Assembly: GCA_000004985.1 (NCBI GenBank) | Contig: GG738928.1 | DNA length: 64,000 bases | Source: Naegleria gruberi | Lineage: Eukaryota | Direction: 5' to 3' (one strand) | Part shown: positions 1 to 64,000 of the stretch, piece after piece | How the letters are laid out: every line of letters starts with the position of its first letter | Position numbering within the stretch: the first letter of the stretch is position 1 | The notes under the pieces: model-generated | Database searches by the model: none | Seen by the model: the letters and a program-made list of their open reading frames with translations, nothing else | What the model was told of the DNA's origin: nothing | Program-made: the position numbers and the translations under genes

Positions 1-403
1 CCATACCCAAACCCAAACCCAAACCCAAACCCAAACCCAAATCCAAACCCAAACCCAAACCCAAACCCAAACCCAAACCCAAACCCAAACCCAAACCCAA
101 ACCCAAACCCAAACCCAAACCCAAACCCAACCCAAACCCAAACCCAAACCCAAACCCAAACCCAAACCCAACCCAAACCCAAACCCAAACCCAAACCCAA
201 ACCCAAACCCAAACCCAACCCAAACCCAAACCCAAACCCAAACCCAAACCCAAACCCAAACCCAAACCCAAACCCAAACCCAAACCCAAACCCAAACCCA
301 AACCCAAACCCAAACCCAAACCCAAACCCAAACCCAAACCCAAACCCAAACCCAAACCCAAACCCAAACCCAAACCCAAACCCAAACCCAAACCCAAACC
401 CAG
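1..403. repeat. Telomeric repeat array, (CCCAAA)n on + strand (G-strand TTTGGG), about 67 units with occasional CCCAA and CCAAAT variants; marks a chromosome left end
   Basis: Direct reading shows perfect hexamer periodicity from base 1 to about 403. Degenerate telomere-like words (ctaaacccaacg, caaaccctagcccaaaa) continue to about 460. The C-rich strand reads 5' to 3' at the sequence start. Confidence 0.85.
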
Positions 404-526
404 AACTAAAAATAGAATTCTTCTAAACCCAACGTTCAAACCCTAGCCCAAAATTATAAACTTATTCAAATATCATTAAATTTTATATCATTCGATAGGA
501 AATGATGAGTAGAACAACGTGGTATA

Positions 527-1053
527 TTTAGTTTTTCAATTTATAAAATATTAACTTTGTAAATAATATCAGATTAAAATTTCAAATATACAACTATAGG
601 AAGAATGATAATTTCAAAATCCTTTAATGAGATTATATAGTCTATATCATCGTTAACAACATTCATAATCACTTTCATATAAAATTTCAAAAGTTCATGT
701 CAGTAGGTATAAAAGTATCAAGTGAAAAGGGATATTGTGAGGTACAATAGGTCAACTATAACTTTTGAGTTTCTCATCAAAACATATTGAATCCTGACAT
801 GAAAATGTTCCATTTGATGAGTAAACATCGAATATCAAATTTATTTTGACTTTCATATTTAAAGATTTCTTCCTTCAATCATACATGGTCAACTAGGTAT
901 GAAAAGGATAACTTGAAAAAGAACCACTTTTGAAACTTTACCAACATGATATAGATGATCTATAATGATGTAGAATTCAATTTCATACCATAAAAATCAG
1001 AAATAGTACCATGGAAAGGTAAATGTTGATACATTATTGTTGACTTTAAGAAA
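527..1053. repeat. Subtelomeric repeat family A, copy 1 (truncated by the N-run at 1054)
   Basis: The segment aligns at roughly 85-90% identity with 15493..15990. The shared text runs from tttgtaaataat..cagattaaaattt to ggaaaggtaaatgttgata..ttgactttaagaaa. Confidence 0.75.
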
Positions 1054-4000
1054 NNNNNNNNNNNNNNNNNNNNNNNNNNNNNNNNNNNNNNNNNNNNNNN
1101 NNNNNNNNNNNNNNNNNNNNNNNNNNNNNNNNNNNNNNNNNNNNNNNNNNNNNNNNNNNNNNNNNNNNNNNNNNNNNNNNNNNNNNNNNNNNNNNNNNNN
1201 NNNNNNNNNNNNNNNNNNNNNNNNNNNNNNNNNNNNNNNNNNNNNNNNNNNNNNNNNNNNNNNNNNNNNNNNNNNNNNNNNNNNNNNNNNNNNNNNNNNN
1301 NNNNNNNNNNNNNNNNNNNNNNNNNNNNNNNNNNNNNNNNNNNNNNNNNNNNNNNNNNNNNNNNNNNNNNNNNNNNNNNNNNNNNNNNNNNNNNNNNNNN
1401 NNNNNNNNNNNNNNNNNNNNNNNNNNNNNNNNNNNNNNNNNNNNNNNNNNNNNNNNNNNNNNNNNNNNNNNNNNNNNNNNNNNNNNNNNNNNNNNNNNNN
1501 NNNNNNNNNNNNNNNNNNNNNNNNNNNNNNNNNNNNNNNNNNNNNNNNNNNNNNNNNNNNNNNNNNNNNNNNNNNNNNNNNNNNNNNNNNNNNNNNNNNN
1601 NNNNNNNNNNNNNNNNNNNNNNNNNNNNNNNNNNNNNNNNNNNNNNNNNNNNNNNNNNNNNNNNNNNNNNNNNNNNNNNNNNNNNNNNNNNNNNNNNNNN
1701 NNNNNNNNNNNNNNNNNNNNNNNNNNNNNNNNNNNNNNNNNNNNNNNNNNNNNNNNNNNNNNNNNNNNNNNNNNNNNNNNNNNNNNNNNNNNNNNNNNNN
1801 NNNNNNNNNNNNNNNNNNNNNNNNNNNNNNNNNNNNNNNNNNNNNNNNNNNNNNNNNNNNNNNNNNNNNNNNNNNNNNNNNNNNNNNNNNNNNNNNNNNN
1901 NNNNNNNNNNNNNNNNNNNNNNNNNNNNNNNNNNNNNNNNNNNNNNNNNNNNNNNNNNNNNNNNNNNNNNNNNNNNNNNNNNNNNNNNNNNNNNNNNNNN
2001 NNNNNNNNNNNNNNNNNNNNNNNNNNNNNNNNNNNNNNNNNNNNNNNNNNNNNNNNNNNNNNNNNNNNNNNNNNNNNNNNNNNNNNNNNNNNNNNNNNNN
2101 NNNNNNNNNNNNNNNNNNNNNNNNNNNNNNNNNNNNNNNNNNNNNNNNNNNNNNNNNNNNNNNNNNNNNNNNNNNNNNNNNNNNNNNNNNNNNNNNNNNN
2201 NNNNNNNNNNNNNNNNNNNNNNNNNNNNNNNNNNNNNNNNNNNNNNNNNNNNNNNNNNNNNNNNNNNNNNNNNNNNNNNNNNNNNNNNNNNNNNNNNNNN
2301 NNNNNNNNNNNNNNNNNNNNNNNNNNNNNNNNNNNNNNNNNNNNNNNNNNNNNNNNNNNNNNNNNNNNNNNNNNNNNNNNNNNNNNNNNNNNNNNNNNNN
2401 NNNNNNNNNNNNNNNNNNNNNNNNNNNNNNNNNNNNNNNNNNNNNNNNNNNNNNNNNNNNNNNNNNNNNNNNNNNNNNNNNNNNNNNNNNNNNNNNNNNN
2501 NNNNNNNNNNNNNNNNNNNNNNNNNNNNNNNNNNNNNNNNNNNNNNNNNNNNNNNNNNNNNNNNNNNNNNNNNNNNNNNNNNNNNNNNNNNNNNNNNNNN
2601 NNNNNNNNNNNNNNNNNNNNNNNNNNNNNNNNNNNNNNNNNNNNNNNNNNNNNNNNNNNNNNNNNNNNNNNNNNNNNNNNNNNNNNNNNNNNNNNNNNNN
2701 NNNNNNNNNNNNNNNNNNNNNNNNNNNNNNNNNNNNNNNNNNNNNNNNNNNNNNNNNNNNNNNNNNNNNNNNNNNNNNNNNNNNNNNNNNNNNNNNNNNN
2801 NNNNNNNNNNNNNNNNNNNNNNNNNNNNNNNNNNNNNNNNNNNNNNNNNNNNNNNNNNNNNNNNNNNNNNNNNNNNNNNNNNNNNNNNNNNNNNNNNNNN
2901 NNNNNNNNNNNNNNNNNNNNNNNNNNNNNNNNNNNNNNNNNNNNNNNNNNNNNNNNNNNNNNNNNNNNNNNNNNNNNNNNNNNNNNNNNNNNNNNNNNNN
3001 NNNNNNNNNNNNNNNNNNNNNNNNNNNNNNNNNNNNNNNNNNNNNNNNNNNNNNNNNNNNNNNNNNNNNNNNNNNNNNNNNNNNNNNNNNNNNNNNNNNN
3101 NNNNNNNNNNNNNNNNNNNNNNNNNNNNNNNNNNNNNNNNNNNNNNNNNNNNNNNNNNNNNNNNNNNNNNNNNNNNNNNNNNNNNNNNNNNNNNNNNNNN
3201 NNNNNNNNNNNNNNNNNNNNNNNNNNNNNNNNNNNNNNNNNNNNNNNNNNNNNNNNNNNNNNNNNNNNNNNNNNNNNNNNNNNNNNNNNNNNNNNNNNNN
3301 NNNNNNNNNNNNNNNNNNNNNNNNNNNNNNNNNNNNNNNNNNNNNNNNNNNNNNNNNNNNNNNNNNNNNNNNNNNNNNNNNNNNNNNNNNNNNNNNNNNN
3401 NNNNNNNNNNNNNNNNNNNNNNNNNNNNNNNNNNNNNNNNNNNNNNNNNNNNNNNNNNNNNNNNNNNNNNNNNNNNNNNNNNNNNNNNNNNNNNNNNNNN
3501 NNNNNNNNNNNNNNNNNNNNNNNNNNNNNNNNNNNNNNNNNNNNNNNNNNNNNNNNNNNNNNNNNNNNNNNNNNNNNNNNNNNNNNNNNNNNNNNNNNNN
3601 NNNNNNNNNNNNNNNNNNNNNNNNNNNNNNNNNNNNNNNNNNNNNNNNNNNNNNNNNNNNNNNNNNNNNNNNNNNNNNNNNNNNNNNNNNNNNNNNNNNN
3701 NNNNNNNNNNNNNNNNNNNNNNNNNNNNNNNNNNNNNNNNNNNNNNNNNNNNNNNNNNNNNNNNNNNNNNNNNNNNNNNNNNNNNNNNNNNNNNNNNNNN
3801 NNNNNNNNNNNNNNNNNNNNNNNNNNNNNNNNNNNNNNNNNNNNNNNNNNNNNNNNNNNNNNNNNNNNNNNNNNNNNNNNNNNNNNNNNNNNNNNNNNNN
3901 NNNNNNNNNNNNNNNNNNNNNNNNNNNNNNNNNNNNNNNNNNNNNNNNNNNNNNNNNNNNNNNNNNNNNNNNNNNNNNNNNNNNNNNNNNNNNNNNNNNN

Positions 4001-6305
4001 NNNNNNNNNNNNNNNNNNNNNNNNNNNNNNNNNNNNNNNNNNNNNNNNNNNNNNNNNNNNNNNNNNNNNNNNNNNNNNNNNNNNNNNNNNNNNNNNNNNN
4101 NNNNNNNNNNNNNNNNNNNNNNNNNNNNNNNNNNNNNNNNNNNNNNNNNNNNNNNNNNNNNNNNNNNNNNNNNNNNNNNNNNNNNNNNNNNNNNNNNNNN
4201 NNNNNNNNNNNNNNNNNNNNNNNNNNNNNNNNNNNNNNNNNNNNNNNNNNNNNNNNNNNNNNNNNNNNNNNNNNNNNNNNNNNNNNNNNNNNNNNNNNNN
4301 NNNNNNNNNNNNNNNNNNNNNNNNNNNNNNNNNNNNNNNNNNNNNNNNNNNNNNNNNNNNNNNNNNNNNNNNNNNNNNNNNNNNNNNNNNNNNNNNNNNN
4401 NNNNNNNNNNNNNNNNNNNNNNNNNNNNNNNNNNNNNNNNNNNNNNNNNNNNNNNNNNNNNNNNNNNNNNNNNNNNNNNNNNNNNNNNNNNNNNNNNNNN
4501 NNNNNNNNNNNNNNNNNNNNNNNNNNNNNNNNNNNNNNNNNNNNNNNNNNNNNNNNNNNNNNNNNNNNNNNNNNNNNNNNNNNNNNNNNNNNNNNNNNNN
4601 NNNNNNNNNNNNNNNNNNNNNNNNNNNNNNNNNNNNNNNNNNNNNNNNNNNNNNNNNNNNNNNNNNNNNNNNNNNNNNNNNNNNNNNNNNNNNNNNNNNN
4701 NNNNNNNNNNNNNNNNNNNNNNNNNNNNNNNNNNNNNNNNNNNNNNNNNNNNNNNNNNNNNNNNNNNNNNNNNNNNNNNNNNNNNNNNNNNNNNNNNNNN
4801 NNNNNNNNNNNNNNNNNNNNNNNNNNNNNNNNNNNNNNNNNNNNNNNNNNNNNNNNNNNNNNNNNNNNNNNNNNNNNNNNNNNNNNNNNNNNNNNNNNNN
4901 NNNNNNNNNNNNNNNNNNNNNNNNNNNNNNNNNNNNNNNNNNNNNNNNNNNNNNNNNNNNNNNNNNNNNNNNNNNNNNNNNNNNNNNNNNNNNNNNNNNN
5001 NNNNNNNNNNNNNNNNNNNNNNNNNNNNNNNNNNNNNNNNNNNNNNNNNNNNNNNNNNNNNNNNNNNNNNNNNNNNNNNNNNNNNNNNNNNNNNNNNNNN
5101 NNNNNNNNNNNNNNNNNNNNNNNNNNNNNNNNNNNNNNNNNNNNNNNNNNNNNNNNNNNNNNNNNNNNNNNNNNNNNNNNNNNNNNNNNNNNNNNNNNNN
5201 NNNNNNNNNNNNNNNNNNNNNNNNNNNNNNNNNNNNNNNNNNNNNNNNNNNNNNNNNNNNNNNNNNNNNNNNNNNNNNNNNNNNNNNNNNNNNNNNNNNN
5301 NNNNNNNNNNNNNNNNNNNNNNNNNNNNNNNNNNNNNNNNNNNNNNNNNNNNNNNNNNNNNNNNNNNNNNNNNNNNNNNNNNNNNNNNNNNNNNNNNNNN
5401 NNNNNNNNNNNNNNNNNNNNNNNNNNNNNNNNNNNNNNNNNNNNNNNNNNNNNNNNNNNNNNNNNNNNNNNNNNNNNNNNNNNNNNNNNNNNNNNNNNNN
5501 NNNNNNNNNNNNNNNNNNNNNNNNNNNNNNNNNNNNNNNNNNNNNNNNNNNNNNNNNNNNNNNNNNNNNNNNNNNNNNNNNNNNNNNNNNNNNNNNNNNN
5601 NNNNNNNNNNNNNNNNNNNNNNNNNNNNNNNNNNNNNNNNNNNNNNNNNNNNNNNNNNNNNNNNNNNNNNNNNNNNNNNNNNNNNNNNNNNNNNNNNNNN
5701 NNNNNNNNNNNNNNNNNNNNNNNNNNNNNNNNNNNNNNNNNNNNNNNNNNNNNNNNNNNNNNNNNNNNNNNNNNNNNNNNNNNNNNNNNNNNNNNNNNNN
5801 NNNNNNNNNNNNNNNNNNNNNNNNNNNNNNNNNNNNNNNNNNNNNNNNNNNNNNNNNNNNNNNNNNNNNNNNNNNNNNNNNNNNNNNNNNNNNNNNNNNN
5901 NNNNNNNNNNNNNNNNNNNNNNNNNNNNNNNNNNNNNNNNNNNNNNNNNNNNNNNNNNNNNNNNNNNNNNNNNNNNNNNNNNNNNNNNNNNNNNNNNNNN
6001 NNNNNNNNNNNNNNNNNNNNNNNNNNNNNNNNNNNNNNNNNNNNNNNNNNNNNNNNNNNNNNNNNNNNNNNNNNNNNNNNNNNNNNNNNNNNNNNNNNNN
6101 NNNNNNNNNNNNNNNNNNNNNNNNNNNNNNNNNNNNNNNNNNNNNNNNNNNNNNNNNNNNNNNNNNNNNNNNNNNNNNNNNNNNNNNNNNNNNNNNNNNN
6201 NNNNNNNNNNNNNNNNNNNNNNNNNNNNNNNNNNNNNNNNNNNNNNNNNNNNNNNNNNNNNNNNNNNNNNNNNNNNNNNNNNNNNNNNNNNNNNNNNNNN
6301 NNNNN
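1054..6305. other. Unresolved N-run (5252 N); assembly gap or masked sequence
   Basis: All bases are N. The ORFs 997..6336, 1037..6343 and 1046..6514 consist mostly of X and are artefacts apart from their real flanks. Confidence 0.99.
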
Positions 6306-7695
6306 GAGAGTACAATAGAAAATATCTCCATTTCAATTCTTGATATTATTAAGAATGTCAAAAAAATTCCCAGTACAGAAATACCAATGCCAATAACAAT
6401 ATTGAGTAAGAGATTTCTAGTTTCATCGATAAAGGTCTTTTGGCTAACTTGCATCGATTTACAAAATGCTAAGAAAGCATCAGCACCTGTTCTTCTATTT
6501 TGATAAATATACATAAACTCATAACTACAATATTAATATTATAAATTTGAATTCTTCTTACCTCGTTACAACTTCATAAAATTTCATCTTTCCATTCATA
6601 ACTGAATTTTCAATGTGTTCCAAAATGACGGAGTTTACTTCTCTTGTAGAAGCATATCTTTTAAAAATGTTAGTAAACTCTTTCCTTATTCCTGTATCGT
6701 TAGGGAGTGGAATATTGATAAGCTTATCTTCTATTGTAAAATCAGTAAACATTCCAGGTGTAAATACGCCTGAATTGGAGTTCTCCTCCAACTTTCTTAA
6801 CGCTTCTCTCTTTAGTTCAATCTTTTCCATAAAGGTGCTGTTGAACAATTGTATATTATCGTATTCTGTTGTATTAACCAATGGAAATGGACTTTTTAAA
6901 TCATCATAAAACTCCCAAACTATCTGAGCCATTCTCAAATTTCTAAATAAACCACCATAAGTACTCTGGATATAACATGAATCCTTAATAAGAGGAGATT
7001 TTGACAATAATGTTTGATAATAATTAGTTAATGCAAAACAAACAACCACCGTAGCAATACATAAGGAGAACATGAAAGCATAAGCAATTGTTCTTATTTT
7101 GGATTGGTAAGGAGAGCTGAGAGCATTTCGCAAAGCTTCTTCCTTTTTGTTCTCTGAGAGATTTTCTATTCCTTCAAAATCTTGTTTGCTTGTGAGAATT
7201 TCATCATCATCTTCTCTGAAGGCCTTTCTATCAACAGGGTAGATTCTCAAACTTGACCTTAAATTTCGTTTCAAGTTAGGTTGTTTGTAATGCTTTGATT
7301 CCTCTTCTTCTAGAACTGTCGCTTCTTCAAACAGTTGACTTGATAAGTTCTTGTCCAACTTGATGGATTCCACATATTTAGCATAGTGCCGTATAACAGT
7401 TTTATCATGTGGGAAATTCTTCATCAAGATTCCGAAATTTTCATCACAATACCTAGTTAATTTTGCTGAAAGAGAGTTTAAATTGGCTAGCTTTGATGTA
7501 TTTGGCCTTTCAATAGTAAGCTCTTTCCAGAATGCTTTATGAGCAATTTTGAGCTCCTCTTGTTTCTTTTCAAGAATAGAAATTGCATTCTTAATCTCTA
7601 ATGTGTACCGACCTTGACATGACAAATTACTTTGATCTCTTTCAAATTGTTTCACTCTATAATGCATATTGAGAGTTTCCCAATAATTTCCTCCT
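6306..7695 (-). CDS. Partial gene for a large multi-pass membrane protein (possibly channel or transporter-like). Two exons joined by a short intron at 6525..6561 (alternative acceptor near 6496). Both the 5' and 3' continuations are lost in N-runs.
   Basis: A continuous minus-strand frame covers 7695..6562 and ends ...KFYEVVT. The apparent TAA stop is part of a GTAAGA donor. The same frame resumes after an attgtag acceptor as YEFMYIYQNRRTGADAFLAF..LLLNIVIGIGISVLGIFLTFLII and then runs into the N-run. There are at least two predicted TM segments (IAYAFMFSLCIATVVVCFAL and the one above) and a coiled-coil-like region. Confidence 0.5.
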
Positions 7696-10600
7696 NNNNN
7701 NNNNNNNNNNNNNNNNNNNNNNNNNNNNNNNNNNNNNNNNNNNNNNNNNNNNNNNNNNNNNNNNNNNNNNNNNNNNNNNNNNNNNNNNNNNNNNNNNNNN
7801 NNNNNNNNNNNNNNNNNNNNNNNNNNNNNNNNNNNNNNNNNNNNNNNNNNNNNNNNNNNNNNNNNNNNNNNNNNNNNNNNNNNNNNNNNNNNNNNNNNNN
7901 NNNNNNNNNNNNNNNNNNNNNNNNNNNNNNNNNNNNNNNNNNNNNNNNNNNNNNNNNNNNNNNNNNNNNNNNNNNNNNNNNNNNNNNNNNNNNNNNNNNN
8001 NNNNNNNNNNNNNNNNNNNNNNNNNNNNNNNNNNNNNNNNNNNNNNNNNNNNNNNNNNNNNNNNNNNNNNNNNNNNNNNNNNNNNNNNNNNNNNNNNNNN
8101 NNNNNNNNNNNNNNNNNNNNNNNNNNNNNNNNNNNNNNNNNNNNNNNNNNNNNNNNNNNNNNNNNNNNNNNNNNNNNNNNNNNNNNNNNNNNNNNNNNNN
8201 NNNNNNNNNNNNNNNNNNNNNNNNNNNNNNNNNNNNNNNNNNNNNNNNNNNNNNNNNNNNNNNNNNNNNNNNNNNNNNNNNNNNNNNNNNNNNNNNNNNN
8301 NNNNNNNNNNNNNNNNNNNNNNNNNNNNNNNNNNNNNNNNNNNNNNNNNNNNNNNNNNNNNNNNNNNNNNNNNNNNNNNNNNNNNNNNNNNNNNNNNNNN
8401 NNNNNNNNNNNNNNNNNNNNNNNNNNNNNNNNNNNNNNNNNNNNNNNNNNNNNNNNNNNNNNNNNNNNNNNNNNNNNNNNNNNNNNNNNNNNNNNNNNNN
8501 NNNNNNNNNNNNNNNNNNNNNNNNNNNNNNNNNNNNNNNNNNNNNNNNNNNNNNNNNNNNNNNNNNNNNNNNNNNNNNNNNNNNNNNNNNNNNNNNNNNN
8601 NNNNNNNNNNNNNNNNNNNNNNNNNNNNNNNNNNNNNNNNNNNNNNNNNNNNNNNNNNNNNNNNNNNNNNNNNNNNNNNNNNNNNNNNNNNNNNNNNNNN
8701 NNNNNNNNNNNNNNNNNNNNNNNNNNNNNNNNNNNNNNNNNNNNNNNNNNNNNNNNNNNNNNNNNNNNNNNNNNNNNNNNNNNNNNNNNNNNNNNNNNNN
8801 NNNNNNNNNNNNNNNNNNNNNNNNNNNNNNNNNNNNNNNNNNNNNNNNNNNNNNNNNNNNNNNNNNNNNNNNNNNNNNNNNNNNNNNNNNNNNNNNNNNN
8901 NNNNNNNNNNNNNNNNNNNNNNNNNNNNNNNNNNNNNNNNNNNNNNNNNNNNNNNNNNNNNNNNNNNNNNNNNNNNNNNNNNNNNNNNNNNNNNNNNNNN
9001 NNNNNNNNNNNNNNNNNNNNNNNNNNNNNNNNNNNNNNNNNNNNNNNNNNNNNNNNNNNNNNNNNNNNNNNNNNNNNNNNNNNNNNNNNNNNNNNNNNNN
9101 NNNNNNNNNNNNNNNNNNNNNNNNNNNNNNNNNNNNNNNNNNNNNNNNNNNNNNNNNNNNNNNNNNNNNNNNNNNNNNNNNNNNNNNNNNNNNNNNNNNN
9201 NNNNNNNNNNNNNNNNNNNNNNNNNNNNNNNNNNNNNNNNNNNNNNNNNNNNNNNNNNNNNNNNNNNNNNNNNNNNNNNNNNNNNNNNNNNNNNNNNNNN
9301 NNNNNNNNNNNNNNNNNNNNNNNNNNNNNNNNNNNNNNNNNNNNNNNNNNNNNNNNNNNNNNNNNNNNNNNNNNNNNNNNNNNNNNNNNNNNNNNNNNNN
9401 NNNNNNNNNNNNNNNNNNNNNNNNNNNNNNNNNNNNNNNNNNNNNNNNNNNNNNNNNNNNNNNNNNNNNNNNNNNNNNNNNNNNNNNNNNNNNNNNNNNN
9501 NNNNNNNNNNNNNNNNNNNNNNNNNNNNNNNNNNNNNNNNNNNNNNNNNNNNNNNNNNNNNNNNNNNNNNNNNNNNNNNNNNNNNNNNNNNNNNNNNNNN
9601 NNNNNNNNNNNNNNNNNNNNNNNNNNNNNNNNNNNNNNNNNNNNNNNNNNNNNNNNNNNNNNNNNNNNNNNNNNNNNNNNNNNNNNNNNNNNNNNNNNNN
9701 NNNNNNNNNNNNNNNNNNNNNNNNNNNNNNNNNNNNNNNNNNNNNNNNNNNNNNNNNNNNNNNNNNNNNNNNNNNNNNNNNNNNNNNNNNNNNNNNNNNN
9801 NNNNNNNNNNNNNNNNNNNNNNNNNNNNNNNNNNNNNNNNNNNNNNNNNNNNNNNNNNNNNNNNNNNNNNNNNNNNNNNNNNNNNNNNNNNNNNNNNNNN
9901 NNNNNNNNNNNNNNNNNNNNNNNNNNNNNNNNNNNNNNNNNNNNNNNNNNNNNNNNNNNNNNNNNNNNNNNNNNNNNNNNNNNNNNNNNNNNNNNNNNNN
10001 NNNNNNNNNNNNNNNNNNNNNNNNNNNNNNNNNNNNNNNNNNNNNNNNNNNNNNNNNNNNNNNNNNNNNNNNNNNNNNNNNNNNNNNNNNNNNNNNNNNN
10101 NNNNNNNNNNNNNNNNNNNNNNNNNNNNNNNNNNNNNNNNNNNNNNNNNNNNNNNNNNNNNNNNNNNNNNNNNNNNNNNNNNNNNNNNNNNNNNNNNNNN
10201 NNNNNNNNNNNNNNNNNNNNNNNNNNNNNNNNNNNNNNNNNNNNNNNNNNNNNNNNNNNNNNNNNNNNNNNNNNNNNNNNNNNNNNNNNNNNNNNNNNNN
10301 NNNNNNNNNNNNNNNNNNNNNNNNNNNNNNNNNNNNNNNNNNNNNNNNNNNNNNNNNNNNNNNNNNNNNNNNNNNNNNNNNNNNNNNNNNNNNNNNNNNN
10401 NNNNNNNNNNNNNNNNNNNNNNNNNNNNNNNNNNNNNNNNNNNNNNNNNNNNNNNNNNNNNNNNNNNNNNNNNNNNNNNNNNNNNNNNNNNNNNNNNNNN
10501 NNNNNNNNNNNNNNNNNNNNNNNNNNNNNNNNNNNNNNNNNNNNNNNNNNNNNNNNNNNNNNNNNNNNNNNNNNNNNNNNNNNNNNNNNNNNNNNNNNNN

Positions 10601-13076
10601 NNNNNNNNNNNNNNNNNNNNNNNNNNNNNNNNNNNNNNNNNNNNNNNNNNNNNNNNNNNNNNNNNNNNNNNNNNNNNNNNNNNNNNNNNNNNNNNNNNNN
10701 NNNNNNNNNNNNNNNNNNNNNNNNNNNNNNNNNNNNNNNNNNNNNNNNNNNNNNNNNNNNNNNNNNNNNNNNNNNNNNNNNNNNNNNNNNNNNNNNNNNN
10801 NNNNNNNNNNNNNNNNNNNNNNNNNNNNNNNNNNNNNNNNNNNNNNNNNNNNNNNNNNNNNNNNNNNNNNNNNNNNNNNNNNNNNNNNNNNNNNNNNNNN
10901 NNNNNNNNNNNNNNNNNNNNNNNNNNNNNNNNNNNNNNNNNNNNNNNNNNNNNNNNNNNNNNNNNNNNNNNNNNNNNNNNNNNNNNNNNNNNNNNNNNNN
11001 NNNNNNNNNNNNNNNNNNNNNNNNNNNNNNNNNNNNNNNNNNNNNNNNNNNNNNNNNNNNNNNNNNNNNNNNNNNNNNNNNNNNNNNNNNNNNNNNNNNN
11101 NNNNNNNNNNNNNNNNNNNNNNNNNNNNNNNNNNNNNNNNNNNNNNNNNNNNNNNNNNNNNNNNNNNNNNNNNNNNNNNNNNNNNNNNNNNNNNNNNNNN
11201 NNNNNNNNNNNNNNNNNNNNNNNNNNNNNNNNNNNNNNNNNNNNNNNNNNNNNNNNNNNNNNNNNNNNNNNNNNNNNNNNNNNNNNNNNNNNNNNNNNNN
11301 NNNNNNNNNNNNNNNNNNNNNNNNNNNNNNNNNNNNNNNNNNNNNNNNNNNNNNNNNNNNNNNNNNNNNNNNNNNNNNNNNNNNNNNNNNNNNNNNNNNN
11401 NNNNNNNNNNNNNNNNNNNNNNNNNNNNNNNNNNNNNNNNNNNNNNNNNNNNNNNNNNNNNNNNNNNNNNNNNNNNNNNNNNNNNNNNNNNNNNNNNNNN
11501 NNNNNNNNNNNNNNNNNNNNNNNNNNNNNNNNNNNNNNNNNNNNNNNNNNNNNNNNNNNNNNNNNNNNNNNNNNNNNNNNNNNNNNNNNNNNNNNNNNNN
11601 NNNNNNNNNNNNNNNNNNNNNNNNNNNNNNNNNNNNNNNNNNNNNNNNNNNNNNNNNNNNNNNNNNNNNNNNNNNNNNNNNNNNNNNNNNNNNNNNNNNN
11701 NNNNNNNNNNNNNNNNNNNNNNNNNNNNNNNNNNNNNNNNNNNNNNNNNNNNNNNNNNNNNNNNNNNNNNNNNNNNNNNNNNNNNNNNNNNNNNNNNNNN
11801 NNNNNNNNNNNNNNNNNNNNNNNNNNNNNNNNNNNNNNNNNNNNNNNNNNNNNNNNNNNNNNNNNNNNNNNNNNNNNNNNNNNNNNNNNNNNNNNNNNNN
11901 NNNNNNNNNNNNNNNNNNNNNNNNNNNNNNNNNNNNNNNNNNNNNNNNNNNNNNNNNNNNNNNNNNNNNNNNNNNNNNNNNNNNNNNNNNNNNNNNNNNN
12001 NNNNNNNNNNNNNNNNNNNNNNNNNNNNNNNNNNNNNNNNNNNNNNNNNNNNNNNNNNNNNNNNNNNNNNNNNNNNNNNNNNNNNNNNNNNNNNNNNNNN
12101 NNNNNNNNNNNNNNNNNNNNNNNNNNNNNNNNNNNNNNNNNNNNNNNNNNNNNNNNNNNNNNNNNNNNNNNNNNNNNNNNNNNNNNNNNNNNNNNNNNNN
12201 NNNNNNNNNNNNNNNNNNNNNNNNNNNNNNNNNNNNNNNNNNNNNNNNNNNNNNNNNNNNNNNNNNNNNNNNNNNNNNNNNNNNNNNNNNNNNNNNNNNN
12301 NNNNNNNNNNNNNNNNNNNNNNNNNNNNNNNNNNNNNNNNNNNNNNNNNNNNNNNNNNNNNNNNNNNNNNNNNNNNNNNNNNNNNNNNNNNNNNNNNNNN
12401 NNNNNNNNNNNNNNNNNNNNNNNNNNNNNNNNNNNNNNNNNNNNNNNNNNNNNNNNNNNNNNNNNNNNNNNNNNNNNNNNNNNNNNNNNNNNNNNNNNNN
12501 NNNNNNNNNNNNNNNNNNNNNNNNNNNNNNNNNNNNNNNNNNNNNNNNNNNNNNNNNNNNNNNNNNNNNNNNNNNNNNNNNNNNNNNNNNNNNNNNNNNN
12601 NNNNNNNNNNNNNNNNNNNNNNNNNNNNNNNNNNNNNNNNNNNNNNNNNNNNNNNNNNNNNNNNNNNNNNNNNNNNNNNNNNNNNNNNNNNNNNNNNNNN
12701 NNNNNNNNNNNNNNNNNNNNNNNNNNNNNNNNNNNNNNNNNNNNNNNNNNNNNNNNNNNNNNNNNNNNNNNNNNNNNNNNNNNNNNNNNNNNNNNNNNNN
12801 NNNNNNNNNNNNNNNNNNNNNNNNNNNNNNNNNNNNNNNNNNNNNNNNNNNNNNNNNNNNNNNNNNNNNNNNNNNNNNNNNNNNNNNNNNNNNNNNNNNN
12901 NNNNNNNNNNNNNNNNNNNNNNNNNNNNNNNNNNNNNNNNNNNNNNNNNNNNNNNNNNNNNNNNNNNNNNNNNNNNNNNNNNNNNNNNNNNNNNNNNNNN
13001 NNNNNNNNNNNNNNNNNNNNNNNNNNNNNNNNNNNNNNNNNNNNNNNNNNNNNNNNNNNNNNNNNNNNNNNNNNNN
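7696..13076. other. Unresolved N-run (5381 N)
   Basis: All bases are N. The ORFs 6558..13160, 7632..13094, 7652..13090 and 7657..13239 are X-filled artefacts except for the real segment 6558..7695. Confidence 0.99.
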
Positions 13077-13873
13077 CCGAGTCCCAACACTTGACATCAC
13101 TCTCATCATTCTCAGCATCGGCAAAACCAAATGTCTTGGATGTATATCTTTCCTCAGCACTTGATGAACTTAGCGGTGAATGTTTACATAAGGCAGAGAC
13201 TATCATGACAGTTATTGGTGTTATTGTATTTGTTTTCAAATTATCTCAACTCACGATTCAACAGCATGTTGATTCTCAAGTTATTGTTGTTGTTGTTGTG
13301 GATGTGCCTCTTTGGTATCAAGTCGCGTTGTGTTTGAGGTGACCACATCAAAGAAATCTGCAGAATTTTTTGGTACAATTAAGGTGATTATAAATAAATA
13401 AGGTCAATGACAACGTTGGGTTTTAAAACAAAATGGAATAGTCAATTTGGTAATATTAAGAAAATCCAAAAGAGGATGCCATGATGGTAGACGTTGAACT
13501 ACCTTAATATACGGTAGGTGGACATTGAACGGAGAATGTAAACTTTAAAATTGTTTTAATATTCAACCAATTCCAATCTCGTATCACAAAAAACATGTGT
13601 ATCAATTAGAGCGTCGATTCGCTTATTGAAATTTCTAGATGATTAAGGAAAATATGGAAGAAGATATGGCGAATTAACTTCATTACTAAATTAGTAACAA
13701 TTAATATTAATTTAATATGAAATCAATGAGAAGGAGTATTGATTCACATTGTTCTTTCTCCTCTCCTTATCACCTAATTGTTCACAATAATGTATAGTCA
13801 ATCAAACAATTAAAGATGTTACATGGAATACCTCACATCTGAACAACCTCTATTCATTAAGTTTATTTTGTTA

Positions 13874-13923
13874 NNNNNNNNNNNNNNNNNNNNNNNNNNN
13901 NNNNNNNNNNNNNNNNNNNNNNN
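13874..13923. other. Short N-run (50 N) at the edge of a repeat copy
   Basis: All bases are N. A partial copy of repeat C starts immediately after it. Confidence 0.99.
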
Positions 13924-14235
13924 TGTCAACACTTAATATATCTTAGTGAACACTCCATCTCAATGAAAGTACATCCAATAATCCTGTAACTTTACAAATT
14001 ACGTTTAATCACACTATTATACATCTGGTATCAATTTTATAGTGTTAGAATTGAATTCAATATGATAATAATAACAATCTTTCAAAATGTCACATTTCAA
14101 TATATAGAATATACTCCATCTCAGTCAATTTACAATATATCATACAAGTATCAAGTATGGATATACTCCCCTAGATGAGGAGAACAATCTGAGAAAGTTT
14201 CATGTTCATGGCTCTGTATCTTCAAGTCAACTAAG
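13924..14235. repeat. Dispersed repeat family C, copy 0 (includes the last roughly 25 bp of family B)
   Basis: Aligns with 16915..17190 and 21590..21850. Shared blocks include tagtgaacactccatctcagtgaaagt..ataataataacaatctttcaaaatgtcacatttcaa..ctccatctcagtca. Confidence 0.7.
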
Positions 14236-15467
14236 GAACATATTAGGTAATCAATTAGGAAGAATCTTAATTCCAAAATTAAATTTTACAATCATATCAA
14301 AACCATTGAATAATGAATTATTTATACAAGAATAATATATTCAATTGTTATATTCATGTCAGTAATCAGTGAAGGTGATACTTCTTCAACCTTAGTATAC
14401 ATATCTCAATATGTAGACAGTCAATTCCACTGAAACTTGAAATATTACCTATCTAGATGATATAATGATGACTCTTCATAGTAAGATGCATGTGAAATTG
14501 AGTGTGGACCGTTTTCATCTTGTTATATTTATAGAGATGGTATCCAACAGAGTCAGTTCACAATATTAAATATTGAAACTCATTCTATGTGACATGTTTG
14601 ATGTACGGAACGGTTTTTTATTGAATGTAATCAGTTTGAAATAATCTGATGAAATTGACACTGTCTAGTCACCATTACATGACAAATAGACCATAGTTTA
14701 CATTCCCTCTCAGTCATTTCAACGATTTATTGATTAATTCCACCACCATTATGTTTCTCGTACATTGTAGTACAGTTTATATTTCAAGAGTGATGTCTGT
14801 GTAGATTTTTATAATCGTAATACCATTCAATACCAATAAAACTCAATAGAAGTGTTAATTCTTCTCATTTTCAAATAGAGTATTCAATATAGAACACATC
14901 TAGATAGTTTCCAGATCATAAAAGTCAAGCTACTATATATGGTCTTTGATTAAATTTAAAAATAGACTGCCGTTAATTACTGGAATATTAATTCAAAGCT
15001 TGATGATAAAGCTGTTGATTGAAATCAAACCGATTATTGAATATTGATCATTGAATTGGTGAATAATCACTCTTGATAATGTTACTTATTCAGATTGCAT
15101 GCAAATCAACCTGATTCAATCTACAAAGGTTGGTAGTTGCACCACTACGTGGCGAAACTACCCATCCACGATCAATCAACATAAGAATCACTTCCATTCA
15201 ACTCAATTTGACCGTTATAATCAATAAATCAATGAAATGTTCCTTTATTAGCAATACCTATTCAATCTAACGAGTAGATTCACGTCCCAAACATTTGACT
15301 TCTAAAAGTCCATAATTCACAAGTTAGTACTGACCTGACCTTTAAATATCTATCAATACAAGAAATGAAACCATCAAATTTACATCATTAATAGATGATA
15401 AGAAATATAATCAATGATATGAATCTTCACTAAGTAATCTCTTAAATAACCCAAATAAATCAACTCT

Positions 15468-15492
15468 GAATCCTAACCAAACCCAACCCACT
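15468..15492. repeat. Interstitial telomere-like seed (cctaaccaaacccaaccca) immediately 5' of repeat A copy 2
   Basis: A short degenerate run of CCCAAA-type units is seen directly, abutting the start of the second family-A copy. Confidence 0.55.
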
Positions 15493-15990
15493 TTGTAAAT
15501 AATGTCAGATTAAAATTTCTAAAATGAAACCATAGGAAGAATGATAATTTCAAAATCCTTTAATGAGATTATATAGTATATATCATCATTAACAACATTT
15601 ATAATCACTTTCATATAAAATTTCAAAAGTTCAAGTCTGTAGATATAAAAGTATAGAGGGAAAAGGGAAGTTGTGAGGTACAAGAGGTCAACTATAACTT
15701 TTGAGTTTCTCATCAAAACATATTGAATCCTAATATGAAAATGTTCCATTTGATGAGTATACGTCGAATATCAAATTTATTTTAACTTTCATATTTACAG
15801 ATTTCTTCCCTCAACCATCATACGGTCAACTATGATGAACAGGATGAAATCTTGAAAAAGGACCACCTATTGAAACTTTACCAAAATGATGTACATGATC
15901 TATAATGATATAGAATTCAATTTCATGTCCTAATAATCAGAAATGGTATCATGGGAAGGTAAATGTTGATATTTTTTGGTTGACTTTAGA
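15493..15990. repeat. Subtelomeric repeat family A, copy 2 (internal)
   Basis: About 500 bp aligns to 527..1053 at roughly 85-90% identity. It is followed at 16035..16255 by a degenerate partial third copy sharing gaaaatgctccattcgatgagta..atcaagtttattttaactttt..gaaactttaccatcatg. Confidence 0.75.
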
Positions 15991-16034
15991 GAAAGACAAG
16001 TCAGACCAACTCTATCAAATACATCACTTCAACC

Positions 16035-16255
16035 AACAATATATACATGAAAATGCTCCATTCGATGAGTAGAGATAGAATATCAAGTTTATTTTAACTT
16101 TTATATTCACGATTTCAACTCTAACATGCCATCTGATAAACTATGGACACGGATGAATTTCTGGAAAATGACCACTTTATGAAACTTTACCATCATGTTA
16201 TACATCTCTACTAATGTATATGGTTCAATTTTCAGACAGTTTGGTGAACATTCTA
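16035..16255. repeat. Degenerate partial copy of repeat family A
   Basis: Shares blocks with family A (ccatt[ct]gatgagta, atatcaa[ag]tttatttt[ga]actt, gaaactttacca.catg.tatacat.tcta.taatg) at lower identity. Confidence 0.5.
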
Positions 16256-16470
16256 TCTTTCAATAAGGCAAAGGGTGAAATTTCAAGGTTGTCTTTGGAA
16301 GATCAGGAGGAAATCTTGAATATAGAGAACCAAATCCTCAATCTACAAAATACATATCAATCGATTGGAAATCAATAGTACATCTCGAAAATATCATTTA
16401 TTTTATGTTTTGAAATCTCTCCTTGACCTCTTTTAGTCAATTAAGACAATTAAGGATGAGACTATAGGAA

Positions 16471-17190
16471 AAGTTACCAATCTCAAAATAAATGATAATA
16501 TCGTGTTCCACATCTCAAATAAAGTGGACTTTCTTCAAATTATATATTTTCATTTCAATAAATGCATCCGTTAGATAGTACATGGTGATATTTCAATGGA
16601 ATGGATGGAAATCTGAAAGGTACAGAAACAACTCCATTTTCACTTAAATCAATATCATTACATGTAGACGCTCTAATTAGAATATGATATCAATTTCATG
16701 AATATTGGTTCAGTAGATGTCGACATGTCAACTCTATCAATTTACTATAGACATTTGACATGATATCATAGATTAAGCTCCAACTCACTCATTTTACGTA
16801 CAATCAGTCTAGAAATGATGATAAATAATATACACATCTATAAAATACATCTACAATAGTTTAAAAACGTTTCAAACTACTTTCATAAAATTAATCAGTA
16901 AATGTTCAATGTCAATCCTAGGTATACCATAGTGAACACTTCATCTCAGTGAAGGTACACCCAATCATCCTATAACTTTGCCAGATACGTTTAATCATAC
17001 TATTGTACATATTGTATTAATTTTAGATATTCTGAATAGAAATTGACTTGATAATAATAACAATCTGTCAAAAAAGTAACTTTTCAATATATAGAATACG
17101 CTCCAGCTCATTCAGTTTGTATAATATCAAACAAGTATGAAACATGAACACATTCCTATTGGTGATAGGTACAATCTGAGAAAGATTCAT
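16471..17190. repeat. Composite dispersed repeat B+C, copy 1
   Basis: Aligns along its whole length with 21141..21850. Shared text runs from aagttaccaatctcaaaataaatgataatatcgtgttc.acatctcaaataaagtggacttt through ctccatctcagtca. Confidence 0.75.
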
Positions 17191-17214
17191 TGTGAAGAAG
17201 TTGGGTCTTGTCAT

Positions 17215-19700
17215 CATACAAGAATTGAATCAAGTATCCATTTACTTGGATTGAACTTTACATAAGCACACCGGGTTTGAGCCACACCAAGCTCATTTGA
17301 GAAAGTGTAATTTAATTTTACAACGGGTTTGAGCCACACCATGTTCATTTGAAACAATTTCAAGTCGTTTTTACATCGGGTTTGACGACAACCACTGTTT
17401 AAAGATAACATTTGTGAAAAATCGACTGATCTCAATCATTATTAAGAATTTGAGTATACTCCAATGGAATGTTACCATCTACATACAGTTTAGAACATTT
17501 TCCATCCCCTTGTAAAAATTCCTTAATAATTTTGAAATATTCAAAGTTCAGTAAGAATGCAAAAATTTTAATTTGTTGTATAGTATAATACAGTATCATC
17601 AAAAAGTTGGATAACTCATTCTTTTGAAAAGAAGCAACGGGTTTGAGCCACTCCACGTTCATTTGAAACAATTTCAAAAAGTTTTTACATCGGGTTGGAT
17701 GACAACCATTGTTTTAAAGATTACAGTTGTGAAAAATCGACTGATCTCAATCATTTCTGAGAATTTAAGTATACTGTAAAGGACTGGTACCATTTCTATC
17801 GAGTTTTGAACATTTTCCATCTACTTGAAAAAATTCCTTACTAATTGTGAAGTAAGAAAAGTTCAGTAAGAATGTAAAAATTTTAATTTGTTGTATAGTA
17901 TAATACAGTCTTGTCAAAAGGTTGGATACGTCACTCTTTCGAAAAGAAGCAACGGGTTTGAGCCACTCCACGTTCATTTGAAACAATTTCAAACAGTTTT
18001 TACATCGGGTTGGATAACAACCATTGTTTTAAAGATTACAGTTGTGAAAAAATGGCAAATCTCAATCATTTTTGAGAATTTAACTATACTGTAAAAGACT
18101 GTCACCATTTCCATCGAGTTTTGAACATTTTCCAATCACTTGTAAAAAATTCTTAATAATTGTGAACTACTCAAAGTTCACTAAGATAGAAATATTTCAT
18201 AAACTTATAGTTCCTTATTGTAAGGAATTGTCAAAAGGTCTGAAATCCACTTTCATGAATATAATCAACAGGTTTGAGCCAATCCATGTTCATTTGAAAC
18301 AATTTCAAACAGTTTTTACATCGGGTTGGATGACAACCACTGTTTTAAAGATTACAGTTGTGAAAAAATGGAAAATCTCAATCATTATGGATATTTTGAG
18401 TATACTCCAATGGAATGTTACTATCTACATACAGTTTAGAACATTTTCCATCCCCTTGTAAAAATTCCTTAATAATTTTGAAATATTCAAAGTTCAGTAA
18501 GATTGCAAACAATTTACTTTGTTGAATAGTGTATTACAGCCTCATCACAATCGATCAGGAACTTTTTTGAAAAGAAGCAACGGGTTTGAGCCACTCCAAG
18601 CTCATTTGAAACAGTTTCAAAAAGTTTTTACATCGGGTTGGATGACAACCACTGTTTTAAAGATTACAGTTGTGAAAAAATGGCAAATCTCAATCATTTT
18701 TGAGAATTTAAGTATACTGTAAAGGACTGGTACCATTTCCATCGAGTTTTGAACATTTTCCATCTACTTGAAAAAATTCCTTACTAATTGTGAAATATTC
18801 AAAGTTCAGTAAGAAAGTTTAATTGTGAAAATGTTGCCAGAATACCAGTTAAAATTGTATTCCGATTGAATTTTACGTAAGCACACCGGGTTTGAGCCAC
18901 ACCAAGCTCATTTAAGAAAGTTTAATTTAATTTTACAACGGGTTTGAGCCAGTCCATGGAGTTGTTAGTAAAGAGTGGTTGGATGAAATCACTGTTTCAA
19001 AGATAACAGTTGTGAAAAATCGACCAATCTCAATCATTATTAAGAATTTGAGTATAGTTCAATGGAATTATACCATCTATAGCCAGTTTTGAACATTTTC
19101 CATCGACTTGTAAAAATTCCTTAATAATTAGGATGAAGGAAAAGTTCACTAAGAAAAGACAATGTTAATTTGTTGAACAGTATTGTACAATCCCCACCTA
19201 AAGGTTGAATAAGTCACTCTTTTGAGAAGAAGCAACGGGTTTGAGCAACTCCAAGCTCATTTGAAACATTTAATAGTAGTTGTTACATCGGGTTGGATGA
19301 CAACCACTGTTTTAAAGATTACAGTTGTGAAAAATAGACTGATCTCAATCATTATTGAGAATTTAAGTACACTTTAAAGGACTGCCACCATTTCCATCGA
19401 TTTTGGAACATTTTCCATCTACTTGAAACAATNNNNNNNNNNNNNNNNNNNNNNNNNNNNNNNNNNNNNNNNNNNNNNNNNNCATTTGAAACAATTTCAA
19501 ACAGTTTTAATCGGGTTGGATGACAACCATTGTTTAAAAGATAACAGTTGTGAAAAAATGGCAAATCTCAATCATTTCTTAGAATTTAACTATGCTGTAA
19601 CGGAATGTTACCATCTACAGCAATTTTAGAACACTTTCCATCTACTTGAAACAATTCCTTAATAATTATGATGCAAGCAAAGTTCACTAAGAAAAGAATA
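17215..19700. repeat. Tandem satellite array, about 8 units with period roughly 300-330 bp
   Basis: A conserved core (caacgggtttgagccactccacgttcatttgaaacaatttcaaacagtttttacatcgggttggatgacaaccactgttttaaagattacagttgtgaaaaaatggcaaatctcaatcatt..gagaatttaagtatactgtaaaggactg..ccatttccatcgagttttgaacattttccatc) recurs at about 17636, 17951, 18272, 18587, 18937, 19238 and 19483, with shortened variants at 17272 and 18887. A 50-N run lies inside the array. The repeated small ORFs here (MKLFQMNVEWLKPVASF...) derive from the repeat. Confidence 0.8.
19433..19482. other. Short N-run (50 N) inside the satellite array
   Basis: All bases are N. Confidence 0.99.
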
Positions 19701-21126
19701 TTTCAAAAACTTATTGTTGGTGGAATGATTCTGCACAACTATAGAGCATCTCCTTGTTCCGATATTGTACATGTGGATATTAGTAAAAAAACCACCACTA
19801 TAACAAAATTTTTTGTTTTGGTCCAACAGATGATGAGAATTGGCACTTGTAAATGTTGAAAATAATGTTATACCAATTCTACATCATACACAACTTGGCT
19901 ACTTATCCATCATTTACAAAATGATACAATTGAAATAAATATCATATCTCAATTTAAATATAGAGATGGTCAATTAAGGTACCTCAATAGGGAAGTACCC
20001 TAAGGACAATGAGATTCAATACCAAATTGATACAATATGTTATTAACATCATATAATGAGGTTTCTATCAATTTCAAATCATTTGGACATCATTCAGTAT
20101 TCATGCCATTTAACCATGTCACTAACTACTCATGATAATATGACAAGTCAATATCAAGATGTTCAACAAGATAGAATATCATACAAATACTCTTATAATT
20201 GATGTTCATAACGTATTTGAGTGATACAAATCAATATCTATATAATTGGACTATCTGTCAAGCTACTGTCCTAATTGACAAAAAGGTAACATTCTTACAT
20301 GTCATGAATGGTAATAATCAACACCAATTCAATACTACCATGTTATAATCATCAAATACTCTCATCGAATCAATTTTGGAATGATTTCAATATCATCTTA
20401 GATAGTTATCATATGACAAAGTTACTACCTTAGTGAACTACCCACGTCATTAATAAATGTCTAAAACCAAATCTTTCAATTATATATTCATATATATATC
20501 AATAATAGTGTATAATATCAGTTTTATAATATATAATCAATTATTGGTATGATGGCAATATTTCAATTAAACATTGACATTGCAACATTTCGCAAATTGG
20601 AAATATAGGTCATAACATCATGATATTCAACATTTAGTGATAAAGTAAAACGATGACATATATTATCCAATAAAATATTCAGATCCCTTTAAAAGTGTTA
20701 ACCACATCAAAAGCTCCCCATGCAAGTTGACTTCCAAAAGTCTCAAAATGGATCCAATCATGATTTTTTCAGTGATATATGATTACCATTCATATTCACT
20801 ACTGTATTTATCAGTATTATTGAATTTTATTGTGTTTCCATATTATAGGTCAACATCTTGGTCAATTAATCATTTACTAGTAGAAAAGCTACAAGGAAAT
20901 GTTTCTCTCTAGTCACCACCCAATAACCTCCTCTTCATGAAGAAGAGTTCCAAATCTTGAGATGAGAACCTTGTTCACTTTCAATATGTTGAATTAATGC
21001 AACCACTTTCCCATTCTTCTATCAAGTGTTGTCACAATAAGAAGCTTCTGATTCGTATCAACAATAAACAATTTCAAAATCTTAAATCAATAAGAGATTG
21101 GAGTAAGAGGTATCCGAGGTTCGTAG

Positions 21127-21140
21127 AACCAAACCCAAAG
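21127..21140. repeat. Interstitial telomere-like seed (aaccaaacccaaag) immediately 5' of repeat B copy 2
   Basis: Seen directly at the junction with copy 2 of repeat B. Copy 1 of B (16471) lacks the seed. Confidence 0.45.
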
Positions 21141-21850
21141 TTACCAATCTCAAAATAAATGATAATATCGTGTTCTACATCTCAAATAAAGTGGACTTTC
21201 ATCAAATTATATATTTTCATTTCAAGAAATGCATCCAGTAGATAGTACATGGTGATTTGTCAGGAGAATGGATGGAAATCTGAAGGGTCCAGAAACAACT
21301 CCAATTTAACTGAAATTGATATCATGGTATGTAGACACTCTAATTAGTATGTGGTATCAATTTCATGAATATTGGTTCAGTAGATGTCGAGATGTCAACA
21401 CTATCAATTTACTATAGACATTTGACATAATATCATAGATTATACTCCAACTCACTCATTTTACATATAATAAGTCTAGAATTGATACCACATAGTCTAT
21501 ATATCAATTAATATACATCTACAATAGTTAAGAAACATTTCAAACTATTTTCATAAAATTAATCAGTAAATGTTCAATATCAACATTATATATATCCTAG
21601 TGAACACTCCATCTCAGTGAAAGTTATTCCAATCATTCTGTAACTTTACCCAATACGTTTAATCACATTATTATACATCTGGTATCAATTGCATACAGTT
21701 AGAATTGAATTCAATATGATAATAATAACAATCTTTCAAAATGTCACATTTCAAAAAAAAGATTACACTCCATCTCAGTCAGTTTACAAATATCATACTA
21801 GTATCAAATATGAATACACTCCTCTTGATGAGGATCTGAGAAGTTTCAAT
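21141..21850. repeat. Composite dispersed repeat B+C, copy 2
   Basis: Aligns with 16471..17190 at roughly 85% identity, with indels. Confidence 0.75.
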
Positions 21851-23173
21851 TGATGGCTCAGTATCTTCAAGTCAACTAAGTAACCTAAGAATAGACAAGT
21901 CAATTAAGTACATCAAGTCAACAATTGAAAATTGAAATATAGTATATTTATTACAAATTAATAGGACTGTTCTAAATAACCATAGTGTTTAAATCAATGT
22001 TTGTAAAGTTGTCAATACATCATGTCACAGATCATACTCTTTCTCAATGAATACTTGACTAAATCAATTGAAATTGACATCTAGTTGTTTATATGTAGTA
22101 TTGTATATGTGGTATCAATATCTTTTAAAATTGTCAAGTATTAAGGAAGATCTAAAAAATAAGGTGGTAATAATGAATAAGTTAGTAAAATCACCTTGAA
22201 TCGATCACTCGTCACTTAATTGACACTCCAACATACAACCACTGAACCAACAGTGCTAAAGCTTTAATTTCTAGAAATGATTCGTATGAATAACCAAGGG
22301 GTTGTATGACTATTAAGGGAAAATTGTCGGTTTCTATTAAGAACAACAATTAACAACAAATAACAACAAGAATCGTATCATTATATGATAATAACAATAA
22401 TTTATTAAACGATATGGAAGGGAGAAGTTGCTCCCTCACCAAATGATGAGGGGAAGATTCAACTTGATGATCAAGAGATGGTACCTCCACCAATCTACTT
22501 AAATTATAGAATCATTGAAGATTATCCTGATGATCTTGTTGATAAATAGATTCATACATCGGAATAGTTTTGGAAGCAGAGTTATTTAGCGTTGTATTTT
22601 GATAATCGTAATATTTTAAAGGGTTAAAAATGGAGTTGATTAATGCGATTATCAAAATAATGGCTTCAGATCCATGGCTATTAGCATTGCCAACAAGCAA
22701 ATAACTTGTGGAGTGAGAAACATTACCACTTCCACCTTCTAAATAATATTAATAAATATTATTTACTTGTTCCTTAATGATCTTAATGATATCGGAATAA
22801 GTGCGCACCGCAATTAAAGGTAGTTTCACACTTGTTCAACACAGCTATTAAGCAATAGAAAATTAACAAGTTTAACACCAATTCAAATACAAAATACTCA
22901 ACAATTACTGAATTAAATGCAAATATCCCAACGTCATTTTGTAGAGAATTAAGTTGAACCTATGCGATTTTTCACCTTTTGCCAAATGGTTGCGTATCTA
23001 CCAAGCCCCCCCCAAGAGAACAAAAAACACAGAAATATTGAGGTAAAACGAGTTGATTATCTCCATTATTTGATAGCAACCAATATTAAAATTATATATC
23101 AGCATGTAGCCGTGAACATTTCCTATCTAATGATATATATTGATGTATATGAAGTCTTATAAATAATGATGTT

Positions 23174-24133
23174 TTAAGAGCGCAGATTAATATCGATTGG
23201 TTTATTGTATGGGACGAAGTGGTTGGACCGTTGATAAAATCTTTTCTTTTGAAAGTTGCCACTACTTTTCTTTGGTCTTTCTTCTCTCAATTTCTCACCT
23301 TTCTTAATGGCCTTTTGTTGTTGTTTGGATGTAATATTGTCGATTGTGCCACCAGATTTATAAGTATTGACAAATTCCTTTGCAGCTTCAAAACCACCAG
23401 AACCGGCACCCAATTTAATGGCAATGCAATTTAAGTCAGCAATATTATGGATGAATTCAATAGCTTGAAGCCATTCAACTAAATCAAAAGAGTTACCATT
23501 TCTCAATCTTTTACAAACTTGTACAATAATATGAGATTGGGCAAGTAGTAAAGGATAACCTTTACTTCTAAATTCTTTTCCACCATAGACATCAGGAACA
23601 GGGGCGTCAACTTCTTCTCTGAACACTCTTTGTAGAAAAGCCATTCTATTCTTGAATTCAGAGTCAGCTGAATATTGTTCATTAGAAGTTGACAATATCA
23701 ACTCAAATATATCATCTGAAGATAACTCGTCATTAATTGATTCTCCAGTGATTGATTGATAGCAATCACGTAGGTACTCTTTCAATGAAATACCTTCAGA
23801 ATCTCTCTCTCTTTTACCAGTACCGAAATAGTTGTTCGAATCAGATTGTTTAAGATTAAGAGCATTAGCGAGAGCAGCAGCACCTGAAGATACAAGACCG
23901 GAATTTTGGTTTTCAGGGTTGGCGATACGGTCTTAGCTTTGTTGATATGTAGTAGTAGAATCACCATCAGCATAAATTCTAGCTGTTGTGTCGGTAGCTG
24001 ATGAAGATGAATCAGATGGGCTGAATACTTCCACTCTTTGTTTAGGATGAGATGGAGATGATACAGCGTGTTGTTTCCTTTGTGGAGTTCCTTTCTTGTT
24101 ATTACCAGACATTTCGAATAATTTTTTGAGCAT
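23174..24133 (-). CDS. Hypothetical protein (about 320 codons). A single reading frame is interrupted by one in-frame TAA at 23933..23935. It may be an intron-containing gene, a pseudogene or a sequencing error.
   Basis: ORFs 23933..24133 and 23174..23785 lie in the same frame, since 24133 and 23785 are congruent mod 3. The frame is open on both sides of the TAA (...YADGDSTTTYQQS * DRIANPENQNSGLVSSGAAALANAL...KEYLRDCYQS...). No canonical GT donor removes the stop cleanly. The only in-frame candidate is a weak GTGATT...CAG intron of 81 nt. I recognised no domain. Confidence 0.4.
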
Positions 24134-24541
24134 GGAAAATTTTTAACAACTCGTCACTTATTAAGCATACCCGAATATTTTCACTTTATTTTGTAATTTA
24201 CAATCGGAAACAAGTCCATTCCTCATATTCAATCGGAATTCAACATCATTTCAAATCTAAACTAGTAATGGGTAAGTAACTACACTCACCTTACATGCTC
24301 ACAATAATTACAATATCTCATTAAGTGTGGAAGGCAGTAATTTGATGATTGGATTTATTGACATGGTGTCTTTACATCATCTTGGCGACTTGATTTTTAT
24401 CAAGGCTTTGTTGTAATGCCAAGTGGTGGTTTTTTGTAAATCCAGACCAAAATCCATCACTAGGAAATTGATGATATTTAATTAATAGATGATTACATCA
24501 TCCTTCCAACATATGCCAAATATCAACATCATCACAAAAAA

Positions 24542-26393
24542 ATGTCAAACCGATCTCAACCTGTTGATTCATCAACCCAAGAATCGGAATCACACAAAAA
24601 ACACAAACCAAACTCTCTCACTATTCATCACCTAACACAAGATGAAATGAGTATTGTTTTAAACTTCCTTCACAAGGGTGAAATTTTAATTCTGGCCACT
24701 CTGTGTAAACAACTTTACTCCACTATTTACAATCTAGTGGAGAGTATCATTCATCCGAGAGAATTTAATGTTGAAAATTGGAGTTCCAGATCGTTGGAAA
24801 GCATGCTCTCCCACTACTCTTGGTTAGATGTTGGGAAGAAGACGATCAGGAAAGAAATTGAAGAAATGGCTAATAGAGGAGGAATTGAACGATTGGCTAA
24901 AGTTTTTTACGCAGAATTTGAAGATGCTGATGATGTTTTCAGCATTCCATTGAGAAAAGAGGATAAATATTCAAAAATCTCACAACAATGGATCAAACTT
25001 AGTAACAAATATCAAGATACAAGAAATACTGTTGAAGAGACTGTGGTCGATCAAGTACCTGTTGGATTTCAAGTTAGGAAACTTTGTTTAGTCTCCAACA
25101 ATCCCTTCAAAACTTTGAACTATTTGCAAAATATTGAAGAATTACTCTTACATCGTCGTCATGTGGGTAATGTGGAACCTCTCAGTGATGGATTCAGAGC
25201 AATCATGTTAAACAAGTTGAGAATACTTCGTATTGATTTGTCTGATTGTGAGGATTATATGAAAGCTTACATTTCTGGTTTATTGCAATTGAGCCCAAAC
25301 TTGGAAAGACTTGAAAGTACGAGTTGCTTATTACAGTGGGATGACGAATTAATTGTATTTATATCAGAAATGTGCAAAAAATTGAAAAAAATCAAATTGA
25401 AGGGAAATTCAAATATATCTGATGATTCACTTTATAAGGTTTTTAAAAATCTTCCTCACTTGACTCATTTTGAAATTGAAAATAATGCAGTATTTACTGG
25501 AAAGTTTTTGAGTAAGATTGGAGAGTTTCCACAGTTGAAATTTTTCAAAGTGGACAGAAGAGGTGATGATTTGGTTGAAAGTTGTGCAGACCTACATTTA
25601 GGGGGTGGTATTCTTCCTAATTTAGAATTTTTGGAACTGGGTATTGAGTATGATAGTATCTATGAGAATGAACATTTATTTATTGAAAGTTTAAAGTTGG
25701 TAACACCCAATCTTAAATGTGCTGGTTCTATGATTAATATCTATGAAGGTTATGTCTGCAGGTATGCTCTAAAAACTCTCGAATTATTCGTGAATACCCT
25801 TGAAAGTTTTACACTTAGTACTATTAGCGCATTATGTAATCCCATTATTGCTGCCAAGTTTTTCAAGTTGTTACCAAATGTCAAAACTTTTAAGGTAGAA
25901 GGTGTCTTGACGCTCGATGTTTTAAAAGAATTGGAAATTCATTCTAAAGTAGAAAAATTGACATTGGAAACAACAGTATTGAGCCTTGAGTATTTACTTA
26001 AACTCTCAAAAGTGTTTCCAAATCTTAAAATATTGAAATTCAAAGAGAATGTTTCATCATCCTATGATACACAAACAGCAGATGTACTGAATGTTTTGAA
26101 AGTTATAAATGATGGACATTTCCAGCATTTGGAAATGATAAGCATTTATGGAATGCAATTTCTTGGAAATGATAAGCATTTATGGAATGCAATTTCTCGA
26201 TGAATGGTCAGAAATAAGAAAAGAATTTGTCATGGCAAGACCTTTTCTATTGCTTCTAACAACATTGGGAGATGAAGAAGGGAGCTTTGAATTTTCAAAT
26301 GACCAACAAAAAGATTTTGAGTATAAGTGGCTAGTGTTGGACAAGAATTTATCCAAACTTGACATGTTTCCAAAAAATGATTTTCTAATGTAA
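24542..26393 (+). CDS. F-box/leucine-rich-repeat protein. The frame is broken by a perfect 34-bp tandem duplication at 26129..26196. Removing one copy restores a single ORF of about 605 codons ending at 26393.
   Basis: The N-terminus carries an F-box-like motif (LTQDEMSIVLNFLHKGEILILATLCKQLYSTIYN). The body carries LRR-like repeats (LxxLxLxxC, LKKIKLKGNSNISDDSL, LPHLTHFEIENN). ORF 24542..26203 ends ...LEMISIYGMQFLGNDKHLWNAISR*. ORF 26148..26393 restarts in the other frame with LEMISIYGMQFLDEWSEIRKEF... The unit ttggaaatgataagcatttatggaatgcaatttc is present twice, back to back. Confidence 0.6.
26129..26196 (+). repeat. Perfect 2 x 34-bp tandem duplication inside a coding region; causes a +1 frameshift
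   Basis: Counting bases shows copy 1 at 26129..26162 and copy 2 at 26163..26196, both reading ttggaaatgataagcatttatggaatgcaatttc. Confidence 0.9.
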
Positions 26394-27388
26394 TTCTATT
26401 CCTTTTTTATAATACTATCACATCATTAATCTTTTAATCGAAACAGAAATTGAGATTGTTCCCATTTAATTGGAGTAGTCAAGCTTCAATTGAAATGAAA
26501 AGTATCCATTCTTTGGGTTGAATGCAATTCCACTCTGTTTTCTTCAAAACAAATTTTACCTCCACGAAGTCGAATTGTTTGTTGAAGAAATTGCATTAGA
26601 AGTAAATGCAGCAACCTCTGACTGAAAAGCAAGAGGATTACCAACAGTGAAAAGGTATTGGAAGAATTAATGCGCTAAGAATCAAGCCATAACCATTCCA
26701 CATTTTGCTTGAGCAATATTAATATCCCCTAATTTATTGTTAAATGGTTTATTATAGCTTGAATTCTGCCGCTGCAGTGTTTCTTTTAGTATAGATCAAC
26801 AAACCTTCTTCCATTAAAGTTTATTTTCTTGAGTTCCTCAAAGGTCAGTAATCTTAATACCATGGACCAAATGCACCGTAATCAATCAGCATCTCACTTA
26901 TATATGCGACCTTTCTATATTCACCCAAGCTAAAATGCTTTCGATTCATGAAAAAAACAACAGAATAAAATTTAACGAATTGCCACCACCACAGGGTTTT
27001 GTTCCTCCTCTTCATTCAACAATAAATTCAGCAACATGAACAGAATCAACAACAGAAAACATCCGATGCAACAATTTCAGCATCACCAGAAGGATTTGTC
27101 ATTCCTTCTCATCTTCCTCCATTCATTAAAGAAATGATATGTGCAATTAAGGCACCTCCTCTCTTCCAAATGATGATGATGACCAACGGAGATGCTACTG
27201 GTCATACCAATCAACAACAACAACAACCTAATAATACAACAGAAAATATTGTTAACAGCTACTGGTTATTATTATGTGAACATTAATTTTACCTCGCTTA
27301 ATAACAAGAGTTCAAAAGGCCCATAACAGCCTGTTCAACAAAACATTTACAAATTACTAATAATATTATTTCTGAGGAGAAAACAAGC

Positions 27389-28768
27389 TCGGAAGATGAA
27401 AATGTTCACTCCATCTCTTGTTTAAACTGGAGACGTGTACATAAGAAGTGTGTAAGTAGTTAACATTGTTCCATCTAATCACTAATATTCAAAAATAGGA
27501 CAAAAAGTTGCCATTCTGTTCTAGATGTGTTATTCATGGCTTGGAATGTATCTATGTTGAACCTCGTAGGAAGGGAAGATCATCAAAGAAGTGTGATAAA
27601 TCTCCACAACAACAATCAACACCTTCCCCGACCAATACCAATAATAATGAGAAAGTTGCATTCAGCACTACCAAGTTGATATCTAATGTTCTTAGAACAG
27701 AGTCAGATCCCTATCCAACCAGCAACACTAAAACCAAACATTTGGATAAGAGACAAGTTCTAGATTTATCATAATGTAATGGGAAATGGTCTCTATTTAT
27801 TTGAGAGGAAAAAGTTTGAGGAATTTTTGTCCAAGTCTAAAGATAAGAGAAGAAGAAAATCAACCAACAGATGAAGATTTCAAAAACTTACAAACACAGG
27901 ATATTGTAGTATTGGTTGCTATGACTCAGAATTATCTTCAGTGCTCCAAATAATGTCTCAAAATATTGAAAAAGTGTTGTGTACAAAGATCCCAGATGAA
28001 ATATCTTGATGTCTAATATGAATATTCTTGAAATACTTCTGACAATGTTGGCAAACCAGTTAAAACAAACGAATATTTCAAATCAAAAACTATTCAAGTC
28101 CACTGCCTCGGTTGTATTGAATGGAATCAAGTTGAGAATACTTATTAATGTTAATAGAGACCTTCCCTGAATACAAGAGCGTGCCTTGAAGATTACTCTT
28201 TGTTCAGAGAATGACCTTATCACGTTTACCAATCCACAAATTATCCCACACTTAGCCTCTGCAATGATTAACTTGAGTAATGACAAATCATCAAAAAGTA
28301 AGAATTGTTCCTGATCATCCAAATGAAAAGGAGGATTTCATGATAGGGGACTATTTGCCAATACTTGCAAAAGATTACAGAACACTCACAATTATGGCAA
28401 AACGTTTCAAGAAAGTATCTCTTCTCCATGGTGAAATGCTAAAAGAAATGGAATGCATTCTTGCCAGATATCCCCATTCTCAATCATGTGATTCAACAAA
28501 CCAGCAACATGTTGAATATTCACCTCCTTTTAATGTAAACCCGCCCTTCTCATTCATGAATCCAAATTGTCCAGCAGCAGGACCACCTTTTCCAATGTTT
28601 GCCACACCAAATGCTACTACAAACAACTTGATTGATTTTGGAGTCCTATTAAGTCAAAACAACGAATCAATGAATTTACCACTACAACAAGAAATTAACT
28701 GGGAGAATTGTCATCTACATTTGGATGTGGAAGAGATTCAGGATATATATTTCAACGATTACCAATAA
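27389..28768 (+). CDS. Multi-exon locus encoding a Zn(II)2Cys6-type, fungal-like binuclear cluster DNA-binding protein. The exon model is incomplete. The domain is split by a 47-nt intron at 27452..27498, and ORF 28280..28768 is the likely C-terminal exon.
   Basis: One exon ends ...SISCLNWRRVHKKC followed by GTAAGT...AAAATAG. The next exon reads DKKLPFCSRCVIHGLECIYVEPRRKGRSSKK. This matches the GAL4-type pattern Cx2Cx6Cx6Cx2Cx6C followed by a basic stretch, except that the second Cys position is Trp (TGG). The downstream exons are not resolved. ORF 27508..27774 ends at TAA with no clear donor. Confidence 0.35.
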
Positions 28769-29117
28769 AGCAATTTTTTAATTGTAAATCATATGATGGA
28801 TGATATTTTGAAATGCAATCCTACTACAACTATCGATGACAAGTGAAACAATGATTGTATCTGGCGGTAACATGTGTTTTAGCAAAGGGTTGGGATCATA
28901 ATACAAAACTAAACTACAATTATTTGTAGTTGCGTGTTGTATGTTATTGTAAACTATTGTAAATAACTCTTTAGATATCTTCCTTGCTAAATGTCCAATT
29001 TACTTAACAAGGAGGCTATATTCCATGTAAATGTTATGATAGGATTGACCTAGAAAGAAGTTCATGCGTGGAACATCCGTTTAAATACAGTGAGGAGCGT
29101 GTTTACATGAAAATTGA

Positions 29118-30306
29118 ATGAAAATCTATTCGAAAGCTTTCAAAAAAAATACATCAACAACCTTTTTATACTACATGACAGCGAATTTAATATCATCATC
29201 AACAACTAGCCTACCAACATACAACCCATCACCAACAATTAACGAGGATCCAATACAGCAGCAACAGTCGAATCAATTCTATACGAAAGGCCTTTCCAAT
29301 GATGAGGAGACCAACGAAACTAAACAGACAGAGTTTGACATTTTACAAGCCTTGTCTAAATATAATATCATTGGAGGATTGTGGGTGTTCACATGGTTTT
29401 CATTGAATATAACAATAGCTTTCGGAAACAAAATCGTATATTGGCAAGGGTTTAGTTTTCCAACAATTTTATCACTTTTTCACATGTTGGCTTCGTGGTT
29501 ATTAGCATTCATTTCATTGAGATATCAAAATCGTAATGATGCTTCTGCAGAAGTGGAAATTAAAGCTGAGGCTAAAAAACACATGTGGCTCTATATTGTA
29601 GTGTTTATTTTGAATATCGTTTATGGAAATATTGGAATTTTTAGAACATCATTACACATGTCACAGGTTAGTAGTTAGATTTAATGTATTTTGAGGTTAA
29701 TTGAATGGAAAATAGATTGTGAGAAGTACTACTCCTCTTTTTGTCATGGTTTTGAGCTATTTGATTGTTGGAACGACCACCAGCATTCATAAATTGGCAA
29801 TTGTTTCACTTGTAATTGCAGGAGTGATCATGTCAATTGTAAATAATTTGGAAATTAACATGACTGATGTCATTATTCTCATGATTGGAAATTTATTTGC
29901 TGCTTTAAAGACAGTTCTCACAAACTTGTCGTTGAAAAGTCACAAAATATCACCACTTGTTTTAATGAACTATGTTGCTCCATATGCTTCATTAGGAATG
30001 CTTATGATAACGATTGTGAATGGAGAATTGGTTAGATTTATGAGTGAATATCACAAAGTGACATTGTATGGAGTTTTGGCTGTGATATTGACCTCTATAA
30101 TGTCATTCTTTTTAAACACGACTAATTTCATTGCTAACAAGATGACAAGTCCGCTTACCATGAGTTTGTCAGCAAATCTCAAACAAGTATTGGTTGTAGT
30201 TGTGAGTTTATGTTTCCTTCATCAAGGAGGAGTTACTTCAGTGAATATTATTGGTATTTCAATGACACTGTCAGGAATGCTTATTTATTCAGTGCTTTCT
30301 CTATAA
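29118..30306 (+). CDS. Nucleotide-sugar/triose-phosphate transporter family membrane protein (SLC35/TPT-like, DMT superfamily). Two exons: 29118..29666 and 29716..30306. The intron at 29667..29715 is 49 nt (GTTAGT...AAAATAG).
   Basis: There are about 9-10 hydrophobic TM segments. The two ORFs 29118..29678 and 29719..30306 join in frame when the intron is removed (...FRTSLHMSQ|IVRSTTPLFVMVLSYLIVG...). The overall pattern is typical of TPT-family transporters. Confidence 0.65.
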
Positions 30307-30396
30307 AAATGTAAAGTTTTCACTAATTATTTAGCTCTCTTCTTTCAAATTAGTGACCTAATTCAATTAAATTCAAACCGAAATTTTATGTCATCC

Positions 30397-32130
30397 TTAT
30401 GATTCCAAATAATCAGTCACAAATCCATCTGTTACCAACATTGTGTATTGTCTTTTACGACAAGACCACTGCTTTACAACATCCTCTGACTGTCTCTTTG
30501 TTGCATATGGTCCAAGTATCTCCCAAATTCTAGCATTTCTTGTAAATCCGCCATTCATACCAGCATTCGCAATTTGTTGAACTCGAGGAGAGCATGGTAT
30601 AATGTTTCTCTCATTCTTTTTCCTCAAATCTCTCATCATTGTTCCCAAGAAAAAGTCAAATCGATTCGGAAGTCTAAACCAAGTAAACCACATTCTTCTG
30701 AATAATCGATAGGAAATTCCAGATCCCCAAATGGTATGATAAACTTCTGGCACCACGTGGTCAACATCATCAACACTACACACTTGATGTTTCAATCCCA
30801 TGCTATCATATGGCATATTTTCAATAATACCAGCATCATGCAGTAATGTGTTAACGAAATTGCAAATGAGATTGATACCACCTGGACTAACCAATACTGA
30901 AAGGAAGGGACTCTTTTCAGATAGAGTCAACCTGTACAAGCTTCTATGATAATTGTAAAAATCAGGTAATGGCTTAATGTCATCCTCAATTGTTATCACA
31001 TAAGGATACTTGAACTTGATTAAACACAAATATAATCCATAACTGGCATGTGCAAATAACTTGAAACTCTGCTTAATTATTGCTTTTGCGTATAATTTCT
31101 TGTCCTTTACAAAATTTTGAGAAGTATGCTTGAACGAGTGAAAATAAATTCTCATCTTGACACAATCATACTTCAATAATTCCTCAATAACTGGCAAAAA
31201 CTTGTCACCATCAATTGTGACGATTAATATCGTTTCCTCAATATTTGTAACTTGGCATAGAGCTTTCAGAACTTGATTTAATGGTGTAGTTCTCTGATAG
31301 GCTCTCATCCAAATTGGTAAATGATCCTCTTTCTGATTTTCATTGAATTTGTGTGCATTTAAAACGAAATGCTTTTCATTCATATCTCTTTTCCAACGAT
31401 CTAGAGTTGTATCCATAGCATCCGAAATTGTTGACATTACTTTAAACATTGGATAATTTTCTCGATAAAACTCCTCCAAATCAGTTTCTTGAATATGTGA
31501 ATTTTCAATAATTGGAGCCAAATGCATTTTACCCTGTATCGTTTTATCATCACTCAATTCAATCATGTTTGGTGTCAGGACTGCTCTCACTTCCGAGGGC
31601 GAAAAGTCTTTCCACAAGTTTAGCATATCCTTTGAAGTTACACTGGCAGGAATTTGAATAACTCCCCTCCTCTCTAGTGGTTGAGAATACATAATATCCT
31701 CTGTAAAAGACCAGCATTCCGATTGTTGCATATTTTCCAATTTCGAATATTTGGACGAATTATAAACACTCTCCACAGGAAATGGTGTTGGCACCAATGG
31801 AACCAGCTGTGTATATGATTCCGAATTAGCATCAATAGTAGGCAATTTTAAATTTTTGTATAATGATGACACTGTTTCGTCCCCATCCTCCCTAATTATT
31901 TCATCATCATTAGAAACTTCCTGATGTGGTTGGTCGTAGGATTTTCCAACACTATCAACCAATACTAATCGAAGATTATTCAATGTTGTCGTAGTAGATT
32001 CCTTCAGTCGCGTAGAAAGAGCCTTCATCAATGGAATCCACCACAGATGACTAAACTGCAATACACCGACAATGACCAGCAAACCAAGCAATCCCCTCAA
32101 TATGTAAATTTTTTTCATCTTGTTTATCAC
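30397..32130 (-). CDS. Type II membrane glycosyltransferase of family GT13 (GnT-I/MGAT1-like alpha-1,3-mannosyl-glycoprotein 2-beta-N-acetylglucosaminyltransferase)
   Basis: A 577-aa ORF with an N-terminal signal anchor (YILRGLLGLLVIVGVLQF). It carries an EDD-type motif, VITIEDDIKPLPDFYNYHRSLY, resembling the GnT-I catalytic EDDLEVAPDFFEYF block. A stem region precedes the catalytic domain. Confidence 0.6.
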   Translation of the reverse strand: MINKMKKIYILRGLLGLLVIVGVLQFSHLWWIPLMKALSTRLKESTTTTLNNLRLVLVDSVGKSYDQPHQEVSNDDEIIREDGDETVSSLYKNLKLPTIDANSESYTQLVPLVPTPFPVESVYNSSKYSKLENMQQSECWSFTEDIMYSQPLERRGVIQIPASVTSKDMLNLWKDFSPSEVRAVLTPNMIELSDDKTIQGKMHLAPIIENSHIQETDLEEFYRENYPMFKVMSTISDAMDTTLDRWKRDMNEKHFVLNAHKFNENQKEDHLPIWMRAYQRTTPLNQVLKALCQVTNIEETILIVTIDGDKFLPVIEELLKYDCVKMRIYFHSFKHTSQNFVKDKKLYAKAIIKQSFKLFAHASYGLYLCLIKFKYPYVITIEDDIKPLPDFYNYHRSLYRLTLSEKSPFLSVLVSPGGINLICNFVNTLLHDAGIIENMPYDSMGLKHQVCSVDDVDHVVPEVYHTIWGSGISYRLFRRMWFTWFRLPNRFDFFLGTMMRDLRKKNERNIIPCSPRVQQIANAGMNGGFTRNARIWEILGPYATKRQSEDVVKQWSCRKRQYTMLVTDGFVTDYLES

Positions 32131-32680
32131 GAGAACTGCTTGAAGAGGCTACTACAACATTATCCTCCTGTTTGATGAAAGGCTGCATGATTGTATGATT
32201 ATCGCACTGTGTCATCTTTCGGAATGTTCTTAACAAGCAAGGAAAAGGCAAAAATTGTATTGATGAGGGATATTAAAGGCTAGTGGAATGGTTTTCATTC
32301 AACCTTTTAAAATACACATAATTGTGTTGGGAGAGAAGCAACGAATCATCAAAAAGATATTCTATGTCTTCTATACGAACTCCATATTGCATTGTCATCA
32401 TTGTTAGAAAATCCATTTATTACAATGATCCTATAGGATACTAGAAAGGACGCTACACTAATAGTGCAAGCATTCTAAAAACAAGAATAATTCATTCTAG
32501 GCAATTCGCTCATCGGAGAGTTTTCTTTTTTTTCAAATTTGAAAAAGCTGTAGATTTTGATTTTGGAGGGAAAGTGTTTTGGAGGGATTGTTGAATGTGT
32601 GCTTTTGGTCAACTGGGGTTAGTTATTTAATATTGAACTTTGGAACAAAGATTGGTCAATTTGGTATTTGATCTAAAAAA

Positions 32681-33282
32681 ATGCAAAATGAAGTGTTTGT
32701 GGATTTAAATGCTGTTTTGAAAGTGGACGAAAGTTGTTTAAACTATCGGAATGGAATGGAATTGATAGAAATGGCAAGAAACAAAACTAATGTAAATGAT
32801 CTTCCATTTGATGATCTTCTTCATGTGAGTTTATATTTAAATTGTAATTTCCAATTATTTTAAAGATATTCGAATATTTAGATCGAAAGAGTTTATTGAT
32901 TTCTTCTAGTGTGAATCGATATTTTAATAAGGTTGCAAATTCAGATTATTTATGGATAGGAGAACATGGTTTGATACAAGAAAGTGCAGTGGAAAATTGT
33001 AAAATTTATTCGAAACATCACAAAATTGGAAATTTGAAACTTTGGAGAAAATTCTCTTTTAAACGAATAGATAATTTACAACAATTTAAAACTGAATTTC
33101 TTTCAGAAACGAATCCTGTCCAAAATTCATATCAAACGAATCTATTGGAAAGCAATGGAAACTCATTTAAGGAAATATATGCAATCTACAAAAAACAACA
33201 ATTAATCAGAACAAGAACTCTGAAAATTGAGGGAGATCTTGACGCTATTAATACCAATAAGAGCAATTATACAACACTATGA
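32681..33282 (+). CDS. F-box protein. Two exons: 32681..32824 and 32866..33282. The intron at 32825..32865 is 41 nt (GTGAGT...TTTTAAAG).
   Basis: The spliced product carries a canonical F-box start, NDLPFDDLLH|IFEYLDRKSLLISSSVNRYFNKV. The frame is maintained across the intron. The ORF ends at TGA 33280..33282. Confidence 0.55.
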
Positions 33283-34135
33283 AAGAAAACTATTATGGAA
33301 ATTAATTTATTATTTTTTTGCAGTTTTGATTGGATCTTTTATTTTAGGATTAATTCTTATTGCACTTTCGATGGATGAGTACATTCCAAATGAAATTGGA
33401 ACATATTATTGGTTGATATCTTGGTTGTCAATTGGAATTTTGTCAATTCCTTCCTTTTATGGAAGTTTATTTTATTTTGTGGACTTGGCTTCCTCACATG
33501 TTTCTAATTGGTGGACTAAAGTATGCTATTTCCTGATTCAGAATTATTGAGCTATATTGCAATTCCTGCTTATATCATTGCTATCTTTCGTTTGCTGTTT
33601 ACCCTCCTTTGGAGTCTAGTAAGTTTCAGTCAATTCGAAAATTAATTTAACATTTGACAGTTTGTCCACAACATCAAATTCACTCACTTCAATTCCAAGT
33701 TTATTCTTTGGAATCATGATGCTTTCCCTTCAAATATTCCTCATCTTACTATTCTCCAAAATTGATGGATTCGAATACTTGGTCAACATTCCATTTTCAA
33801 TCATTTTCATTCCCATTCACATTTCCTTATTATGTTTTCCAATTGGACTTTCCATTACAATATTTTTTGAAGTTTTTTCTAGTTCCAAGCTGTTAGTATC
33901 GATTGGATATGCAGGAGGAATTGGCCTGCTACTTTTCCTTATTTTAAGTATGGTCCATATTTCAGTGTTGTTAATTGGTTTTGTTTTGGATTCGTTTATT
34001 TTGCAAAGTGTATTTCCATTTATAGCAGTTTTGGGTTCGATTCTTGGGATGGTTTTGGTGGTGGTCTGTGTTGCGTTGAGTATTGTTGGTGTTGTTTTCT
34101 TGGTGCTTTGTTTAATGAATAATGGTAATCATTAG
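33227..34135 (+). CDS. Multi-pass membrane protein, gene model unresolved. The hydrophobic ORFs 33227..33550 and 33662..34135 are linked by a GTAAGT...GACAG intron at 33619..33660. A single in-frame TGA at 33548..33550 lies between them.
   Basis: Both ORFs are strongly hydrophobic with multiple TM helices. The frame of ORF 33227 stays open after its TGA up to the GTAAGT donor (..IQNY*AILQFLLISLLSFVCCLPSFGV). Splicing to 33661 continues in frame into LSTTSNSLTSIPSLFFGIMMLSL... The relationship to the upstream F-box gene is unclear. Confidence 0.3.
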
Positions 34136-34214
34136 TATTTGAAGAATAAAATAAATTTCTAAAAATGGAAATAACAAATTTAGAATTTTAAAATAATAAT
34201 ATATTTAAAATATT

Positions 34215-34286
34215 TAGCAAATCTAGGTTTCGATCCTAGGACCTATGGGTTATGAGCCCATCGCGCTTCCACTGCGCCAATTTGCT
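34215..34286 (-). tRNA. Initiator tRNA-Met (anticodon CAT)
   Basis: The reverse complement reads AGCAAAT-U-GGCGC-AGUGGAA-GCGC-G-AUGGG-CUCAUAA-CCCAU-AGGUC-CUAGG-AUCGAAA-CCUAG-AUUUGCU-A. A1:U72, three G:C pairs closing the anticodon stem and the AUCGAAA T-loop are all eukaryotic initiator hallmarks. Confidence 0.85.
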
Positions 34287-34450
34287 TCTCATACTACTAC
34301 TCAAAATTTGGAATACAAAAATAGAAATAATCAACAAAATTAAATTTTAATTAAATTAAAATCAATATTACCATCAATATTACAAACAAACATCAGATCT
34401 GTATTCCAATACAAAAAAGTACAAGTTCCAAAGTTCAACCTTAAAAAAAA

Positions 34451-35872
34451 ATGGGAAACTCTAAATCTCGCGCTCTCGGCGCCTTCAGCCCTAATCATAG
34501 AGGCGATCGATTTGATGATGATCAAACAAATAATAATTCATCCTCACCATCAAGATTAACAACATCCGAGGCAAAGAAGGATGAAAAACCTCAACTAGCA
34601 GCACCTTCCGAACAATTGAAATTCATTACGGAGAGTTATGAATCATTTAATAGAGTTTTCTTTGGTGAGGAATTTCTTAATGATGGTGAGGTTGATAATT
34701 CATCGGTGGATTCAAAGTTAATTTTGCCAATCGAATTGATTAGAGTAGTATTGGATTATTGTGATCAGAAGGAATTGCAAGCCATGTTAACAAGTTGTAA
34801 ATTATTGTATAATATTTTGAGAATGGACATGTATTATTGGCCGCAAATTACAAAATATCAAACATTTGGTCAATTGGTGAAATATTTGGAGAGTCACGAT
34901 TTGTTATTACATACTGAGCTGTATACCAATGTTGGTCAAGCTTTGCATTATACTGATCTCTCCTTACCAGTGATGGATATAAAGCGAAAGACTGAATTTA
35001 AACTATTCAAAGGCGAAAATAGTTGGTCCTTAAATAGTACCACATATTCTGCATTGACTTCAAAGAATTGGGAACATCCTGATAGGAGAGGAACCTGTTC
35101 ACAACTCTTTGCTGAGGAATATGTTAGAGATGATATTTATGACATGGATATTCTTAATTTAATGGTAAACACCTTGTTTAAGTTGAGACTTCTCGTACAG
35201 AAATATAAGGTGTCTACTGCAATTCCAACTCGTGTTGTTCCAAATTTGAGAATGGCATTAAGAGATTATAGAAATTTCTTCCATTCTCATCCAAGATTGA
35301 AATTATTGTTGAGCGCAAGAGAACGTGAAAATATGGAAATGAACGGCCCAATTGAGCTAGAATCTAGAGAAGATGAATTGCCAAAACCAATTGATAATTC
35401 TTTGAAATTGCTCTCAGAAAATGATTTTGGAAAGCCAATTGCCTATTCATGTGTATTTTGTAATTCAAAGGTTGGCGGTTTCACTTGTGTCAAGTGTAAT
35501 GAGCTATTATTGATTAATTCACTCGAAGGAACGGCCAAATGTCCAAACTGTTCTTCCTCCATTCAACGACCAAACTGTTGTCAAAAAGAAATGCAACCTC
35601 AAGCGATTGATTGGACAATCCATCCATCCACAACTGGACCTCAATTTCCATGCAAATGCTCAGCCATTGCATGTCGTTGCTTTGCTTGTTGCTCCAAAGA
35701 TTCCAACCCAGAAGGTTCCAAACTCACTTACAATCATTTCTACAGAAGAGTTTGGGAAGCTGATGTGTATACTTGTTCAGCTAGATGCAAAGGACAATAT
35801 TATGATGGAGCATTCTCATGTGGTTCATGTAAATCAACAAGAGGGCTCATTATGGTTAATGTTGATGATTAG
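34451..35872 (+). CDS. Putative N-myristoylated protein with an F-box-like motif and a C-terminal Cys-rich region that may bind zinc
   Basis: Starts MGNSKS (a Gly2 myristoylation consensus). It carries an F-box-like segment LPIELIRVVLDYCDQKELQAMLTSCKLLYNIL. The C-terminus has repeated CxxC pairs (CVFCNS..CVKCNE..CPNCSS..CKCSAIACRCFACCS..CGSCKS). The 473-aa ORF ends at TAG. Confidence 0.55.
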   Translation: MGNSKSRALGAFSPNHRGDRFDDDQTNNNSSSPSRLTTSEAKKDEKPQLAAPSEQLKFITESYESFNRVFFGEEFLNDGEVDNSSVDSKLILPIELIRVVLDYCDQKELQAMLTSCKLLYNILRMDMYYWPQITKYQTFGQLVKYLESHDLLLHTELYTNVGQALHYTDLSLPVMDIKRKTEFKLFKGENSWSLNSTTYSALTSKNWEHPDRRGTCSQLFAEEYVRDDIYDMDILNLMVNTLFKLRLLVQKYKVSTAIPTRVVPNLRMALRDYRNFFHSHPRLKLLLSARERENMEMNGPIELESREDELPKPIDNSLKLLSENDFGKPIAYSCVFCNSKVGGFTCVKCNELLLINSLEGTAKCPNCSSSIQRPNCCQKEMQPQAIDWTIHPSTTGPQFPCKCSAIACRCFACCSKDSNPEGSKLTYNHFYRRVWEADVYTCSARCKGQYYDGAFSCGSCKSTRGLIMVNVDD

Positions 35873-35973
35873 ATTGAAATGTTTCTTGTTTCTTAATTAC
35901 TAAATCATTTCGTTTTAATCAAAATATTATCAAAGTTCTGAAACAATTATTATACAAATTAAATTCAATAGTT

Positions 35974-36885
35974 TTATCTTCTTATTGGTTTTGTTGGTTC
36001 TGGTTTCTTCTTCTCTTTTAACGTTGGTGATTTAGCTGTTGTTGCAGAAATAACAGTTGCCATTGTTGACATGTTTTGCTCGGTATTGGAAAGGCAAGTC
36101 TTGATAATATCATCATAATAAATTGCCTTGGTTGTTCTATTACAAAACGTATTTACAATTTCATCTACTTCTTCTTTAGTAACCAATTCCTTATCTCCCA
36201 TCGTTAATAAGACATTTCTCAAAGTTTCTGGATCAATATCTCCCTTAAAATCTGTATCAAAAGTTTCAAAAGCATCCAAAATATCAAAGTGAGTATTCTG
36301 ATCTGGTAAATCATTCAATGCCATAATTTTCAAAAATTCATCCAATGTAACTTGTTTCCTCTCTATTACCTCATCACAATTTGGAAGAACACTCAAATAT
36401 TGATTCAATTCACTCTCTTTTGGATTCTTCAACAGACCTCGCATCAGAGTCAATAGATCCGACAATAAAACGTGTCCCTTCAACAATGTAAAATCATACT
36501 GAGGACCTGGTGGAGGTTCCTCTACTTGTGCAGCAGCTCCCTTCTTATCAGCAACTTTCTTTACCTTTGGATCCTCCTTCTTTACTGCTCCCTTAGCTTT
36601 TGGATCCTTGTCTGCCACAACAGGTGTTGGTTTTGATGGTTTAATAGTTTTCTTTTGTTCATATAATTTAAATCCGTCTGTATATTCCTTAATCAATTCC
36701 GGAGGAAGATCAATTTCAATGACTGGTGGTGGTTGAATCATTGAGACATCTCCCATACTACTGGCAATCATGGATTCCTCCACTTGCTCCGTAACGTAAC
36801 CATCTTGTTGTTGTTCATCCATCAGGAGAGAATTATTCTGAAGGCCTGCTGTTGTGCTCCCGATTGTTGAGGATGTGTCGGTCAT
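35974..36885 (-). CDS. Myosin essential light chain-like (calmodulin-like EF-hand) protein with a long N-terminal acidic and then Lys/Ala/Pro-rich extension; paralog 1
   Basis: The C-terminal half aligns to the myosin ELC pattern: DLLTLMRGLLKNPKESEL, VTLDEFLKIM, HFDILDAFETFDTDFKGDIDPETLRNVLLTMGDKELVTKEEVDEIV, KAIYYDDIIKTCL. The N-terminus has a conserved IEIDLPPELIKEYTDGFKLYEQKKTIKP block followed by a PKAKGAVKKEDPKVKK region. Confidence 0.6.
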   Translation of the reverse strand: MTDTSSTIGSTTAGLQNNSLLMDEQQQDGYVTEQVEESMIASSMGDVSMIQPPPVIEIDLPPELIKEYTDGFKLYEQKKTIKPSKPTPVVADKDPKAKGAVKKEDPKVKKVADKKGAAAQVEEPPPGPQYDFTLLKGHVLLSDLLTLMRGLLKNPKESELNQYLSVLPNCDEVIERKQVTLDEFLKIMALNDLPDQNTHFDILDAFETFDTDFKGDIDPETLRNVLLTMGDKELVTKEEVDEIVNTFCNRTTKAIYYDDIIKTCLSNTEQNMSTMATVISATTAKSPTLKEKKKPEPTKPIRR

Positions 36886-37157
36886 TTTGTTTTTTTTTAA
36901 TTTTGATAAACTTTTGGCGGGTTATTTTCGTTACCTTACTGTATATTTCCTTATCATTAATTCCGAAGAGTTATTTATTGTCCAAGATAATAGTTTACTG
37001 TCTTATTATCAATCTCCTTAGTAGGCATTGTTGTTCAAAGCATGAGGAATATATTTATAGGTTTTATTTTTATATATTTATATAATATTATGAGATTTCA
37101 TTCCATATTCACGGAATACCTTTTCATCTCACATTTGAAATTGTTATATTGTAACAA

Positions 37158-38231
37158 TTACTCGTCATCCTTGACAGGAAATTTAAAAGAATTGAGTCTA
37201 CTCTTCAATTCGAATAATTCTTCTCTATTAACATGGCTTCTAAGGAGAGAACTCGTAGAATTTTGCTTGACAAAGGCATCTTTTGAATTCAAGGCAGCCA
37301 AGAACTTTGGTGAAGAAGCTCTCTTGCCGAACATTCTTGGAGGAATGGCTGGTGCAGTGAATGTATTGACATTGCAACAAAGAAAGTCAATATCTATCAG
37401 TGAGTCTGTGGTTGTACTCACAGCATCACTCAAACATTGTGAGCTACTATAAGTATCAAAATCTGGATCATCATCTGAATAGATAGATATTGGTGTGTCA
37501 AGTTCTATGAGGCTGATTGACATCTTCCTCGATTCCTTACTAGAAGGAGCTATTGGAGCATTATCAACAAGGATAACGATACTACTTTTACGTGAGAGGG
37601 AAGGTTTACAAGGTTTTTGGTTGGTACAAATGGAGGATACTTGAGGAGGAACAACATGTTCAGTAAAATCAGAAAGAGAGGTACCTGAAAATACAGAACT
37701 GAAAGAGGAATCAAATGTTGTGGAAGTGACACTCTCTTTGAATGTCTCACTCAATGGTTCTATTGATGGAGAGGTAGGATAAAGCGCATCTAGGTCTACA
37801 AGCATGAACATGCTCTCACACTTGAAAACTTGAAGGAAGAGACTCAAAAAGACACTGAAGTAGAGATAAATTTTGGAGAGCAGGGAGGGAGAAGATGTAA
37901 TTGGGGAAGAAGAGGTAGTAGTTGGCAAAGATGCCACTTGTTGTTGTTGATCTTGGTTATCCTTCTCAACATGTTGGAATGACGCATCGTTCAAAGATGA
38001 TAATGAATTTGTAAGCGCAGATATTGTAGGGGAATATTCTTGATTCACTGCCTGGATTGGCGTTAATGGTGTTGTTGGAGGCGATGATATTACATCCTGT
38101 TGTTCTGCATTAGAACAACTCTCAAGCTTGAATCTTTTCATACTTTTTAAAGGAGAGAGAATGGTATGAGAGTTTGGTTGTGATGAGATGATTGTTTGCA
38201 AGGAAACGTTCGCATGACTTTCATCAAGCAT
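37158..38231 (-). CDS. Ser/Thr-rich single-pass membrane protein, family member A of a four-gene paralog cluster, ending ...EELFELKSRLNSFKFPVKDDE
   Basis: A 357-aa ORF with a low-complexity S/T/Q-rich N-terminal half and one hydrophobic segment (IYLYFSVFLSLFLQVFKCESMFMLV). Its C-terminal motif is shared with B, C and D. Confidence 0.5.
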   Translation of the reverse strand: MLDESHANVSLQTIISSQPNSHTILSPLKSMKRFKLESCSNAEQQDVISSPPTTPLTPIQAVNQEYSPTISALTNSLSSLNDASFQHVEKDNQDQQQQVASLPTTTSSSPITSSPSLLSKIYLYFSVFLSLFLQVFKCESMFMLVDLDALYPTSPSIEPLSETFKESVTSTTFDSSFSSVFSGTSLSDFTEHVVPPQVSSICTNQKPCKPSLSRKSSIVILVDNAPIAPSSKESRKMSISLIELDTPISIYSDDDPDFDTYSSSQCLSDAVSTTTDSLIDIDFLCCNVNTFTAPAIPPRMFGKRASSPKFLAALNSKDAFVKQNSTSSLLRSHVNREELFELKSRLNSFKFPVKDDE

Positions 38232-38571
38232 ATTAATAGTCCCTTGAAGATATTAAAAGAGAGAGATTGTGGTGCTAATAAGAAAAAACAACAAGGTTGT
38301 ATTGAGGGTGATTGAGTGTTTTTTTTCTGTTGTTTTATCTCGCAATATATGTGCGTAGCGTATATGCGTGACTACGGTTATTAACTAAAATTATCGAAAT
38401 ATCCAACTATTAAGGTGCTAGGAAAGACATTTCTAGGTTTAGAAATTAATGCATCCATATATGTATTGCTTGTAAGAATCCAGCAAATAATTTTCTCTTA
38501 ATGTTTAAATCATACACTGTATGATCAAGAGGAGGCGAAAATTCAAAAATCCTGTGCATACATTCAATGTG

Positions 38572-39807
38572 CTATGGAAATGAATATAATTCCAATCTCT
38601 TCTTGAGCTCTCTAATTTCCTCAATATTTGAAAATGATTTGCTGAGAGATAGTTTTGGAGCTGTTGAAGTTGTTGAGAGATCGTCCCTTGAACCATGTCT
38701 GGTAGGATCACTCTTGCTCCTTCTTCGTTCCTGATTTGTTTCCTCATTACTGCAATTGTCAGTATGCACAAGAGAGGAAAACGAAAAACTTTTCAGTAAA
38801 TGTGTAAAATTCCTAAGGTACGGTATAGAGAGAGTTGAAGATGGTTTTTTCTGTTGAGCAAATGCGTCGTTTACAGTCATTGCCTTAGATGGTGAATGAT
38901 TCTTATTAGTGGAAGCAGCATTTGTACTGATTTTTCCCCACCATGTAAAATCATGTTCATGCATTTCCTGATTATTATTGAGGCATTCAGAGAGAAGATT
39001 ATCATGACCCAATGTTGAAGAATTAGTGGTAGATGAGGTTGGAGAATCGAAGGAACAAATTTCATCCAAAGCAGACATGTGATGACTGGCTCTGACAATG
39101 GAAATGACACAACCTGACAGCCAAACCAAGATGCTCCACATGCTAACTAGTATGCCAAAAATCCATGAAGAGCTGTTTTTTGATTCTCTCAGAGATGATT
39201 CTGCTCCTTCAGTTATCGTTATTGATGATGATCGTGATGGCTTCCTATTAGATGTATTAATCGTTGGTATTGTTATTGAATTATCTTCCTCTTTTGTGTT
39301 ATTACTATTACTCGTGCTATGATCACCTTCGATTAGTGTTTCGAATGTTTTTTCATTCATTACTGCATGTGCATGGTCATTATTTTGCTGCACATCTACA
39401 TGAAAAGGATATGTTTCTGAATGCTCCATGTAATGTTCTTGTTTTGACATGTCATTCATGAATTGTGAAATACTTGCTCTTCTATCATAGTGAGCAGAGG
39501 TTATATTATCAATGGTTGATGTTGTTGTTGAAGAAATTGTTGATGTTCTTCGACTAATAGGTATTGCAGAGTAGGAGGTAAATAGTGATGTTGTGGAAGA
39601 AAGGGAGCTCGTAGATTCATCAGGATTCAGAGTTGTTGATGGTGTAGTGGAATCTCCTTCGGTTATTGTCGTTAGCTGTTGTTGTTCATCATTAGTTTCA
39701 TCAATATACGATGAAACATCCAACAAGGTTTCGTTCAGATTAGTTTCTCTTTTCGTTTTGAATTGAGAAAGATGTATCATCATGAATATAACATGTATTT
39801 TAAACAA
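38572..39807 (-). CDS. Ser/Thr-rich single-pass membrane protein, family member B, ending ...IEEIRELKKRLELYSFP
   Basis: A 411-aa ORF with an S/T-rich mucin-like N-terminal region, a TM segment (SSWIFGILVSMWSILVWLSGCVISIV) and a C-terminal motif matching A, C and D. Confidence 0.5.
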   Translation of the reverse strand: MFKIHVIFMMIHLSQFKTKRETNLNETLLDVSSYIDETNDEQQQLTTITEGDSTTPSTTLNPDESTSSLSSTTSLFTSYSAIPISRRTSTISSTTTSTIDNITSAHYDRRASISQFMNDMSKQEHYMEHSETYPFHVDVQQNNDHAHAVMNEKTFETLIEGDHSTSNSNNTKEEDNSITIPTINTSNRKPSRSSSITITEGAESSLRESKNSSSWIFGILVSMWSILVWLSGCVISIVRASHHMSALDEICSFDSPTSSTTNSSTLGHDNLLSECLNNNQEMHEHDFTWWGKISTNAASTNKNHSPSKAMTVNDAFAQQKKPSSTLSIPYLRNFTHLLKSFSFSSLVHTDNCSNEETNQERRRSKSDPTRHGSRDDLSTTSTAPKLSLSKSFSNIEEIRELKKRLELYSFP

Positions 39808-40190
39808 TTAGTGTGTGAAGAAAAATTCGCACAGTTACTGAGAGGACTGTTTTTTACTGCTTGTTGGAGTAAACTATAATGTTGTGATGAGTGTTTAGCT
39901 ATTTTGTTTCTTATTGCGACAAAAAGTAAGAAAGGAAGGCAGGGTTGACAATTTAGGGGTAAAACATTTGTGCACAAAGTACCTTTAAGGAAGGCACTCT
40001 ATACATTTCAGTCACTCCTCATTGTAAACACTCAACTGAACTGGTGTGCAAAAGATGCAAAAAAGTATTGCGTCTATTTTAACCAACTTGGTAAGAATGG
40101 AAACTCTTCACACTATTGAGTCTCTCTTGGGGTGAGGTGATTCGAGAACTAGGTTAGATTCATTATTGTTGTTTTACACCAAGAATTGAA

Positions 40191-41441
40191 TTACGGAAAT
40201 TTGTAATTTTCTAACCTTTCCTTGAGGTAAATTACTTCTTCCATTGTAAAATTTTGCAAATAATTGTGATGATGTTGAGAATGCATTGGAATTGCCTCTG
40301 TGTTAGAAGGTACATTTCTATCAAAATTAAGGATCTCGTCCTGAAGACAATTAGTTTCATTTTGGTAACGTCTTGTTTTGAGCTTTGAGTTTTTTCTCTG
40401 GGGCCTTTCGTCTGCATTTAATTCGCATTTGGTAGCTAAGGTTTCGATATTTGGCTCTTCATTATTCTTCAGTTCACCGTAAACTTTGCCCATTGCCATG
40501 TTTGTTAATTCTTTTGTCTTGGGTATGTCACCACTCGTCCATGAATTGTATTTCATTGAAATGTCTTCATGTTTTGGTGATTCGAATGTGATGGTTGCTT
40601 GTTGGTTTCTAGGTGATGCTGCCGTCTCAATTGCATTCCACGAACTACAGTTATTATGTCCACCCAATTGTTGAAATGATTGTGTTTGCCTATTATTCGA
40701 ATGTTTTGGTGTATTATTCATTGAAGAGCTCTCTGAATTAAACACAAGCTCAGATCGATCCAATTTCCAAAAGATTGTTGTTCTCTTCACTCTCGGTGAG
40801 GATTTCATCTCAGCAGGTGATGTTGGAAAGCTAATTGCTTTTCTACACAATGTTGGATCCAAATAATGATTCATTAAGGTGTGAATATCATCTTTTGAAG
40901 CTGAGGTGTGAAAAGTATGACATTTGGCTGTGCAGCCATAGCTTGTTAATTCTTTGGCTGCCGATTCATCCATTGAATTTCTCGTAGTAATTTCATCACA
41001 TGGTGACTCTACACAAACTCCCACAATGGTATGTCTTCTGTGTGCTCGTTTGAATGCACTTTCTTTCTTTGAAAGTTTTCGATTGATATTGGAAATTTTG
41101 ATAGAGATGGAACGAGACAAGTTTCTATCATCATGTAAAAGCTCGAGATGGGAATGATTGTACAATTGATCTTCGCTTTCTTCCTGTGCTAACAAGTGTT
41201 GGAGAATTGAATTGGTCATTACCAGACTTTCATTCCTTTCATCAACTCCTGCACTTCCGAGGCCACTGGCCAATCTTCCAACACTAAATATTAATTGAAT
41301 TAAATTCAACAGACAAAGAAGCCAATCATAGAATATGTGCAGAATGGTCTTGCTGCCCGATGATGAATTATTACTCTCAATAGTGGTGGTATCACTGCTA
41401 TTGTTGTTATTTGATGATGTATTTGAAGAATTATTCGTCAT
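40191..41441 (-). CDS. Ser/Thr/Asn-rich single-pass membrane protein, family member C, ending ...EEVIYLKERLENYKFP
   Basis: A 416-aa ORF with an N-terminal poly-S/N stretch, a TM segment (ILHIFYDWLLCLLNLIQLIFSVG), a long tail and the conserved C-terminal motif. Confidence 0.5.
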   Translation of the reverse strand: MTNNSSNTSSNNNNSSDTTTIESNNSSSGSKTILHIFYDWLLCLLNLIQLIFSVGRLASGLGSAGVDERNESLVMTNSILQHLLAQEESEDQLYNHSHLELLHDDRNLSRSISIKISNINRKLSKKESAFKRAHRRHTIVGVCVESPCDEITTRNSMDESAAKELTSYGCTAKCHTFHTSASKDDIHTLMNHYLDPTLCRKAISFPTSPAEMKSSPRVKRTTIFWKLDRSELVFNSESSSMNNTPKHSNNRQTQSFQQLGGHNNCSSWNAIETAASPRNQQATITFESPKHEDISMKYNSWTSGDIPKTKELTNMAMGKVYGELKNNEEPNIETLATKCELNADERPQRKNSKLKTRRYQNETNCLQDEILNFDRNVPSNTEAIPMHSQHHHNYLQNFTMEEVIYLKERLENYKFP

Positions 41442-42727
41442 GATGAAAAAGTTCTTGGTTTTGATGAAGGCGATGCTGATGAGGAATTTGATATTTGTTT
41501 ACAGAACAAATCATCAATGAATGTGGTGAACCAGTTCTTGAATCTGCTAGCAGATTAGAATGTCCAACAACAAGTTTCCTAATCACAACAACAAATCTCC
41601 TCTGTGTTGTTTTAAAAAGGAAGTAATTGGTAAATTGAAAATTATTGGTAAAATCTAACGAGAACACGTGATAAGTCGACCAGAGTCTGGATAATACGCT
41701 CCTCTCAGAACTTTGTTCCAATGATTAATAAAACAATCTTATATTGTTGCCTATTGATGTTTTGTTGGTTTGTTTTTTGAAAGAGAAACATCAACAATAC
41801 CTGTTGCAACCCAACAGCAAATTCGGAAGGAGGACAAATTTGTTTTTAGACACCTGGGTAGCACAAATGGTCACACTGCTATTCGCACAACAATGAATCT
41901 TAATACTGTGTGTTATATTTTAATAAGCACGCATTTCTGAAGATTGAGATTCTATGGCGCTTTGGAGTCTAATTCGGATCTTAATGTTTACAGAAGATAA
42001 ATGTTTAAGATATTAATAGTCATACCAATACTAATTATTGTCTTGGTCAAGTCTTGCCGTGATCATATTGCCGAATAACAGTTCTCATCAAAAAGTGTAA
42101 TATTGATGAATATGGTGATGAGGACAACATTCTAGATATCAATTTTTGACCGTATGAAATCCAAATGAATATCATAATGAATAGTAATGAACTGCATCTT
42201 GATCGTAAATGTTGAAGGGATCATATCAATTTGTAGAGAAAGGTTCCTTTTTCAATTAGGAAAATAACTGATGGTTTCTGAATTATTTCACCACATATCA
42301 AGCATGAAAATAAAGATCTACTCATCTGTTCATCGATGAAAGTAATCAATAAGTGGGTGAATGGATACAGCAACTTGAAGAAAGGTTTAGTCCTAGTAAT
42401 ACATGAAGACAGTTATTATGATCCTACTGATGATAATTAAATTGTCGTTGTATTACAATACTACAATAATACTTATTACCAAATTATTGACCTTGTATGC
42501 CATCTATTGAAACAGATCATTGTAACCAATTGGTCTCTTATCATTTTAATCCAAAAGTACTTTCTTTTTTGTGGTTGGTGTTCTTGCATCTTCCGTGTTC
42601 ACTTCTTTCTAAAAAAGGTCGTTCTTTTTCCCTGAATTGAGAAAATTGAAGCAAATCATGATAATAAATAGCAACGACTTCATTTCATATATTACAATCA
42701 AAACAAAAGAACAACAATCCTAACACA

Positions 42728-43525
42728 ATGATAAACACTTCTGATATTGCCACACAAAACTATTTCAATGATCATTCCATGTCATTGAAAATTCAATCGA
42801 TTTCGAATAGTAATTTCATCTTGCTTTCCTTCATGATGAGCATGTACTTGCTGACAGTTGGCTACTATTTAATCTTGCTGACAGAATGGTTCATCCATAA
42901 ACTCGTAGCTAAAAGACATTCTCTGTATAATAACAATAACTGTGTTGATGACAATTCGCCAACAATGATCAAAAACCAACAAGACGATAGTAATAATAAT
43001 AATTCTGTAATATATACAACAACAACCAACAACGAGTCATCACAACAACAATTAATTAATTCAGAATGTACATTATCCGAGACACCAGAAAATACAAATT
43101 CAAATAATAATCAACACGAAAATGATGAAAGCCTTGCTTCTTATATTCATCCAGATCTTTCTCCATCATCAGTAACTTCAACCTCCGAGAGTATTTTCAC
43201 CTCCAAACCAGCCACAGAGACTGTGCAAGCCGAATCTCTGCTCACCATCTTTAAAGAATTGGTTCAAAGAGTCATTGATATTGAAAAGGAGTGGACAAGA
43301 ATAATTTCTTCCCAATTGGAGAATAGCAAATTGGTTTACTATCATGATAGTTCTGATTCATCGTTGTGTTGTTCGAACTCTTCATCCTCCTCTTCTGATG
43401 ACTATTGTTATGAGAGTGGTAGAACAACTTTCCAGAATGTGAGAATGAGAAGAACAGCCAAATCACCAACCATGAAACGAATGAATTCCTTCCAATTTCC
43501 TCGTGGTATCAACTTTGCTCTGTAA
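42728..43525 (+). CDS. Ser/Thr/Asn-rich membrane protein, family member D, ending ...MKRMNSFQFPRGINFAL; divergent orientation relative to C
   Basis: A 265-aa ORF with a TM segment (ILLSFMMSMYLLTVGYYLILLTEWFI), an S/N/Q-rich middle and a C-terminal NSFQFP block like the NSFKFP of member A. Confidence 0.45.
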   Translation: MINTSDIATQNYFNDHSMSLKIQSISNSNFILLSFMMSMYLLTVGYYLILLTEWFIHKLVAKRHSLYNNNNCVDDNSPTMIKNQQDDSNNNNSVIYTTTTNNESSQQQLINSECTLSETPENTNSNNNQHENDESLASYIHPDLSPSSVTSTSESIFTSKPATETVQAESLLTIFKELVQRVIDIEKEWTRIISSQLENSKLVYYHDSSDSSLCCSNSSSSSSDDYCYESGRTTFQNVRMRRTAKSPTMKRMNSFQFPRGINFAL

Positions 43526-43852
43526 AATAAAACTTAATATATGATCCCTTTAATTCATCATTAAAAATCTAACCGTTACACAAATTCCCTCCAAGAGAAT
43601 TAGCTGGAAAAAAATATTTCTATTCAACACAATAATATGAATTCCCTCTGCAAGAGTTTCACTTCATCATCATGAAGGAAATTCTTTGGTAATTCCTCTA
43701 GAAACTATTTCAAACTATATGAAGAGGAGAAGTATCCCGAATCAAGATCATCAATATATTAAACAAAATAACTCTATTCAATAATATTATAGTTGATAGT
43801 GTTATAATAACTACTTCATTAGAAATATATTCATAATAATAATAATTAGAAA

Positions 43853-45172
43853 ATGGTCATGTTAGAAAAACAAACTTGTTTGAATTTTGGTGCTAGTGAG
43901 ACTTCCTCTTTTTCCTTTGGTGCTGCTACAACTGCTGCTTCCACTTCCAATACCAACACTTCTTCCACAACAACCACTACAACTTCTCAACCAGTTAGCT
44001 CTTCCTTTGGTACTACCACAACACCTTCAGCAACTACATTTTCCTTTCAACCACTTCCAACAACAACAACAAGTAACAATACCAAACCAATAACAGGTTC
44101 CTGCTTTGGTACAACACCAAATCCTACAAGTACACAACCTCCTTTGGCAAGCACTGGTGCAACTTTTGGATCTTTTTCAGCTACACAAGCTCCTAGTTCT
44201 ACTGGAGGATTTGGTACATCACCATTTGGTTCTGTTCAAGCCACCACTGCAAGCAACAGCAATCCATCTGTTGGTTTTAATTTGAATTGTACATCTACCG
44301 TATTCCAAACCTCTACCGTCAATACTGGAGATTATATTCCTCTTAGTGGTCCTAATGGTATTGATTTGATTAAAAAGTGCACTAATTTCAGCGATTTGGA
44401 TATTAAGATTCTTTCCAATGACAAAGTATACACTACTTTAAGTTGCAACAGAGTACTAATCACTAATTTATCCGACAAATTCGATAAATTGGTCAAGAAT
44501 AAGATTGTTAAGGATTCTGACAAGTTTATTCTCACAATTTCTACTGAGGAATTTGAATCAAGTATTGGAAAAATTGATGCTCAAGTTTTGACTCACTTGT
44601 TTGAATGTATTGTTAGGGAATCAACTCAAGTGCATGTTAATCACTCATTCCATTTACTGGTTCTTCTCAATCAATTGGATTTATTGAGTACTATGAGAAT
44701 TTTAAGAAACTTGATTTGTAACAGCTTTACACAACCACATGCTCTTTTATTCGCCACTAAATTCAATAATTACTATACTGAAGGTCGTACGGTTAATGTT
44801 GAATTAATGAGTTTGTTCCTCACCTCTATTAACAATGTAGTTGGTGGAATTGACAAGATTTCAAATCAATTTGCGTTTGGAAAAATTAATCAACATCTCT
44901 TAGAACATTTCCTCAGCTCTAAATCCAAGACAGCTCCTTTGAGATGCATCTTTCATTCTATTGATATTTGGTTGGAAAGCAACAAGACCATTGCAAGTGA
45001 TCCTATTCAAGTGGCCACTCTTGTTGATTCCATTCATTTAGAAGCATCAAAGGATCATTCTCAAATTATTTCAACTCTCAGTTGTTGCCCATCCAGATTC
45101 CAATTCCTCAATACTTTGGATCCAGTTATGCGTTTGAAACTTATTCACAAACATGCCCTTCTCATTAAATAA
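43853..45172 (+). CDS. FG-repeat (nucleoporin-like) low-complexity N-terminus followed by a globular C-terminal domain, possibly BTB-like; hypothetical
   Basis: The N-terminal 150 aa are rich in S/T with repeated FG dipeptides (SFGAAT, SFGTTT, CFGTT, TFGSFS, GFGTSPFGS). The C-terminal segment DIKILSNDKVYTTLSCNRVLITNLSDKFDKLV...FILTISTEEFESSIGKIDAQVLTHLFECIV resembles a BTB fold. Confidence 0.45.
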   Translation: MVMLEKQTCLNFGASETSSFSFGAATTAASTSNTNTSSTTTTTTSQPVSSSFGTTTTPSATTFSFQPLPTTTTSNNTKPITGSCFGTTPNPTSTQPPLASTGATFGSFSATQAPSSTGGFGTSPFGSVQATTASNSNPSVGFNLNCTSTVFQTSTVNTGDYIPLSGPNGIDLIKKCTNFSDLDIKILSNDKVYTTLSCNRVLITNLSDKFDKLVKNKIVKDSDKFILTISTEEFESSIGKIDAQVLTHLFECIVRESTQVHVNHSFHLLVLLNQLDLLSTMRILRNLICNSFTQPHALLFATKFNNYYTEGRTVNVELMSLFLTSINNVVGGIDKISNQFAFGKINQHLLEHFLSSKSKTAPLRCIFHSIDIWLESNKTIASDPIQVATLVDSIHLEASKDHSQIISTLSCCPSRFQFLNTLDPVMRLKLIHKHALLIK

Positions 45173-45550
45173 AGAATTATTGAACTGCATCAAATTTTCA
45201 CTTTAAGCATAGGGAATAACATGTTTTCAAATATCTTTCTTTTGAAAGCATAGTATGAGAGGATATATTGTACGGAATGGATTTCCTTCATTCCTCATAA
45301 CAAGAATCTCCAGAAAGAAATATTTGAGAAAGGAGAATGAAACAATACAAACTTATCGTTTAATTAAGTGAAATACTGTGGCAATTTTCGCCAATCGTCG
45401 ATCGCCAAAATGTGTGTACTCATTGTAGACCAGAGACGTTAATAAATATTACAATTTAGAGTTTTCTTTTATTTTATTTACATAAAGATTCAATTTGAAA
45501 TAAACTAGACACTGTAATTTTATAGGAAAGTAAAAGCAAATAGATGATAT

Positions 45551-46537
45551 TTATTTGGTTGCCTTCTTCTTAGTTCCCTTTTTAGCAGTCTTTGGTGGAG
45601 GAGGATCGTGTACATTTGTGTTAGACAAACAGGTCTTTAAGAATTCATCATAGGCAATGCTCTTGTTTTCTGGATTGGTGAATGTAAGAAGAATTTCATC
45701 AATTTCTTCTTGTGTCATTAAATCCTTTTCTCCCATAGTTGCTAAAATGAATTTGAGTTTTTCAGGTTCAAATTCTCCCTTAAAATCATCGTCAAAAGTT
45801 TCAAAAGCATCCAAAATTTTAAAGTGATCGTCTTGATTAGGAATTGGTGCATTTTGCATAATTCTTAAAAATTCATCAAGATTAAGTTGACATCTATTAA
45901 CTACTTCCTCAGAATTTGGAAGTATGCTTAGGTAGAGAGGAAGATCTTTTTCCTTTGGATTCTTCATTAATGCTCTCATCAGTGTCAGTAAATCAGAAAT
46001 CAAAACGTGACCTTTTAAAATGGTAAATGTTGGTTGAGGAGGAGCTTGCACTGCTGGTTCAACTACAGTCTTATCATTCTTTCCTCCCTTTTTATCTGTT
46101 CCCTTCTTTGCAGGTGCACTCTTCTTTTTATCATCTCCCTTCTTTGCACCCTTCTTATCGTCTCCTTCAGCAGGTGGTTGTGCTTTACCTGGTTTAATCG
46201 TCTTTTTAGCTTCATATAATTTAAATGCATCAGTATATCTCTTGATAATATCAGGAGGAATATCTTCTGGTTTTAAAATCATTGAGGAGGATAATCCCTT
46301 TCCAGATAATGATGTTGCAGGTCTGCTAGAGTCCCTAGTCATGTTTGGATCGGCAAAGGATGAATCTAGATTCATTCCTGACATATTCCCAATACCTGAC
46401 ATGTTATTCAATCCCGATGCATTATTAATACCTGAAATATTCAAATTAGACCCTTCCTCCACAGCAGCCATCGATATCGAATCATTCAATCCATAATTCG
46501 GAGTTGGTGTTCTTGGTAATTCCTCAGCTGTTGCCAT
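45551..46537 (-). CDS. Myosin essential light chain-like EF-hand protein with a Lys-rich N-terminal extension; paralog 2
   Basis: Alignable with 35974..36885 along its whole length: PEDIPPDIIKRYTDAFKLYEAKKTIKP, TILKGHVLISDLLTLMRALMKNPKEKDL, HFKILDAFETFDDDFKGEFEPEKLKFILATMGEKDLMTQEEIDEIL. The lysine-rich middle reads GDDKKGAKKGDDKKKSAPAKKGTDKKGGKNDK. Confidence 0.6.
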   Translation of the reverse strand: MATAEELPRTPTPNYGLNDSISMAAVEEGSNLNISGINNASGLNNMSGIGNMSGMNLDSSFADPNMTRDSSRPATSLSGKGLSSSMILKPEDIPPDIIKRYTDAFKLYEAKKTIKPGKAQPPAEGDDKKGAKKGDDKKKSAPAKKGTDKKGGKNDKTVVEPAVQAPPQPTFTILKGHVLISDLLTLMRALMKNPKEKDLPLYLSILPNSEEVVNRCQLNLDEFLRIMQNAPIPNQDDHFKILDAFETFDDDFKGEFEPEKLKFILATMGEKDLMTQEEIDEILLTFTNPENKSIAYDEFLKTCLSNTNVHDPPPPKTAKKGTKKKATK

Positions 46538-46833
46538 TTTGTATTTTCAATTATTATTATTAAACCTCTTCTATATTATTTATATTAAATTACTCGTATT
46601 AATCTATCTGTACAATTATTCTCTGTGTTGAAAATATGGTGTGTGCTCTGCCTAAATAATTTCTAATGCATTGAGCAATAAAAAATCAACTTGTTTCTAG
46701 CCTGCCGAAAATGTTCTTCTTTAAAAACAACCTTCCAAAGTTGTTTCTTTTTTTTTGTAGTTAGTTTTTCATCGTAGATGAATTTGGCGGTTCTTTTTTG
46801 GAACTGGTCATTCTAGGATTCTTTCAAAAAAGG

Positions 46834-48048
46834 TTAGTAATTATTGGGATGAATGAAGGGATTACTGAATGGATTGGTGAATGGAAGGGATGGTGATGAG
46901 GTGATGGGTATTATTGGTTGAGTATTTGTAGTCAATTCAGGTGTTGGATCAGTAGGAGTGAAATTTTCTTCCAAATTTGATGAGAAAGTTGTTGGAAAGG
47001 GTATTGAAGATGATCCAGATAATCCAGGTAATGGAAATGATGGATTTGATGAGGTTATTGTGCTATTATTCAAAGTAAATGATGGAGATTGTTGTAAATT
47101 TTCAAATTGAGGAAATGGAATAGGATTTGGATTGGATGATTCTTCCTTTGCTGGTTCTTGTGCAAATTTCTTTTCAGTATTCATTAGCAATTGTCTATAA
47201 GCATCACTCAGTGGCGTGTGGTGTGAAAACTCACAGGAGTCACCCTTCTTACATGAATTGTACAAGTGGAAGAATTTACATGGGAAAGTCTTCTTGTCAT
47301 GACTGAATGGACAACTATCTCCCTTATGGCAATTACCGTGAAGGAAGAATTTGCAGAAATCCTTGACTAGTGGCTCTTTAGGTTCCATAACTTTGAATTT
47401 TTTGTGAGCTGATCTATCATCCTTCTTTTGTTTTCTCTTTTTGTCCTGTTTGGTCTTGTTTGATTTGGAAGGACTACTCTTTTTCTTTCCTTGCTTTGTT
47501 ACTTTTTCATGTTTTTGTGTTTCATCAATTTTTTCAACCAAGAATTCTTCTCTTATTTGTTTTGAATTATTTTCCAAATTATTGATTGGAACAATTTCAC
47601 TTGGAATTTCTAAATTAGATAAAGATGGATTAGCAACAGTTTCATTACTAGATGCTTCCTCACTTGTAATATTCTTCTTCTTTTGTTTCCGTGTTACTTT
47701 CTTAATTTTAGGCTTTTCATTAGAATTTGATTTTTTCATTTCCATTCCGAAATTATTTCCTCGATCCAATGAATTATCCTCCTCAGTACCGACTTTATTT
47801 TCCAAAGCTAGACCTCTCAAACTATCCAATCCTTTTTTCTCATCCCTTTGTCCTTCATATTTCCTCGTCAAATCAATTTGTTTTGGTGTTTTAATAAATT
47901 CATCAAAAATCGAGAGCATTTCTGGTTTGTTTTTAAACCACTCGGAAGAAGCCTTCTCTCGGAGACATTTCTGCAATGCTTCTATCGAACATTCATTGGT
48001 GTTATCAGCAAGTGTTTGGGTAGAGTGATCATGTTGATGTTCTCCCAT
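46834..48048 (-). CDS. CCCH-type (C-x7-C-x5-C-x3-H) tandem zinc-finger protein, Lys-rich
   Basis: Two C3H1 fingers, FCKFFLHGNCHKGDSCPFSHD and FPCKFFHLYNSCKKGDSCEFSHH. A KKKxK-rich basic region precedes them and the C-terminus is S/P-rich. Confidence 0.65.
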   Translation of the reverse strand: MGEHQHDHSTQTLADNTNECSIEALQKCLREKASSEWFKNKPEMLSIFDEFIKTPKQIDLTRKYEGQRDEKKGLDSLRGLALENKVGTEEDNSLDRGNNFGMEMKKSNSNEKPKIKKVTRKQKKKNITSEEASSNETVANPSLSNLEIPSEIVPINNLENNSKQIREEFLVEKIDETQKHEKVTKQGKKKSSPSKSNKTKQDKKRKQKKDDRSAHKKFKVMEPKEPLVKDFCKFFLHGNCHKGDSCPFSHDKKTFPCKFFHLYNSCKKGDSCEFSHHTPLSDAYRQLLMNTEKKFAQEPAKEESSNPNPIPFPQFENLQQSPSFTLNNSTITSSNPSFPLPGLSGSSSIPFPTTFSSNLEENFTPTDPTPELTTNTQPIIPITSSPSLPFTNPFSNPFIHPNNY

Positions 48049-48191
48049 TTTTTTTCTTCATGTTCAATTTATTAACCTATCAAATATTCATCATACCACT
48101 GTTTTACAAAATATTATTCAACTGATTCATATGTAACCATATTAAACAATATTTATTCAACTCTTCACATATGTTGAACACTTAAATGTAA

Positions 48192-48264
48192 GTACCCTTG
48201 GCTCAATTGGAAGAGCATCGGCCTACGGAGCCGGGGGTTGTGGGTTCGAGTCCCACAGGGTATA
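48192..48264 (+). tRNA. tRNA-Arg (anticodon ACG)
   Basis: Reads GUACCCU-U-G-GCUC-AAUUGGAA-GAGC-A-UCGGC-CUACGGA-GCCGG-GGGUU-GUGGG-UUCGAGU-CCCAC-AGGGUAU-A. The cloverleaf has a G1:U72 wobble and a 7-nt anticodon loop carrying ACG at positions 34-36. Confidence 0.8.
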
Positions 48265-48476
48265 ACTTTTTACTACATTGCAAACTATCTTTATCTTCTT
48301 TATTTTCGTTGAATCACAATTCATTTAGATATTTGAGGAATTTAACATAAGTTGAATAAATTCAAATATTTACAAGAAGGGATTCAGAAACAAAGGTTTA
48401 CTTATATTGAGTTTAAGAAAAATTAGAAAGATGTGTTGAATAATTAAACAAAATTTAATTTTTTATCTTGAATTCC

Positions 48477-50099
48477 TTACAATTCAAAAACTTTACCAGT
48501 ATTAAGAACAAGATTCTTATCGATAGCTCTCTTAAGAACTCTCATAAGATTGACAGCTTCTGGATCATGTTCAGTGTAGAGACCTTCTTGCTTACCAATA
48601 CCAACACCATGTTCACCAGAGCAGGTACCATCTCTTTCAATGGCTCTCTTAATGAGAACGTCATTGAATTGCAAGATGGTTTCCAATTCTTGCTTGTTGC
48701 TATCCAAGTATGGAATCATAAAGTGGAAATTACCATCACCAACGTGACCAACAATTGCAGGTGGGAGAGTAAAGTTACCAGTCTTGGCTTGATTTTCATT
48801 GAATTCAACAACATCACGTTCACTCAATTCAATAATATCAGCAAGCTTTGAAACTGGAACACAGACATCAGTGACGTACAATTTAACATCACCCTTCTTT
48901 CCTTCCTTCAACTTGAAGGCAGCATAATAGACATTTCTTCTAGCATGCCAGACTTCCTTTTGTTCATTTTCATCAGTGGTTGCAAGATACTCACGACCAC
49001 CATGCTTCTTGGCAATTTCTTCGACAATTTCAGAAGAAACCTTCAATGAAGCTTCATCAGCGCCATGGAATTCAAAAAAGAGGGTTGGACTAACTTCAAA
49101 ATCTCTGTTAAATTGCTTGTTAACAGCCATAATACCATACTTATTGATGAGTTCACATCTGGCCATATTTGAAACACCTCTTGATTTAACTTCAATAACA
49201 GTCTTGGCAGCATCACTGATAGAATTGAAAATGACACGACTGGCCAAAACCTTTGGTGGCTTGCTGATAATCTTCAAAGTAGCTTCAAGAATGATACCCA
49301 ATAAACCTTCACTTCCGACAAACAAGTGAGTCAAATCAAATCCAGTACTGCTCTTCAAAGCACGAGTTCTTGTAGTAATAATGGTACCATTTTCATCTGG
49401 CAAGACAACCTTAATTTGTAAAACATTTTCACGAATAGTTCCGTGAGCAACAGAGAGAGTACCACTAGCACCAGTTGATAATTGACCACCAATACTACTG
49501 TCACTTCCAGGATCGACAGCAAACATTAATCCCTTATTTTCCAAATATTCATTCAATTCAGATTTCTTAATACCAGTTTGAACTTTAACTTGTAAATCTT
49601 CTTCATACAAGTGGAGAACTGAACGCATCAATCTCATATTAACAGCAACACCTCCATGATATGGAACTGCACCACCTTCCAATCCAGTCAATGTACCTTG
49701 AGCAACAATTGGTAATTTTTCACGAACACACAAGGCCATAATCTTGGAAACTTCTTCATTACTAGTTGGGAAAACCAAAACGTCAACCTCTCCACGATGG
49801 AAATGAGAAGCATCAATGGTATGTTTAGCAATAGTTTGTGTTTGATTAGCATCAGCCATATTCTTTCCAAACTTGGTACTAAATACTCTGCTCTCATCTC
49901 CTCCAACAATTGAAAGAATTGTTTCATAGTGTTTATCAGTAAACTTTTGATAGGAAGCCACTCCTTGTTTTTCCACCACTTTGGATCCGACAACATTTTG
50001 CTTTTGAGCAACCAACAATTGTTGTTTAATTTCCATATTTTGATAATATAAGAAAGCCACGAGTGGCACCAACACTAAAATCAAGAGTTTGGATAACAT
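48477..50099 (-). CDS. FAD-linked oxidase/D-lactate dehydrogenase (cytochrome)-like, with an N-terminal hydrophobic targeting or anchor segment
   Basis: A 540-aa ORF. The FAD-binding PCMH-type region reads VLVFPTSNEEVSKIMALCVREKLPIVAQGTLTGLEGGAVP. The C-terminal substrate domain includes HVGDGNFHF and GEHGVGIGK. These resemble the DLD/GlcD family. Confidence 0.8.
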   Translation of the reverse strand: MLSKLLILVLVPLVAFLYYQNMEIKQQLLVAQKQNVVGSKVVEKQGVASYQKFTDKHYETILSIVGGDESRVFSTKFGKNMADANQTQTIAKHTIDASHFHRGEVDVLVFPTSNEEVSKIMALCVREKLPIVAQGTLTGLEGGAVPYHGGVAVNMRLMRSVLHLYEEDLQVKVQTGIKKSELNEYLENKGLMFAVDPGSDSSIGGQLSTGASGTLSVAHGTIRENVLQIKVVLPDENGTIITTRTRALKSSTGFDLTHLFVGSEGLLGIILEATLKIISKPPKVLASRVIFNSISDAAKTVIEVKSRGVSNMARCELINKYGIMAVNKQFNRDFEVSPTLFFEFHGADEASLKVSSEIVEEIAKKHGGREYLATTDENEQKEVWHARRNVYYAAFKLKEGKKGDVKLYVTDVCVPVSKLADIIELSERDVVEFNENQAKTGNFTLPPAIVGHVGDGNFHFMIPYLDSNKQELETILQFNDVLIKRAIERDGTCSGEHGVGIGKQEGLYTEHDPEAVNLMRVLKRAIDKNLVLNTGKVFEL

Positions 50100-50684
50100 T
50101 CTCTCCGATGTGAGTGTTGTTGTATAGGTATGTCTTGTTGTATTTTTTTTTGATTTTCCTAAAAAGTTTCTGATTGTTTTGATTGAGCGTCTTGTGCAGG
50201 TGTGGTGATATTAACTTCATAGTAGTTGAATATTGAGGTTGCATGATGACCATTATGTTATAATTGACTATTGAGGACCTCACTCGATACTGAGCGAAAA
50301 AAAATTAAGGACATTTAGAAGGATATTTAAAAAGCTGAAAGCCGAATGGATATTGAATAAGACCTCTTACTCCTTCATTCCGAAAATTAATTTTCAAATA
50401 TTTGCATAATATTTATATCTAAATAATATTTAATAAAAAGGAAGAACTTGAACTCATAGAATGATGAACCTTGGGAAAAGCTAATGATGAACTTGGTTTT
50501 TATTAATAACGATAACATTGAACCAACCAAACACCAAATCAAAACTTTGAAAAAATACAACAACTAGTAGTAGGAAGAAGAACTTCTATTTGCAATTCAT
50601 CACTACAGTCGATTTCATTAAAAAAAGAAGAGGAAATTTATAGTAGATCAAATTGTCAATTGTTATTGAAAAAATAGTATCATC

Positions 50685-51827
50685 ATGAAGGCGTTTTTAA
50701 AGAATTTTGCAAAGGCTATTGGAGGTTCCGATAAAGTTTCTTCTGAAAGTCAAGTCTTGTTGGAGAATATTCCATTCGAAGCCAAAATGAGGGAACAATA
50801 TCCTTGTAATGTGCTTGGTTATAGTACTTTTTACAATGATCAAGGACTACCAAATGATAGAACTCAACAATGGTGTCCATATCAAGTTATTGGACCACCT
50901 ACTTGTTATCCAAATTTAGGAGATAATGTGACTGCTTGGTGTCCTGCTGGAATGGCTGGTCCTGAACACATTATTGTAGAATATGAAAAGCCAGTTATTG
51001 CAAAGGAAGTTCATGTTTATGAAACCTTAGGACCTGGATCAACTTGTAAAATATCTTGTAAAGTATATAAGGGAGAGGAAGATAAATCAGAAGAATGGAT
51101 TGTCTTGTGGGAAGATAAAACAGTCGTGACAAATGTTTCGGCTACAGCAGCAAGAGATTTTTCTCCTCCAATCTCTCAACTAGTTCTTACCAAGGTTATA
51201 AGGGTAGACTTGAATATTACATCCACTTGGTCTGAAATTGATACAATTAAATTAGTAGGAAATTATGATGTGGATCATGTGGAAATTACAGAACTTGGAT
51301 CAGAATATAGACAATTGTTCACTCAAGCTCAGGAAGATGGGCAAAACTACTCCGATGTCACCATTTCTTTGGTTAATTCTGACAAGCAAATTAATGCACA
51401 CAAGGGAATTATTGCTAGTAGATCGCCATATTTACTCAAACAATTGACTGTTCAAGATGGTCCACAGATTCATTTAGGGCTTGATGTCTCTTTTGAAAGT
51501 TTAAAACAAGCCATCTCATTCTTGTATTGTAATCATTGTGCTGTTTCTCTTGATACACTTTTTGAGCTCTATGCAATTGCCAACATTTTTGATTGTGATG
51601 ATTTGAAAGAGTTTTGTGAACATAATTTGACACTCTTGCTTACTCCAAGTAATCTTCAGGAAGTTTATGATAAGGCAGTTCAAAACCATCATACATCATT
51701 AACAGATACCATCCTTAGAGTTATGTTCAAGCACTACGATAGAATACAACAACTTGGTTTACAACAAATTCTCACAGAGAAAGATGCTCTCACCCTTAAA
51801 AATATGAGACGATCAAATAGTAAATAA
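50685..51827 (+). CDS. BTB/POZ domain protein with an N-terminal Cys/Trp-containing beta-rich domain of unknown type
   Basis: A 380-aa ORF. The C-terminal half has a BTB-like core (DVTISLVNSDKQINAHKGIIASRSPYLLKQL...FESLKQAISFLYCNHCAVSLDTLFELYAIANIF) and a BACK-like tail. Confidence 0.55.
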   Translation: MKAFLKNFAKAIGGSDKVSSESQVLLENIPFEAKMREQYPCNVLGYSTFYNDQGLPNDRTQQWCPYQVIGPPTCYPNLGDNVTAWCPAGMAGPEHIIVEYEKPVIAKEVHVYETLGPGSTCKISCKVYKGEEDKSEEWIVLWEDKTVVTNVSATAARDFSPPISQLVLTKVIRVDLNITSTWSEIDTIKLVGNYDVDHVEITELGSEYRQLFTQAQEDGQNYSDVTISLVNSDKQINAHKGIIASRSPYLLKQLTVQDGPQIHLGLDVSFESLKQAISFLYCNHCAVSLDTLFELYAIANIFDCDDLKEFCEHNLTLLLTPSNLQEVYDKAVQNHHTSLTDTILRVMFKHYDRIQQLGLQQILTEKDALTLKNMRRSNSK

Positions 51828-51903
51828 TTTACGCATTCCTCTAATACTCTAAATTATTTAGTGAATTATTCAAAGTCTAAAATTTCATTTATTTGGGAAA
51901 ATC

Positions 51904-52642
51904 CTAAATTCCTAAAATAACTCTCTTCTTTGCCGTAAATTCCTCCTCAGTCAAAATTCCAGAATCTCTCAACGAGGCCAATTTTTCCAAATCCTGAATA
52001 ATTGAATCATTCTTTGATTTTCCAATTTGACTTGTTGAAGTTGATGAGCTAGTGTTATTCGATTTTTCATTTACAATAATTTTTTGATAATTAGTTTCAC
52101 CAGTTTTCACATCATATTCGAAACCAGTTTTTTGTGGAGATTTCTTGAAATTCTTTGAATTTTCAGAGATTGAAGTAGCATGAGATGAATGTTTAGATGT
52201 AATGTAAGCTTGACCAAAGTTTCCATCAAATCTTTGTTTGAAACGAAGTCCTTGAGAGCCATCAAACAAGATAAAAGTTCCATCACTTGTCAAGTTGAAA
52301 GGAAATTTCTTTTCCAGTCTAACTTCTGGCATACAAAGTTTAATTTCAATTTTGTGTTCACGAGAAATATTTGGAAATGGTATGTTTAGAATAACGTGTT
52401 CATTCATATCGGAATCTCCACTTTCGAATACTTTTTCAAATTCAGCATCCGACGTGACTGTTCTCACATGAATAGTCTAAAGAATGATGAATTATTGAAA
52501 AGTTAATGAATAATAATATACATACTGTTGGAAACTCTTCGGAAGTTGGAAGTTTATAAATGAAAAGGTTTAGTTCAGTTGTTATTGACATTTTTTTTGG
52601 TTTTGAAATTGATAAGAAATCAGTGATTACCGATTTGTACAT
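51904..52642 (-). CDS. Hypothetical protein with a C-terminal SHOCT-like motif. Two exons: 52526..52642 and 51904..52476. The intron at 52477..52525 is 49 nt (GTATGT...TTTAG).
   Basis: Exon 1 (MYKSVITDFLSISKPKKMSITTELNLFIYKLPTSEEFPT) joins in frame to exon 2 (TIHVRTVTSDAEFEKVF...). The C-terminal 28 aa, LEKLASLRDSGILTEEEFTAKKRVILGI, match the SHOCT consensus. Confidence 0.5.
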
Positions 52643-52754
52643 TTTCTAATGAGTACTTGTCAGTGAAATAAATGTCATGCCTCCATTACACAGTTGCTCT
52701 ACCTTGATACAGTGATTTAGTGCCAATATTAATAAATTCGAAAATTGAATGCAA

Positions 52755-52828
52755 GCGCCGTTAGATCAGTTGGTTAGATCGTCAGCTTTACACGCTGAAG
52801 GTCAAGGGTTCGACTCCCTTACGGCGTA
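52755..52828 (+). tRNA. tRNA-Val (anticodon TAC)
   Basis: Reads GCGCCGU-U-A-GAUC-AGUUGGUUA-GAUC-G-UCAGC-UUUACAC-GCUGA-AGGUC-AAGGG-UUCGACU-CCCUU-ACGGCGU-A. Confidence 0.85.
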
Positions 52829-53270
52829 TCTTTTGCCAAGTTTTTGAATTTGACCTTATTCCAGGAAGTATGTGTGCTACCTAAACGCATCACTTCCTTT
52901 CAACAATGACCGAAAATACCATGCAAAATGATGATGTACATCAAAGAAACTTCAATTTTTTCACATCAATATTGGCGCCATAAACAATAAACTTTTATTC
53001 TCCCAGACACCTGATTTGCTTGTCAATCAAATCTAACAAAAAATCCATCAATCGAAACACTTCAATTCATTGTAAAGTGATTGACAGGTTCGGAGGTTAC
53101 ATCCTTGACTTCAACGAACACTTAGCAGCATCATCTTTGCACACACCACGTCTCAACCAACTTTTGCACAAACCCATCACACAACTTGTCAACCTGCACG
53201 TCAGTTGTTTAAATTTTTCACACCAATCAACTCTTTCAAAAAAAACAAAAACACAAAACAATCAATACAA

Positions 53271-53687
53271 ATGGCCGGTGTCCCAATCCACGATGATGTT
53301 GTCGGTGACTTCAACGCAATGAAATTGAAGAAGGAATCCCAAGCTATCAAGTTTGGTATGACTGCCAAGTTGGATCAAGTTGTCGTTGTTGAAAAGCTTG
53401 CCTATGGTACTTCATATGATGATTTCATCAACTCCTTGCCAGATAACGACTGTTTGTATGCCGTCGTTGACTTCCACTACGATAACGAAGATGGTCACAG
53501 ACAAAAGATGATCTTTATCAATTGGGCTCCAGTCAAGGCTCCAATCAAGAAAAAGATGGTCTATGCTGCTACTAAACAATCTGTTAAGGATAAGTTGGTT
53601 GGTATCTCCTTGGAAATTCAAGCTACCGATAAGTCAGAAGTTGAAGCTTCCGTTGTCATTGAAAGATGTAACGCCATCTCCAAGTAA
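53271..53687 (+). CDS. Actin-depolymerizing factor/cofilin (ADF-H domain)
   Basis: A 138-aa product starting MAGVPIHDDVVGDFNAMKLKKESQAIKFGM. ADF-H motifs are present (YAVVDFHYDNEDGHRQKMIFINWAPVKAPIKKKMVYAATKQSVKDKL). The ORF track's upstream start at 53205 is an in-frame extension; ATG 53271 is the likely start. Confidence 0.85.
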   Translation: MAGVPIHDDVVGDFNAMKLKKESQAIKFGMTAKLDQVVVVEKLAYGTSYDDFINSLPDNDCLYAVVDFHYDNEDGHRQKMIFINWAPVKAPIKKKMVYAATKQSVKDKLVGISLEIQATDKSEVEASVVIERCNAISK

Positions 53688-53897
53688 ATTTTTTCTACTA
53701 CTAAAAAACAACAACACTAAAGTAAAAACACACGAGAGATTTTGTATCATAATTAGTATATGTTAAATTGTTGTTCTTCTATCTCGATGTCATCATTCGT
53801 AAAAGAATTTATGTAAAAATTAGCAAATTTTTGGTATTATTTAATTTTTAATGAATGAGCTACGTAAAATCACCTTATTATATTAGATTAAGTGTAA

Positions 53898-53969
53898 GGG
53901 ACCATGGTCTAGTGGTATGATTCTCGCTTTGGGTGCGAGAGGCCGTGGGTTCGATTCCCACTGGTCCCC
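53898..53969 (+). tRNA. tRNA-Pro (anticodon TGG)
   Basis: Reads GGGACCA-U-G-GUCU-AGUGGUAU-GAUU-CUCGC-UUUGGGU-GCGAG-AGGCC-GUGGG-UUCGAUU-CCCAC-UGGUCCC-C. Confidence 0.85.
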
Positions 53970-54527
53970 ATTTCCTTTTACATCTCATTCACTTGTTGTA
54001 ATTATTCAATTCTGTTTTAATTTGTTCAACCCTACATTCAAATCTATCCCAGGAGTGAAATTTCCTTTTGCCTTAAATCTAAATCTCTTGACCTTTCTTT
54101 TCAAAATTATCAAAAAAAATAATCATGCGTTTCTACCCTGCACAAACCACAACCGAAACAGCAGAACAAAAGAGAGAACGCTTGGAACGAGCCAGTAAGG
54201 TTGCAATGACTCTGTTCATTGAAGAGATGCGATCAAATTCAAAGCCGAAATTGGTGCCGCTGAAGAAATGAAACATTTGTTATTCATCAGAAAATAAACA
54301 GAAGCTCCATGTGAGATTGGTGTGGTAGCCTTAGTTAATTAACAAAAGACGTTCTAAAGCCACTCCGGCTTGGTAACTCCTTACAAACAGTCGTCAATCG
54401 TCTTTATCATCTTCCAAATTCTCGCAGGCCATTTCCTTTACCTTCTTCTTACTGTTGAAATGGTATTCCATCTGATTACATTTCTTGATAGCATTGGATT
54501 CAGCAATACGCAACTCATCTATATTTC

Positions 54528-54546
54528 TCGATTCCCACTGGTCCCC
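54528..54546 (+). repeat. 19-nt fragment identical to the 3' end (T-arm plus acceptor) of the tRNA-Pro gene 560 bp upstream
   Basis: tcgattcccactggtcccc matches 53951..53969 exactly. Confidence 0.6.
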
Positions 54547-54560
54547 TTCTATTTTAATTT

Positions 54561-55520
54561 ATGTATACTCTCTTAAAAAATCAATTTGTGGCATCAGATC
54601 AATATTTGAAAAAAATGCCACTAACCAAGCTTGACGTAGTGATTGAATTATTTCAAACTGAAGTTTCGTTTATTCAGCATGTGCAACAGGCAGCTATGTC
54701 GACCGATAAATCACGCTACAATCAATTCTACAATTCACATTTACAAAAGTTTCTAAATTTCGTCTCACCAAACTCTCAATTAGTTTCCCAATATTCTAAA
54801 ATAATCAATTCCGATAATTATCAATTTTTATTAGAAGAATTCACTTTAAATTTTATCAAAGTACTAAACAGTGACGATTTCCTCTCTACTTACATTGTTC
54901 TTTGTCAATTCGAATTGAGAAAGGAATCGGCATGTTATTTTTGTGGACGAATGCCAAGATATAAATTGATATTTGATGAATTTTTGAAAAGGGAATCAGA
55001 TGAGCAGATCAAGATTAGAATCATTAATCCAATTTTGGAAAAATTAAAGGAAATTTGTACAATAATCAATTTAAACTTTGGAATTATTTCAATGTTGAAT
55101 GTGAAGGAAACCAAGTTTTTTCAAATTGAAACTCTGATTTATGAATTGGTGATTTTGGATGTGAATTTCAATATTAACAAGTACATTTTTGGGAAGTTGA
55201 TTTACAAGAAGAGAAAATTAGAACATGGAATGATTTATATTCCCATTAATAGTAATCAACTCATCTTGTTGACAGTAAATGGTCCAATTGACCAGCTTTC
55301 TTCAATTCATTCAGCAGTTGATTTTGGAAATGAAGGAAAAATTGTATATTCCAAATATTCAATTTACAAAATTATTGACCTAATGAAATGTGAAATTTCC
55401 TACAAAGAGGAAGGAATTGAAATCAAGACAAAATCAAAAACAATTACAATGAACTTGAATTTATTCGATTCCAAGATTAATATTTGGAAATTGATGTGTT
55501 TGAGGAGATTTAAATTGTAA
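54561..55520 (+). CDS. Hypothetical protein (319-aa ORF; the true start is possibly the internal Met at MPLTKLDVV)
   Basis: A long ORF with plausible codon composition. I recognised no domain. Confidence 0.4.
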   Translation: MYTLLKNQFVASDQYLKKMPLTKLDVVIELFQTEVSFIQHVQQAAMSTDKSRYNQFYNSHLQKFLNFVSPNSQLVSQYSKIINSDNYQFLLEEFTLNFIKVLNSDDFLSTYIVLCQFELRKESACYFCGRMPRYKLIFDEFLKRESDEQIKIRIINPILEKLKEICTIINLNFGIISMLNVKETKFFQIETLIYELVILDVNFNINKYIFGKLIYKKRKLEHGMIYIPINSNQLILLTVNGPIDQLSSIHSAVDFGNEGKIVYSKYSIYKIIDLMKCEISYKEEGIEIKTKSKTITMNLNLFDSKINIWKLMCLRRFKL

Positions 55521-55602
55521 ATTATTATCACTATTGTACTCTTTAAATTGTATTTAAAATTGGCGGGAACCAATTCTAATTCATGTTCCAAATACAAAAA
55601 AA

Positions 55603-56598
55603 ATGTATGACGATGAAAAAGTAACTGCCCTAGATAATTATCAGAGAGGTTCTTATCAAGGAGTTTCGCAAAGGTTTGTATTTAATATTTAAATTATTTA
55701 AATTGATGATGAATTGATGATGGAAAAAACTGATTCCGATCGGAATGAATCATTTGCATGATACAGTGATGAAACCAATGATAAATTGAGTAAAGATACT
55801 TTGGAAATTATTGAATCTTATAATTCTGTAAATAATTCATTCACTCACACTTCTCCGATTCGTATGTATTGAATAATTATACAAGTTTGAAAATATATTA
55901 ATTATTCTCTCATATTGTTCAAATATTAGCTGAGGGAAAGGTAATTCTTGTGGGAGAGACAATGGTCGGAAAAACATGTTTATTCGTTAGGATTACAAAG
56001 AATGTTTTTGGAAGTAATTATAGACCTACAATAGGAATGGATTTTAATATTAAGAAATATAAAATATATGATATACCATTTTCATTGGTATTGTGGGATA
56101 CTGCAGGTCAAGAGAGATTTAAGAGGTAGGTTTGTCACAATTCACACAATTTGATTTATTTAAATGGAAAATAGTCTTTCGACATCCTATCACAGAGGAG
56201 CTAGTGCTTGCATTTTAACATTTGATCTTAATGCTCCAGACACCTTACATGCTGTCAGGGGATGGTACAATCAAGTGAAAACACATGCTGAGGAACCAAA
56301 TATCAAGTGGTATCTCGTGGGAACAAAATGTGACTTGGTGAAACATGTTGATGAAGTGGAAGTTAAACAATTGGCTGAGGAATTGAAGGCAGAATATTGG
56401 GAAGTTTCATCTAAGGAAGGAATTAATGTTGATAAATTATTTAATAGAATTGCCTTTGTTGCTTGGAAGGATAAATTGATAAAGTGGAATGATAGTAACA
56501 CTTCAACAAATACCATTCCTTCAAAACCTAAGGTAGATATTCAAAAGCCAACTCAGGATGGAACATCTCAAACGAACAACTCTAAATGTAATTGCTAA
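55603..56598 (+). CDS. Rab-family small GTPase with an N-terminal extension of about 55 aa. Four exons: 55603..55673, 55767..55861, 55930..56125 and 56175..56598. Introns are 93 nt (GTTTGT), 68 nt (GTATGT) and 49 nt (GTAGGT).
   Basis: The spliced product carries a P-loop (KVILVGETMVGKT), switch II (WDTAGQERFKS|LSTSYHRGAS), the N/TKxD box (LVGTKCDL), ETSAK-like SSKEG and a C-terminal CNC prenylation motif. All exon junctions keep the frame. Confidence 0.7.
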
Positions 56599-56825
56599 AA
56601 CAAGCAATTCAAATAATTATTGAAAATAATGTAAATTAACTTATTCACGACTTGAGCACTTTCAAATAAAACTAGTGTGTTTATAATGATTCCCAGAATA
56701 CTATCGTTTGGTATTTTCTAATCTTTCAATTTAAATTCATGAAATAATCAATTTACAATCACAGTTCATCCAAGCTTGCAATACAGAACGACGATTTCCA
56801 ATAAGGTTAGTAATAATACTATAAA

Positions 56826-58340
56826 TTAATCTAATTTGCTTGTTCTCTTTGTTAATCCTTCTCTCCATTCATCCATACTCTTTACAATTTGTACAGAGGT
56901 TCTTTCCATCCAACTCTCCTTCTTTGGTGCAAAGAAACCATCAAGAGAGGCAATGTGACCACCACGAGTAGTTGTGACAAGCATCAACTTGTCATAATTC
57001 ACAAAGGCCTCGAAAGGAATGGAAGAATATGTTGAAATTGGATCATCAAGAGCATTTAAACAAATAGTTGGGACTGTAATCTTCTTCATCTTATTACCAG
57101 AACTGTGGAATTCATAAAACTTTTCCACATTTTCAAATTTACCTTCACAGAGTGGTCTATTAATCTTATCATCGACATCTCTGGTAGTACGAAGAGTTGG
57201 TAAGAGTTTGATATAATCTTCTGGAAGCAATTCCTTATTCTTCTCATATAATTCAATACGTTCCTTGGCATAGGCCCTATCGTATATCATTCTTTGGAAA
57301 ATGTTTGATTGAAGAGCAAGAGTAGCAGCATTCAAATCGAATGGATTACCAATTGAAATTGCATAGGCAAATTCATTTCTCGATTCATCGCCATCATCAT
57401 TAGGAAGATGAATATGATGGTCCTTCAACTTTTTAGCTCCTTGTTTCTTTGGAGCATCCTTTCCAACATGTTCCGATAGATAGGTTAACAGAGTATTAGC
57501 TCCGAGACTGAAACCAACACCAACCAATGTTTCATCCTTTCCAACTTCCTTTCTAACCAATTGAATAACATTTCTAATATCCTTCACAGTGTGAGTCAAT
57601 CCAGGAATTACCTTGGTAGTTTGATTTGTGGATTTTGGCTTATCCAAATCAATTGGATCCAAGTCACCAACAATCGGAGGCAAAGTATGATGACCATGTT
57701 GAATAGTGGATGATTCATTCGATGTAGTCTTGTAATCCATAACAACACATCTGTATCCAGCCTTCACAAACGAACTAATTAAATGTTTAACTCCTACAGC
57801 ACCTGTTCCTCCAGATAAACCAGGAAGAATAAAGATTGTTGTCTTTTTCCTTTCGGATTGTTGTCCAGTAGTAGCAGCAGCAGCACCACCATCAGATGAT
57901 GAATTTGTTGTTGTTGTATTAGCAGGTTCAAACCAATCCAAATTAATAGTTGCTCCATCTTCAAATTCATATTGATTTCTCTTCTTCTTGAAAAGTGCTT
58001 CATCCTGATCATCAATAATGTGTCTACAGGCTGCTCCATATATTGTCTGAGCATGGGTATTGATTAACCACGGAGTTGGACAGAATCTCCTATTAAAATT
58101 CTCTACACTTCTCTTTAAATGTTCTTGAAAAGCATCGGCATTATGAATTGCTTTAGGATGATAAATCCAAGGCTTTTGGCACAATACAAAAGTATAATAT
58201 CCAGCAAATCCTATACATGCCCATTTAAATAGCTTGGATTTGGAGTGTCTTTTGAAGAAACTTTCCCTCTTCTTTTTTCTGAATTCATTATAAAACTCTT
58301 GTTTGTTAGAGTTTGAATCATTGTTTGATGATGAAGACAT
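56826..58340 (-). CDS. Alpha/beta-hydrolase fold protein of the ABHD1/3 / YheT type
   Basis: A 504-aa ORF with an N-terminal hydrophobic segment. The nucleophile elbow is GVGFSLGAN (GxSxG). Conserved HG and catalytic Asp/His regions are arranged as in the abhydrolase_1/hydrolase_4 family. Confidence 0.7.
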   Translation of the reverse strand: MSSSSNNDSNSNKQEFYNEFRKKKRESFFKRHSKSKLFKWACIGFAGYYTFVLCQKPWIYHPKAIHNADAFQEHLKRSVENFNRRFCPTPWLINTHAQTIYGAACRHIIDDQDEALFKKKRNQYEFEDGATINLDWFEPANTTTTNSSSDGGAAAATTGQQSERKKTTIFILPGLSGGTGAVGVKHLISSFVKAGYRCVVMDYKTTSNESSTIQHGHHTLPPIVGDLDPIDLDKPKSTNQTTKVIPGLTHTVKDIRNVIQLVRKEVGKDETLVGVGFSLGANTLLTYLSEHVGKDAPKKQGAKKLKDHHIHLPNDDGDESRNEFAYAISIGNPFDLNAATLALQSNIFQRMIYDRAYAKERIELYEKNKELLPEDYIKLLPTLRTTRDVDDKINRPLCEGKFENVEKFYEFHSSGNKMKKITVPTICLNALDDPISTYSSIPFEAFVNYDKLMLVTTTRGGHIASLDGFFAPKKESWMERTSVQIVKSMDEWREGLTKRTSKLD

Positions 58341-58430
58341 TTTTTCCGATGATTAAATTTTTTTCCATGTACAAATGTGGATTAAGCTTAATCCAAACTG
58401 TTAAACTTTCAAAATTTGTAATTAAAAGAT

Positions 58431-58504
58431 TGCCTCCCTTGGGAATCGAACCCAAGACCTCTGTCTTACTAGGACAGCGCTACTGCCAACTGAGCTAGGA
58501 AGGC
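58431..58504 (-). tRNA. tRNA-Thr (anticodon AGT)
   Basis: The reverse complement reads GCCUUCC-U-A-GCUC-AGUUGGCAGU-AGCG-C-UGUCC-UAGUAAG-ACAG-AGGUC-UUGGG-UUCGAUU-CCCAA-GGGAGGC-A. Confidence 0.8.
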
Positions 58505-59095
58505 TTACATCAAATGTAAAATTATTATTAACGCAGATTACCAACCTCATTGAAAACTTCTCCTCTGTTATCAAAACTGAGTATACAGTGCAACCAACAA
58601 GTGAGAAAAAGAAGCCAGTTGTCACTTTTTTGATTGACCAGCCATTATTGAATCCAGTGGTTATATTGCTTCTTTGAAGCTTCATTGTGATACTAAGCAA
58701 AAAGCATAATAGGAAGTGCTTTTTTAATAATACATATATAGACTTTCGAATAAATAGTTAGTAGCATTCACTGGCAGGTAACCTTCTAGTATGGTCAATC
58801 AACGAAGAGAAGAAGTTTACAATAATTTGATACAATCCAATATTACTCAGCATTTAATACACAGCAACCGTTTTACAATTGCATAATTCGATCATTTTTC
58901 AATTAATATTGGAAATCGGTAATGAAAGAAACGAACATTTCACACTCGGTTGACCTGTGTTATCCAGCAATTTTTGTTGACAAGTTGTGTGAACTGGAAG
59001 GAAGTGTCGCGAACCATTTAAACCTTTCGGAGGTATGAAAGGTTTAGTTGACTAACAAATTGGCAAACTAACCGAAAAAAAAGTCAAATCAAACA

Positions 59096-61594
59096 ATGTT
59101 TGAGAAATATAAATCTCACGTATTGGTAATTGTGTTGTTGGCCATTCTATGTGTTTCCAATACTTTGTTTTTGACACATGTTAAAGCTGCCACTCGACCA
59201 GCTCCTTTCGTTGGTGTCAATACAGCTGCAGGAACTAATTCAGTTGGAGATGGTCTTCCACCTGATGGTGCCACATATGTAAGACCAGTCAGTGTAAAGA
59301 TTGCTCAAAATGGTGATGTTTTCATTGCTGACCATGATCATTACACCATTCGTAAAGTTTCAAATGGAAAGGTTTCGACCATTGCTGGTAAAAATCTTGT
59401 ACAAGGTGATTCAGGAGATGGCACATTAGCTGCTAATGCTCTATTATCTGGTCCATCAGATCTCCTTCTTACAAGCTCTGGTGAATTACTCTTCATGGAT
59501 GGTGGTCCAAGGCTTAAAAAGATTGACAAGAATGGATTTCTGACGTGTCTTGCAGGAAATGGCTCTGAAATTCTTCCAGATGGTTTTCCAGCAAAAGATA
59601 CAAGATTCACTTCTATTGCTTCTATTGCACAACATCCAGTGACTGGTGAGATTTACTTGTCAGAAACTGGTAATCATACCATTAGACGAATCTCAACTAA
59701 TGGAAATGTTTATACAGTTGCAGGAACAGGTGAATTTGGATTCAGTGGAGATGGCGGTCCAGCTTTCGACGCCCAATTATTCTTTCCAAGTAGTATTGCT
59801 TTCAATAATGGAGGAGAATTGTTTATTTCAGATTTAGGTAATAATCGTATTCGAAAGATTGACAAAAATGGAATAATCTCAACAATTATAGGTGGTAGTA
59901 AAGGATATTCTGGAGATGAAGGCAATGCTGCTGATGCCATGATAGATGGTCCATATAGTTTAGCCTTCCATCCTGTCAGTGGTGATTTGACTTTTGTTGA
60001 CATTAACAATTACAGAATTCGAAAGATTTCTAATAAGGGAATAATTTCAACAATTGCTGGAAATGGTGAAAAGGGATCAATTGGCGATGGTGGTTCAGCA
60101 CTTAATGCACAAATTTATTATAGTGTTTCAATTTCATTTAGTCCAAATGGTGAACTATATATTGCAAACGAATGGAACAATAGAATTAGAAAGATTTCAT
60201 TATCTGGAATTATTTCAACCTATTCTGGTGGTACATTCGGTGATGGGTATGATGCTTCAAGTTGGGGTGTTTTGTTTTTACCTCAAGGTGTTTCCATTAC
60301 TCCAAACGGTGATGTGTTAATTGCTGATTCGAAACATGCACTTATTAGAAAGCTTTCTAATGGAGTTCTTTCAACAATTTACACCAAAACTGAGTTGAGA
60401 AATCCAACTTCTGCCATTATGAGACCTAATGGTGATATTTACTTTGCTGATCAGGATGAAAATAGGATTCGTAAGATTTCGGCAACAGACGGAACAGTTT
60501 CCATTATTGCAGGCAATGGAGCTACCTCTGGTTTTGAATCAGATGGAGTATTAGCACTTGATGCCACAATTGCCTCACTAGGCACCTTTGATTTCAATTC
60601 TAAAGGTGAAATTTTATTCACCGATTTGGAAAATCAAAGAATTCGTAAAGTTGCCTTAAATGGAAGTGTTTTAACAGTTGCTGGATTTAGTGCTGGTATT
60701 AATGGAACAATTGCTCCTTCCTATAGTGGAGATGGTGGATTGGCTACTCAAGCTGGTCTTAATAGTCCTTATGGAATTGTTGTCACTCCATCAGATGAAA
60801 TTTATTTGGTTGACAAGGGAAATTTCAGAATTCGTAAAATTTTGACAAATGGCACAATTATTACAGTTGCAGGAACTGGTACGCAAGGATTTTTAGGAGA
60901 TGGAGGTTTGGCCACCGCTGCAAGAATAAATCCAAGAGGTGGACTTGCAGTTTCGTCTAAGGGCGACATTTACTTTACTGACAATTACAGAATTCGAAAG
61001 GTGTTTGCAAATGGAAAGATTACAACTCTTGGTGGATTTTCATATGGTGGATTCTCTGGTGATGGTACTTTGGCAACTAATGGTGTATTTGATGCTCCAT
61101 TAGGAATTGCAGTTGACTCAAATGATAATGTCTTTATTGCAGATGTCAATAATGACAGAATTAGAAAGATTGGAAATATGTGTGCAGCTCCATATGTTGT
61201 TTCTGGATCTGAATGCATTCCAGTTTGTTATGGAATTAATTCGAATAATGTTTCGAGTGTTTGTTCTGGACGCGGTTCTTGTAATGATCCAAACAATTGC
61301 ACCTGTCAAGCAAATTATTATGGAAATAATTGTGAATTATTCAAATGCAAGGGAATTGCCAGTACTGATTCATCAGTTTGTTCAGGAAGTGGTCAATGTA
61401 TTGCTCACGATACTTGTAAATGCAGTGGAAAGGCTTATGGAGCTAATTGTGAGTTAGTTCTTGCTATTTCGAATGTCAATAGTGGAAAGGTTATTCCTAA
61501 AAACACTCTTTCTGATAGATTGAACGATGGCGTTTCAGTTTCCATTTCTCTATTGAGTATTATTATTTTCAGTATTATTCTATTGTTACATTAA
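59096..61594 (+). CDS. Secreted or surface protein with multiple NHL-type beta-propeller repeats and three EGF-like modules. It has an N-terminal signal peptide and a C-terminal hydrophobic tail, possibly a GPI-anchor signal.
   Basis: An 832-aa intronless ORF. Repeated units of the form ..NGDVFIADHDHYTIRKVS.NG.VSTIAG resemble NHL/YD-like repeats. Cys-rich modules (CSGRGSCNDPNNCTCQANYYGNNCE and CSGSGQCIAHDTCKCSGKAYGANCE) are EGF-like. The C-terminal NDGVSVSISLLSIIIFSIILLLH has a GPI-signal shape. Confidence 0.7.
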   Translation: MFEKYKSHVLVIVLLAILCVSNTLFLTHVKAATRPAPFVGVNTAAGTNSVGDGLPPDGATYVRPVSVKIAQNGDVFIADHDHYTIRKVSNGKVSTIAGKNLVQGDSGDGTLAANALLSGPSDLLLTSSGELLFMDGGPRLKKIDKNGFLTCLAGNGSEILPDGFPAKDTRFTSIASIAQHPVTGEIYLSETGNHTIRRISTNGNVYTVAGTGEFGFSGDGGPAFDAQLFFPSSIAFNNGGELFISDLGNNRIRKIDKNGIISTIIGGSKGYSGDEGNAADAMIDGPYSLAFHPVSGDLTFVDINNYRIRKISNKGIISTIAGNGEKGSIGDGGSALNAQIYYSVSISFSPNGELYIANEWNNRIRKISLSGIISTYSGGTFGDGYDASSWGVLFLPQGVSITPNGDVLIADSKHALIRKLSNGVLSTIYTKTELRNPTSAIMRPNGDIYFADQDENRIRKISATDGTVSIIAGNGATSGFESDGVLALDATIASLGTFDFNSKGEILFTDLENQRIRKVALNGSVLTVAGFSAGINGTIAPSYSGDGGLATQAGLNSPYGIVVTPSDEIYLVDKGNFRIRKILTNGTIITVAGTGTQGFLGDGGLATAARINPRGGLAVSSKGDIYFTDNYRIRKVFANGKITTLGGFSYGGFSGDGTLATNGVFDAPLGIAVDSNDNVFIADVNNDRIRKIGNMCAAPYVVSGSECIPVCYGINSNNVSSVCSGRGSCNDPNNCTCQANYYGNNCELFKCKGIASTDSSVCSGSGQCIAHDTCKCSGKAYGANCELVLAISNVNSGKVIPKNTLSDRLNDGVSVSISLLSIIIFSIILLLH

Positions 61595-61693
61595 TCAACT
61601 TTCACTATTAAGGAAACTTTACAACAATCTTTAGAATAAAAAATTATCCATTCTATTACTACCACTACTTTTTGATACACTGTGTATTCTTCT

Positions 61694-62081
61694 TTATGTT
61701 ATGACAAGAACAGCTACAGACAACACCAGCTCGCTGACAAGGACACTTCTTTGTCTTGCAAGCTCCAACACAGTCACACCCTTTCGAATCAAAAAAAACT
61801 CCAGCAACTGCTGTTGCTTGGTTTCGTCTTGAGAATTTATCTGTGTTTCTTCAACTTGCTCTTCATCTACTTCCTCACCCAAATTGCTATCATCCATACT
61901 CGTCGATTTTCTTCTCCAGTTCCTTGAATTTGCGATTACAAATCCAATCACCCAATTTAATATTCTTCTTGAAAAGTTTAATAGCATAGTATGTTCCAAT
62001 TTCATTCAAACTAAATCCTCTTACCCATCCAGATGGTCCGTGAGCAACATTATGATAGGCACATTTAATATTCCGTGGCAT
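61694..62081 (-). CDS. Small hypothetical gene in two frames (61890..62081 and 61694..62005). A frameshift or an unresolved intron is likely.
   Basis: Two overlapping minus-strand ORFs (MPRNIKCAYHNVAHGPSGWVRGF... and ...MDDSNLGEEVDEEQVEETQ...) with coding-like composition. I recognised no homology. Confidence 0.2.
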
Positions 62082-62420
62082 GCAGTGGCCTCATGGTGTG
62101 AATGAAAATATTAGTGCATTTTTTTTTTGTACAGTGATTGTAAAATAATCTCTTGATTTGGTCAAATTCTGAAATAATAAATCAAATGATAACAAGTTAA
62201 AGATTACAACATGAATGATACTTTCACATGTTGCCAAATTGAGAAAGAGAAGAACTGAACGATTGAGACAAGTTAAACAGATGGAAAGTCCAGTAAAAAC
62301 CTCATATCCATACCTACCTAATTGAAATCCTCAAGTATTTGTTGCCAGCAAACATAAAAATTATCAACCTCCTTAATTGTCTCTTTCAATTCCATTTTAA
62401 AAGTAAAAACTCGAAAAAAA

Positions 62421-63509
62421 ATGGAACAAAACATCATTCTCGATACCGATGTAGGATTTGATGATGTTTTTGCCCTGTGTTTGCTGTTGTGGAAGATGAG
62501 TAGTAGTGGTGGTGGTGGTGATGATGATGATAGAAAGATGATGAATTTGAGAGCAGTATCAACAGTGAAGGGTTTGCAATTGGACACCAATCACGCTGCT
62601 AGAATTGTAGAAAGGATATTAAATTCATGTTCCGATTTGATTGTTGGTGATGATGATCATAAATTTTCATCATTAAATATTGATCCAGTGTCATCCATCA
62701 AGATTTTCAGTGGAAGTCAAGAACGGATACTACCAGAACATGGTCATTGTTTTAGTGAAGGAGAATGGTTTACGAAGGAATATCAATATAAAACTGATAA
62801 TATGGCTGACTTGTTGGAAGCATTACCTTTGCTAAATTCGAATAAGGAGTATGAGAAATTGAATGACATGTTAGAATGGATGAAATCATTCCCTGATCAA
62901 TATTTCACTCTGTTATGCACTGGACCTCTGACTAACATTGCAAAATTATTGGAAATGGATAGAGAATTAATATTGAGGAAGGTTGGAAAACTTGTAATTA
63001 TGGGAGGTTCATTATTTAATGAACTGGAGCAGGATGTTTTACTGAATGGAAGTGAATGGAATTTCTATTGTGATGGAAAGGCAGCCGAAATTGTATTAGA
63101 GGCATTTGGAACAAAGGTCGAGTTGATGAGTATTTATGTGGCCAACTTGAGGGTTCTTAATCAAGAACAGATTAAGGAATTAGCAAGTCATGTCCACTCT
63201 GATAGAGCTGTTCAGCAAGATGAACTGGAACCAATACGAAGAATGCTCAAAAAGCTTCTCACCATTTCATTTGATTCGTATGCCTATGATCCTGTAGCTG
63301 CAACCTATCTATTCAATCCATCATTCTTTGAAATGAGAAATGTAAAGGTAAAAGTTTATTCCGAGAAACCTCTCGAAGGATTAATCAAAGAGGTGGAATA
63401 TTTAAAAACTGACCTCGAAAGAAATAGTGGCAAGGAAGTTGAAATTACAGCTGCTTGCGGATTCAATAGAGATGCGTTCTTTGAAATGCTCAAATCTCTA
63501 ATCGCTTAA
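62421..63509 (+). CDS. Inosine-uridine preferring nucleoside hydrolase family protein
   Basis: N-terminal signature DTDVGFDDVFAL (DxDxxxDD of IU-NH). A 362-aa ORF of appropriate length. An acidic or Gly-rich insertion (SSGGGGDDDDRK) follows the motif. Confidence 0.7.
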   Translation: MEQNIILDTDVGFDDVFALCLLLWKMSSSGGGGDDDDRKMMNLRAVSTVKGLQLDTNHAARIVERILNSCSDLIVGDDDHKFSSLNIDPVSSIKIFSGSQERILPEHGHCFSEGEWFTKEYQYKTDNMADLLEALPLLNSNKEYEKLNDMLEWMKSFPDQYFTLLCTGPLTNIAKLLEMDRELILRKVGKLVIMGGSLFNELEQDVLLNGSEWNFYCDGKAAEIVLEAFGTKVELMSIYVANLRVLNQEQIKELASHVHSDRAVQQDELEPIRRMLKKLLTISFDSYAYDPVAATYLFNPSFFEMRNVKVKVYSEKPLEGLIKEVEYLKTDLERNSGKEVEITAACGFNRDAFFEMLKSLIA

Positions 63510-63551
63510 ATTATTAAAACAATTTTCTGAAATGACATTCTACAATCCATT

Positions 63552-64000
63552 CTACAGTACAATCCACAATCCAAACATTAAAATCAAGGTAAAGTGTAAA
63601 GAGCTGGCTATAAAATTAGAGCAACCAATTAGATAGGTGCTTTCAAAAGGATAACTATTCGTACAGTTTTGAAATTCCTCTTCAGACATTGTCCTGCTAC
63701 GCAGCAACATGGTTGGACGAGTATTAATTGGATCAGCAGAATAGTTTAAATTTGGAGGGGTCAACTGACATCCATTATCCTCACCAATATTGTATCCATG
63801 AGTATTGATACTATAAGGATGCACAGTACTCTTAATAAAATCCAAATAATGAGTGACATTGGTGTAGACTCCAACATTTGTTCCTCCACAAATTAAGGAA
63901 GGTCCATAAGAGATTATTCCCTCCAGTACGAAAATAACCTCTCCATTCATTCTTACCCTTCTAAACAATCCACCTCCTGAATCACCTAGGCAAGCATCTT
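63552..64000 (-). CDS. C-terminal portion of a chymotrypsin-family (S1) serine protease with a C-terminal extension and hydrophobic tail; the gene continues beyond the window end
   Basis: The reverse complement of the window end reads KDACLGDSGGGLFRRVRMNGEVIFVLEGIISYGPSLICGGTNVGVYTNVTHYLDFIKSTV. This is the catalytic-Ser GDSGG block plus downstream S1 motifs. About 75 extra residues follow, ending in a hydrophobic stretch. Confidence 0.55.
   Translation of the reverse strand, partial: DACLGDSGGGLFRRVRMNGEVIFVLEGIISYGPSLICGGTNVGVYTNVTHYLDFIKSTVHPYSINTHGYNIGEDNGCQLTPPNLNYSADPINTRPTMLLRSRTMSEEEFQNCTNSYPFESTYLIGCSNFIASSLHFTLILMFGLWIVL

What the first reader, a model, noticed from the sequence alone, without database searches (positions are those of the whole stretch)
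1..470. Chromosome end with a TTTGGG-type telomere unit
The array is (CCCAAA)n rather than the common CCCTAA or CCCCAA. Variants include CCCAA, ATCCAAACCC and an initial CCATAC. The hexamer TTTGGG is not a standard telomere unit in well-studied fungi or animals, so it gives a clue to lineage and to the telomerase RNA template.
Basis: seen in the sequence. Interest (0 to 1): 0.5.

Follow-up and report, generated by a model that had tools for sequence, protein, structure and literature searches.

The report
Naegleria gruberi TTTGGG telomere, already reported
The window starts with a real chromosome-end repeat, (TTTGGG)n, of the amoeboflagellate Naegleria gruberi; a 2013 genome survey already proposed this repeat as that species' telomere, so the finding is correct but not new.

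Summary
Bases 1-402 are a (CCCAAA)n array: 62 perfect units, three CCCAA units, one TCCAAA and an initial CCATAC. Degenerate remnants run to about 452. Dinucleotide shuffles expect 0.4 dimer matches; 63 fall in the array.

The array sits at base 1 with the C-rich strand reading 5'->3' inward. That is the orientation expected of a telomere at a left chromosome end.

The window is Naegleria gruberi: an ORF at 48477-50099 is 100% identical to NAEGRDRAFT_75708. Fulneckova et al. 2013 (PMC3622300) already named TTTGGG as the candidate N. gruberi telomere from the genome assembly. The finding is therefore already known.

One detail seems new. The only two other telomere-like tracts in the window (15474-15491 and 21129-21139) have the same orientation. 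Each abuts the telomere-side edge of a duplicated subtelomeric block, and one of those blocks is a copy of the telomere-adjacent sequence itself. They look like vestigial telomeres at duplicon boundaries.

Not tested here: other N. gruberi scaffold ends, telomeres of other Naegleria species, TERT, the telomerase RNA template, and physical terminality.

TTTGGG is not diagnostic of lineage. Thirty-one metagenome contigs also end in it in telomeric orientation.

The parts
1..402 (-). Telomere repeat array. The + strand reads (CCCAAA)n, so the G-rich strand (TTTGGG)n is on the - strand and runs 5'->3' towards base 1, the end. It has 62 perfect units plus CCATAC (1-6), TCCAAA (42-47) and CCCAA (126, 167, 214). 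The 30 units next to the subtelomere (219-398) are perfect.
403..553 (.). Telomere-subtelomere junction. It is AT-rich, has no ORF, and carries degenerate telomere-like units up to about 452 (TAAACCCAACG, CAAACCCTAGCCCAAAA).
554..1053 (+). Telomere-adjacent sequence, copy 1. It is cut off by the 5252-N scaffold gap at 1054-6305. Bases 403-1053 as a whole are 26% G+C.
15474..15491 (-). Vestigial interstitial telomere tract, CTAACCAAACCCAACCCA on the + strand, in the same orientation as the terminal array. It abuts the distal edge of copy 2 of the telomere-adjacent sequence.
15490..15994 (+). Telomere-adjacent sequence, copy 2. It is 89% identical over 506 bp to 554-1053.
21129..21139 (-). Vestigial interstitial telomere tract, CCAAACCCAAA on the + strand, in the same orientation. 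It abuts the distal edge of duplicon 21137-21831. The sister copy at 16470 lacks it.
16470..17165 (+). Subtelomeric duplicon, sister of 21137-21831 (84% identity over 697 bp).
21137..21831 (+). Subtelomeric duplicon, sister of 16470-17165.
17307..19833 (.). Subtelomeric satellite with a unit of about 315 bp and at least 8 diverged copies (60-92% identity). It is interrupted by a 50-N gap at 19433-19482.

Best explanation
This is the telomere and subtelomere at one end of a Naegleria gruberi nuclear chromosome, as represented by a 160.6-kb scaffold of the published assembly.

Shown:
- About 400 bp of TTTGGG/CCCAAA repeats lie at the extreme end of the sequence, in canonical telomeric orientation.
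- Next come a degenerate junction and then a gene-poor patchwork of duplicated blocks and a 315-bp satellite, extending to about 23 kb. Dense genes follow.
- Short telomere tracts in the same orientation mark the distal edges of two internal duplicons.

Inferred from general telomere biology (Tetrahymena, Paramecium, human), not shown here:
- A telomerase whose RNA template carries about 1.5 copies of 5'-CCCAAA-3' synthesises the G-strand.
- Occasional TTGGG units are slippage or skipping products.
- Double-strand and single-strand telomere-binding proteins cap the array.
- The internal tracts are relics of former chromosome ends. These ends were either healed or copied, then buried when more distal subtelomeric sequence was added by recombination or break-induced replication.
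For: - Array anatomy and significance.
- Position at base 1 with the C-strand reading 5'->3' inward.
- Species identity: the ORF at 48477-50099(-) is 100% identical to NAEGRDRAFT_75708 of N. gruberi on a 160,583-bp contig. The N. fowleri and Willaertia orthologues are 76% and 70% identical. The ORFs are long and use the standard genetic code.
- Independent published report: TTTGGG was named the candidate telomeric repeat of N. gruberi from the position and orientation of repeat stretches in the assembly (PMC3622300).
- Internal support: the only two telomere-like tracts of at least 9 nt outside the array are both in the telomeric orientation. Each lies within 2 nt of the distal edge of a duplicated block. 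One of those blocks is a second copy of the telomere-adjacent sequence, 89% identical over 506 bp. The chance of both coincidences is about 3.5e-5.
- The CCCAA variant recurs independently in the array (three times), in the junction and in the internal relic.
- In metagenomes, terminal TTTGGG arrays are strongly biased to the telomeric orientation, 31 against 10, p = 0.0015. The motif therefore does serve as a chromosome end in nature.
Against: - Terminality is shown only at the level of the assembly.
- The telomere-bearing contig (1-1053) is joined to the genes only through two N gaps of more than 5 kb (1054-6305 and 7696-13076), that is, by scaffolding.
- Other N. gruberi scaffold ends could not be inspected, because the assembly is not in the positional index.
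- No N. fowleri or Willaertia contig end was within reach.
- TERT and the telomerase RNA were not examined.
- All variant units lie in the distal 215 bp, where assembly coverage is lowest. Some may be read errors and not telomerase products.
- The papers searched held no experimental confirmation such as Bal31, terminal restriction fragments or TRAP.
Confidence: 0.9

Rival explanations
1. The array is an interstitial telomere-like microsatellite, or a misplaced contig. On this reading the assembly simply broke inside it, or the 1-kb contig was scaffolded onto the wrong locus.
For: The array contig is only 1053 bp long and is separated from the rest by a 5252-N gap. The metagenome scan shows that many (CCCAAA)n tracts are internal microsatellites.
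Against: The array runs about 400 bp and is 97% pure. It has the correct orientation at the very end. Its flanking sequence recurs at 15.5 kb in the same scaffold, next to a telomere relic, which ties the contig to this subtelomere. The published survey classed N. gruberi among genomes with a convincing terminal pattern.
Confidence: 0.05
2. The array is a genuine chromosome end but is maintained without telomerase, by recombination or rolling-circle copying of the array.
For: Neither TERT nor a telomerase RNA was examined here. The subtelomere shows much duplication.
Against: A short TnGm hexamer of 97% purity with a perfect 30-unit run is the typical product of a templated telomerase. The short 11-18 nt tracts at duplicon edges resemble telomere seeds. 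Telomerase-independent ends are usually long complex repeats or retroelements (general knowledge, not tested).
Confidence: 0.04
3. The array is contaminating ciliate (Paramecium-type) macronuclear DNA carrying G3T3 repeats.
For: Paramecium telomeres contain TTTGGG units. Some metagenome contigs with mixed TTGGGG/TTTGGG ends look ciliate-like.
Against: The array has no CCCCAA unit. The flank is repeated inside a scaffold whose genes are N. gruberi. The ORFs use the standard code.
Confidence: 0.01

Closest known systems
Candidate N. gruberi telomere TTTGGG (Fulneckova et al. 2013, Genome Biol Evol 5:468, PMC3622300)
   Same: Same organism, same repeat unit and same kind of evidence: terminal position and orientation in the JGI assembly. 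This window is one instance of what that survey reported.
   Different: That paper gives only the motif. Here the array is dissected unit by unit, and the adjoining subtelomere is described: duplicons, a 315-bp satellite and vestigial telomere tracts.
Paramecium telomeres (random mix of TTGGGG and TTTGGG)
   Same: They contain the same G3T3 hexamer and belong to the A-less TnGm class. The variation is attributed to an imprecise telomerase.
   Different: The Naegleria array is essentially pure G3T3 with no G4T2. Its minor variant is TTGGG, one T short. The organism is a heterolobosean that uses the standard genetic code, not a ciliate.
Tetrahymena TTGGGG and Oxytricha TTTTGGGG telomeres
   Same: They are short TnGm repeats without A, made by telomerase from a template of about 1.5 repeats. 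That comparison rests on general knowledge. The motifs themselves are cited in PMC3622300.
   Different: The T and G counts differ. No Naegleria telomerase RNA is known, so the template is only inferred.
Interstitial telomere-like tracts at human subtelomeric duplicon boundaries
   Same: Short, oriented telomere-repeat islands lie exactly at the distal edges of duplicated subtelomeric blocks.
   Different: The comparison rests on general knowledge, not on a test made here. The Naegleria tracts are only 11-18 nt long, and only two were seen.

Membership tests
Telomerase-type terminal telomere repeat (TnGm class) | Long head-to-tail array of a short repeat with strand asymmetry in G and C | tested here: met
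   67.5 copies of a 6-nt unit with 97% matches; 62 perfect units.
Telomerase-type terminal telomere repeat (TnGm class) | Array at the physical end of the molecule, with the G-rich strand running 5'->3' towards the end | tested here: met
   Met at assembly level only. The array starts at base 1 and the + strand is the C-strand. Physical terminality cannot be tested with these tools.
Telomerase-type terminal telomere repeat (TnGm class) | Same repeat at the other chromosome ends of the same genome | not testable with these tools
   The N. gruberi assembly is not in the positional index. The only support is the published survey.
Telomerase-type terminal telomere repeat (TnGm class) | Degenerate repeats at the junction, and telomere relics within the subtelomere | tested here: met
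   Degenerate units at 403-452. Relics at 15474-15491 and 21129-21139 at duplicon edges.
Telomerase-type terminal telomere repeat (TnGm class) | TERT, plus a telomerase RNA whose template is complementary to the repeat | not tested
   No telomerase RNA family matched in the window, at Rfam gathering thresholds over the whole window or at E<=1 over 13077-24500. The gene could lie anywhere in the 41-Mb genome. The Naegleria proteome could not be queried for TERT.
Telomerase-type terminal telomere repeat (TnGm class) | Bal31 sensitivity, or a heterogeneous terminal restriction fragment | not testable with these tools
   This needs an experiment. None was found in the papers searched.
Paramecium-type variable telomere of a ciliate macronuclear chromosome | Intermixed TTGGGG and TTTGGG units | tested here: not met
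   No CCCCAA dimer anywhere in the window.
Paramecium-type variable telomere of a ciliate macronuclear chromosome | Host genes use the ciliate genetic code (TAA and TAG read as Gln) | tested here: not met
   The window has long ORFs in the standard code with Pfam domains. One is 100% identical to an N. gruberi protein.
Interstitial telomeric sequence or plain microsatellite | Unique sequence on both sides of the array | tested here: inconclusive
   Nothing lies distal to base 1 in the window. Whether the scaffold starts there is inferred, not shown.

The most novel reading that the evidence does not exclude
The relic tracts at duplicon edges are the first glimpse of how Naegleria subtelomeres are built. 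On this reading they grow by burying former chromosome ends under newly copied distal blocks. The recurring TTGGG unit (three times in the array, once in the junction, once in a relic) would then be a genuine minor product of an imprecise Naegleria telomerase, not a sequencing error. Separately, pure-TTTGGG telomeres would be shared with at least one unsampled standard-code protist lineage: 13 contig ends of metagenome JAESGV01, one of them beside PPR-DYW genes. That would imply repeated independent origins of this motif.
Probability: 0.45. Interest if true: 0.3.

Novelty: already known. Interest (0 to 1): 0.15.

Why it matters
The finding confirms that this scaffold reaches a chromosome end. 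That is useful for judging assembly completeness and for designing a telomere probe or a TRAP primer for Naegleria. It also fixes the expected telomerase RNA template, a permutation of CCCAAA of about 9-11 nt, for anyone hunting the still unidentified heterolobosean telomerase RNA. It does not change what is known about telomere diversity, because the motif was published for this species in 2013. The oriented telomere relics at duplicon edges are a small new observation on subtelomere dynamics in a deep-branching eukaryote.

Tried and rejected
- **Direct look-ups of N. gruberi genes** to confirm scaffold coordinates and reach other scaffold ends. There was no record for the window ORF, for the NCBI model P0001, or for P0229, which sits on a 14-kb scaffold.
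- **Orthologue look-ups to reach contig ends in relatives.** The N. fowleri gene lies more than 100 kb from its contig end. The Willaertia copies lie 32 and 92 kb from theirs. All are beyond the 10-kb flank, and none of the four loci holds a telomere-like dimer.
- **Metagenome scan for (CCCAAA)6**. None shares non-repeat DNA or protein-level similarity with the window or with the Naegleria and Willaertia loci.
- **Two homologue searches to place the TTTGGG-ended metagenome contigs.** The PPR-DYW protein of L083 hit only plants, at 21-25% identity. The P4-ATPase of L006 gave best hits of about 48-53% across fungi, plants and animals, and 46% to N. gruberi. There is no evidence that these contigs are relatives of Naegleria.
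- **Reading the internal CCAAACCCAA(A) tracts as telomerase RNA templates.** Rejected: Rfam gave no telomerase RNA hit, only a chance-level SNORA56 match at E = 0.39. Both tracts also sit at duplication edges.
- **Literature on Naegleria TERT, telomerase activity or N. fowleri telomeres.** Nothing relevant was found. The N. fowleri nanopore paper does not mention telomeres.
- **Supplementary table S5 of the 2013 survey.** It is not held as text.
- **The bacterial promoter and terminator scan on 1-1053**. It is irrelevant for a eukaryote.

Full report
**1. The observation**

Bases 1-402 of the window are a head-to-tail array of the hexamer CCCAAA. Tandem Repeats Finder gives period 6, 67.5 copies, 97% matches and score 769.

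Parsing the sequence gives 62 perfect units in runs of 6, 13, 6, 7 and 30. They are separated by one TCCAAA (42-47) and three CCCAA units (126, 167, 214). The array is preceded by CCATAC at 1-6.

The dimer CCCAAACCCAAA, allowing one mismatch, matches 64 times, 63 of them within 1-404. Dinucleotide-preserving shuffles give a mean of 0.41.

No CCCCAA, CCCTAA or CCCTAAA dimers occur anywhere in the window.

The only correction concerns the coordinates. The array proper ends at 402. Bases 403-452 hold degenerate remnants (TAAACCCAACG, CAAACCCTAGCCCAAAA), and the rest up to 470 is AT-rich flank.

**2. Whose DNA it is**

The window has about 33% G+C in its gene-rich part. It holds five tRNA genes. 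It has many long ORFs in the standard code with eukaryotic domains, including cofilin, BTB, NHL/EGF, CCCH zinc fingers and a FAD-linked oxidase.

The FAD-oxidase ORF at 48477-50099(-) is 100% identical to NAEGRDRAFT_75708 of Naegleria gruberi, which lies on a contig of 160,583 bp. The next hits are N. fowleri at 76% and Willaertia magna at 70%. The window is therefore part of the published N. gruberi assembly.

The array starts exactly at base 1, so the window very probably begins at the scaffold end. This is an inference. The scaffold coordinates could not be retrieved.

**3. Is it a telomere?**

The + strand reads CCCAAA from the very first base. The G-rich strand (TTTGGG)n therefore runs 5'->3' towards the end, which is the canonical polarity.

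Inside the array come:
- a 150-bp degenerate junction;
- a 500-bp AT-rich element (554-1053);
- two large scaffold gaps with a fragment of a TmcB-TPR gene between them;
- a gene-poor zone to about 23 kb that carries a 315-bp satellite (17307-19833) and several duplicated blocks.

Dense genes begin only after that. This is the usual layout of a chromosome end.

The window also carries internal evidence. Outside the array, only two stretches match at least 9 nt of the repeat: CTAACCAAACCCAACCCA at 15474-15491 and CCAAACCCAAA at 21129-21139. Both have the same orientation as the terminal array.

The first abuts a second copy of the telomere-adjacent element. Bases 15490-15994 are 89% identical over 506 bp to 554-1053, and homology starts immediately after the tract.

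The second abuts the distal edge of duplicon 21137-21831. Its sister copy at 16470-17165 lacks the tract.

Only 0.6% of positions in the window lie within 5 nt of such an edge. Both coincidences together have a chance of about 3.5e-5.

I read these tracts as relics of earlier chromosome ends that were buried by later subtelomeric duplication. That reading is an inference, but it is the pattern known from human subtelomeres. It links the hexamer to end function in this genome independently of the terminal array.

**4. What is already known**

Fulneckova et al. 2013 (PMC3622300) searched 143 genome assemblies for TnAmGo-type arrays and judged them by position and orientation. [quoted passage not shown] They also note that experimental confirmation of terminal position is still required. 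Their supplementary table is not available as text.

I found no later paper with experimental work on Naegleria telomeres, telomerase or telomerase RNA. The N. fowleri nanopore assembly paper does not mention telomeres.

The same hexamer is known in Paramecium, intermixed with TTGGGG and attributed to an imprecise telomerase. Related units have recently been reported in insects: TTTGG in the rice weevil Sitophilus oryzae and TTTGGGTTTG in the parasitoid wasp Hyposoter dolosus.

**5. Mechanism**

The anatomy above is shown. The rest is inferred from well-studied TnGm telomeres:
- A telomerase adds TTTGGG using an RNA template that holds roughly one and a half copies of CCCAAA.
- Rare TTGGG units arise by slippage or by skipping one template base.
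- The array is capped by duplex-binding and overhang-binding proteins.

A TRF-like Myb protein of N. fowleri is included in a published phylogeny. TERT was not examined.

TTGGG may be a real minor product, because CCCAA recurs in the array, in the junction (ACCCAACG) and in the 15.5-kb relic. Against that, all three array variants lie in the distal 215 bp while the proximal 30 units are perfect. This is the opposite of the usual pattern, in which the proximal part is degenerate and the distal part homogeneous. It is also where assembly coverage is thinnest, so read error cannot be excluded.

**6. What could not be done**

The N. gruberi assembly is not in the positional index, so other scaffold ends could not be checked.

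The N. fowleri and Willaertia orthologues of the window gene are 32 kb to more than 100 kb from their contig ends. The BTB/D-lactate-dehydrogenase gene pair is syntenic between N. gruberi and N. fowleri. Synteny stops on the telomere side.

**7. Environmental survey**

- Thirty-one contigs carry the array at an end in telomeric orientation and ten carry it in the wrong orientation, p = 0.0015.
- The remaining hits are internal microsatellites, many in high-GC, probably bacterial, contigs.
- Thirteen correctly oriented ends come from one project, JAESGV01.
- Most of those thirteen are pure TTTGGG. Two are mixed with G4 runs.
- One contig (L083) carries PPR-DYW genes next to the telomere.
- Homologue searches with that protein and with a P4-ATPase from L006 found no close relative and no special affinity to Naegleria.

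The motif alone therefore does not identify a lineage.

**8. Verdict**

However, this telomere motif was published for this species in 2013, so it ranks as already known.

What is added here:
- a unit-level description of one end;
- the recurring TTGGG variant;
- two oriented telomere relics at subtelomeric duplicon boundaries;
- the observation that pure TTTGGG ends occur in other, unidentified protists.

Interest is low.

Noticed in passing
window 15474-15491 and 21129-21139: These are the only telomere-like tracts outside the array. Both are in telomeric orientation and both lie exactly at the distal edge of a duplicated subtelomeric block. One of those blocks is a second copy (15490-15994) of the telomere-adjacent sequence 554-1053. 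Chance of both is about 3.5e-5.
   Followed up: yes
window 17307-19833: A subtelomeric satellite with a unit of about 315 bp and at least 8 diverged copies. A separate periodicity of about 312 bp lies inside the telomere-adjacent element (15735-16231). Whether the two are related was not worked out.
   Followed up: partly
window 1054-6305, 7696-13076, 13874-13923, 19433-19482: Four N gaps, two of them longer than 5 kb. The telomere contig (1-1053) is linked to the genes only by scaffolding. A TmcB-TPR gene fragment (6561-7694, - strand) sits between the two large gaps and runs into them.
   Followed up: partly
L006, L028, L030, L041, L053, L076, L077, L081, L082, L083, L101, L114, L119 (all from JAESGV01): Thirteen contigs of one metagenome project end in TTTGGG arrays, all in telomeric orientation. 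The genes use the standard code, G+C is about 35%, and the genes include PPR-DYW proteins (L083) and a histidine-kinase-like ORF seen by eye (L041). Two homologue searches found no close relative, so this is an unidentified protist with the same telomere unit.
   Followed up: partly
L008, L081, L082: Contig ends that mix TTTGGG with TTGGGG or longer G runs, reminiscent of Paramecium-type variable telomeres.
   Followed up: no
L024 877-1000: A (TTTGGG)n tract runs directly into (CTTAGG)n, which is the nematode-type TTAGGC repeat, and is then followed by other sequence. This is an odd junction of two telomere-type repeats.
   Followed up: no
L063 (LUMJ01000369.1) 5-64: A contig whose genes look prokaryotic by eye begins with a CCCAAA array. 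This may be a chimeric assembly or a coincidental microsatellite. No domain search was run.
   Followed up: no
window 1-6 and L076 1-5: Both sequences start with the same variant, (C)CATAC, ahead of the perfect repeats. It is probably a chance or assembly-tip effect, being 1 of about 31 terminal contigs, but it was not explained.
   Followed up: no
window 37158-38231, 38572-39807, 40191-41441 (- strand) and 42728-43525 (+ strand): Three tandem Ser/Thr/Asn-rich ORFs end in a shared C-terminal motif: ELKSRLNSFKFP, ELKKRLELYSFP and YLKERLENYKFP. A fourth ORF nearby has a weaker form, MKRMNSFQFP. This was seen by eye in the translations. Only the ORF pair below was compared by nucleotide similarity.
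   Followed up: no
window 35974-36885 and 45551-46537 (- strand): Paralogous genes with 67% nucleotide identity over 578 bp. A weak EF-hand match was found for the second one only; the first was not scanned.
   Followed up: partly
window 48477-51827 versus L121 (N. fowleri VFQX01000051.1): The BTB gene and the D-lactate dehydrogenase gene are neighbours in both species. Synteny ends on the side that faces the N. gruberi telomere. The N. fowleri locus is more than 100 kb from a contig end.
   Followed up: partly
window 63552-64000 (- strand): A gene that looks like a trypsin-like serine protease is cut by the end of the window. It has a GDSGG motif and a trypsin-like C-terminal region. This was seen by eye only.
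   Followed up: no

What the first reader, a model, noticed from the sequence alone, without database searches (positions are those of the whole stretch)
527..21850. Subtelomeric repeat families; internal copies are prefixed by telomere-like seeds
Family A lies next to the true telomere at 527..1053. It recurs about 15 kb further in, at 15493..15990, immediately after a short CCCAAA-like seed at 15468..15492. One copy of the composite B+C element (21141..21850) is likewise preceded by aaccaaacccaaag. The other copy (16471..17190) is not, and a C-only copy sits at 13924..14235 right after a 50-N run. This pattern is what ectopic recombination among chromosome ends, telomere healing or telomere-mediated fusion leaves behind. 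It could also indicate a chimeric join in the assembly, since the 1..13 kb stretch is mostly N.
Basis: partly seen in the sequence, partly recalled or inferred. Interest (0 to 1): 0.6.

Follow-up and report, generated by a model that had tools for sequence, protein, structure and literature searches.

The report
Stacked relic chromosome ends, Naegleria subtelomere
This is the end of a Naegleria gruberi chromosome, where partial copies of one telomere-adjacent DNA block lie stacked behind the real telomere, two of them still capped by a few telomere repeats; the same layout is known from human and yeast chromosome ends, so it is ordinary in kind, though I found no description of it for this amoeba.

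Summary
The window is the telomeric end of a Naegleria gruberi scaffold, with (CCCAAA)67 at 1-402. Outside that tract, the telomere word CCAAACCCAA occurs only twice (0.17 expected). Both are on the telomere strand, and each abuts the point where a repeat copy begins (15474-15489 before A'; 21126-139 before B2).

An unrelated public contig (L001) shows that A, B and C are pieces of one block: junction-A-Apost-B-C. In L001 a telomere seed sits exactly where the true telomere sits here. The window's internal copies are that block cut from the distal side (by 150 and about 1,130 bp) and capped by seeds.

L001 is a mosaic of the window's two copies. The switch point falls within 40 nt of the site where copy 2 is cut. 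A cyclase gene fragment distal to the seeds is 97.6% identical to a gene on another scaffold.

Best reading: former chromosome ends, truncated, healed by telomerase, then buried under captured chromosome tips and reshuffled by ectopic recombination. Head-to-head telomere fusion is excluded by seed orientation.

One puzzle remains: all seeds share the non-canonical word AACCAAACCC, which is absent from the terminal tract. Genome-wide restriction to chromosome ends could not be tested.

Known kind, new organism.

The parts
1..402 (+). Terminal telomere tract, C-rich strand (CCCAAA)n: 61 canonical units, 3 CCCAA, 1 T-substituted unit
   Evidence: TRF; unit census. TTTGGG was named as the candidate N. 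gruberi telomere repeat in PMC3622300.
403..553 (+). Telomere-adjacent junction: degenerate telomere-like units (to about 452), then unique DNA. It forms the distal part of the full-length block.
   Evidence: Homologous to L001 about 1160-1299, where it follows a 16-nt seed instead of a telomere. 76% identity over 430-553.
554..1053 (+). A1, terminal copy of segment A, cut off by the 5.2-kb N run
   Evidence: 89.3% to A' and 91.3% to L001
6306..7695 (-). Fragment of a receptor-type adenylate/guanylate cyclase gene (TmcB-TPR region), lying in the tip distal to the seeds
   Evidence: Pfam TPR_TmcB, E 4e-14. 97.6% aa identity to NAEGRDRAFT_71755, which sits on a 342,059-bp scaffold.
13924..14387 (+). 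C3 plus extension, the third copy of the proximal part of the block; left edge is a 50-N gap
   Evidence: 83% to 21580-21933 and 78% to 16910-17190
14388..15473 (+). U1, DNA distal to seed 1 with no relative in the data held
   Evidence: nhmmer finds only the self hit; no Pfam hit
15474..15489 (+). Seed 1 (interstitial telomeric sequence) TAACCAAACCCAACCC
15490..15994 (+). A', an internal copy of A lacking the 150-bp junction
   Evidence: Homology to A1 and to L001 begins at the first base after the seed. 96.6% to L001.
15995..16469 (+). Apost, the segment linking A and B; contains a partial 310-bp tandem repeat of A' (16047-16231)
   Evidence: 98.5% to L001 1803-2277; repeats D8/D9
16470..16909 (+). 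B1
   Evidence: Divergence from L001 jumps from 2.4% to 10.6% at this boundary.
16910..17192 (+). C1, the most diverged C copy; homology ends where the satellite region starts
17193..19700 (+). 315-bp satellite, about 8 monomers in two higher-order blocks, each opened by a 52-bp partial unit; interrupted by a 50-N gap
   Evidence: TRF
19701..21125 (+). U2, DNA distal to seed 2 with no relative in the data held
   Evidence: nhmmer. The weak U1-U2 similarity was rejected.
21126..21139 (+). Seed 2 GAACCAAACCCAAA; the last AAA is shared with the start of B
21137..21579 (+). B2, a copy of the block cut about 1,130 bp in from its distal end
   Evidence: About 99% to L001 over the first 200 nt and 94.0% over 350 nt.
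21580..22043 (+). C2 plus extension
22176..23169 (+). U3, the last non-genic kilobase before the gene-dense region. In L001 a diverged homologue lies between a C copy and the seed.
   Evidence: nhmmer E 3e-35 to L001

Best explanation
The region is a stack of former chromosome ends.

A telomere-adjacent block in Naegleria gruberi has the order telomere - 150-bp junction - A - Apost - B - C - (extension/U3).

Proposed steps:
1. Chromosome ends carrying this block were shortened from the distal side, by 150 bp in one copy and about 1,130 bp in the other.
2. Telomerase healed each shortened end, priming on a terminal T or TTT.
3. Each healed end, with its telomere worn down to two or three repeats, acquired the tip of another chromosome. 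This happened by break-induced replication or by end joining. The old telomere stayed behind as a 14-16 nt internal seed in the original orientation.
4. Copies went on exchanging sequence by ectopic recombination or gene conversion.

Shown: the copies, the seeds, their orientation and register, the positional equivalence of seed and telomere, the mosaic, and the inter-scaffold paralogue.

Inferred: the order of events, the involvement of telomerase, and the joining pathway.
For: - The organism and the terminal position are established.
- Telomere words outside the terminal tract occur only at the two homology boundaries, both on the telomere strand.
- L001 carries junction-A-Apost-B uninterrupted, preceded by TAACCAAACCCAAACC at the exact position of the (CCCAAA)67 tract of the window. 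Seed and telomere are therefore interchangeable at this site.
- Relative to L001, copy 1 lacks only the junction. Copy 2 lacks the junction, A and Apost. Each starts right after a seed: nested distal truncations sharing a common proximal part.
- Both proximal junctions are in telomere register on the G strand (...CAAAGT|GGG and ...AACTTT|GGG). In the second, the TTT is original block sequence.
- DNA distal to the seed differs in all three cases: the true telomere, U1/U2, and U3-like.
- L001 matches copy 1 through A (96.6%) and Apost (98.5%), then switches. Over the first 200 nt of B, 19 informative sites agree with copy 2 and 2 agree with copy 1. There are 24 differences in 980 nt before the switch and 37 in 350 nt after it (Fisher p 1.2e-8). 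The switch lies within 40 nt of the cut point of copy 2.
- The distal tip holds a cyclase gene fragment 97.6% identical to NAEGRDRAFT_71755 on another scaffold. The next closest relatives are about 34% identical.
- The same architecture is documented for human subtelomeres: internal tracts oriented toward the telomere, at duplicon boundaries, next to stacks of subterminal duplicons. There it is explained by translocation of chromosome tips (PMC2323237).
Against: - All seeds (two in the window, two in L001) share the non-canonical word AACCAAACCC. It does not occur among the 67 units of the terminal tract. Independent random leftovers of a canonical tract would not share it, so the seeds may not be independent.
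- No second chromosome end of this genome could be examined, so restriction to ends is untested.
- The source of L001 is unknown. It may come from another strain or a close relative, so it cannot validate the specific joins U1|seed1 and U2|seed2.
- The distal 13 kb is 81% N, and the order of its three small contigs rests on mate pairs.
- The 97.6% paralogue could instead be a mis-scaffolded allelic contig.
Confidence: 0.6

Rival explanations
1. There was one ancestral seed rather than independent healing events. The word TAACCAAACCC(AAACC) was part of the distal edge of the block and was copied along with it. The short copies arose by internal deletions running from the proximal edge of the seed to a microhomology (CTTTG at the A start, AAAG at the B start). 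The DNA distal to the seed was replaced later by exchanges at the seed.
For: - All seeds share AACCAAACCC, which is absent from the terminal tract.
- Both window copies are close relatives of L001 in their respective parts: 96.6% in A, and 94.0% over the first 350 nt of B (about 99% over the first 200 nt). Descent of all three seeds from one seed is therefore plausible.
- In L001 the seed is followed by CCTTTG and A starts with ACTTTG, so a deletion between the two gives nearly the observed join.
Against: - It needs two separate deletions that both start exactly at the seed edge.
- The predicted join (CCCAAACTTTG) differs from the observed one (CCCAACCCACTTTG).
- DNA distal to the seeds should then be homologous, but it is not.
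- It does not explain why the true telomere sits at the seed position in the terminal copy.
Confidence: 0.2
2. This is an array of telomere-attaching retroelements of the kind seen in Drosophila HeT-A/TART or rotifer Athena (recalled from memory). Elements attach by their 3' end to the chromosome end, erode from the 5' side, and receive a few telomerase repeats before the next element lands.
For: - Head-to-tail order, variable distal (5') truncation with a shared proximal part, and short telomere tracts between units.
- In this model the shared TAACCAAACCC could be a conserved 3'-terminal tail of the distal elements.
Against: - No reverse transcriptase or any other Pfam domain is found in any open frame of the visible repeats or of U1/U2. 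A chimeric ORF query found no protein anywhere.
- The three sequences that end at the seeds (U1, U2, L001 U3-like) are unrelated and carry no poly(A).
- The block copies have no common 3' end. C1 runs into the satellite, C2 and C3 continue into an extension, and L001 diverges earlier.
Confidence: 0.05
3. It is an assembly artefact. The scaffold end is a chimera of reads from several chromosome ends, and the internal copies do not lie on one molecule.
For: - 81% of the first 13 kb is N. Contigs 1-1053, 6306-7695 and 13077-13873 are short and placed by mate pairs only. Two 50-N gaps fall inside repeats.
- The cyclase fragment has a 97.6% twin on another scaffold, as a misplaced contig would.
Against: - Seed 1 lies 1,550 nt and seed 2 lies 1,643 nt inside their contigs.
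- Seeds of 14-16 nt cannot drive a false overlap.
- The copies differ by 10-25%, far too much for repeat collapse.
- L001, from an independent data set, shows the same A-Apost-B contiguity and an internal seed in front of the block.
Confidence: 0.08

Closest known systems
Human subterminal duplicon stacks with internal (TTAGGG)n islands (Ambrosini et al. 2007, PMC2323237)
   Same: - Internal telomere tracts point toward the telomere and co-localise with duplicon boundaries.
- Sequences that normally sit next to a terminal tract recur internally next to internal tracts, forming stacks.
- The copies are divergent and mosaic.
- The accepted explanation is translocation of chromosome tips.
   Different: - The scale differs: blocks here are 0.5-2.5 kb and seeds 14-16 nt, against kilobases to hundreds of kilobases and mostly 150-200 bp tracts in human.
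- The repeat unit is TTTGGG.
- Here all seeds share one non-canonical word.
- Only one chromosome end could be examined.
Yeast X / Y' subtelomeres with internal TG1-3 tracts (from memory; also mentioned in PMC6410037)
   Same: Telomere-adjacent elements recur head-to-tail with short internal telomere tracts between them. They spread between ends by recombination.
   Different: No helicase-type ORF or ARS could be identified. The copies here are nested truncations separated by unrelated DNA and a satellite, not a regular tandem array.
Terminal retrotransposon arrays (Drosophila HeT-A/TART/TAHRE; endonuclease-deficient Penelope-like Athena elements of rotifers; from memory)
   Same: Head-to-tail order, variable truncation on the distal side, and (in Athena) short telomerase repeats between units.
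   Different: There is no reverse transcriptase, no poly(A) or constant 3' end, and the distal neighbours of the seeds are unrelated.
Chromosome healing / de novo telomere addition at breaks, and telomere seeding by interstitial repeats (general knowledge; healing discussed in PMC6410037)
   Same: Non-telomeric DNA is joined in register to telomere repeats at a T-run. A short internal tract occupies the same position as a functional telomere in a paralogous copy.
   Different: Here the healed ends are no longer terminal. The direction of change (relic of a telomere versus seed for a new one) cannot be read from three sequences.

Membership tests
Subtelomeric duplicon patchwork with interstitial telomeric sequences | Lies directly behind a terminal telomere tract | tested here: met
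   (CCCAAA)67 at 1-402; repeats occupy 403-23169 and genes are dense from about 23 kb
Subtelomeric duplicon patchwork with interstitial telomeric sequences | Internal telomere tracts co-localise with duplication boundaries | tested here: met
   Both internal telomere words abut the first aligned base of A' and of B2. None occurs elsewhere in 53 kb of called sequence.
Subtelomeric duplicon patchwork with interstitial telomeric sequences | Internal tracts have the orientation of the terminal tract | tested here: met
   Both seeds are on the + strand, as is the terminal C-strand. The same holds in L001 relative to the block.
Subtelomeric duplicon patchwork with interstitial telomeric sequences | Telomere-adjacent sequence recurs internally next to an internal tract | tested here: met
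   junction+A is terminal at 403-1053. A is internal after seed 1, and junction+A is internal after a seed in L001.
Subtelomeric duplicon patchwork with interstitial telomeric sequences | Blocks are shared among different chromosome ends and enriched there | not testable with these tools
   - No other N. gruberi scaffold could be fetched.
- Indirect evidence only: one external contig of unknown origin (L001), and a 97.6% paralogue of the distal gene on another scaffold whose position there is unknown.
Subtelomeric duplicon patchwork with interstitial telomeric sequences | Mosaic similarity between copies (ectopic exchange) | tested here: met
   L001 switches from copy-1-like to copy-2-like at the Apost|B boundary, p 1.2e-8
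Telomere-telomere fusion relic | Head-to-head (inverted) telomere tracts | tested here: not met
   No telomere word on the - strand anywhere in the window; no inverted repeats in 13924-23200
Telomere-specific retrotransposon array | Reverse transcriptase / gag-like coding capacity in at least some units | tested here: not met
   No Pfam hit in any ORF of at least 45 aa in the visible units and no protein relatives. The two 5-kb gaps are unseen.
Telomere-specific retrotransposon array | Constant 3' end (poly(A) or telomere-complementary tail) joined to the older end | tested here: not met
   The sequences ending at the three seeds are unrelated and lack an A-run. Only the 10-11 nt word TAACCAAACCC is shared.
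Telomere-specific retrotransposon array | Variable truncation on the distal (5') side | tested here: met
   Copies start at block position 0, 150 and about 1,130. This is equally expected from terminal erosion of any subtelomere.
Yeast Y'-type element | Helicase ORF and regular tandem units separated by internal telomere tracts | tested here: not met
   No ORF with a domain. Units are separated by unrelated DNA and a satellite.

The most novel reading that the evidence does not exclude
The seeds are not passive leftovers but a specific sequence, (T/G)AACCAAACCC. On the G strand this reads ...GGGTTTGG-TT(A/C).

One possibility is that it is the footprint of a defined molecular step. For example, telomerase may copy past its template boundary, producing a non-extendable ...GGTTA end that must be rescued by capturing another chromosome tip. 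The other possibility is that it is a cis-acting site at which Naegleria chromosome ends are preferentially broken, seeded with new telomeres and recombined. That would be loosely reminiscent of the ciliate chromosome breakage sequence (TAAACCAACCTCTTT, recalled from memory, not tested).

The first version predicts that the N. gruberi telomerase RNA reads 5'-...UAACCAAACCCAAA...-3' around its template.
Probability: 0.08. Interest if true: 0.65.

Novelty: new member of a known kind. Interest (0 to 1): 0.3.

Why it matters
I found no description of Naegleria subtelomeres in the searchable literature. The 2013 survey only proposed TTTGGG as the candidate repeat.

This window shows that a heterolobosean, very distant from animals and fungi, builds its chromosome ends the same way. 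It has a telomere-adjacent block, nested truncated copies capped by internal telomere seeds, a satellite, and exchange between ends that carries along a signalling gene (an adenylate/guanylate cyclase).

That supports the view that telomere healing plus tip capture is a general eukaryotic route of subtelomere evolution.

It also gives practical markers for checking new long-read Naegleria assemblies: the junction-A sequence, the B start and the 315-bp satellite.

The shared non-canonical seed word is a small, testable oddity.

Tried and rejected
- **Chimeric protein query.** I joined the longest open frames of A, B, C, Apost and the satellite to find annotated or predicted proteins in other copies. 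There were no hits.
- **The look-up of encoding contigs.** I tried the first large ORF next to the repeats and the D-lactate dehydrogenase P0001. Neither is on record, so the collection does not index this genome.
- **Word-indexed protein search with the cyclase fragment.** No hit. The full HMMER scan did find relatives, but those proteins cannot be used to fetch DNA.
- **Exact-pattern scans.** The 42-nt A core gave nothing in bacterial/archaeal genomes or in viral contigs.
- **Homology between U1 and U2, the DNA distal to the two seeds.** A lenient local alignment gave z about 5 against mononucleotide shuffles. That fell to about 3 against Markov simulations. Strict scoring and nhmmer found nothing. 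Rejected.
- **A possible 155-160 bp sub-periodicity of B+C.** A motif ACTCCAnCTCA recurs every 146-162 bp and unit pairs score z 3-4, but ungapped autocorrelation shows nothing. Left as weak.
- **Relation of A to the 315-bp satellite.** None beyond the similar period of A's internal duplication.
- **Rfam and tRNA scans.** Nothing in the first 34 kb.
- **Identity of VFQN01.** Not found in the literature held.
Full report
**Source of the window.**
- An ORF at 48480-50210 (-) is 100% identical to NAEGRDRAFT_75708 of Naegleria gruberi, carried on a 160,583-bp contig.
- The window uses the standard genetic code and is gene-dense from about 23 kb onward.
- It begins with 67.5 units of CCCAAA.
- TTTGGG was proposed as the candidate N. 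gruberi telomere repeat from the genome assembly in PMC3622300.
- The window is therefore a telomeric scaffold end of the Sanger draft assembly. The N runs (5252, 5381, 50 and 50 bases) are scaffold gaps, and 81% of the first 13,076 bases is N.

- A self-comparison, pairwise alignments and the repeat finder give these pairs:
  - A: 554-1053 with 15490-15994, 89.3%.
  - B+C: 16470-17192 with 21137-21852, 83.9%.
  - Third C copy: 13924-14285 with 21580-21933, 83% (weaker to 14387 / 22043).
- The internal A copy starts at the base after TAACCAAACCCAACCC (15474-15489).
- The second B copy starts inside the last AAA of GAACCAAACCCAAA (21126-21139).
- The 10-mer CCAAACCCAA occurs 61 times in the terminal tract and only at these two places elsewhere. 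Both are on the + strand, with 0.17 expected.
- A looser 14-mer scan adds only the degenerate units at 437-452 next to the real telomere and one chance site inside a gene.
- Two telomere words falling within 3 nt of two of roughly ten homology boundaries in 53 kb cannot be coincidence.
The third C copy starts at a gap, so it cannot be called C-only.

**An external contig changes the picture.**
- One scan of the metagenome collection with the first 31 nt of B returned a single 2,627-bp contig, VFQN01031297.1 (L001). I could not trace its source.
- Its layout is as follows:
  - the end of a C copy (1-69);
  - a diverged homologue of window 22176-23169 (85-1082; nhmmer E 3e-35);
  - two telomere-like seeds, TAACCAAACCC at 1105 and TAACCAAACCCAAACC at 1144;
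  - a stretch homologous to window about 430-553, the unique DNA next to the true telomere;
  - A, Apost and B without interruption (1300-2627), 95.4% identical to window 15490-16819.
- Three conclusions follow:
  1. A, Apost and B form one contiguous stretch in L001 and in window 15490-16909, and C follows directly in the window (16910-17192). The 'left edge of B' is merely the point where the window's second copy is cut. That is why the first B copy needs no seed.
  2. In L001 a 16-nt seed occupies exactly the place of the 402-bp telomere of the window. Seed and telomere are two states of one site.
  3. Relative to the full-length arrangement, the window's internal copies are nested truncations from the distal side. 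They lack 150 bp and about 1,130 bp, and each is capped by a seed.

**Junction details.**
- On the G-rich strand the two proximal junctions read ...CAAAGT|GGGTTGGG... and ...GGTAACTTT|GGGTTTGG....
- In the second, the TTT is original block sequence, since the uncut copies read GGTAACTTTTCC.
- Both are in register with TTTGGG. That is expected if telomerase extended a broken end whose terminal T-run paired with the template. Microhomology-mediated joining would look the same.
- DNA distal to the seeds is unrelated in the three cases: U1, U2 and the U3-like stretch of L001.
- The apparent U1-U2 similarity did not survive composition-matched controls.

**Exchange between copies.**
- Identities:

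| Segment | Pair | Identity (%) |
|---|---|---|
| A | A1 - A' | 89.3 |
| A | A1 - L001 | 91.3 |
| A | A' - L001 | 96.6 |
| Apost | window - L001 | 98.5 |
| B (first 350 nt) | B1 - B2 | 90.6 |
| B (first 350 nt) | B1 - L001 | 89.4 |
| B (first 350 nt) | B2 - L001 | 94.0 |
| C | C1 - C2 | 75.6 |
| C | C1 - C3 | 77.7 |
| C | C2 - C3 | 86.2 |

- L001 differs from the window's first internal copy at 24 of 980 positions up to the Apost|B boundary. It differs at 37 of the next 350 positions (Fisher p 1.2e-8).
- In the first 200 nt of B it agrees with B2 against B1 at 19 sites, and with B1 against B2 at 2 sites.
- One of these sequences is therefore a recombinant. The switch point (16470-16509) coincides with the position at which the second copy is cut and capped.
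- This is what break-induced replication or gene conversion started from an end eroded to the start of B would produce. The direction of the exchange cannot be decided from three sequences.

**The distal tip.**
- Contig 6306-7695 encodes, on the minus strand, part of a receptor-type adenylate/guanylate cyclase (Pfam TPR_TmcB).
- A full HMMER scan found NAEGRDRAFT_71755 (XP_002673218.1) at 97.6% amino-acid identity over 378 + 38 residues. The next relatives are about 34% identical.
- That protein is encoded on a different scaffold of 342,059 bp.
- So the DNA distal to the seeds contains a very recent duplicate of a gene located elsewhere, as tip capture predicts. A mis-scaffolded allelic contig is the alternative I cannot exclude.

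**Mechanism.**
- The best-supported account is a stack of former chromosome ends. The steps are terminal truncation, telomere addition, shortening of the new telomere, acquisition of another chromosome's tip that buries the remnant, and continued ectopic exchange.
- The architecture matches point for point what Ambrosini et al. described for human subtelomeres. There, internal tracts are oriented toward the telomere, almost always lie at duplicon boundaries, and adjoin stacks of subterminal duplicons. Those authors interpreted the pattern as translocation of chromosome tips (PMC2323237).
- End-to-end telomere fusion is excluded, because it would leave head-to-head tracts. No telomere word lies on the minus strand.
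- A retroelement array is disfavoured. There is no reverse transcriptase or any other domain, no common 3' end, no poly(A), and the distal neighbours are unrelated. The two 5-kb gaps remain unseen.
- An assembly chimera at the seeds is unlikely for three reasons:
  - both seeds lie more than 1.5 kb inside contigs;
  - the copies differ by 10-25%;
  - L001 independently shows the same contiguity.
- The order of the three small distal contigs, however, cannot be verified here.

**An unexplained detail.**
- All seeds begin, on the distal side, with the same non-canonical word:
  - TAACCAAACCC (seed 1 and both L001 seeds);
  - GAACCAAACCC (seed 2).
- The unit CCAAA, one C short, does not occur among the 67 units of the terminal tract. 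Its variants there are three CCCAA and one T substitution.
- The two L001 seeds are a local duplication, so there are three independent instances at most. Even so, random remnants of a canonical tract should not share this word.
- There are two possibilities:
  - The seeds descend from one ancestral seed. In that case the truncations would be deletions anchored at the seed, which is the second-ranked explanation.
  - The word is the footprint of a specific step, such as telomerase read-through past its template or a preferred joining or seeding site.
- I could not test this.

**What could not be done.** The decisive genome-wide test is whether the block and the satellite are confined to chromosome ends and where U1 and U2 come from. 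It needs the other scaffolds or the recent nanopore assembly of N. gruberi (PMC12695648). None of the collections reachable here holds them.

**Verdict.** This is a real, well-defined feature of a known kind, seen in a lineage for which I found no description of it. It is a new member of a known kind and of modest interest, with one small oddity (the shared seed word) worth following up.

Noticed in passing
window 15474-15489, 21126-21139; L001 1105-1119, 1144-1159: All internal telomere-like seeds share the non-canonical word AACCAAACCC (three of them TAACCAAACCC). It is absent from the 402-bp terminal tract. On the G strand each ends ...GGGTTTGG-TT(A/C).
   Followed up: partly
window 17193-19700: A 315-bp satellite of about 8 monomers (81% matches between copies). 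It forms two higher-order blocks, each opened by a 52-bp partial unit (17273/17325 and 18888/18940). It is wedged between the first internal block copy and U2, and it has no protein or Rfam match.
   Followed up: partly
window 6306-7695 (-): A subtelomeric fragment of a membrane adenylate/guanylate cyclase gene, 97.6% aa identical to NAEGRDRAFT_71755 on a different 342-kb scaffold. Both loci share the same break between ...EVVTR and RRTGADAF, either a short intron or a frameshift. The word-indexed protein search missed it entirely.
   Followed up: partly
window 16470-16509 versus L001 2278-2317: The divergence between L001 and the window copy jumps from 2.4% to 10.6% here. This recombination breakpoint coincides with the truncation point of the seed-capped copy at 21137.
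   Followed up: yes
window 22176-23169 and L001 85-1082: The last non-genic kilobase before the genes has a diverged homologue in L001, with islands of high conservation. One example is GAAGGGAGAAGTTGCTCCCT...GGGAAGATYCAACTTGATGAYCAAGAGATG at window about 22412-22490. There is no Rfam or Pfam match, and its function is unknown.
   Followed up: no
window 21137-21890 (also 16470-17192): B+C may itself be an old, degenerate tandem array. The motif ACTCCAnCTCA recurs every 146-162 bp, and neighbouring about 155-bp units align with z 3-4. Ungapped autocorrelation shows nothing.
   Followed up: partly
window 15735-15923 and 16047-16231: A partial tandem duplication inside A'/Apost with a 309-312 bp period, close to the 315-bp satellite period. 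No sequence similarity to the satellite was detected. The same duplication is present in L001.
   Followed up: partly
window 13500-22500: The non-satellite parts of the subtelomere show C>G (GC skew about -0.10 to -0.19) and A>T on the + strand. This is the same polarity as the C/A-rich telomere strand. GC content is about 29%, against about 34% in the genes.
   Followed up: no
L001 55-85: Where L001 departs from the C-extension of the window copies it has an A-run followed by AAACCCTAA (cttcgggtaaaaaaaagaaaccctaattaaag). L001 lacks the about 300-bp extension present after C2 and C3.
   Followed up: no
window 34215-58504; 36083-36711 and 45618-46264: Five tRNA genes (Met, Arg, Val, Pro, Thr) are scattered in the gene-dense part. 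A pair of diverged paralogous gene segments (66% nt identity) lies 9.5 kb apart.
   Followed up: no

Follow-up and report, generated by a model that had tools for sequence, protein, structure and literature searches.

A diverged 315-bp tandem repeat array in a Naegleria gruberi subtelomere

Telomere-associated sequences (TAS) and other subtelomeric satellites, such as the TARE/rep20 arrays of Plasmodium and the TAS of Drosophila, are non-coding tandem repeats that sit in the gene-free stretch separating the telomere tract from the first genes. TAS families occur at many chromosome ends, often cover tens of kilobases and have documented roles in heterochromatin and silencing. In yeast, ARS and Tbf1/Reb1 sites are found in the X and Y' elements, and Y' has a helicase ORF as well. 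No description of N. gruberi subtelomeric or satellite repeats, or of Naegleria centromere and subtelomere DNA, was found in the literature that could be searched. Here we describe a small tandem array from this organism, analysed within a 64-kb stretch of contig GG738928.1 (64,000 nucleotides, hereafter the window), and we weigh what it is likely to be.

The chromosome end and its duplicated blocks

The window opens with a telomere tract, (CCCAAA)n at 1-402, in which TRF finds 67.5 copies of a period of 6 with 97% matches. Since TTTGGG is the candidate telomere repeat of N. gruberi (PMC3622300), the left end of the window is a chromosome end, and an earlier note on this DNA, made from the letters alone, was right to speak of a subtelomere. 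Variants recur within the tract: CCCAAC is seen, for example, at 125-136, 166-177 and 213-224, and CCATAC and CCAAAT occur once each. A ciliate genetic code, prompted by the CCCAAA telomere, was considered and is excluded, both by ORFs of 500-840 aa that are long only with the standard code and by an exact protein match, the ORF at 48480-50210 (minus strand) being 100% identical to N. gruberi protein NAEGRDRAFT_75708.

The array lies about 17 kb from the chromosome end, inside a gene-free zone of 23 kb. The interval from 13.9 to 23.1 kb contains no ATG-start ORF longer than 76 aa, and no RNA family or RNA gene was found in it; six-frame translations of the flanks of the array contain no Pfam domain. 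The first long ORF past this zone (24482-26200, plus strand, 573 aa) is also without a Pfam domain. Genes for five tRNAs, those of Met, Arg, Val, Pro and Thr, are spread over less than 25 kb of a gene-dense region (Table 1). Four runs of N interrupt the first 23 kb, at 1054-6305, 7696-13076, 13874-13923 and 19433-19482. Both 50-N gaps appear to be placeholders, whose real size is not given by the N count, and the two gaps of ~5.3 kb could contain more copies of the satellite or of the blocks, X and Y, that lie around it.

These blocks are low-copy duplications that share one orientation and together make up the mosaic around the array (Table 1). The array starts where the homology of X copy 2 to copies 1 and 3 stops, at about 17190. 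Block X has neither TG...CA ends nor an ORF or a Pfam domain, and thus resembles a segmental duplicate and not a solo LTR; its copy 1 opens abruptly at the edge of the 50-N gap 13874-13923. Within the inner copy of block Y there is a second, partial tandem duplication (15735-15923 against 16047-16231, with ~310-bp spacing and 76% identity), which is unrelated to the array, the satellite profile giving no match to it. Telomere-like strings, CCAAACCCAACCCA and ACCAAACCCAAA, are found at 15477-15490 and 21128-21139 and are oriented like the terminal tract; the first is at, or overlaps, the left edge of Y copy 2, and the second that of X copy 3. Their position at block edges suggests relics of former chromosome ends that have since been extended, a reading that is suggestive and not significant because the strings are just 10-11 nt long.

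Table 1. Coordinates of the features of the window, counted from its first letter
Feature	Coordinates	Strand	Remarks
Telomere tract	1-402	+	C-rich strand on plus; few CCCAAC variants; chromosome end
Block X copy 1	13924-14242		partial; 77-86% identity to copy 2
Block Y internal copy	15490-15994	+	89% identity to telomere-adjacent 554-1053
Block X copy 2	16470-17190	+	abuts left edge of array
Head 1	17249-17316	+	~20 bp unique plus truncated unit start, model positions 5-47; nhmmer E 4.5e-07
Unit 1 (type A)	17317-17630	+	314 bp; unit alignment; nhmmer E 4.6e-93
Unit 2 (type B)	17631-17945	+	315 bp; reference unit; nhmmer E 1e-100
Unit 3 (type C)	17946-18261	+	316 bp; distinct tail matching tail of unit 8; alignment, nhmmer
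Unit 4 (type A')	18262-18573	+	312 bp; 87% identity to unit 1; alignment, nhmmer
Unit 5 (type B')	18574-18845	+	truncated at model position 292; 87% identity to unit 2
Head 2	18864-18935	+	opens second, colinear block; nhmmer E 3.5e-06
Unit 6 (type A)	18936-19228	+	293 bp; internal deletion/replacement close to start
Unit 7 (type B)	19229-19432	+	ended at model position 204 by assembly gap
50-N assembly gap	19433-19482		inside array; placeholder, at least 139 bp absent
Unit 8 (type C-like)	19483-19722	+	begins at model position 29; last unit, passes into unique sequence
Block X copy 3	21137-21887	+	1.4 kb right of array; 84-90% identity to copy 2
tRNA genes	34215-34286, 48192-48264, 52755-52828, 53898-53969, 58431-58504		

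Anatomy and divergence of the array

TRF calls a repeat of period 315 at 17321-18815 (4.8 copies, 81% matches, score 1937), and searches by blastn, with the unit 17635-17949, and by nhmmer, with a profile of the aligned units, find eight copies within 17320-19722 (E 1e-100 to 1e-68), together with two short and incomplete ones at 17269-17311 and 18884-18925. Outside the array, neither search gives a further unit match in the window. The tandem array proposed in the earlier note therefore exists, and it is periodic as described, with two corrections: it runs head to tail from 17249 to about 19722, where 17215-19700 had been given, and its period is 315 bp (range 312-316 bp) instead of ~320 bp. 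The count of roughly eight units also holds, the array being composed of eight full or truncated units and two "head" fragments of 68-72 bp, which carry just the first ~45 bp of the unit and are 94% identical to each other. Eight is the number of assembled copies, and the 50-N gap inside the array may conceal more; from the model positions at which unit 7 ends and unit 8 begins, the sequence missing from it comes to 139 bp or more (139 + n x 315). Shortened variants had likewise been noticed correctly: besides the two heads, unit 5 is truncated, with ~18 bp of junction sequence after it, and unit 6 has an internal deletion.

Conservation is uneven along the unit. In the unit alignment, majority identity per column is ~90% over the first ~240 bp and ~77% over the last ~75 bp. 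A better-kept core, put at ~220 bp in the earlier note, is thus present at ~240 bp, but the variable spacer envisaged beside it does not stand as unrelated sequence: since the last ~75 bp are still ~77% identical, they belong to the unit too and are simply less conserved. The GC-richness ascribed to the core proves marginal, with 31.6% for the array against 29.4% for the flanks, and it is below the 34.3% of the genic part; the first 100 bp of the unit alone reach 34-37%. Two conserved motifs, GGGTTTGAGCC (seven occurrences) and GGTTGGATGAC (five), are restricted to the array and have only CGGGTTKGA in common, and the CpG-containing CGGGTT is retained in nearly all units. This unevenness (the 5' 240 bp and CGGGTT) could mean constraint, for instance by a putative protein-binding site, beyond what history alone would leave.

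The alignment of the units, which had been proposed as a way to estimate their divergence, gives pairwise identities of 70-90%. Neighboring units are 77-85% identical, whereas units three apart are more alike than most neighbors, units 1 and 4 and units 2 and 5 both reaching 87%. At a larger scale, head 1, unit 1 and unit 2 (17236-17830) are colinear with head 2, unit 6 and unit 7 (18861-19425) at ~87% identity, a value that resembles that of the flanking X and Y duplicates (84-90%), and the whole can be written as [head-A-B-C-A'-B'][head-A-B-(gap)-C]. Because units several positions apart are closer than neighbors, multi-unit duplication is indicated. Judged from the alignment, the units themselves are old and diverged, and blocks of several units were duplicated afterwards, an apparent signature of unequal exchange and not of active homogenization.

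Coding, RNA and mobile-element signatures

Two of the unit lengths, 315 and 312 bp, are divisible by three, some frames have just 2-3 stops per unit, and ORFs extend up to 125 aa, all of which would suit a decayed coding repeat, that is, the pseudogene of a repeat protein with a domain of ~105 codons. However, the stops amount to 41-58 per frame across 840 codons and recur at matching positions from unit to unit, and the variable alignment columns are spread evenly by codon phase (25/31/28), so that substitutions carry no codon-phase bias. The six-frame Pfam scan of the array gave nothing above threshold, LRR types included, and both of the very large protein collections searched were silent: the concatenated array ORFs have no homologue among 5.8 billion clustered proteins, and the longest ORF (125 aa) has none among 1.84 billion representatives. 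A BspA/LRR-like reading of the minus strand was also tried and is excluded by zero matches to Pfam LRR families. We regard the coding-repeat reading as largely refuted and, as an account of the array, extremely improbable.

Tandem RNA gene arrays, too, combine a conserved core with a more variable tail, and TTTTT runs follow the first motif in most of the units here. Each unit could in principle be a small RNA gene, either of Pol III type with internal A and B boxes or a tandem snRNA/5S-like gene, the tail serving as spacer. Four results argue against this: (i) between 16000 and 22500, Rfam gives no family even at E <= 10, and ARAGORN gives no tRNA. (ii) The B-box consensus GGTTCGANNCC, searched with one mismatch allowed, is absent from the array; elsewhere in the window it matches a single chance site besides the five tRNA genes. 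(iii) The unit folds no better than shuffled sequence (z 0.18 and 0.01 for the two strands). (iv) Unit divergence, at 10-30%, is well above what is usual for functional RNA gene arrays. The chance site is a B-box-like 11-mer at 34034-34044 that has no tRNA-like context. The resemblance to a tRNA B-box or T-arm that the earlier note had seen in the two motifs does not survive these searches, and a tRNA B-box in the array is excluded by the B-box search, ARAGORN and Rfam. That impression was the sole likeness to tRNA-derived SINEs and SINE-derived satellites; unlike in tRNA-derived SINEs, neither the B-box consensus nor the tRNA covariance model nor ARAGORN gives a match in the array. Neither the internal B-box and tRNA-like sequence or structure of tRNA-derived and Pol III elements nor the family match and stable fold of tandem structured-RNA arrays (5S, snRNA, SL RNA) was found here, and we give an RNA gene in each unit only the slimmest of chances.

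A mobile origin has two points in its favor. The start of the array coincides exactly with the loss of X copy 2 homology, which has the look of an insertion or replacement, and a minus-strand frame of the array scores a summed 26.7 bits for Int_N (PF24624), near the cutoff of 27. The array could then be what is left of a mobile element, or such an element's internal tandem-repeat region, inserted in block X and later decayed; candidates would be non-autonomous DNA transposons, Helitrons, LTR elements and tyrosine-recombinase elements. Nonetheless, the Int_N score is a sum over copies: a single unit reaches 13-14.6 bits (E 0.05-0.15), its 30-residue match runs across a stop codon, and the PHROGs integrase families have no match in the array. 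The supposed tyrosine-recombinase remnant is thus an artifact of adding weak matches across tandem copies. In addition, the array is not framed by long inverted repeats, terminal inverted repeats or long terminal repeats, six-frame Pfam searches find no transposase, reverse-transcriptase or integrase domain in either flank, and the array occurs once in the 64-kb window. The terminal repeats, target-site duplication or adjacent domains by which a transposon-internal tandem repeat is recognized are therefore not seen, and we consider a mobile-element origin quite improbable.

Origin, chromosomal role and related systems

What the locus does display are tandem copies, a position between the telomere and the first gene, and a non-coding character, as expected of a subtelomeric tandem repeat; in this respect, the non-coding, satellite-type array in the subtelomere that the earlier note had proposed is supported. 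We consider that it is probably an ordinary telomere-associated tandem repeat that yields no specific product and owes its form to local duplication together with unequal or ectopic recombination. We infer its mode of origin from the relationships among units. A sequence of ~315 bp would have been duplicated into three diverging units, A, B and C, and multi-unit blocks would then have been copied via unequal sister-chromatid exchange or ectopic recombination; the low-copy segmental duplications around it would be what recombination and break-induced replication usually leave at chromosome ends. Such an array most likely makes no sequence-specific product, and at most may add to a repeat-rich, probably heterochromatic buffer that extends from the telomere to the first gene. 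In N. gruberi, 5mC concentrates disproportionately in repetitive regions, and hypermethylated regions overlap H3K9me3 and H3K27me3 (PMC12344493); by analogy, a heterochromatic state of the array is plausible.

A larger role can be imagined. The array might be a member of a genome-wide satellite with a chromosomal function, either common to many or all N. gruberi subtelomeres, where it would nucleate heterochromatin or serve as a boundary, or as the centromeric repeat of the species, its 5' part being a putative platform for chromatin proteins. The confirmed tandem organization and telomere-proximal position would agree with this, as would the uneven conservation, with a well-kept part of ~240 bp and CGGGTT retained; Naegleria centromere DNA is unmapped, and the assembly gaps could conceal a larger array. 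A preprint on the Naegleria kinetochore reports CENP-A foci by imaging, and its text makes no mention of ChIP (10.64898/2026.08.18.745565). Against such a role stand the small size and the state of the array. Centromeric satellites form long homogenized arrays, and here ~2.5 kb are assembled (the gap may conceal more), in units that are 70-90% identical and give no sign of homogenization; being short and diverged, the array is unlike typical satellites of that class. There is no other copy in the 64-kb window, and a telomere-adjacent array is unlikely to be the sole centromere. We therefore judge a genome-wide satellite with a chromosomal role unlikely, and nothing supports a centromeric or chromosome-end-specific role of the array, which would require far more of the family to lie outside the window. 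A bolder version, in which the 315-bp unit is a genome-wide satellite monomer that marks all subtelomeres, as a heterochromatin or boundary element bound via its conserved CGGGTT-containing core, or the centromeres, and in which these 2.5 kb are the collapsed or peripheral, diverged edge of a much larger array hidden by the gaps, strikes us as very improbable.

Several signals that might have pointed to bound proteins or to finer structure faded on closer inspection. GGGTTTG telomeric heptamers, considered as binding sites, have a background of 0.7 per kb outside the array, so that one per unit is unremarkable. Base autocorrelation over 17249-19432 gives a weak periodicity of ~10 bp (and ~21 bp) in the units that is absent in the flanks; as a signal of nucleosome positioning or curvature it is rejected, with z of 1.8-4.2 per unit, mostly non-significant after correction for the lags, which leaves unit 3 only. 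Both findings also speak against the chromosomal role. A sub-repeat of ~52 bp between two CGGGTT motifs has an alignment score of 13, against a shuffle mean of 12.4, and was discarded. In other sequence collections, scanning metagenome contigs for both motifs yielded three matches, all by chance, in contigs of 42-49% GC and with no wider similarity, and a scan of viral contigs gave zero matches.

The present value of the locus lies in the repeat architecture of one N. gruberi chromosome end, which is made up of a telomere, duplicated blocks that form a patchwork and bear telomere-like seeds at their edges, and a single tandem array, small and diverged. If the family proved common to chromosome ends, or bound by CENP-A, the array would matter more, and its genome-wide distribution could readily be probed with the 315-bp consensus.

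Three known systems place the array in context: (i) As in alpha satellite and its higher-order repeats, distant units are closer to each other than adjacent ones are (unit 1 with unit 4, unit 2 with unit 5, the first block with the second). In contrast to alpha satellite, there are two block copies at ~87% identity, with no long homogenized array and no sign of centromere function. (ii) Yeast X/Y' elements with their interstitial telomere repeats have no sequence relationship to this locus; the N. gruberi blocks have no ORF or defined site, and the seeds measure 10-11 nt. Nevertheless, the N. gruberi end is likewise a patchwork of low-copy blocks in one orientation (X three times, Y twice), and the short telomere-like seeds at block edges give it the look of former ends extended by recombination. 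(iii) Unlike the TAS families, a single 2.5-kb array of diverged units is seen here, in one 64-kb window. Like TAS and other subtelomeric satellites, however, this array is non-coding and tandem, lies in the zone from telomere to gene within a mosaic of duplicated blocks, and appears to have been shaped by unequal recombination.

Follow-up and report, generated by a model that had tools for sequence, protein, structure and literature searches.

Near one end of a draft scaffold of Naegleria gruberi, an open reading frame for a protein of the F-box/LRR type ends prematurely at a perfect 34-bp tandem duplication, while the coding sequence that would complete it continues past the stop in another frame. 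The locus thus raises the question whether the second copy is a mutation of the sequenced lineage or an error of the assembly, and what the gene encoded before its frame was lost. The window analysed here is a stretch of 64,000 nucleotides from contig GG738928.1 (assembly GCA_000004985.1), with a GC content of ~33%. A sequence-only reading of it had pointed to perfect adjacent 34-bp copies at 26129-26196, to two ORFs (24542..26203 and 26148..26393) that both read LEMISIYGMQF across the repeat, and to an otherwise continuous ORF of about 605 codons. Direct sequence comparison and TRF bear out the first of these; translation of the ORFs confirms the second, copy 1 giving this peptide in frame A and copy 2 in frame B; and the third holds on removal of one copy, with the comparison to homologs giving the ancestral state. 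The features of the break are the following.

24542..26203, + strand: truncated ORF as assembled, 553 aa, identical to the public model NAEGRDRAFT_54261.
26129..26162, + strand: copy 1 of the 34-bp unit; in the gene frame it encodes LEMISIYGMQF, including the family-invariant leucine L530 of the WPxL motif, in the last LRR strand.
26163..26196, + strand: copy 2 of the 34-bp unit, with the same sequence as copy 1; 34 being 3x11+1 nt, it shifts the frame, and a TGA follows at 26201..26203.
26197..26393, + strand: stranded C-terminal coding segment, with 64 sense codons at 26199..26390 and a TAA stop at 26391..26393.

The two identical copies of the unit, TTGGAAATGATAAGCATTTATGGAATGCAATTTC, lie head-to-tail, and TRF describes 26129..26196 as a repeat of period 34 with 2.0 copies, 100% matches, no indels and a score of 138. 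Identity between the copies reaches one base further to the right (the T at 26197) and none to the left, so that the microhomology at the junction is 1 nt. The junction sequence found only in the two-copy state is GGAATGCAATTTCTTGGAAATGATAAG; the corresponding span of the one-copy state reads ...CCAGCATTTGGAAATGATAAGCATTTATGGAATGCAATTTCTCGATG... A perfect tandem repeat of 34 bp is expected by chance less than about 1e-11 times, by our own arithmetic from base composition, which excludes a chance origin.

As assembled, the gene runs into 13 final residues, LGNDKHLWNAISR, that are out-of-frame junk from copy 2, and the ORF beginning at 26148 adds a separate product of 81 aa. Deletion of one 34-bp copy yields a single uninterrupted ORF of 1818 nt, with 605 codons and a stop. 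The stranded segment is read in the frame of the ORF at 26148, shifted by +1 from that of the assembled gene body, and encodes ...DEWSEIRKEFVMARPFLLLL...DFEYKWLVLDKN..., including R555 (26238..26240) and W585 (26328..26330). Its codon usage is that of the gene itself: under a model trained on 14 other ORFs of the window, the log-odds per codon are +0.208 for the tail and +0.217 for the gene body, and negative in both off-frames. At this composition, 64 codons would stay open by chance with a probability of about 0.01.

The public annotation carries the truncated form: NAEGRDRAFT_54261 (XP_002669307.1, EFC36563.1, UniProt D2W2S4), which lies on a scaffold of 160,583 bp, is the 553-aa protein. 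It has a single record in the protein collection and is the one member of its 90% cluster; exact look-ups found no record for either the repaired 605-aa protein or the 81-aa product, and word-indexed protein searches, with the repaired protein and with the family alignment, returned the gene's own record alone. A search for contigs of other assemblies that encode the gene or two of the genes near it found none. Metagenome scans gave 135 pattern matches by protein, of which 0 were confirmed, and 0 matches to an exact 26-mer of the repeat. The literature searched holds no mention of the gene's identifiers, and a tblastn search of the window with the repaired protein detected no nearby paralog. 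The two-copy state is thus known here from a single assembly record of the gene.

The family emerges from an exhaustive phmmer search against 1.84 billion cluster representatives: 257 proteins are recovered with E<=1e-3, of which 27 stay within E<=1e-10, and the best of these have the whole architecture in common. The members with names, identified by exact look-ups, are confined to Naegleria and Willaertia: FDP41_007169 and FDP41_008572 of N. fowleri (both named 'F-box domain-containing protein' in UniProt), NAEGRDRAFT_71924 of N. gruberi, and ABK040_013136 and ABK040_009749 of Willaertia magna; the remaining ones come from ENA, Logan and JGI environmental assemblies. Alignment of 18 homologs with the gene of the window (19 sequences; A1 in the following) shows a common layout, in which an N-terminal motif, LxxDE...LxFLxxGExLxLSxxCKxxY, is followed by a long LRR region and a C-terminal signature, WPxL ... 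RPxL ... FxxxWLxxD. Identity between the family members and the window's gene is only ~22-26%. Some homologs (P0010, P0083 and P0016 in A1, P0027 by inspection) carry an insert of ~130-150 aa that separates the N-terminal region from the LRRs, of the sequence ...WxxKxYxGV...GKGYYQ...FVQSTSHNRKLP..., which is absent from the window's gene and from most other members. The parts of the layout upstream of the break are located as follows in the window's gene.

24629..24733, + strand: residues 30-64, HLTQDEMSIVLNFLHKGEILILATLCKQLYSTIYN, an F-box-like motif at the N-terminus that corresponds to LxxDExxxxLxFLxxGExLxLSxxCKxxY in the family alignment and matches the Pfam F-box at E=0.014, below threshold.
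25100..26128, + strand: LRR solenoid region, approximately residues 187-529, with approximate boundaries; the part most conserved relative to the homologs and to FBXL17, FBXL2, COI1, TIR1 and SKP2.

The sequence-only reading had called this an F-box/LRR gene, a claim that holds at the level of the family. Taken alone, the protein stays below the Pfam thresholds for both domains (F-box PF00646 at 15.7 bits against a cutoff of 20.5, LRR_8 at E=0.013), and its C-terminal WPxL...RPxL...FxxxWL motif matches no Pfam family. Across the family, PF00646 is matched by 5/19 members (best E-value 6.5e-05) and LRR_At5g56370 (PF24758), which describes the LRRs of F-box proteins, by 9/19. Against solved structures the family profile finds FBXL17 (2e-17), FBXL2 (1e-14) and COI1 (2.5e-13), and also TIR1, FBXL5, MAX2 and SKP2; its positions 431-573 weakly match ANP32A, labelled as an LRRcap-domain protein in one PDB entry. 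The structure was modelled with AlphaFold (AF2) for a homolog from N. fowleri (P0003; mean pLDDT 76, pTM 0.77): N-terminal helices at residues 69-111 are followed by a solenoid of alternating strands and helices up to residue 590 and by three helices within residues 596-636, and the best PDB matches of this model are D3/MAX2, Dia2, SKP2, TIR1, COI1 and FBXL3. The profile, PF24758 and the model support an LRR solenoid C-terminal to the F-box-like motif in the family. Together with the Pfam matches, this justifies a family-level assignment of the gene to the F-box/LRR proteins of the FBXL type.

The homologs also decide how many copies of the unit the gene originally had. In A1, all sequences share R555 and also L530, which belongs to the WPxL motif within the duplicated unit, and at least 90% of them have W585; R555 and W585 lie downstream of the duplication and come into frame with the gene body only after one copy is removed. 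Scored against a family HMM built from the 18 homologs, with the window's gene left out, the repaired protein obtains 274.0 bits over positions 11-600 of 605, and the protein as assembled 254.2 bits, its match stopping at position 551. By themselves, the 64 codons that follow the duplication score 15.5 bits (positions 556-600), in the shifted frame only; in the other frames they give 0.2 bits or no hit. A full-length, co-linear match to the family that includes the C-terminal motif is thus obtained with the repaired one-copy sequence only. On the evidence of the conserved residues and of the HMM match in the shifted frame, the ancestral gene is one with a single copy of the 34-bp unit and a product of 605 aa. 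As its tail shows no decay at all, and a single copy is the ancestral state, the duplication event is either extremely recent or not real.

For the product, the duplication means the addition of 11 codons and 1 nt inside the last LRR strand and the replacement of the final 65 residues by the 13 junk residues and the premature TGA; the F-box-like motif and most LRRs are retained. Mapped on the model of the N. fowleri homolog, the break falls into strand 588-590, the last of the LRRs, which carries the WPxL motif, and takes away the downstream helices at 596-602, 616-622 and 626-636, so that a two-copy allele is predicted to encode a product without the final helices, which cap the solenoid or come after it. 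Solved FBXL-type receptors use their C-terminal helix or tail in binding the substrate; examples are SKP2, the tail of FBXL3 and the C-terminal helices of D3/MAX2 and FBXL17. By analogy with these, the truncated allele is most likely a null or a hypomorph, that is, a nascent pseudogene.

This would not apply if the frame were restored during expression. With the duplication real, a full-length protein could be made by a +1 ribosomal frameshift at CGA-UGA-A (26198..26204), with a net insertion of 11 residues: the frame A stop (TGA at 26201..26203) is followed by an A, and skipping T26201 leads exactly into the frame of the downstream ORF (GAA UGG UCA, E W S). Shifts of +1 at stop codons are known elsewhere, in bacterial RF2 and in antizyme. 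All 18 aligned homologs (18/18), however, are co-linear single polypeptides through this region and have no conserved recoding site; the 13 residues to be inserted are out-of-frame junk from an undiverged duplication; no stimulatory element was identified; and the arrangement shows no sign of selection, for which there has been no time. As the homologs are continuous and selection has had no time to act, rescue by a +1 frameshift is very unlikely.

A second way to an mRNA in frame, the splicing out of one copy or of a larger piece as an intron, has in its favour that short introns exist in this genome, the nearest example being that of a neighbouring gene.

29118..30306, + strand: TPT/EamA-family transporter gene, in two ORFs split by a 49-nt intron at 29667..29715 (GTTAGT...AATAG).

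Set against this genuine local intron, the intervals available at the duplication do not qualify. The 34-bp unit itself begins with TT and ends with TC, and a full enumeration of frame-restoring GT..AG intervals with lengths of 25-400 nt yields none below 163 nt; their donors are poor (for example GTTTCC) and lie no further than 26102, and every interval removes conserved LRR coding sequence. Intron rescue was rejected on these grounds, and the chance that it operates here is close to negligible. It is also very unlikely that the duplication is real and the locus still yields a functional protein, be it with a tail restored by the +1 frameshift or as a cap-less SCF adaptor with a dominant-negative effect or an altered specificity; if it did, the locus would catch a fast-evolving, subtelomeric receptor family in the act of diversifying via small tandem duplications.

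Whether the duplication is a real mutation or an artefact turns in part on where it lies. The window starts, at 1..402, with 67.5 tandem copies of CCAAAC (97% matches), the reverse complement of TTTGGG, which is the candidate telomeric repeat of N. gruberi (Fulneckova et al. 2013, PMC3622300). The window thus opens at the end of a chromosome, with the repeat C-rich as expected for this orientation, and the locus is subtelomeric. The gene lies ~24 kb from this end, including ~10.7 kb of estimated gaps; as these ~10.7 kb fall within the first 20 kb, the distance between gene and telomere is only an estimate. The gaps of this draft scaffold are four.

1054..6305: N-run of 5252.
7696..13076: N-run of 5381.
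13874..13923: N-run of 50.
19433..19482: N-run of 50.

Long ORFs are absent from 13924..23000. A subtelomeric 315-bp satellite, in ~5-8 copies of 60-92% identity, occupies 17307..19833 and is broken by the 50-N gap at 19433..19482. It is flanked by dispersed direct repeats ~4667 bp apart (16470..17121 and 21137..21789, also 13926..14135; 81-91% identity), which may represent a subtelomeric segmental repeat or a repeated element. The neighbouring genes are of ordinary kinds and encode, besides the TPT-family transporter, a GNT-I-like glycosyltransferase, an EF-hand protein, an FAD-linked oxidase and an NHL-repeat protein, and five dispersed tRNA genes lie within 25 kb of each other.

59096..61594, + strand: 832-aa protein with NHL repeats and an EGF-like domain (Teneurin NHL domain at E=3e-53; in the DNA, eight repeats with a periodicity of ~168 nt).
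34215..34286: tRNA gene, Met-CAT.
48192..48264: tRNA gene, Arg-ACG.
52755..52828: tRNA gene, Val-TAC.
53898..53969: tRNA gene, Pro-TGG.
58431..58504: tRNA gene, Thr-AGT.

A 28-nt copy of the 3' end of the tRNA-Pro gene, of 86% identity, is found at 54528..54555, 577 bp downstream. The genes at 35974..36885 and 45551..46537, both on the minus strand and separated by ~9.5 kb, resemble each other in stretches (70-74% nucleotide identity; repeat families D7 and D11) and look like a local paralogous pair; the first of them has weak EF-hand matches.

The disjunction drawn by the sequence-only reading, between a very recent inactivating mutation and an artefact of assembly or sequencing, is borne out by the evidence. 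We think that the duplication is probably genuine and that the sequenced NEG-M lineage acquired it very recently, by a small tandem-duplication mutation. Mutations of this class commonly occur spontaneously, and this one would have arisen by break repair or replication slippage with the minimal microhomology of 1 nt. It is also possible, if rather doubtful, that the gene is intact in the organism, with a single copy of the unit and a 605-aa product, and that assembly, consensus or cloning introduced the other copy. Under such an account this copy might, with some reserve, go back to the Sanger shotgun cloning, to the building of the consensus or to the merging of contigs, and the 553-aa model would be an annotation casualty. 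The perfect identity of the copies, the intact downstream frame and the preserved family-invariant residues are just what would be expected if the gene were really intact, and this zero divergence, open ORF and motif conservation, equally expected from an artefact, count to that extent against a real mutation. So does the setting, a gap-rich, draft-quality subtelomeric scaffold end with four N-runs within ~25 kb (5252, 5381, 50 and 50 N) and satellite repeats nearby; the 1-nt microhomology, too, is compatible with two ends that overlap by 34-35 bp and were abutted instead of merged.

Against an artefact stands the position of the site in the interior of a contig, ~6.6 kb from the nearest N-run (19433..19482), and the two 50-N gaps in the window have no duplicated flanks of a comparable kind beyond the satellite. 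An exact scan of the window for tandem duplications with periods of 8-300 finds, in its ~53 kb of resolved sequence and apart from the telomere repeat, no perfect duplication with a unit longer than 11 bp other than the 34-bp one, which argues against a recurrent assembly defect here. A clean, perfect duplication of 34 bp is moreover not typical of base-calling or consensus errors in Sanger data. Interior position, clean gap flanks and uniqueness in the window lower, without removing, the probability of an artefact. For a real mutation, it matters further that the strain is reported to be heterozygous, in a passage of PMC9928731 that cites Fritz-Laylin 2010; a masked defective allele is therefore plausible, and the duplication may sit on one homolog only. 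Loss of the gene would be tolerated, given at least one other family member in N. gruberi and a position near the telomere, and in a heterozygous strain a defective allele of such a subtelomeric gene could persist. The copy number can be addressed with existing data, as a nanopore re-assembly of N. gruberi (Flye) and public Illumina and RNA-seq data exist (PMC12695648).

Either way, this is a case of an ordinary frameshifting tandem duplication or of an assembly error, in a lineage-specific F-box/LRR gene, and real or not, it opens no larger question. What the analysis adds is the identity of the gene and its single-copy ancestral form of 605 aa; it defines the conserved motif that the C-terminus loses, excludes rescue by an intron and finds no recoding site conserved among the homologs. 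For curation, it follows that the 553-aa model NAEGRDRAFT_54261 is truncated by comparison with its family and deserves a flag that marks it as either a frameshifted allele or an error in the sequence, and comparative work should use the corrected 605-aa sequence. If the duplication is real, it offers a datable case, with zero divergence, of a gene inactivated by a small tandem duplication near a Naegleria telomere, and a minor data point on turnover in the F-box/LRR family and on mutation in a long-cultured amoeba strain.

Three known systems lend themselves to comparison. With the FBXL receptors of SCF ubiquitin ligases (FBXL17, FBXL2, SKP2, TIR1, COI1, D3/MAX2), the family has its architecture in common: a three-helix, F-box-like motif at the N-terminus, then an LRR solenoid and, C-terminally, a tail of helices; it differs from them in being lineage-restricted, in the position of the window's own protein below the Pfam cutoffs for F-box and LRR, and in a C-terminal motif that Pfam does not cover. 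False tandem duplications in draft assemblies resemble the present case in the perfect identity of their copies, in a gene that is broken but well conserved and in the gap-rich draft scaffold end; unlike them, the site here lies off any contig boundary or gap and has no other instance in the window. Small out-of-frame tandem duplications, as found in nascent pseudogenes, share with it a pair of identical copies in head-to-tail order, a unit whose length is no multiple of 3, minimal microhomology at the junction, a premature stop soon after it and a downstream ORF that is still open; in contrast to those, the duplication described here is a feature of an assembled sequence and only probably one of the organism.

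Follow-up and report, generated by a model that had tools for sequence, protein, structure and literature searches.

A lineage-restricted cluster of divergent putative membrane proteins with a common C-terminal tail in Naegleria gruberi

In the window analyzed in this work (64,000 nucleotides of the Naegleria gruberi contig GG738928.1), four adjacent genes, named here A, B, C and D, code for proteins that have only one element in common, that is, a short C-terminal tail. The comparison of the four sequences supports the idea of a short linear motif on which selection acts at the protein level, and docking or sorting is probably its function. Concerning the proteins as a whole, the explanation that we consider the best one, and to which we assign roughly even chances, is that they form a family of membrane-tethered disordered chains exposing a helix for partner docking or sorting. 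A preliminary description of the same DNA had interpreted the cluster as a candidate family of mucin-like receptors or sensors, possibly coupled to a MAP kinase module; the lineage-specific cluster, the divergent bodies and the conserved C-terminal short linear motif are all maintained here, but neither the mucin-like character nor the kinase docking is.

Organization and coding status of the four genes

The open reading frames (ORFs) of the preliminary description were all recovered, at the same coordinates and on the same strands: A, B and C are arranged in tandem on the minus strand, and D is adjacent to them and divergently oriented. Gene A (37158..38231, minus strand) codes for 357 amino acids, and the corresponding NCBI model (EFC36605/NAEGRDRAFT_54265) adopts a later Met as start (37158-38141, 327 aa). 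Gene B (38572..39783, minus strand) codes for 403 amino acids counted from the first ATG, at 39783; the start at 39807 is a TTG deriving from a bacterial-code ORF list. Gene C (40191..41441, minus strand) codes for 416 amino acids. Gene B is devoid of a separate annotation, being fused with C in the NCBI model EFC36606/NAEGRDRAFT_59959 (800 aa), where the last seven codons and the stop of C are spliced out and B follows; if C and B were such a single spliced gene, then the tail of C would be intronic. Gene D (42728..43525, plus strand) codes for a protein of 265 amino acids identical to EFC36568/NAEGRDRAFT_75704. ORFs of this neighborhood correspond exactly to the N. gruberi entries EFC36604, EFC36607, EFC36567, EFC36568 and EFC36569.

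The four ORFs are real protein-coding genes. They remain open over 265-416 codons despite the composition of the DNA (about 35% GC), and the comparison with 98-99% identical contigs of a second strain, which covered A, the 3' part of B, and C, revealed that the reading frames are preserved. Gene A differs from its strain variant (P0014/L002) by three synonymous and five non-synonymous SNPs and by one in-frame insertion of 18 bp, the frame being kept; the 156 3' codons of B differ from contig L002 by one synonymous and three non-synonymous SNPs, with no indels; and C differs from its 99% identical variant (P0001/L001) by five synonymous and three non-synonymous SNPs, with no indels in the ORF and indels of 1, 1, 5 and 1 bp in its flanks. 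Pooling the three comparisons, 9 synonymous and 11 non-synonymous SNPs were counted and the 18-bp, in-frame one is the sole internal indel, whereas 12 of the 13 indels of the surrounding non-coding DNA are not multiples of three. Within the tails, the only strain polymorphism is L339I in A, at a position occupied by I in B and by V in C.

Conservation and extent of the C-terminal tail

As quoted in the preliminary description, the proteins end with REELFELKSRLNSFKFPVKDDE (A), IEEIRELKKRLELYSFP (B), MEEVIYLKERLENYKFP (C) and MKRMNSFQFPRGINFAL (D), each followed by the stop, and the motif R[LM]xx[FY]xFP falls within eight residues of the stop codon in all four. The idea that conservation concerns the extreme C-terminus has to be refined, since the motif is strictly terminal in B and C but is followed by five residues in A and by seven in D. 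More precisely, the tail of A (SLLRSHVNREELFELKSRLNSFKFP, 37176..37250, minus strand) contains a core 16-mer (37176-37223) followed by VKDDE, and those of B (SLSKSFSNIEEIRELKKRLELYSFP, 38575..38649, minus strand; core 16-mer 38575-38622) and C (NYLQNFTMEEVIYLKERLENYKFP, 40194..40265, minus strand; core 16-mer 40194-40241) run directly into the stop codon. The three have in common a longer block, EEhxxLKxRLxx[FY]xFP. D shares only the last 9-10 residues, within a partial tail (MKRMNSFQFP, corresponding to KSRLNSFKFP of A; 43472..43501, plus strand) with an S-P nine residues upstream of FQFP. F15 and P16 are invariant in the four proteins.

The conserved unit of A, B and C thus spans 16-25 residues and consists of an amphipathic helix plus a cap. 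AlphaFold2, run in single-sequence mode on B and C with low overall confidence (mean pLDDT 40-47), predicted in B a helix at residues 387-398 (IEEIRELKKRLE, pLDDT 64-72) followed by a non-helical LYSFP, and in C a helix at residues 400-412 (pLDDT ~72) followed by a non-helical YKFP, so that in both models the helix stops just before [FY]xFP. About three quarters of the residues of the two models have a pLDDT below 50, and only the terminal helix (~64-72) and a hydrophobic helix (~80-88) exceed this background.

The conservation of the tail in A, B and C is at the protein level and does not reflect recent gene conversion, since about half of the identical residues are specified by different codons: in pairwise comparisons 9-10 of the 16 core residues are identical, 4-5 of these with different codons, and nucleotide identity is 56-62%. 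It is barely conceivable, in our opinion, that the common tail represents a coincidence due to chance or low complexity, the product of a recent gene conversion, or a feature of ORFs that are not genes. In favor of this view, the bodies are low-complexity and unrelated, and single 10-mer tail matches are barely above the maxima of shuffled sequences (the A-D tail 10-mer scores 36, against 33 for the 95th percentile of the null). However, among the ORFs of the window (34,321 aa) R[LM]..[FY].FP occurs four times, against 0.04 expected from shuffles, and the four occurrences are those of the adjacent genes A to D, each close to its stop codon; in shuffled versions of D the pattern appeared in 8.5e-5 of the trials, and within the last 25 amino acids in 5e-6. 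Moreover, A, B and C score 66-78 bits against a profile (HMM) built from their own tails, the next ORF of the window reaching 7 bits; the codon differences speak against gene conversion, and the exclusively in-frame indels within A, the 3' part of B, and C against the ORFs not being genes. The same profile did not recover D among the ORFs of the window. D is a probable distant member of the family on the basis of its 9-10-residue match, its adjacency and its architecture.

The proposal of a lineage-specific family also stood. When the tail profile was searched against 1.84e9 representative proteins, C and A were the sole genuine matches and the other two were spurious repeat peptides, with a floor of about 36 bits (E <= 1e-3 over 1.84e9 sequences) below which any weak D-like members elsewhere in the genome would be missed. 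A full-length search with C returned its own 99% identical variant as sole match, no Pfam domain was matched, the PDB gave no meaningful match, and the literature searched does not mention these genes. As judged from sequence searches, this is a tiny lineage-restricted family, so far known only from N. gruberi.

Protein bodies, hydrophobic segments and orientation

The four proteins are indeed rich in Ser, Thr and Asn (S+T+N = 30-37%), and disorder is predicted for their bodies. Once the tails are removed, their pairwise similarity is no more than that due to composition (z <= 1.6), in agreement with the high divergence noticed previously; the best ungapped 10-mers in common are the tails, the remaining ones being N/S runs. 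No tandem repeats were found in the genes.

Each protein possesses exactly one hydrophobic segment, as previously proposed, but as transmembrane helices on a Hessa-type scale only those of B and D are strong, those of A and C being marginal. The segment of A (LLSKIYLYFSVFLSLFLQVFKCESMFMLV, 37797..37883, minus strand) covers residues 117-145 (best 19-mer sum +3.5) and that of C (ILHIFYDWLLCLLNLIQLIFSVGRLAS, 41265..41345, minus strand) residues 33-59 (sum +3.2). The strong candidates are residues 208-230 of B (IFGILVSMWSILVWLSGCVISIV, 39094..39162, minus strand; -1.0 kcal/mol) and residues 30-52 of D (FILLSFMMSMYLLTVGYYLILLT, 42815..42883, plus strand; -1.0 kcal/mol for residues 31-51). The AlphaFold2 hydrophobic helices embrace residues 205-243 in B (pLDDT 84-88) and 33-59 in C (pLDDT 78-84). 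The insertion of A-D into a membrane is suggested by their sequences. An N-terminal signal peptide is absent from all four, the only hydrophobic segments starting at residues 117, 208, 33 and 30. It would be unusual for N-terminal regions as long as those of A and B (115-207 residues) to be translocated in the absence of such a peptide.

According to the flanking charges, the C-terminus of D would be inside (one K+R on the N-terminal side versus three on the C-terminal side, where the basic flank HKLVAKRH lies), A leans in the opposite direction, and B and C are ambiguous. An alternative, which we regard as unlikely, is that the tail is lumenal or extracellular (type II orientation) and, instead of being a cytosolic docking peptide, serves there as ligand, as processing site or in lumenal sorting. 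An N-in/C-out orientation is favored for A and B because a long polar N-terminal region without signal peptide precedes their segment; the charge difference across the segment of A also favors N-in, and B and C carry NxS/T sequons and several Cys residues C-terminal to it. Nevertheless, such sequons are expected from the N/S/T-rich composition alone, the flanks of D favor C-in, and [RK][RK]x[ST], the pattern of basophilic protein kinases, occurs C-terminal to the segment in A, B and C and, in B, on both of its sides. In addition, an amphipathic helix that bears Lys/Arg and adjoins the C-terminus would rather be expected of a cytosolic motif, which counts against a lumenal tail. We are inclined to place the tail in the cytosol.

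Possible roles of the tail

In the explanation that we prefer, the family would have originated by an old local duplication, giving the tandem A, B and C plus D, and the proteins would be long, rapidly drifting, S/T/N-rich disordered chains whose bodies diverge freely, each being anchored on the membrane by its lone hydrophobic helix. In the terminal module, a short alpha-helix of amphipathic character (E-E-h-x-x-L-K-x-R-L-x-x, positions 3, 6 and 10 being hydrophobic) would give way to an aromatic cap that is not helical ([F/Y]-x-F-P). Most likely, this module would dock one common partner, either a signalling enzyme or a factor of trafficking/sorting, onto these membrane-tethered disordered scaffolds, its hydrophobic face and invariant Lys/Arg contacting a groove of the partner.

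As far as the partner is concerned, the tail fits, besides [FY]xFP, several permissive patterns, i.e., approximately MIM1, a class 1a nuclear export signal and the calmodulin 1-5-10 spacing, and therefore a pattern match alone is not evidence. There is a slender chance that the helix is MIM1-like and recruits an MIT-domain protein (VPS4, Vta1/LIP5, a spastin- or katanin-type ATPase), thereby connecting these membrane proteins with ESCRT-dependent sorting. In A, B and C the tail is predicted to form a C-terminal amphipathic helix, like the MIM1 of CHMP1/2-class ESCRT-III proteins. Its L-K-x-R-L-x-x-[FY]-(K/S) is preceded by acidic residues, has the L-x-x-R-L-x-x-hydrophobic spacing and in many cases a basic residue behind it, and resembles the consensus (D/E)xxLxxRLxxL(R/K) (PMC6862464); the C-terminal helix of aquaporin-2, proposed to bind LIP5, represents a precedent on a membrane protein (PMC6862464). 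However, the resemblance was noticed post hoc, and the strict consensus has no match in the window, including the four proteins: the third Leu is replaced by F or Y in all of them, a hydrophobic residue occupies the acidic position (three residues ahead of the first Leu), only A and C keep a basic residue at the end, and in D the first Leu is missing. When relaxed to L..RL..h, the core is found 10 times in the ORFs of the window against 7.7 expected, MIM1 does not explain the additional invariant F-P, and A-D have no relationship with the Snf7/ESCRT-III fold, as no Pfam match was obtained.

The kinase coupling advanced in the preliminary description, in which the terminal [FY]xFP is a DEF site (F-site) docking an active ERK-type MAP kinase and the proteins are mucin-like surface sensors, appears to be very unlikely, its support stopping at the four-residue pattern. 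In the published F-site, the FxFP comes after an S/T-P acceptor (PMC4459106). The FxFP consensus is matched exactly by A (FKFP) and by D (FQFP, the F-site of Elk-1, F395-Q-F-P398), the aromatic-x-Phe-Pro falls in a disordered region with its last two residues invariant, the S-P of D reproduces the usual acceptor-to-F-site arrangement, and the charges flanking the segment of D suggest a cytosolic tail. However, in B and C the first position is Tyr instead of Phe, and an S/T-P within 20 residues upstream exists only in D, the nearest one lying about 43 residues away in A and none being present in B and C. Furthermore, among the residues of the F-site the Pro, which does not vary here, is reported to matter least (PMC4459106). 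The selection on A, B and C embraces at least 12 further residues that have no part in a DEF site, and [FY].FP is frequent by chance and weakly specific, since it was observed 17 times in the ORFs of the window against eight expected by shuffling. Nothing specific links the tail to MAP kinases.

The attribute "mucin-like" does not hold either, the hallmarks of mucins being absent: there is neither a signal peptide nor repeats, Pro content is low (2.6-7.3%), and the basophilic-kinase pattern flanks the segment of B on both sides. The concept behind the mucin-sensor hypothesis is that of the fungal signalling mucins Msb2 and Hkr1, which act upstream of the Kss1/Hog1 MAPK pathways. In these mucins a signal peptide is followed by a large repeat domain, extracellular and rich in Ser/Thr/Pro, and the transmembrane segment is near the C-terminus. 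A-D resemble them as S/T-rich, putative single-pass membrane proteins, but differ by the lack of a signal peptide and of repeats, by the low Pro content and by the position of the hydrophobic segment, which is variable and often N-proximal. A different analogy is offered by protist surface-protein families such as the variant surface proteins (VSPs) of Giardia, which comprise hundreds of members with hypervariable bodies, Cys-rich folded ectodomains and an invariant five-residue C-terminal tail, CRGKA, immediately preceded by the transmembrane segment. Like the VSPs, A-D are paralogues that occur in clusters, are restricted to one lineage and have kept nothing in common but a short C-terminal peptide; unlike them, the family described here counts three or four members with disordered bodies, and 200-350 residues separate its tail from the hydrophobic segment.

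Gene models and the shared C-terminal block

The four ORFs of the cluster, embedded in a region of about 32-36% GC, were recovered at the coordinates and on the strands previously described, and with the same C-terminal ends. A (37158-38231), B (38572-39807) and C (40191-41441) lie in tandem on the minus strand and end in REELFELKSRLNSFKFPVKDDE, IEEIRELKKRLELYSFP and MEEVIYLKERLENYKFP, respectively, and the adjacent divergent gene D (42728-43525, plus strand) ends in MKRMNSFQFPRGINFAL, a stop codon following in each case. An EF-hand gene lies on either side of the cluster, and the products of the two, EFC36604 (35974-36885, minus strand) and EFC36607 (45551-46537, minus strand), are paralogues with 54% identity over 219 aa. 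These two, together with EFC36568 (that is, D), EFC36567 and EFC36569, are window ORFs with exact NCBI matches, all belonging to one 160,583-bp scaffold. The NCBI entry for A (EFC36605, listed as P0011) begins at a later Met, and B is listed from a TTG at 39807, a start that only the bacterial code used by the ORF tool permits; from its first ATG, at 39783, the protein has 403 aa.

The public annotation of C and B is of a different kind. Indeed, EFC36606 (NAEGRDRAFT_59959, 800 aa) joins C to B through a predicted intron of roughly 465 bp, running from about 40215 to about 39748 (the 3' end being obtained by coordinate arithmetic), which excises the LENYKFP of C along with its stop codon. Since C shares its conserved tail with A and B, and a stop codon comes immediately after it in the two strains compared below, two separate genes would be the more economical reading, and the fusion is probably an annotation artefact; the public model appears to merge two family members, deleting the conserved tail of one of them.

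The idea that otherwise divergent bodies share a C-terminal motif proved statistically sound when assessed by shuffling, by HMM and by Smith-Waterman comparison. The 34,321 aa of the stop-to-stop ORFs of the window contain the pattern R[LM]..[FY].FP four times, vs. 0.04 times in composition-preserving shuffles, and the four occurrences are those of A, B, C and D; it represents the literal C-terminus in B and C only. An HMM built from the 36 C-terminal residues of A, B and C scored these three proteins at 66-78 bits (E <= 5e-20, window ORF database), no other ORF of the window exceeding 7 bits. D, which has only its last 9-10 residues in common with A/B/C, was not retrieved, and it is just at the level of the 8-residue pattern that its kinship is seen (p about 1e-4 to 5e-6): shuffled versions of D contain R[LM]..[FY].FP in 8.5e-5 of the trials, and inside the last 25 residues in 5e-6.

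Once the tails are removed, the bodies of A-D resemble one another no more than their composition predicts (Smith-Waterman z <= 1.6 vs. 200 shuffles), and colinear full-length homology was not found among the four proteins, whose hydrophobic segment lies at differing positions. The best ungapped 10-mers in any pair are the tails themselves, with scores of 36-37, barely above the 95th percentile of the null, and the search for juxtamembrane or other conserved blocks in A-D returned none above shuffled controls except N/S runs. In A, B and C, the core of the tail is the 16-mer EEhxxLKxRLxx[FY]xFP (positions 1-16 below). Directly before its E-E, A and B carry S-L-x-[RK]-S-[HF]-x-N, and C is similar after a one-residue deletion, so that in these three proteins the block extends to about 25 residues, with the pattern [SN]-x-x-x-[SN]-[FH]-x-x-x-E-E-h-x-x-L-K-x-R-L-x-x-[FY]-x-F-P. 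On the whole, A, B and C are a small tandem family with D as a probable distant member, and the one element conserved in it is an amphipathic helix at the C-terminus that runs into an aromatic-x-Phe-Pro cap. The family would provide a small and clean example of disordered paralogues losing all similarity but a functional linear motif.

A possible fifth member at 33027-33038 (minus strand, ending in RLKENFLQSFKFPIL) was discarded, as it is not among the ORFs of at least 120 aa and lies in AT-rich DNA. The tail was also considered as an exon end with a splice donor common after "FP", a possibility rejected on the grounds that B and C have stops directly after CCA/CCG and that, on inspection, the DNA downstream of the four genes has no obvious likeness.

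Strain comparison and distribution of the family

The ENA metagenome ERZ929261/ERR1078381 (PRJEB11402) contains contigs that match this N. gruberi locus at 98-99% identity and presumably come from a closely related strain. One of them (L001) spans C, its final ~110 bases extending past its BLAST alignment with the window; the other (L002) runs from the 3' end of B through all of A into the beginning of the EF-hand gene. Compared with this strain, C shows five synonymous and three non-synonymous differences and no indels in the ORF, A shows three synonymous and five non-synonymous differences and a single 18-bp in-frame insertion, and the last 156 codons of B show one synonymous and three non-synonymous differences, again with no indels in the ORF. 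The non-coding DNA around the three genes has 13 indels, 12 of which are of 1, 2 or 5 bp, that is, not multiples of three; the neighbouring EF-hand ORF has a 3-bp deletion, in frame. The pooled dN/dS, a rough hand estimate, is about 0.4, a value which indicates that A, B and C are coding sequences under relaxed constraint.

The sole strain difference within the 16-residue tails is L339I in A, at a position where the paralogues have L, I or V. Any two paralogues have 9-10 of the 16 residues in common, 4-5 of them being encoded by different codons (e.g., across the three tails, TTG/CTC/CTC at L6, CTC/TTG/TTA at L10 and CCT/CCA/CCG at P16), and the nucleotide identity is 56-62%. This codon divergence rules out recent gene conversion as the source of the tail identity; it indicates that the duplication is old and that the tail has been held by selection at the protein level.

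The HMMER profile of the tail was compared with 1.84 billion representative proteins, and retrieved C (78 bits) and A (71 bits), with E-values of 2.5e-17 and 5.8e-15, two unrelated repeat peptides and nothing else; the detection floor of this search was about 36 bits, below which matches of the D level fall. A homology search with full-length C found its own 99% strain variant only, and a word-indexed search with the tail alignment gave no candidate having three 5-residue words in common. The concatenated A+B+D query yielded 8000 low-complexity candidates, none with E <= 10, a search so swamped as to be uninformative on absence. Neither C nor the EF-hand neighbour had an exact entry in the contig index, and two scans of JGI metagenomes, one with the tail alignment and one, aimed at syntenic contigs of other Naegleria, with that of the flanking EF-hand paralogues, gave no confirmed match. 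No Pfam family exceeded the threshold, A and D giving sub-threshold noise only (Slx4, ZIP), and the PDB sequence search with the tail profile gave no match above chance level (a helix in RMI1, E = 0.05). Lastly, the literature searched contained nothing on Naegleria FxFP, nor on the locus tags or accessions of the A-D genes. On the basis of these protein, Pfam, PDB, metagenome and literature searches, the family is detectable only here and appears to be new and confined to this lineage. The scope is a narrow one (four genes, no homologue detected in another organism or sample). Very few sorting or signalling motifs have so far been defined in Naegleria, which branches deeply, lives freely and is related to the pathogen N. 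fowleri.

Hydrophobic segment and possible partners of the tail

Each protein has one hydrophobic segment, starting at residue 117 in A, 208 in B, 33 in C and 30 in D. Scored on a Hessa-type scale, the segments of B (208-230) and D (31-51) come out as strong, both near -1 kcal/mol, and those of A (+3.5) and C (+3.2) as marginal; the runner-up segment scores +8 or worse in each of the four. Judged by its flanking charges, D would be C-in and A N-in, with no preference for B and C, the counts being contradictory between members. In the single-sequence AlphaFold2 models of C and B, which are of low overall confidence (mean pLDDT 40 and 47, respectively), about three in four residues have pLDDT < 50, and the hydrophobic segment is modelled as a helix (33-59 in C, pLDDT 78-84; 205-243 in B, pLDDT 84-88 at the core). 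Each of the A-D proteins is predicted to be largely disordered and is probably anchored in a membrane.

Their description as mucin-like surface proteins is not supported by simple tests. S, T and N do account for 30-37% of each protein; nevertheless, Pro/Thr/Ser-rich repeats are absent and proline reaches just 2.6-7.3%, the N-termini are polar and without a signal peptide (by a simple hydropathy test), and Tandem Repeats Finder reported for 37000-43700 only trivial AT-rich arrays of 8-12 bp in 2-5 copies. Besides, the basophilic-kinase pattern [RK][RK]x[ST] flanks the hydrophobic segment of B on both sides.

As for the tail, the AlphaFold2 models give a terminal helix in both proteins, at 400-412 in C (MEEVIYLKERLEN, pLDDT ~72) and at 387-398 in B (IEEIRELKKRLE, pLDDT 64-72), the final 4-5 residues, including [FY]xFP, being non-helical in both. 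The hydrophobic residues of the 16-mer at positions 3, 6, 10 and 13 would lie on one helix face and are followed by F15-P16. The most likely mechanism, to which we give about even weight for and against, is that the tail acts as a partner-docking or sorting peptide; that it binds at all is inferred from its conservation, and its cytosolic location is likewise inferred. If so, a peptide of 16-25 residues with clear point mutants would offer a handle on both the partner and the membrane compartment.

The preliminary description matched [FY]xFP to the DEF (F-site) consensus and saw in the proteins sensors possibly coupled to a MAPK module, a speculative reading that is now in part contradicted. 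The DEF core F-x-F-P is matched by A (FKFP) and D (FQFP), and position 1 is Tyr rather than Phe in B (YSFP) and C (YKFP). The published F-site consists of FxFP preceded by an S/T-P acceptor, and of its residues the proline matters least (PMC4459106). An S/T-P near the motif is found in D only (an S-P 9 residues upstream, within 20 residues), the nearest S-P of A being ~43 residues upstream and none occurring in the last 40 residues of B and C. The core is also cheap, since [FY].FP has 17 matches in the 34,321 aa of the window ORFs vs. 8.25 +/- 2.6 in shuffles, and the excess over chance stems from the longer R[LM]xx[FY]xFP block rather than from the DEF core. Lastly, the selection acting on A, B and C spans at least 12 residues beyond it. 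A working F-site would also be expected to face the cytosol or nucleus and to bind the F-recruitment site of active ERK; as to the side of the membrane, the positive-inside counts of the four proteins disagree.

A different lead concerns the helix, whose L-x-x-R-L-x-x-h resembles MIM1, a motif that binds MIT domains in a groove formed by their helices 2 and 3, so that an MIT-domain protein might be the partner. The C-terminal amphipathic helix expected of a MIM1 is present in the models of C and B, and aquaporin-2, which binds LIP5, represents a membrane-protein precedent for a MIM1-like helix (PMC6862464). Nevertheless, the strict consensus, (D/E)xxLxxRLxxL(R/K) (PMC6862464), has no match in the window and no member of the family fits it: in A, B and C the third Leu is replaced by F/Y and the acidic position is hydrophobic, and D is without the first Leu. 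Moreover, a relaxed MIM1 core is not enriched in the window ORFs (10 matches vs. 7.7 expected), and MIM1 leaves the invariant F-P unexplained.

Two further spacings are matched by the same residues. The class 1a nuclear export signal recognized by CRM1 has the spacing h-x3-h-x2-h-x-h, which A, B and C match as L6-x3-L10-x2-[FY]13-x-F15; this fit is uninformative, because the class 1a pattern has 856 matches in the window ORFs vs. 759 expected, and an export signal would sit uneasily with a membrane anchor. The 1-5-10 calmodulin spacing is likewise matched by the tail. That one tail can resemble MIM1, export-signal and calmodulin patterns shows that matches to amphipathic-helix patterns are cheap, and these likenesses are regarded here as leads, not tests.

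Returning to the tail as a docking or sorting peptide, a more specific and rather improbable version would see in its 16-25 residues an undescribed docking motif, recruiting one specific cytosolic machine to membrane-tethered disordered scaffolds. The candidates for this machine would be an ERK-type MAPK if the FxFP cap makes the contact, an MIT-domain ATPase if the LxxRLxxh helix does, or either of the EF-hand proteins encoded beside the cluster. If this were true, the helix-plus-cap arrangement would represent a new class of short linear motif, so far found in Naegleria gruberi only.

Other features of the window

In C, residues 143-178 (41016-40908, minus strand) read CVESPC...(21 residues)...CTAKCHTFH, that is, CxxxxC...CxxxC-H-xx-H, an arrangement that might bind metal; AlphaFold2 places short, low-confidence strands in this region. 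Close to the cluster, EFC36567 (34451-35872, plus strand) has a weak F-box match (18 bits, just under the Pfam cut-off), and its C-terminal region is rich in Cys, including CxxC pairs. The first ~150 residues of EFC36569 (439 aa; 43853-45172, plus strand) are S/T-rich with scattered FG/GFG and resemble FG repeats, the remainder of the protein having no Pfam match.

Most of the sequence in the leftmost fifth of the window is missing, with runs of N (assembly gaps) at 1054-6305, 7696-13076, 13874-13923 and 19433-19482, for 10,733 N in total. A tandem array of ~315-bp units occupies 17307-19833, with at least eight copies that are 64-92% identical to the reference copy, and is broken by the 50-N gap at 19433-19482. 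Dispersed repeat copies with 66-91% identity are located at 13926-14203, 16470-17190 and 21137-21789, and also near 1012 and 15952; two of them lie 4.67 kb apart, one on each side of the satellite array. Six-frame translations contain degenerate, similar ORF fragments, and the dispersed repeats are possibly decayed mobile-element copies.
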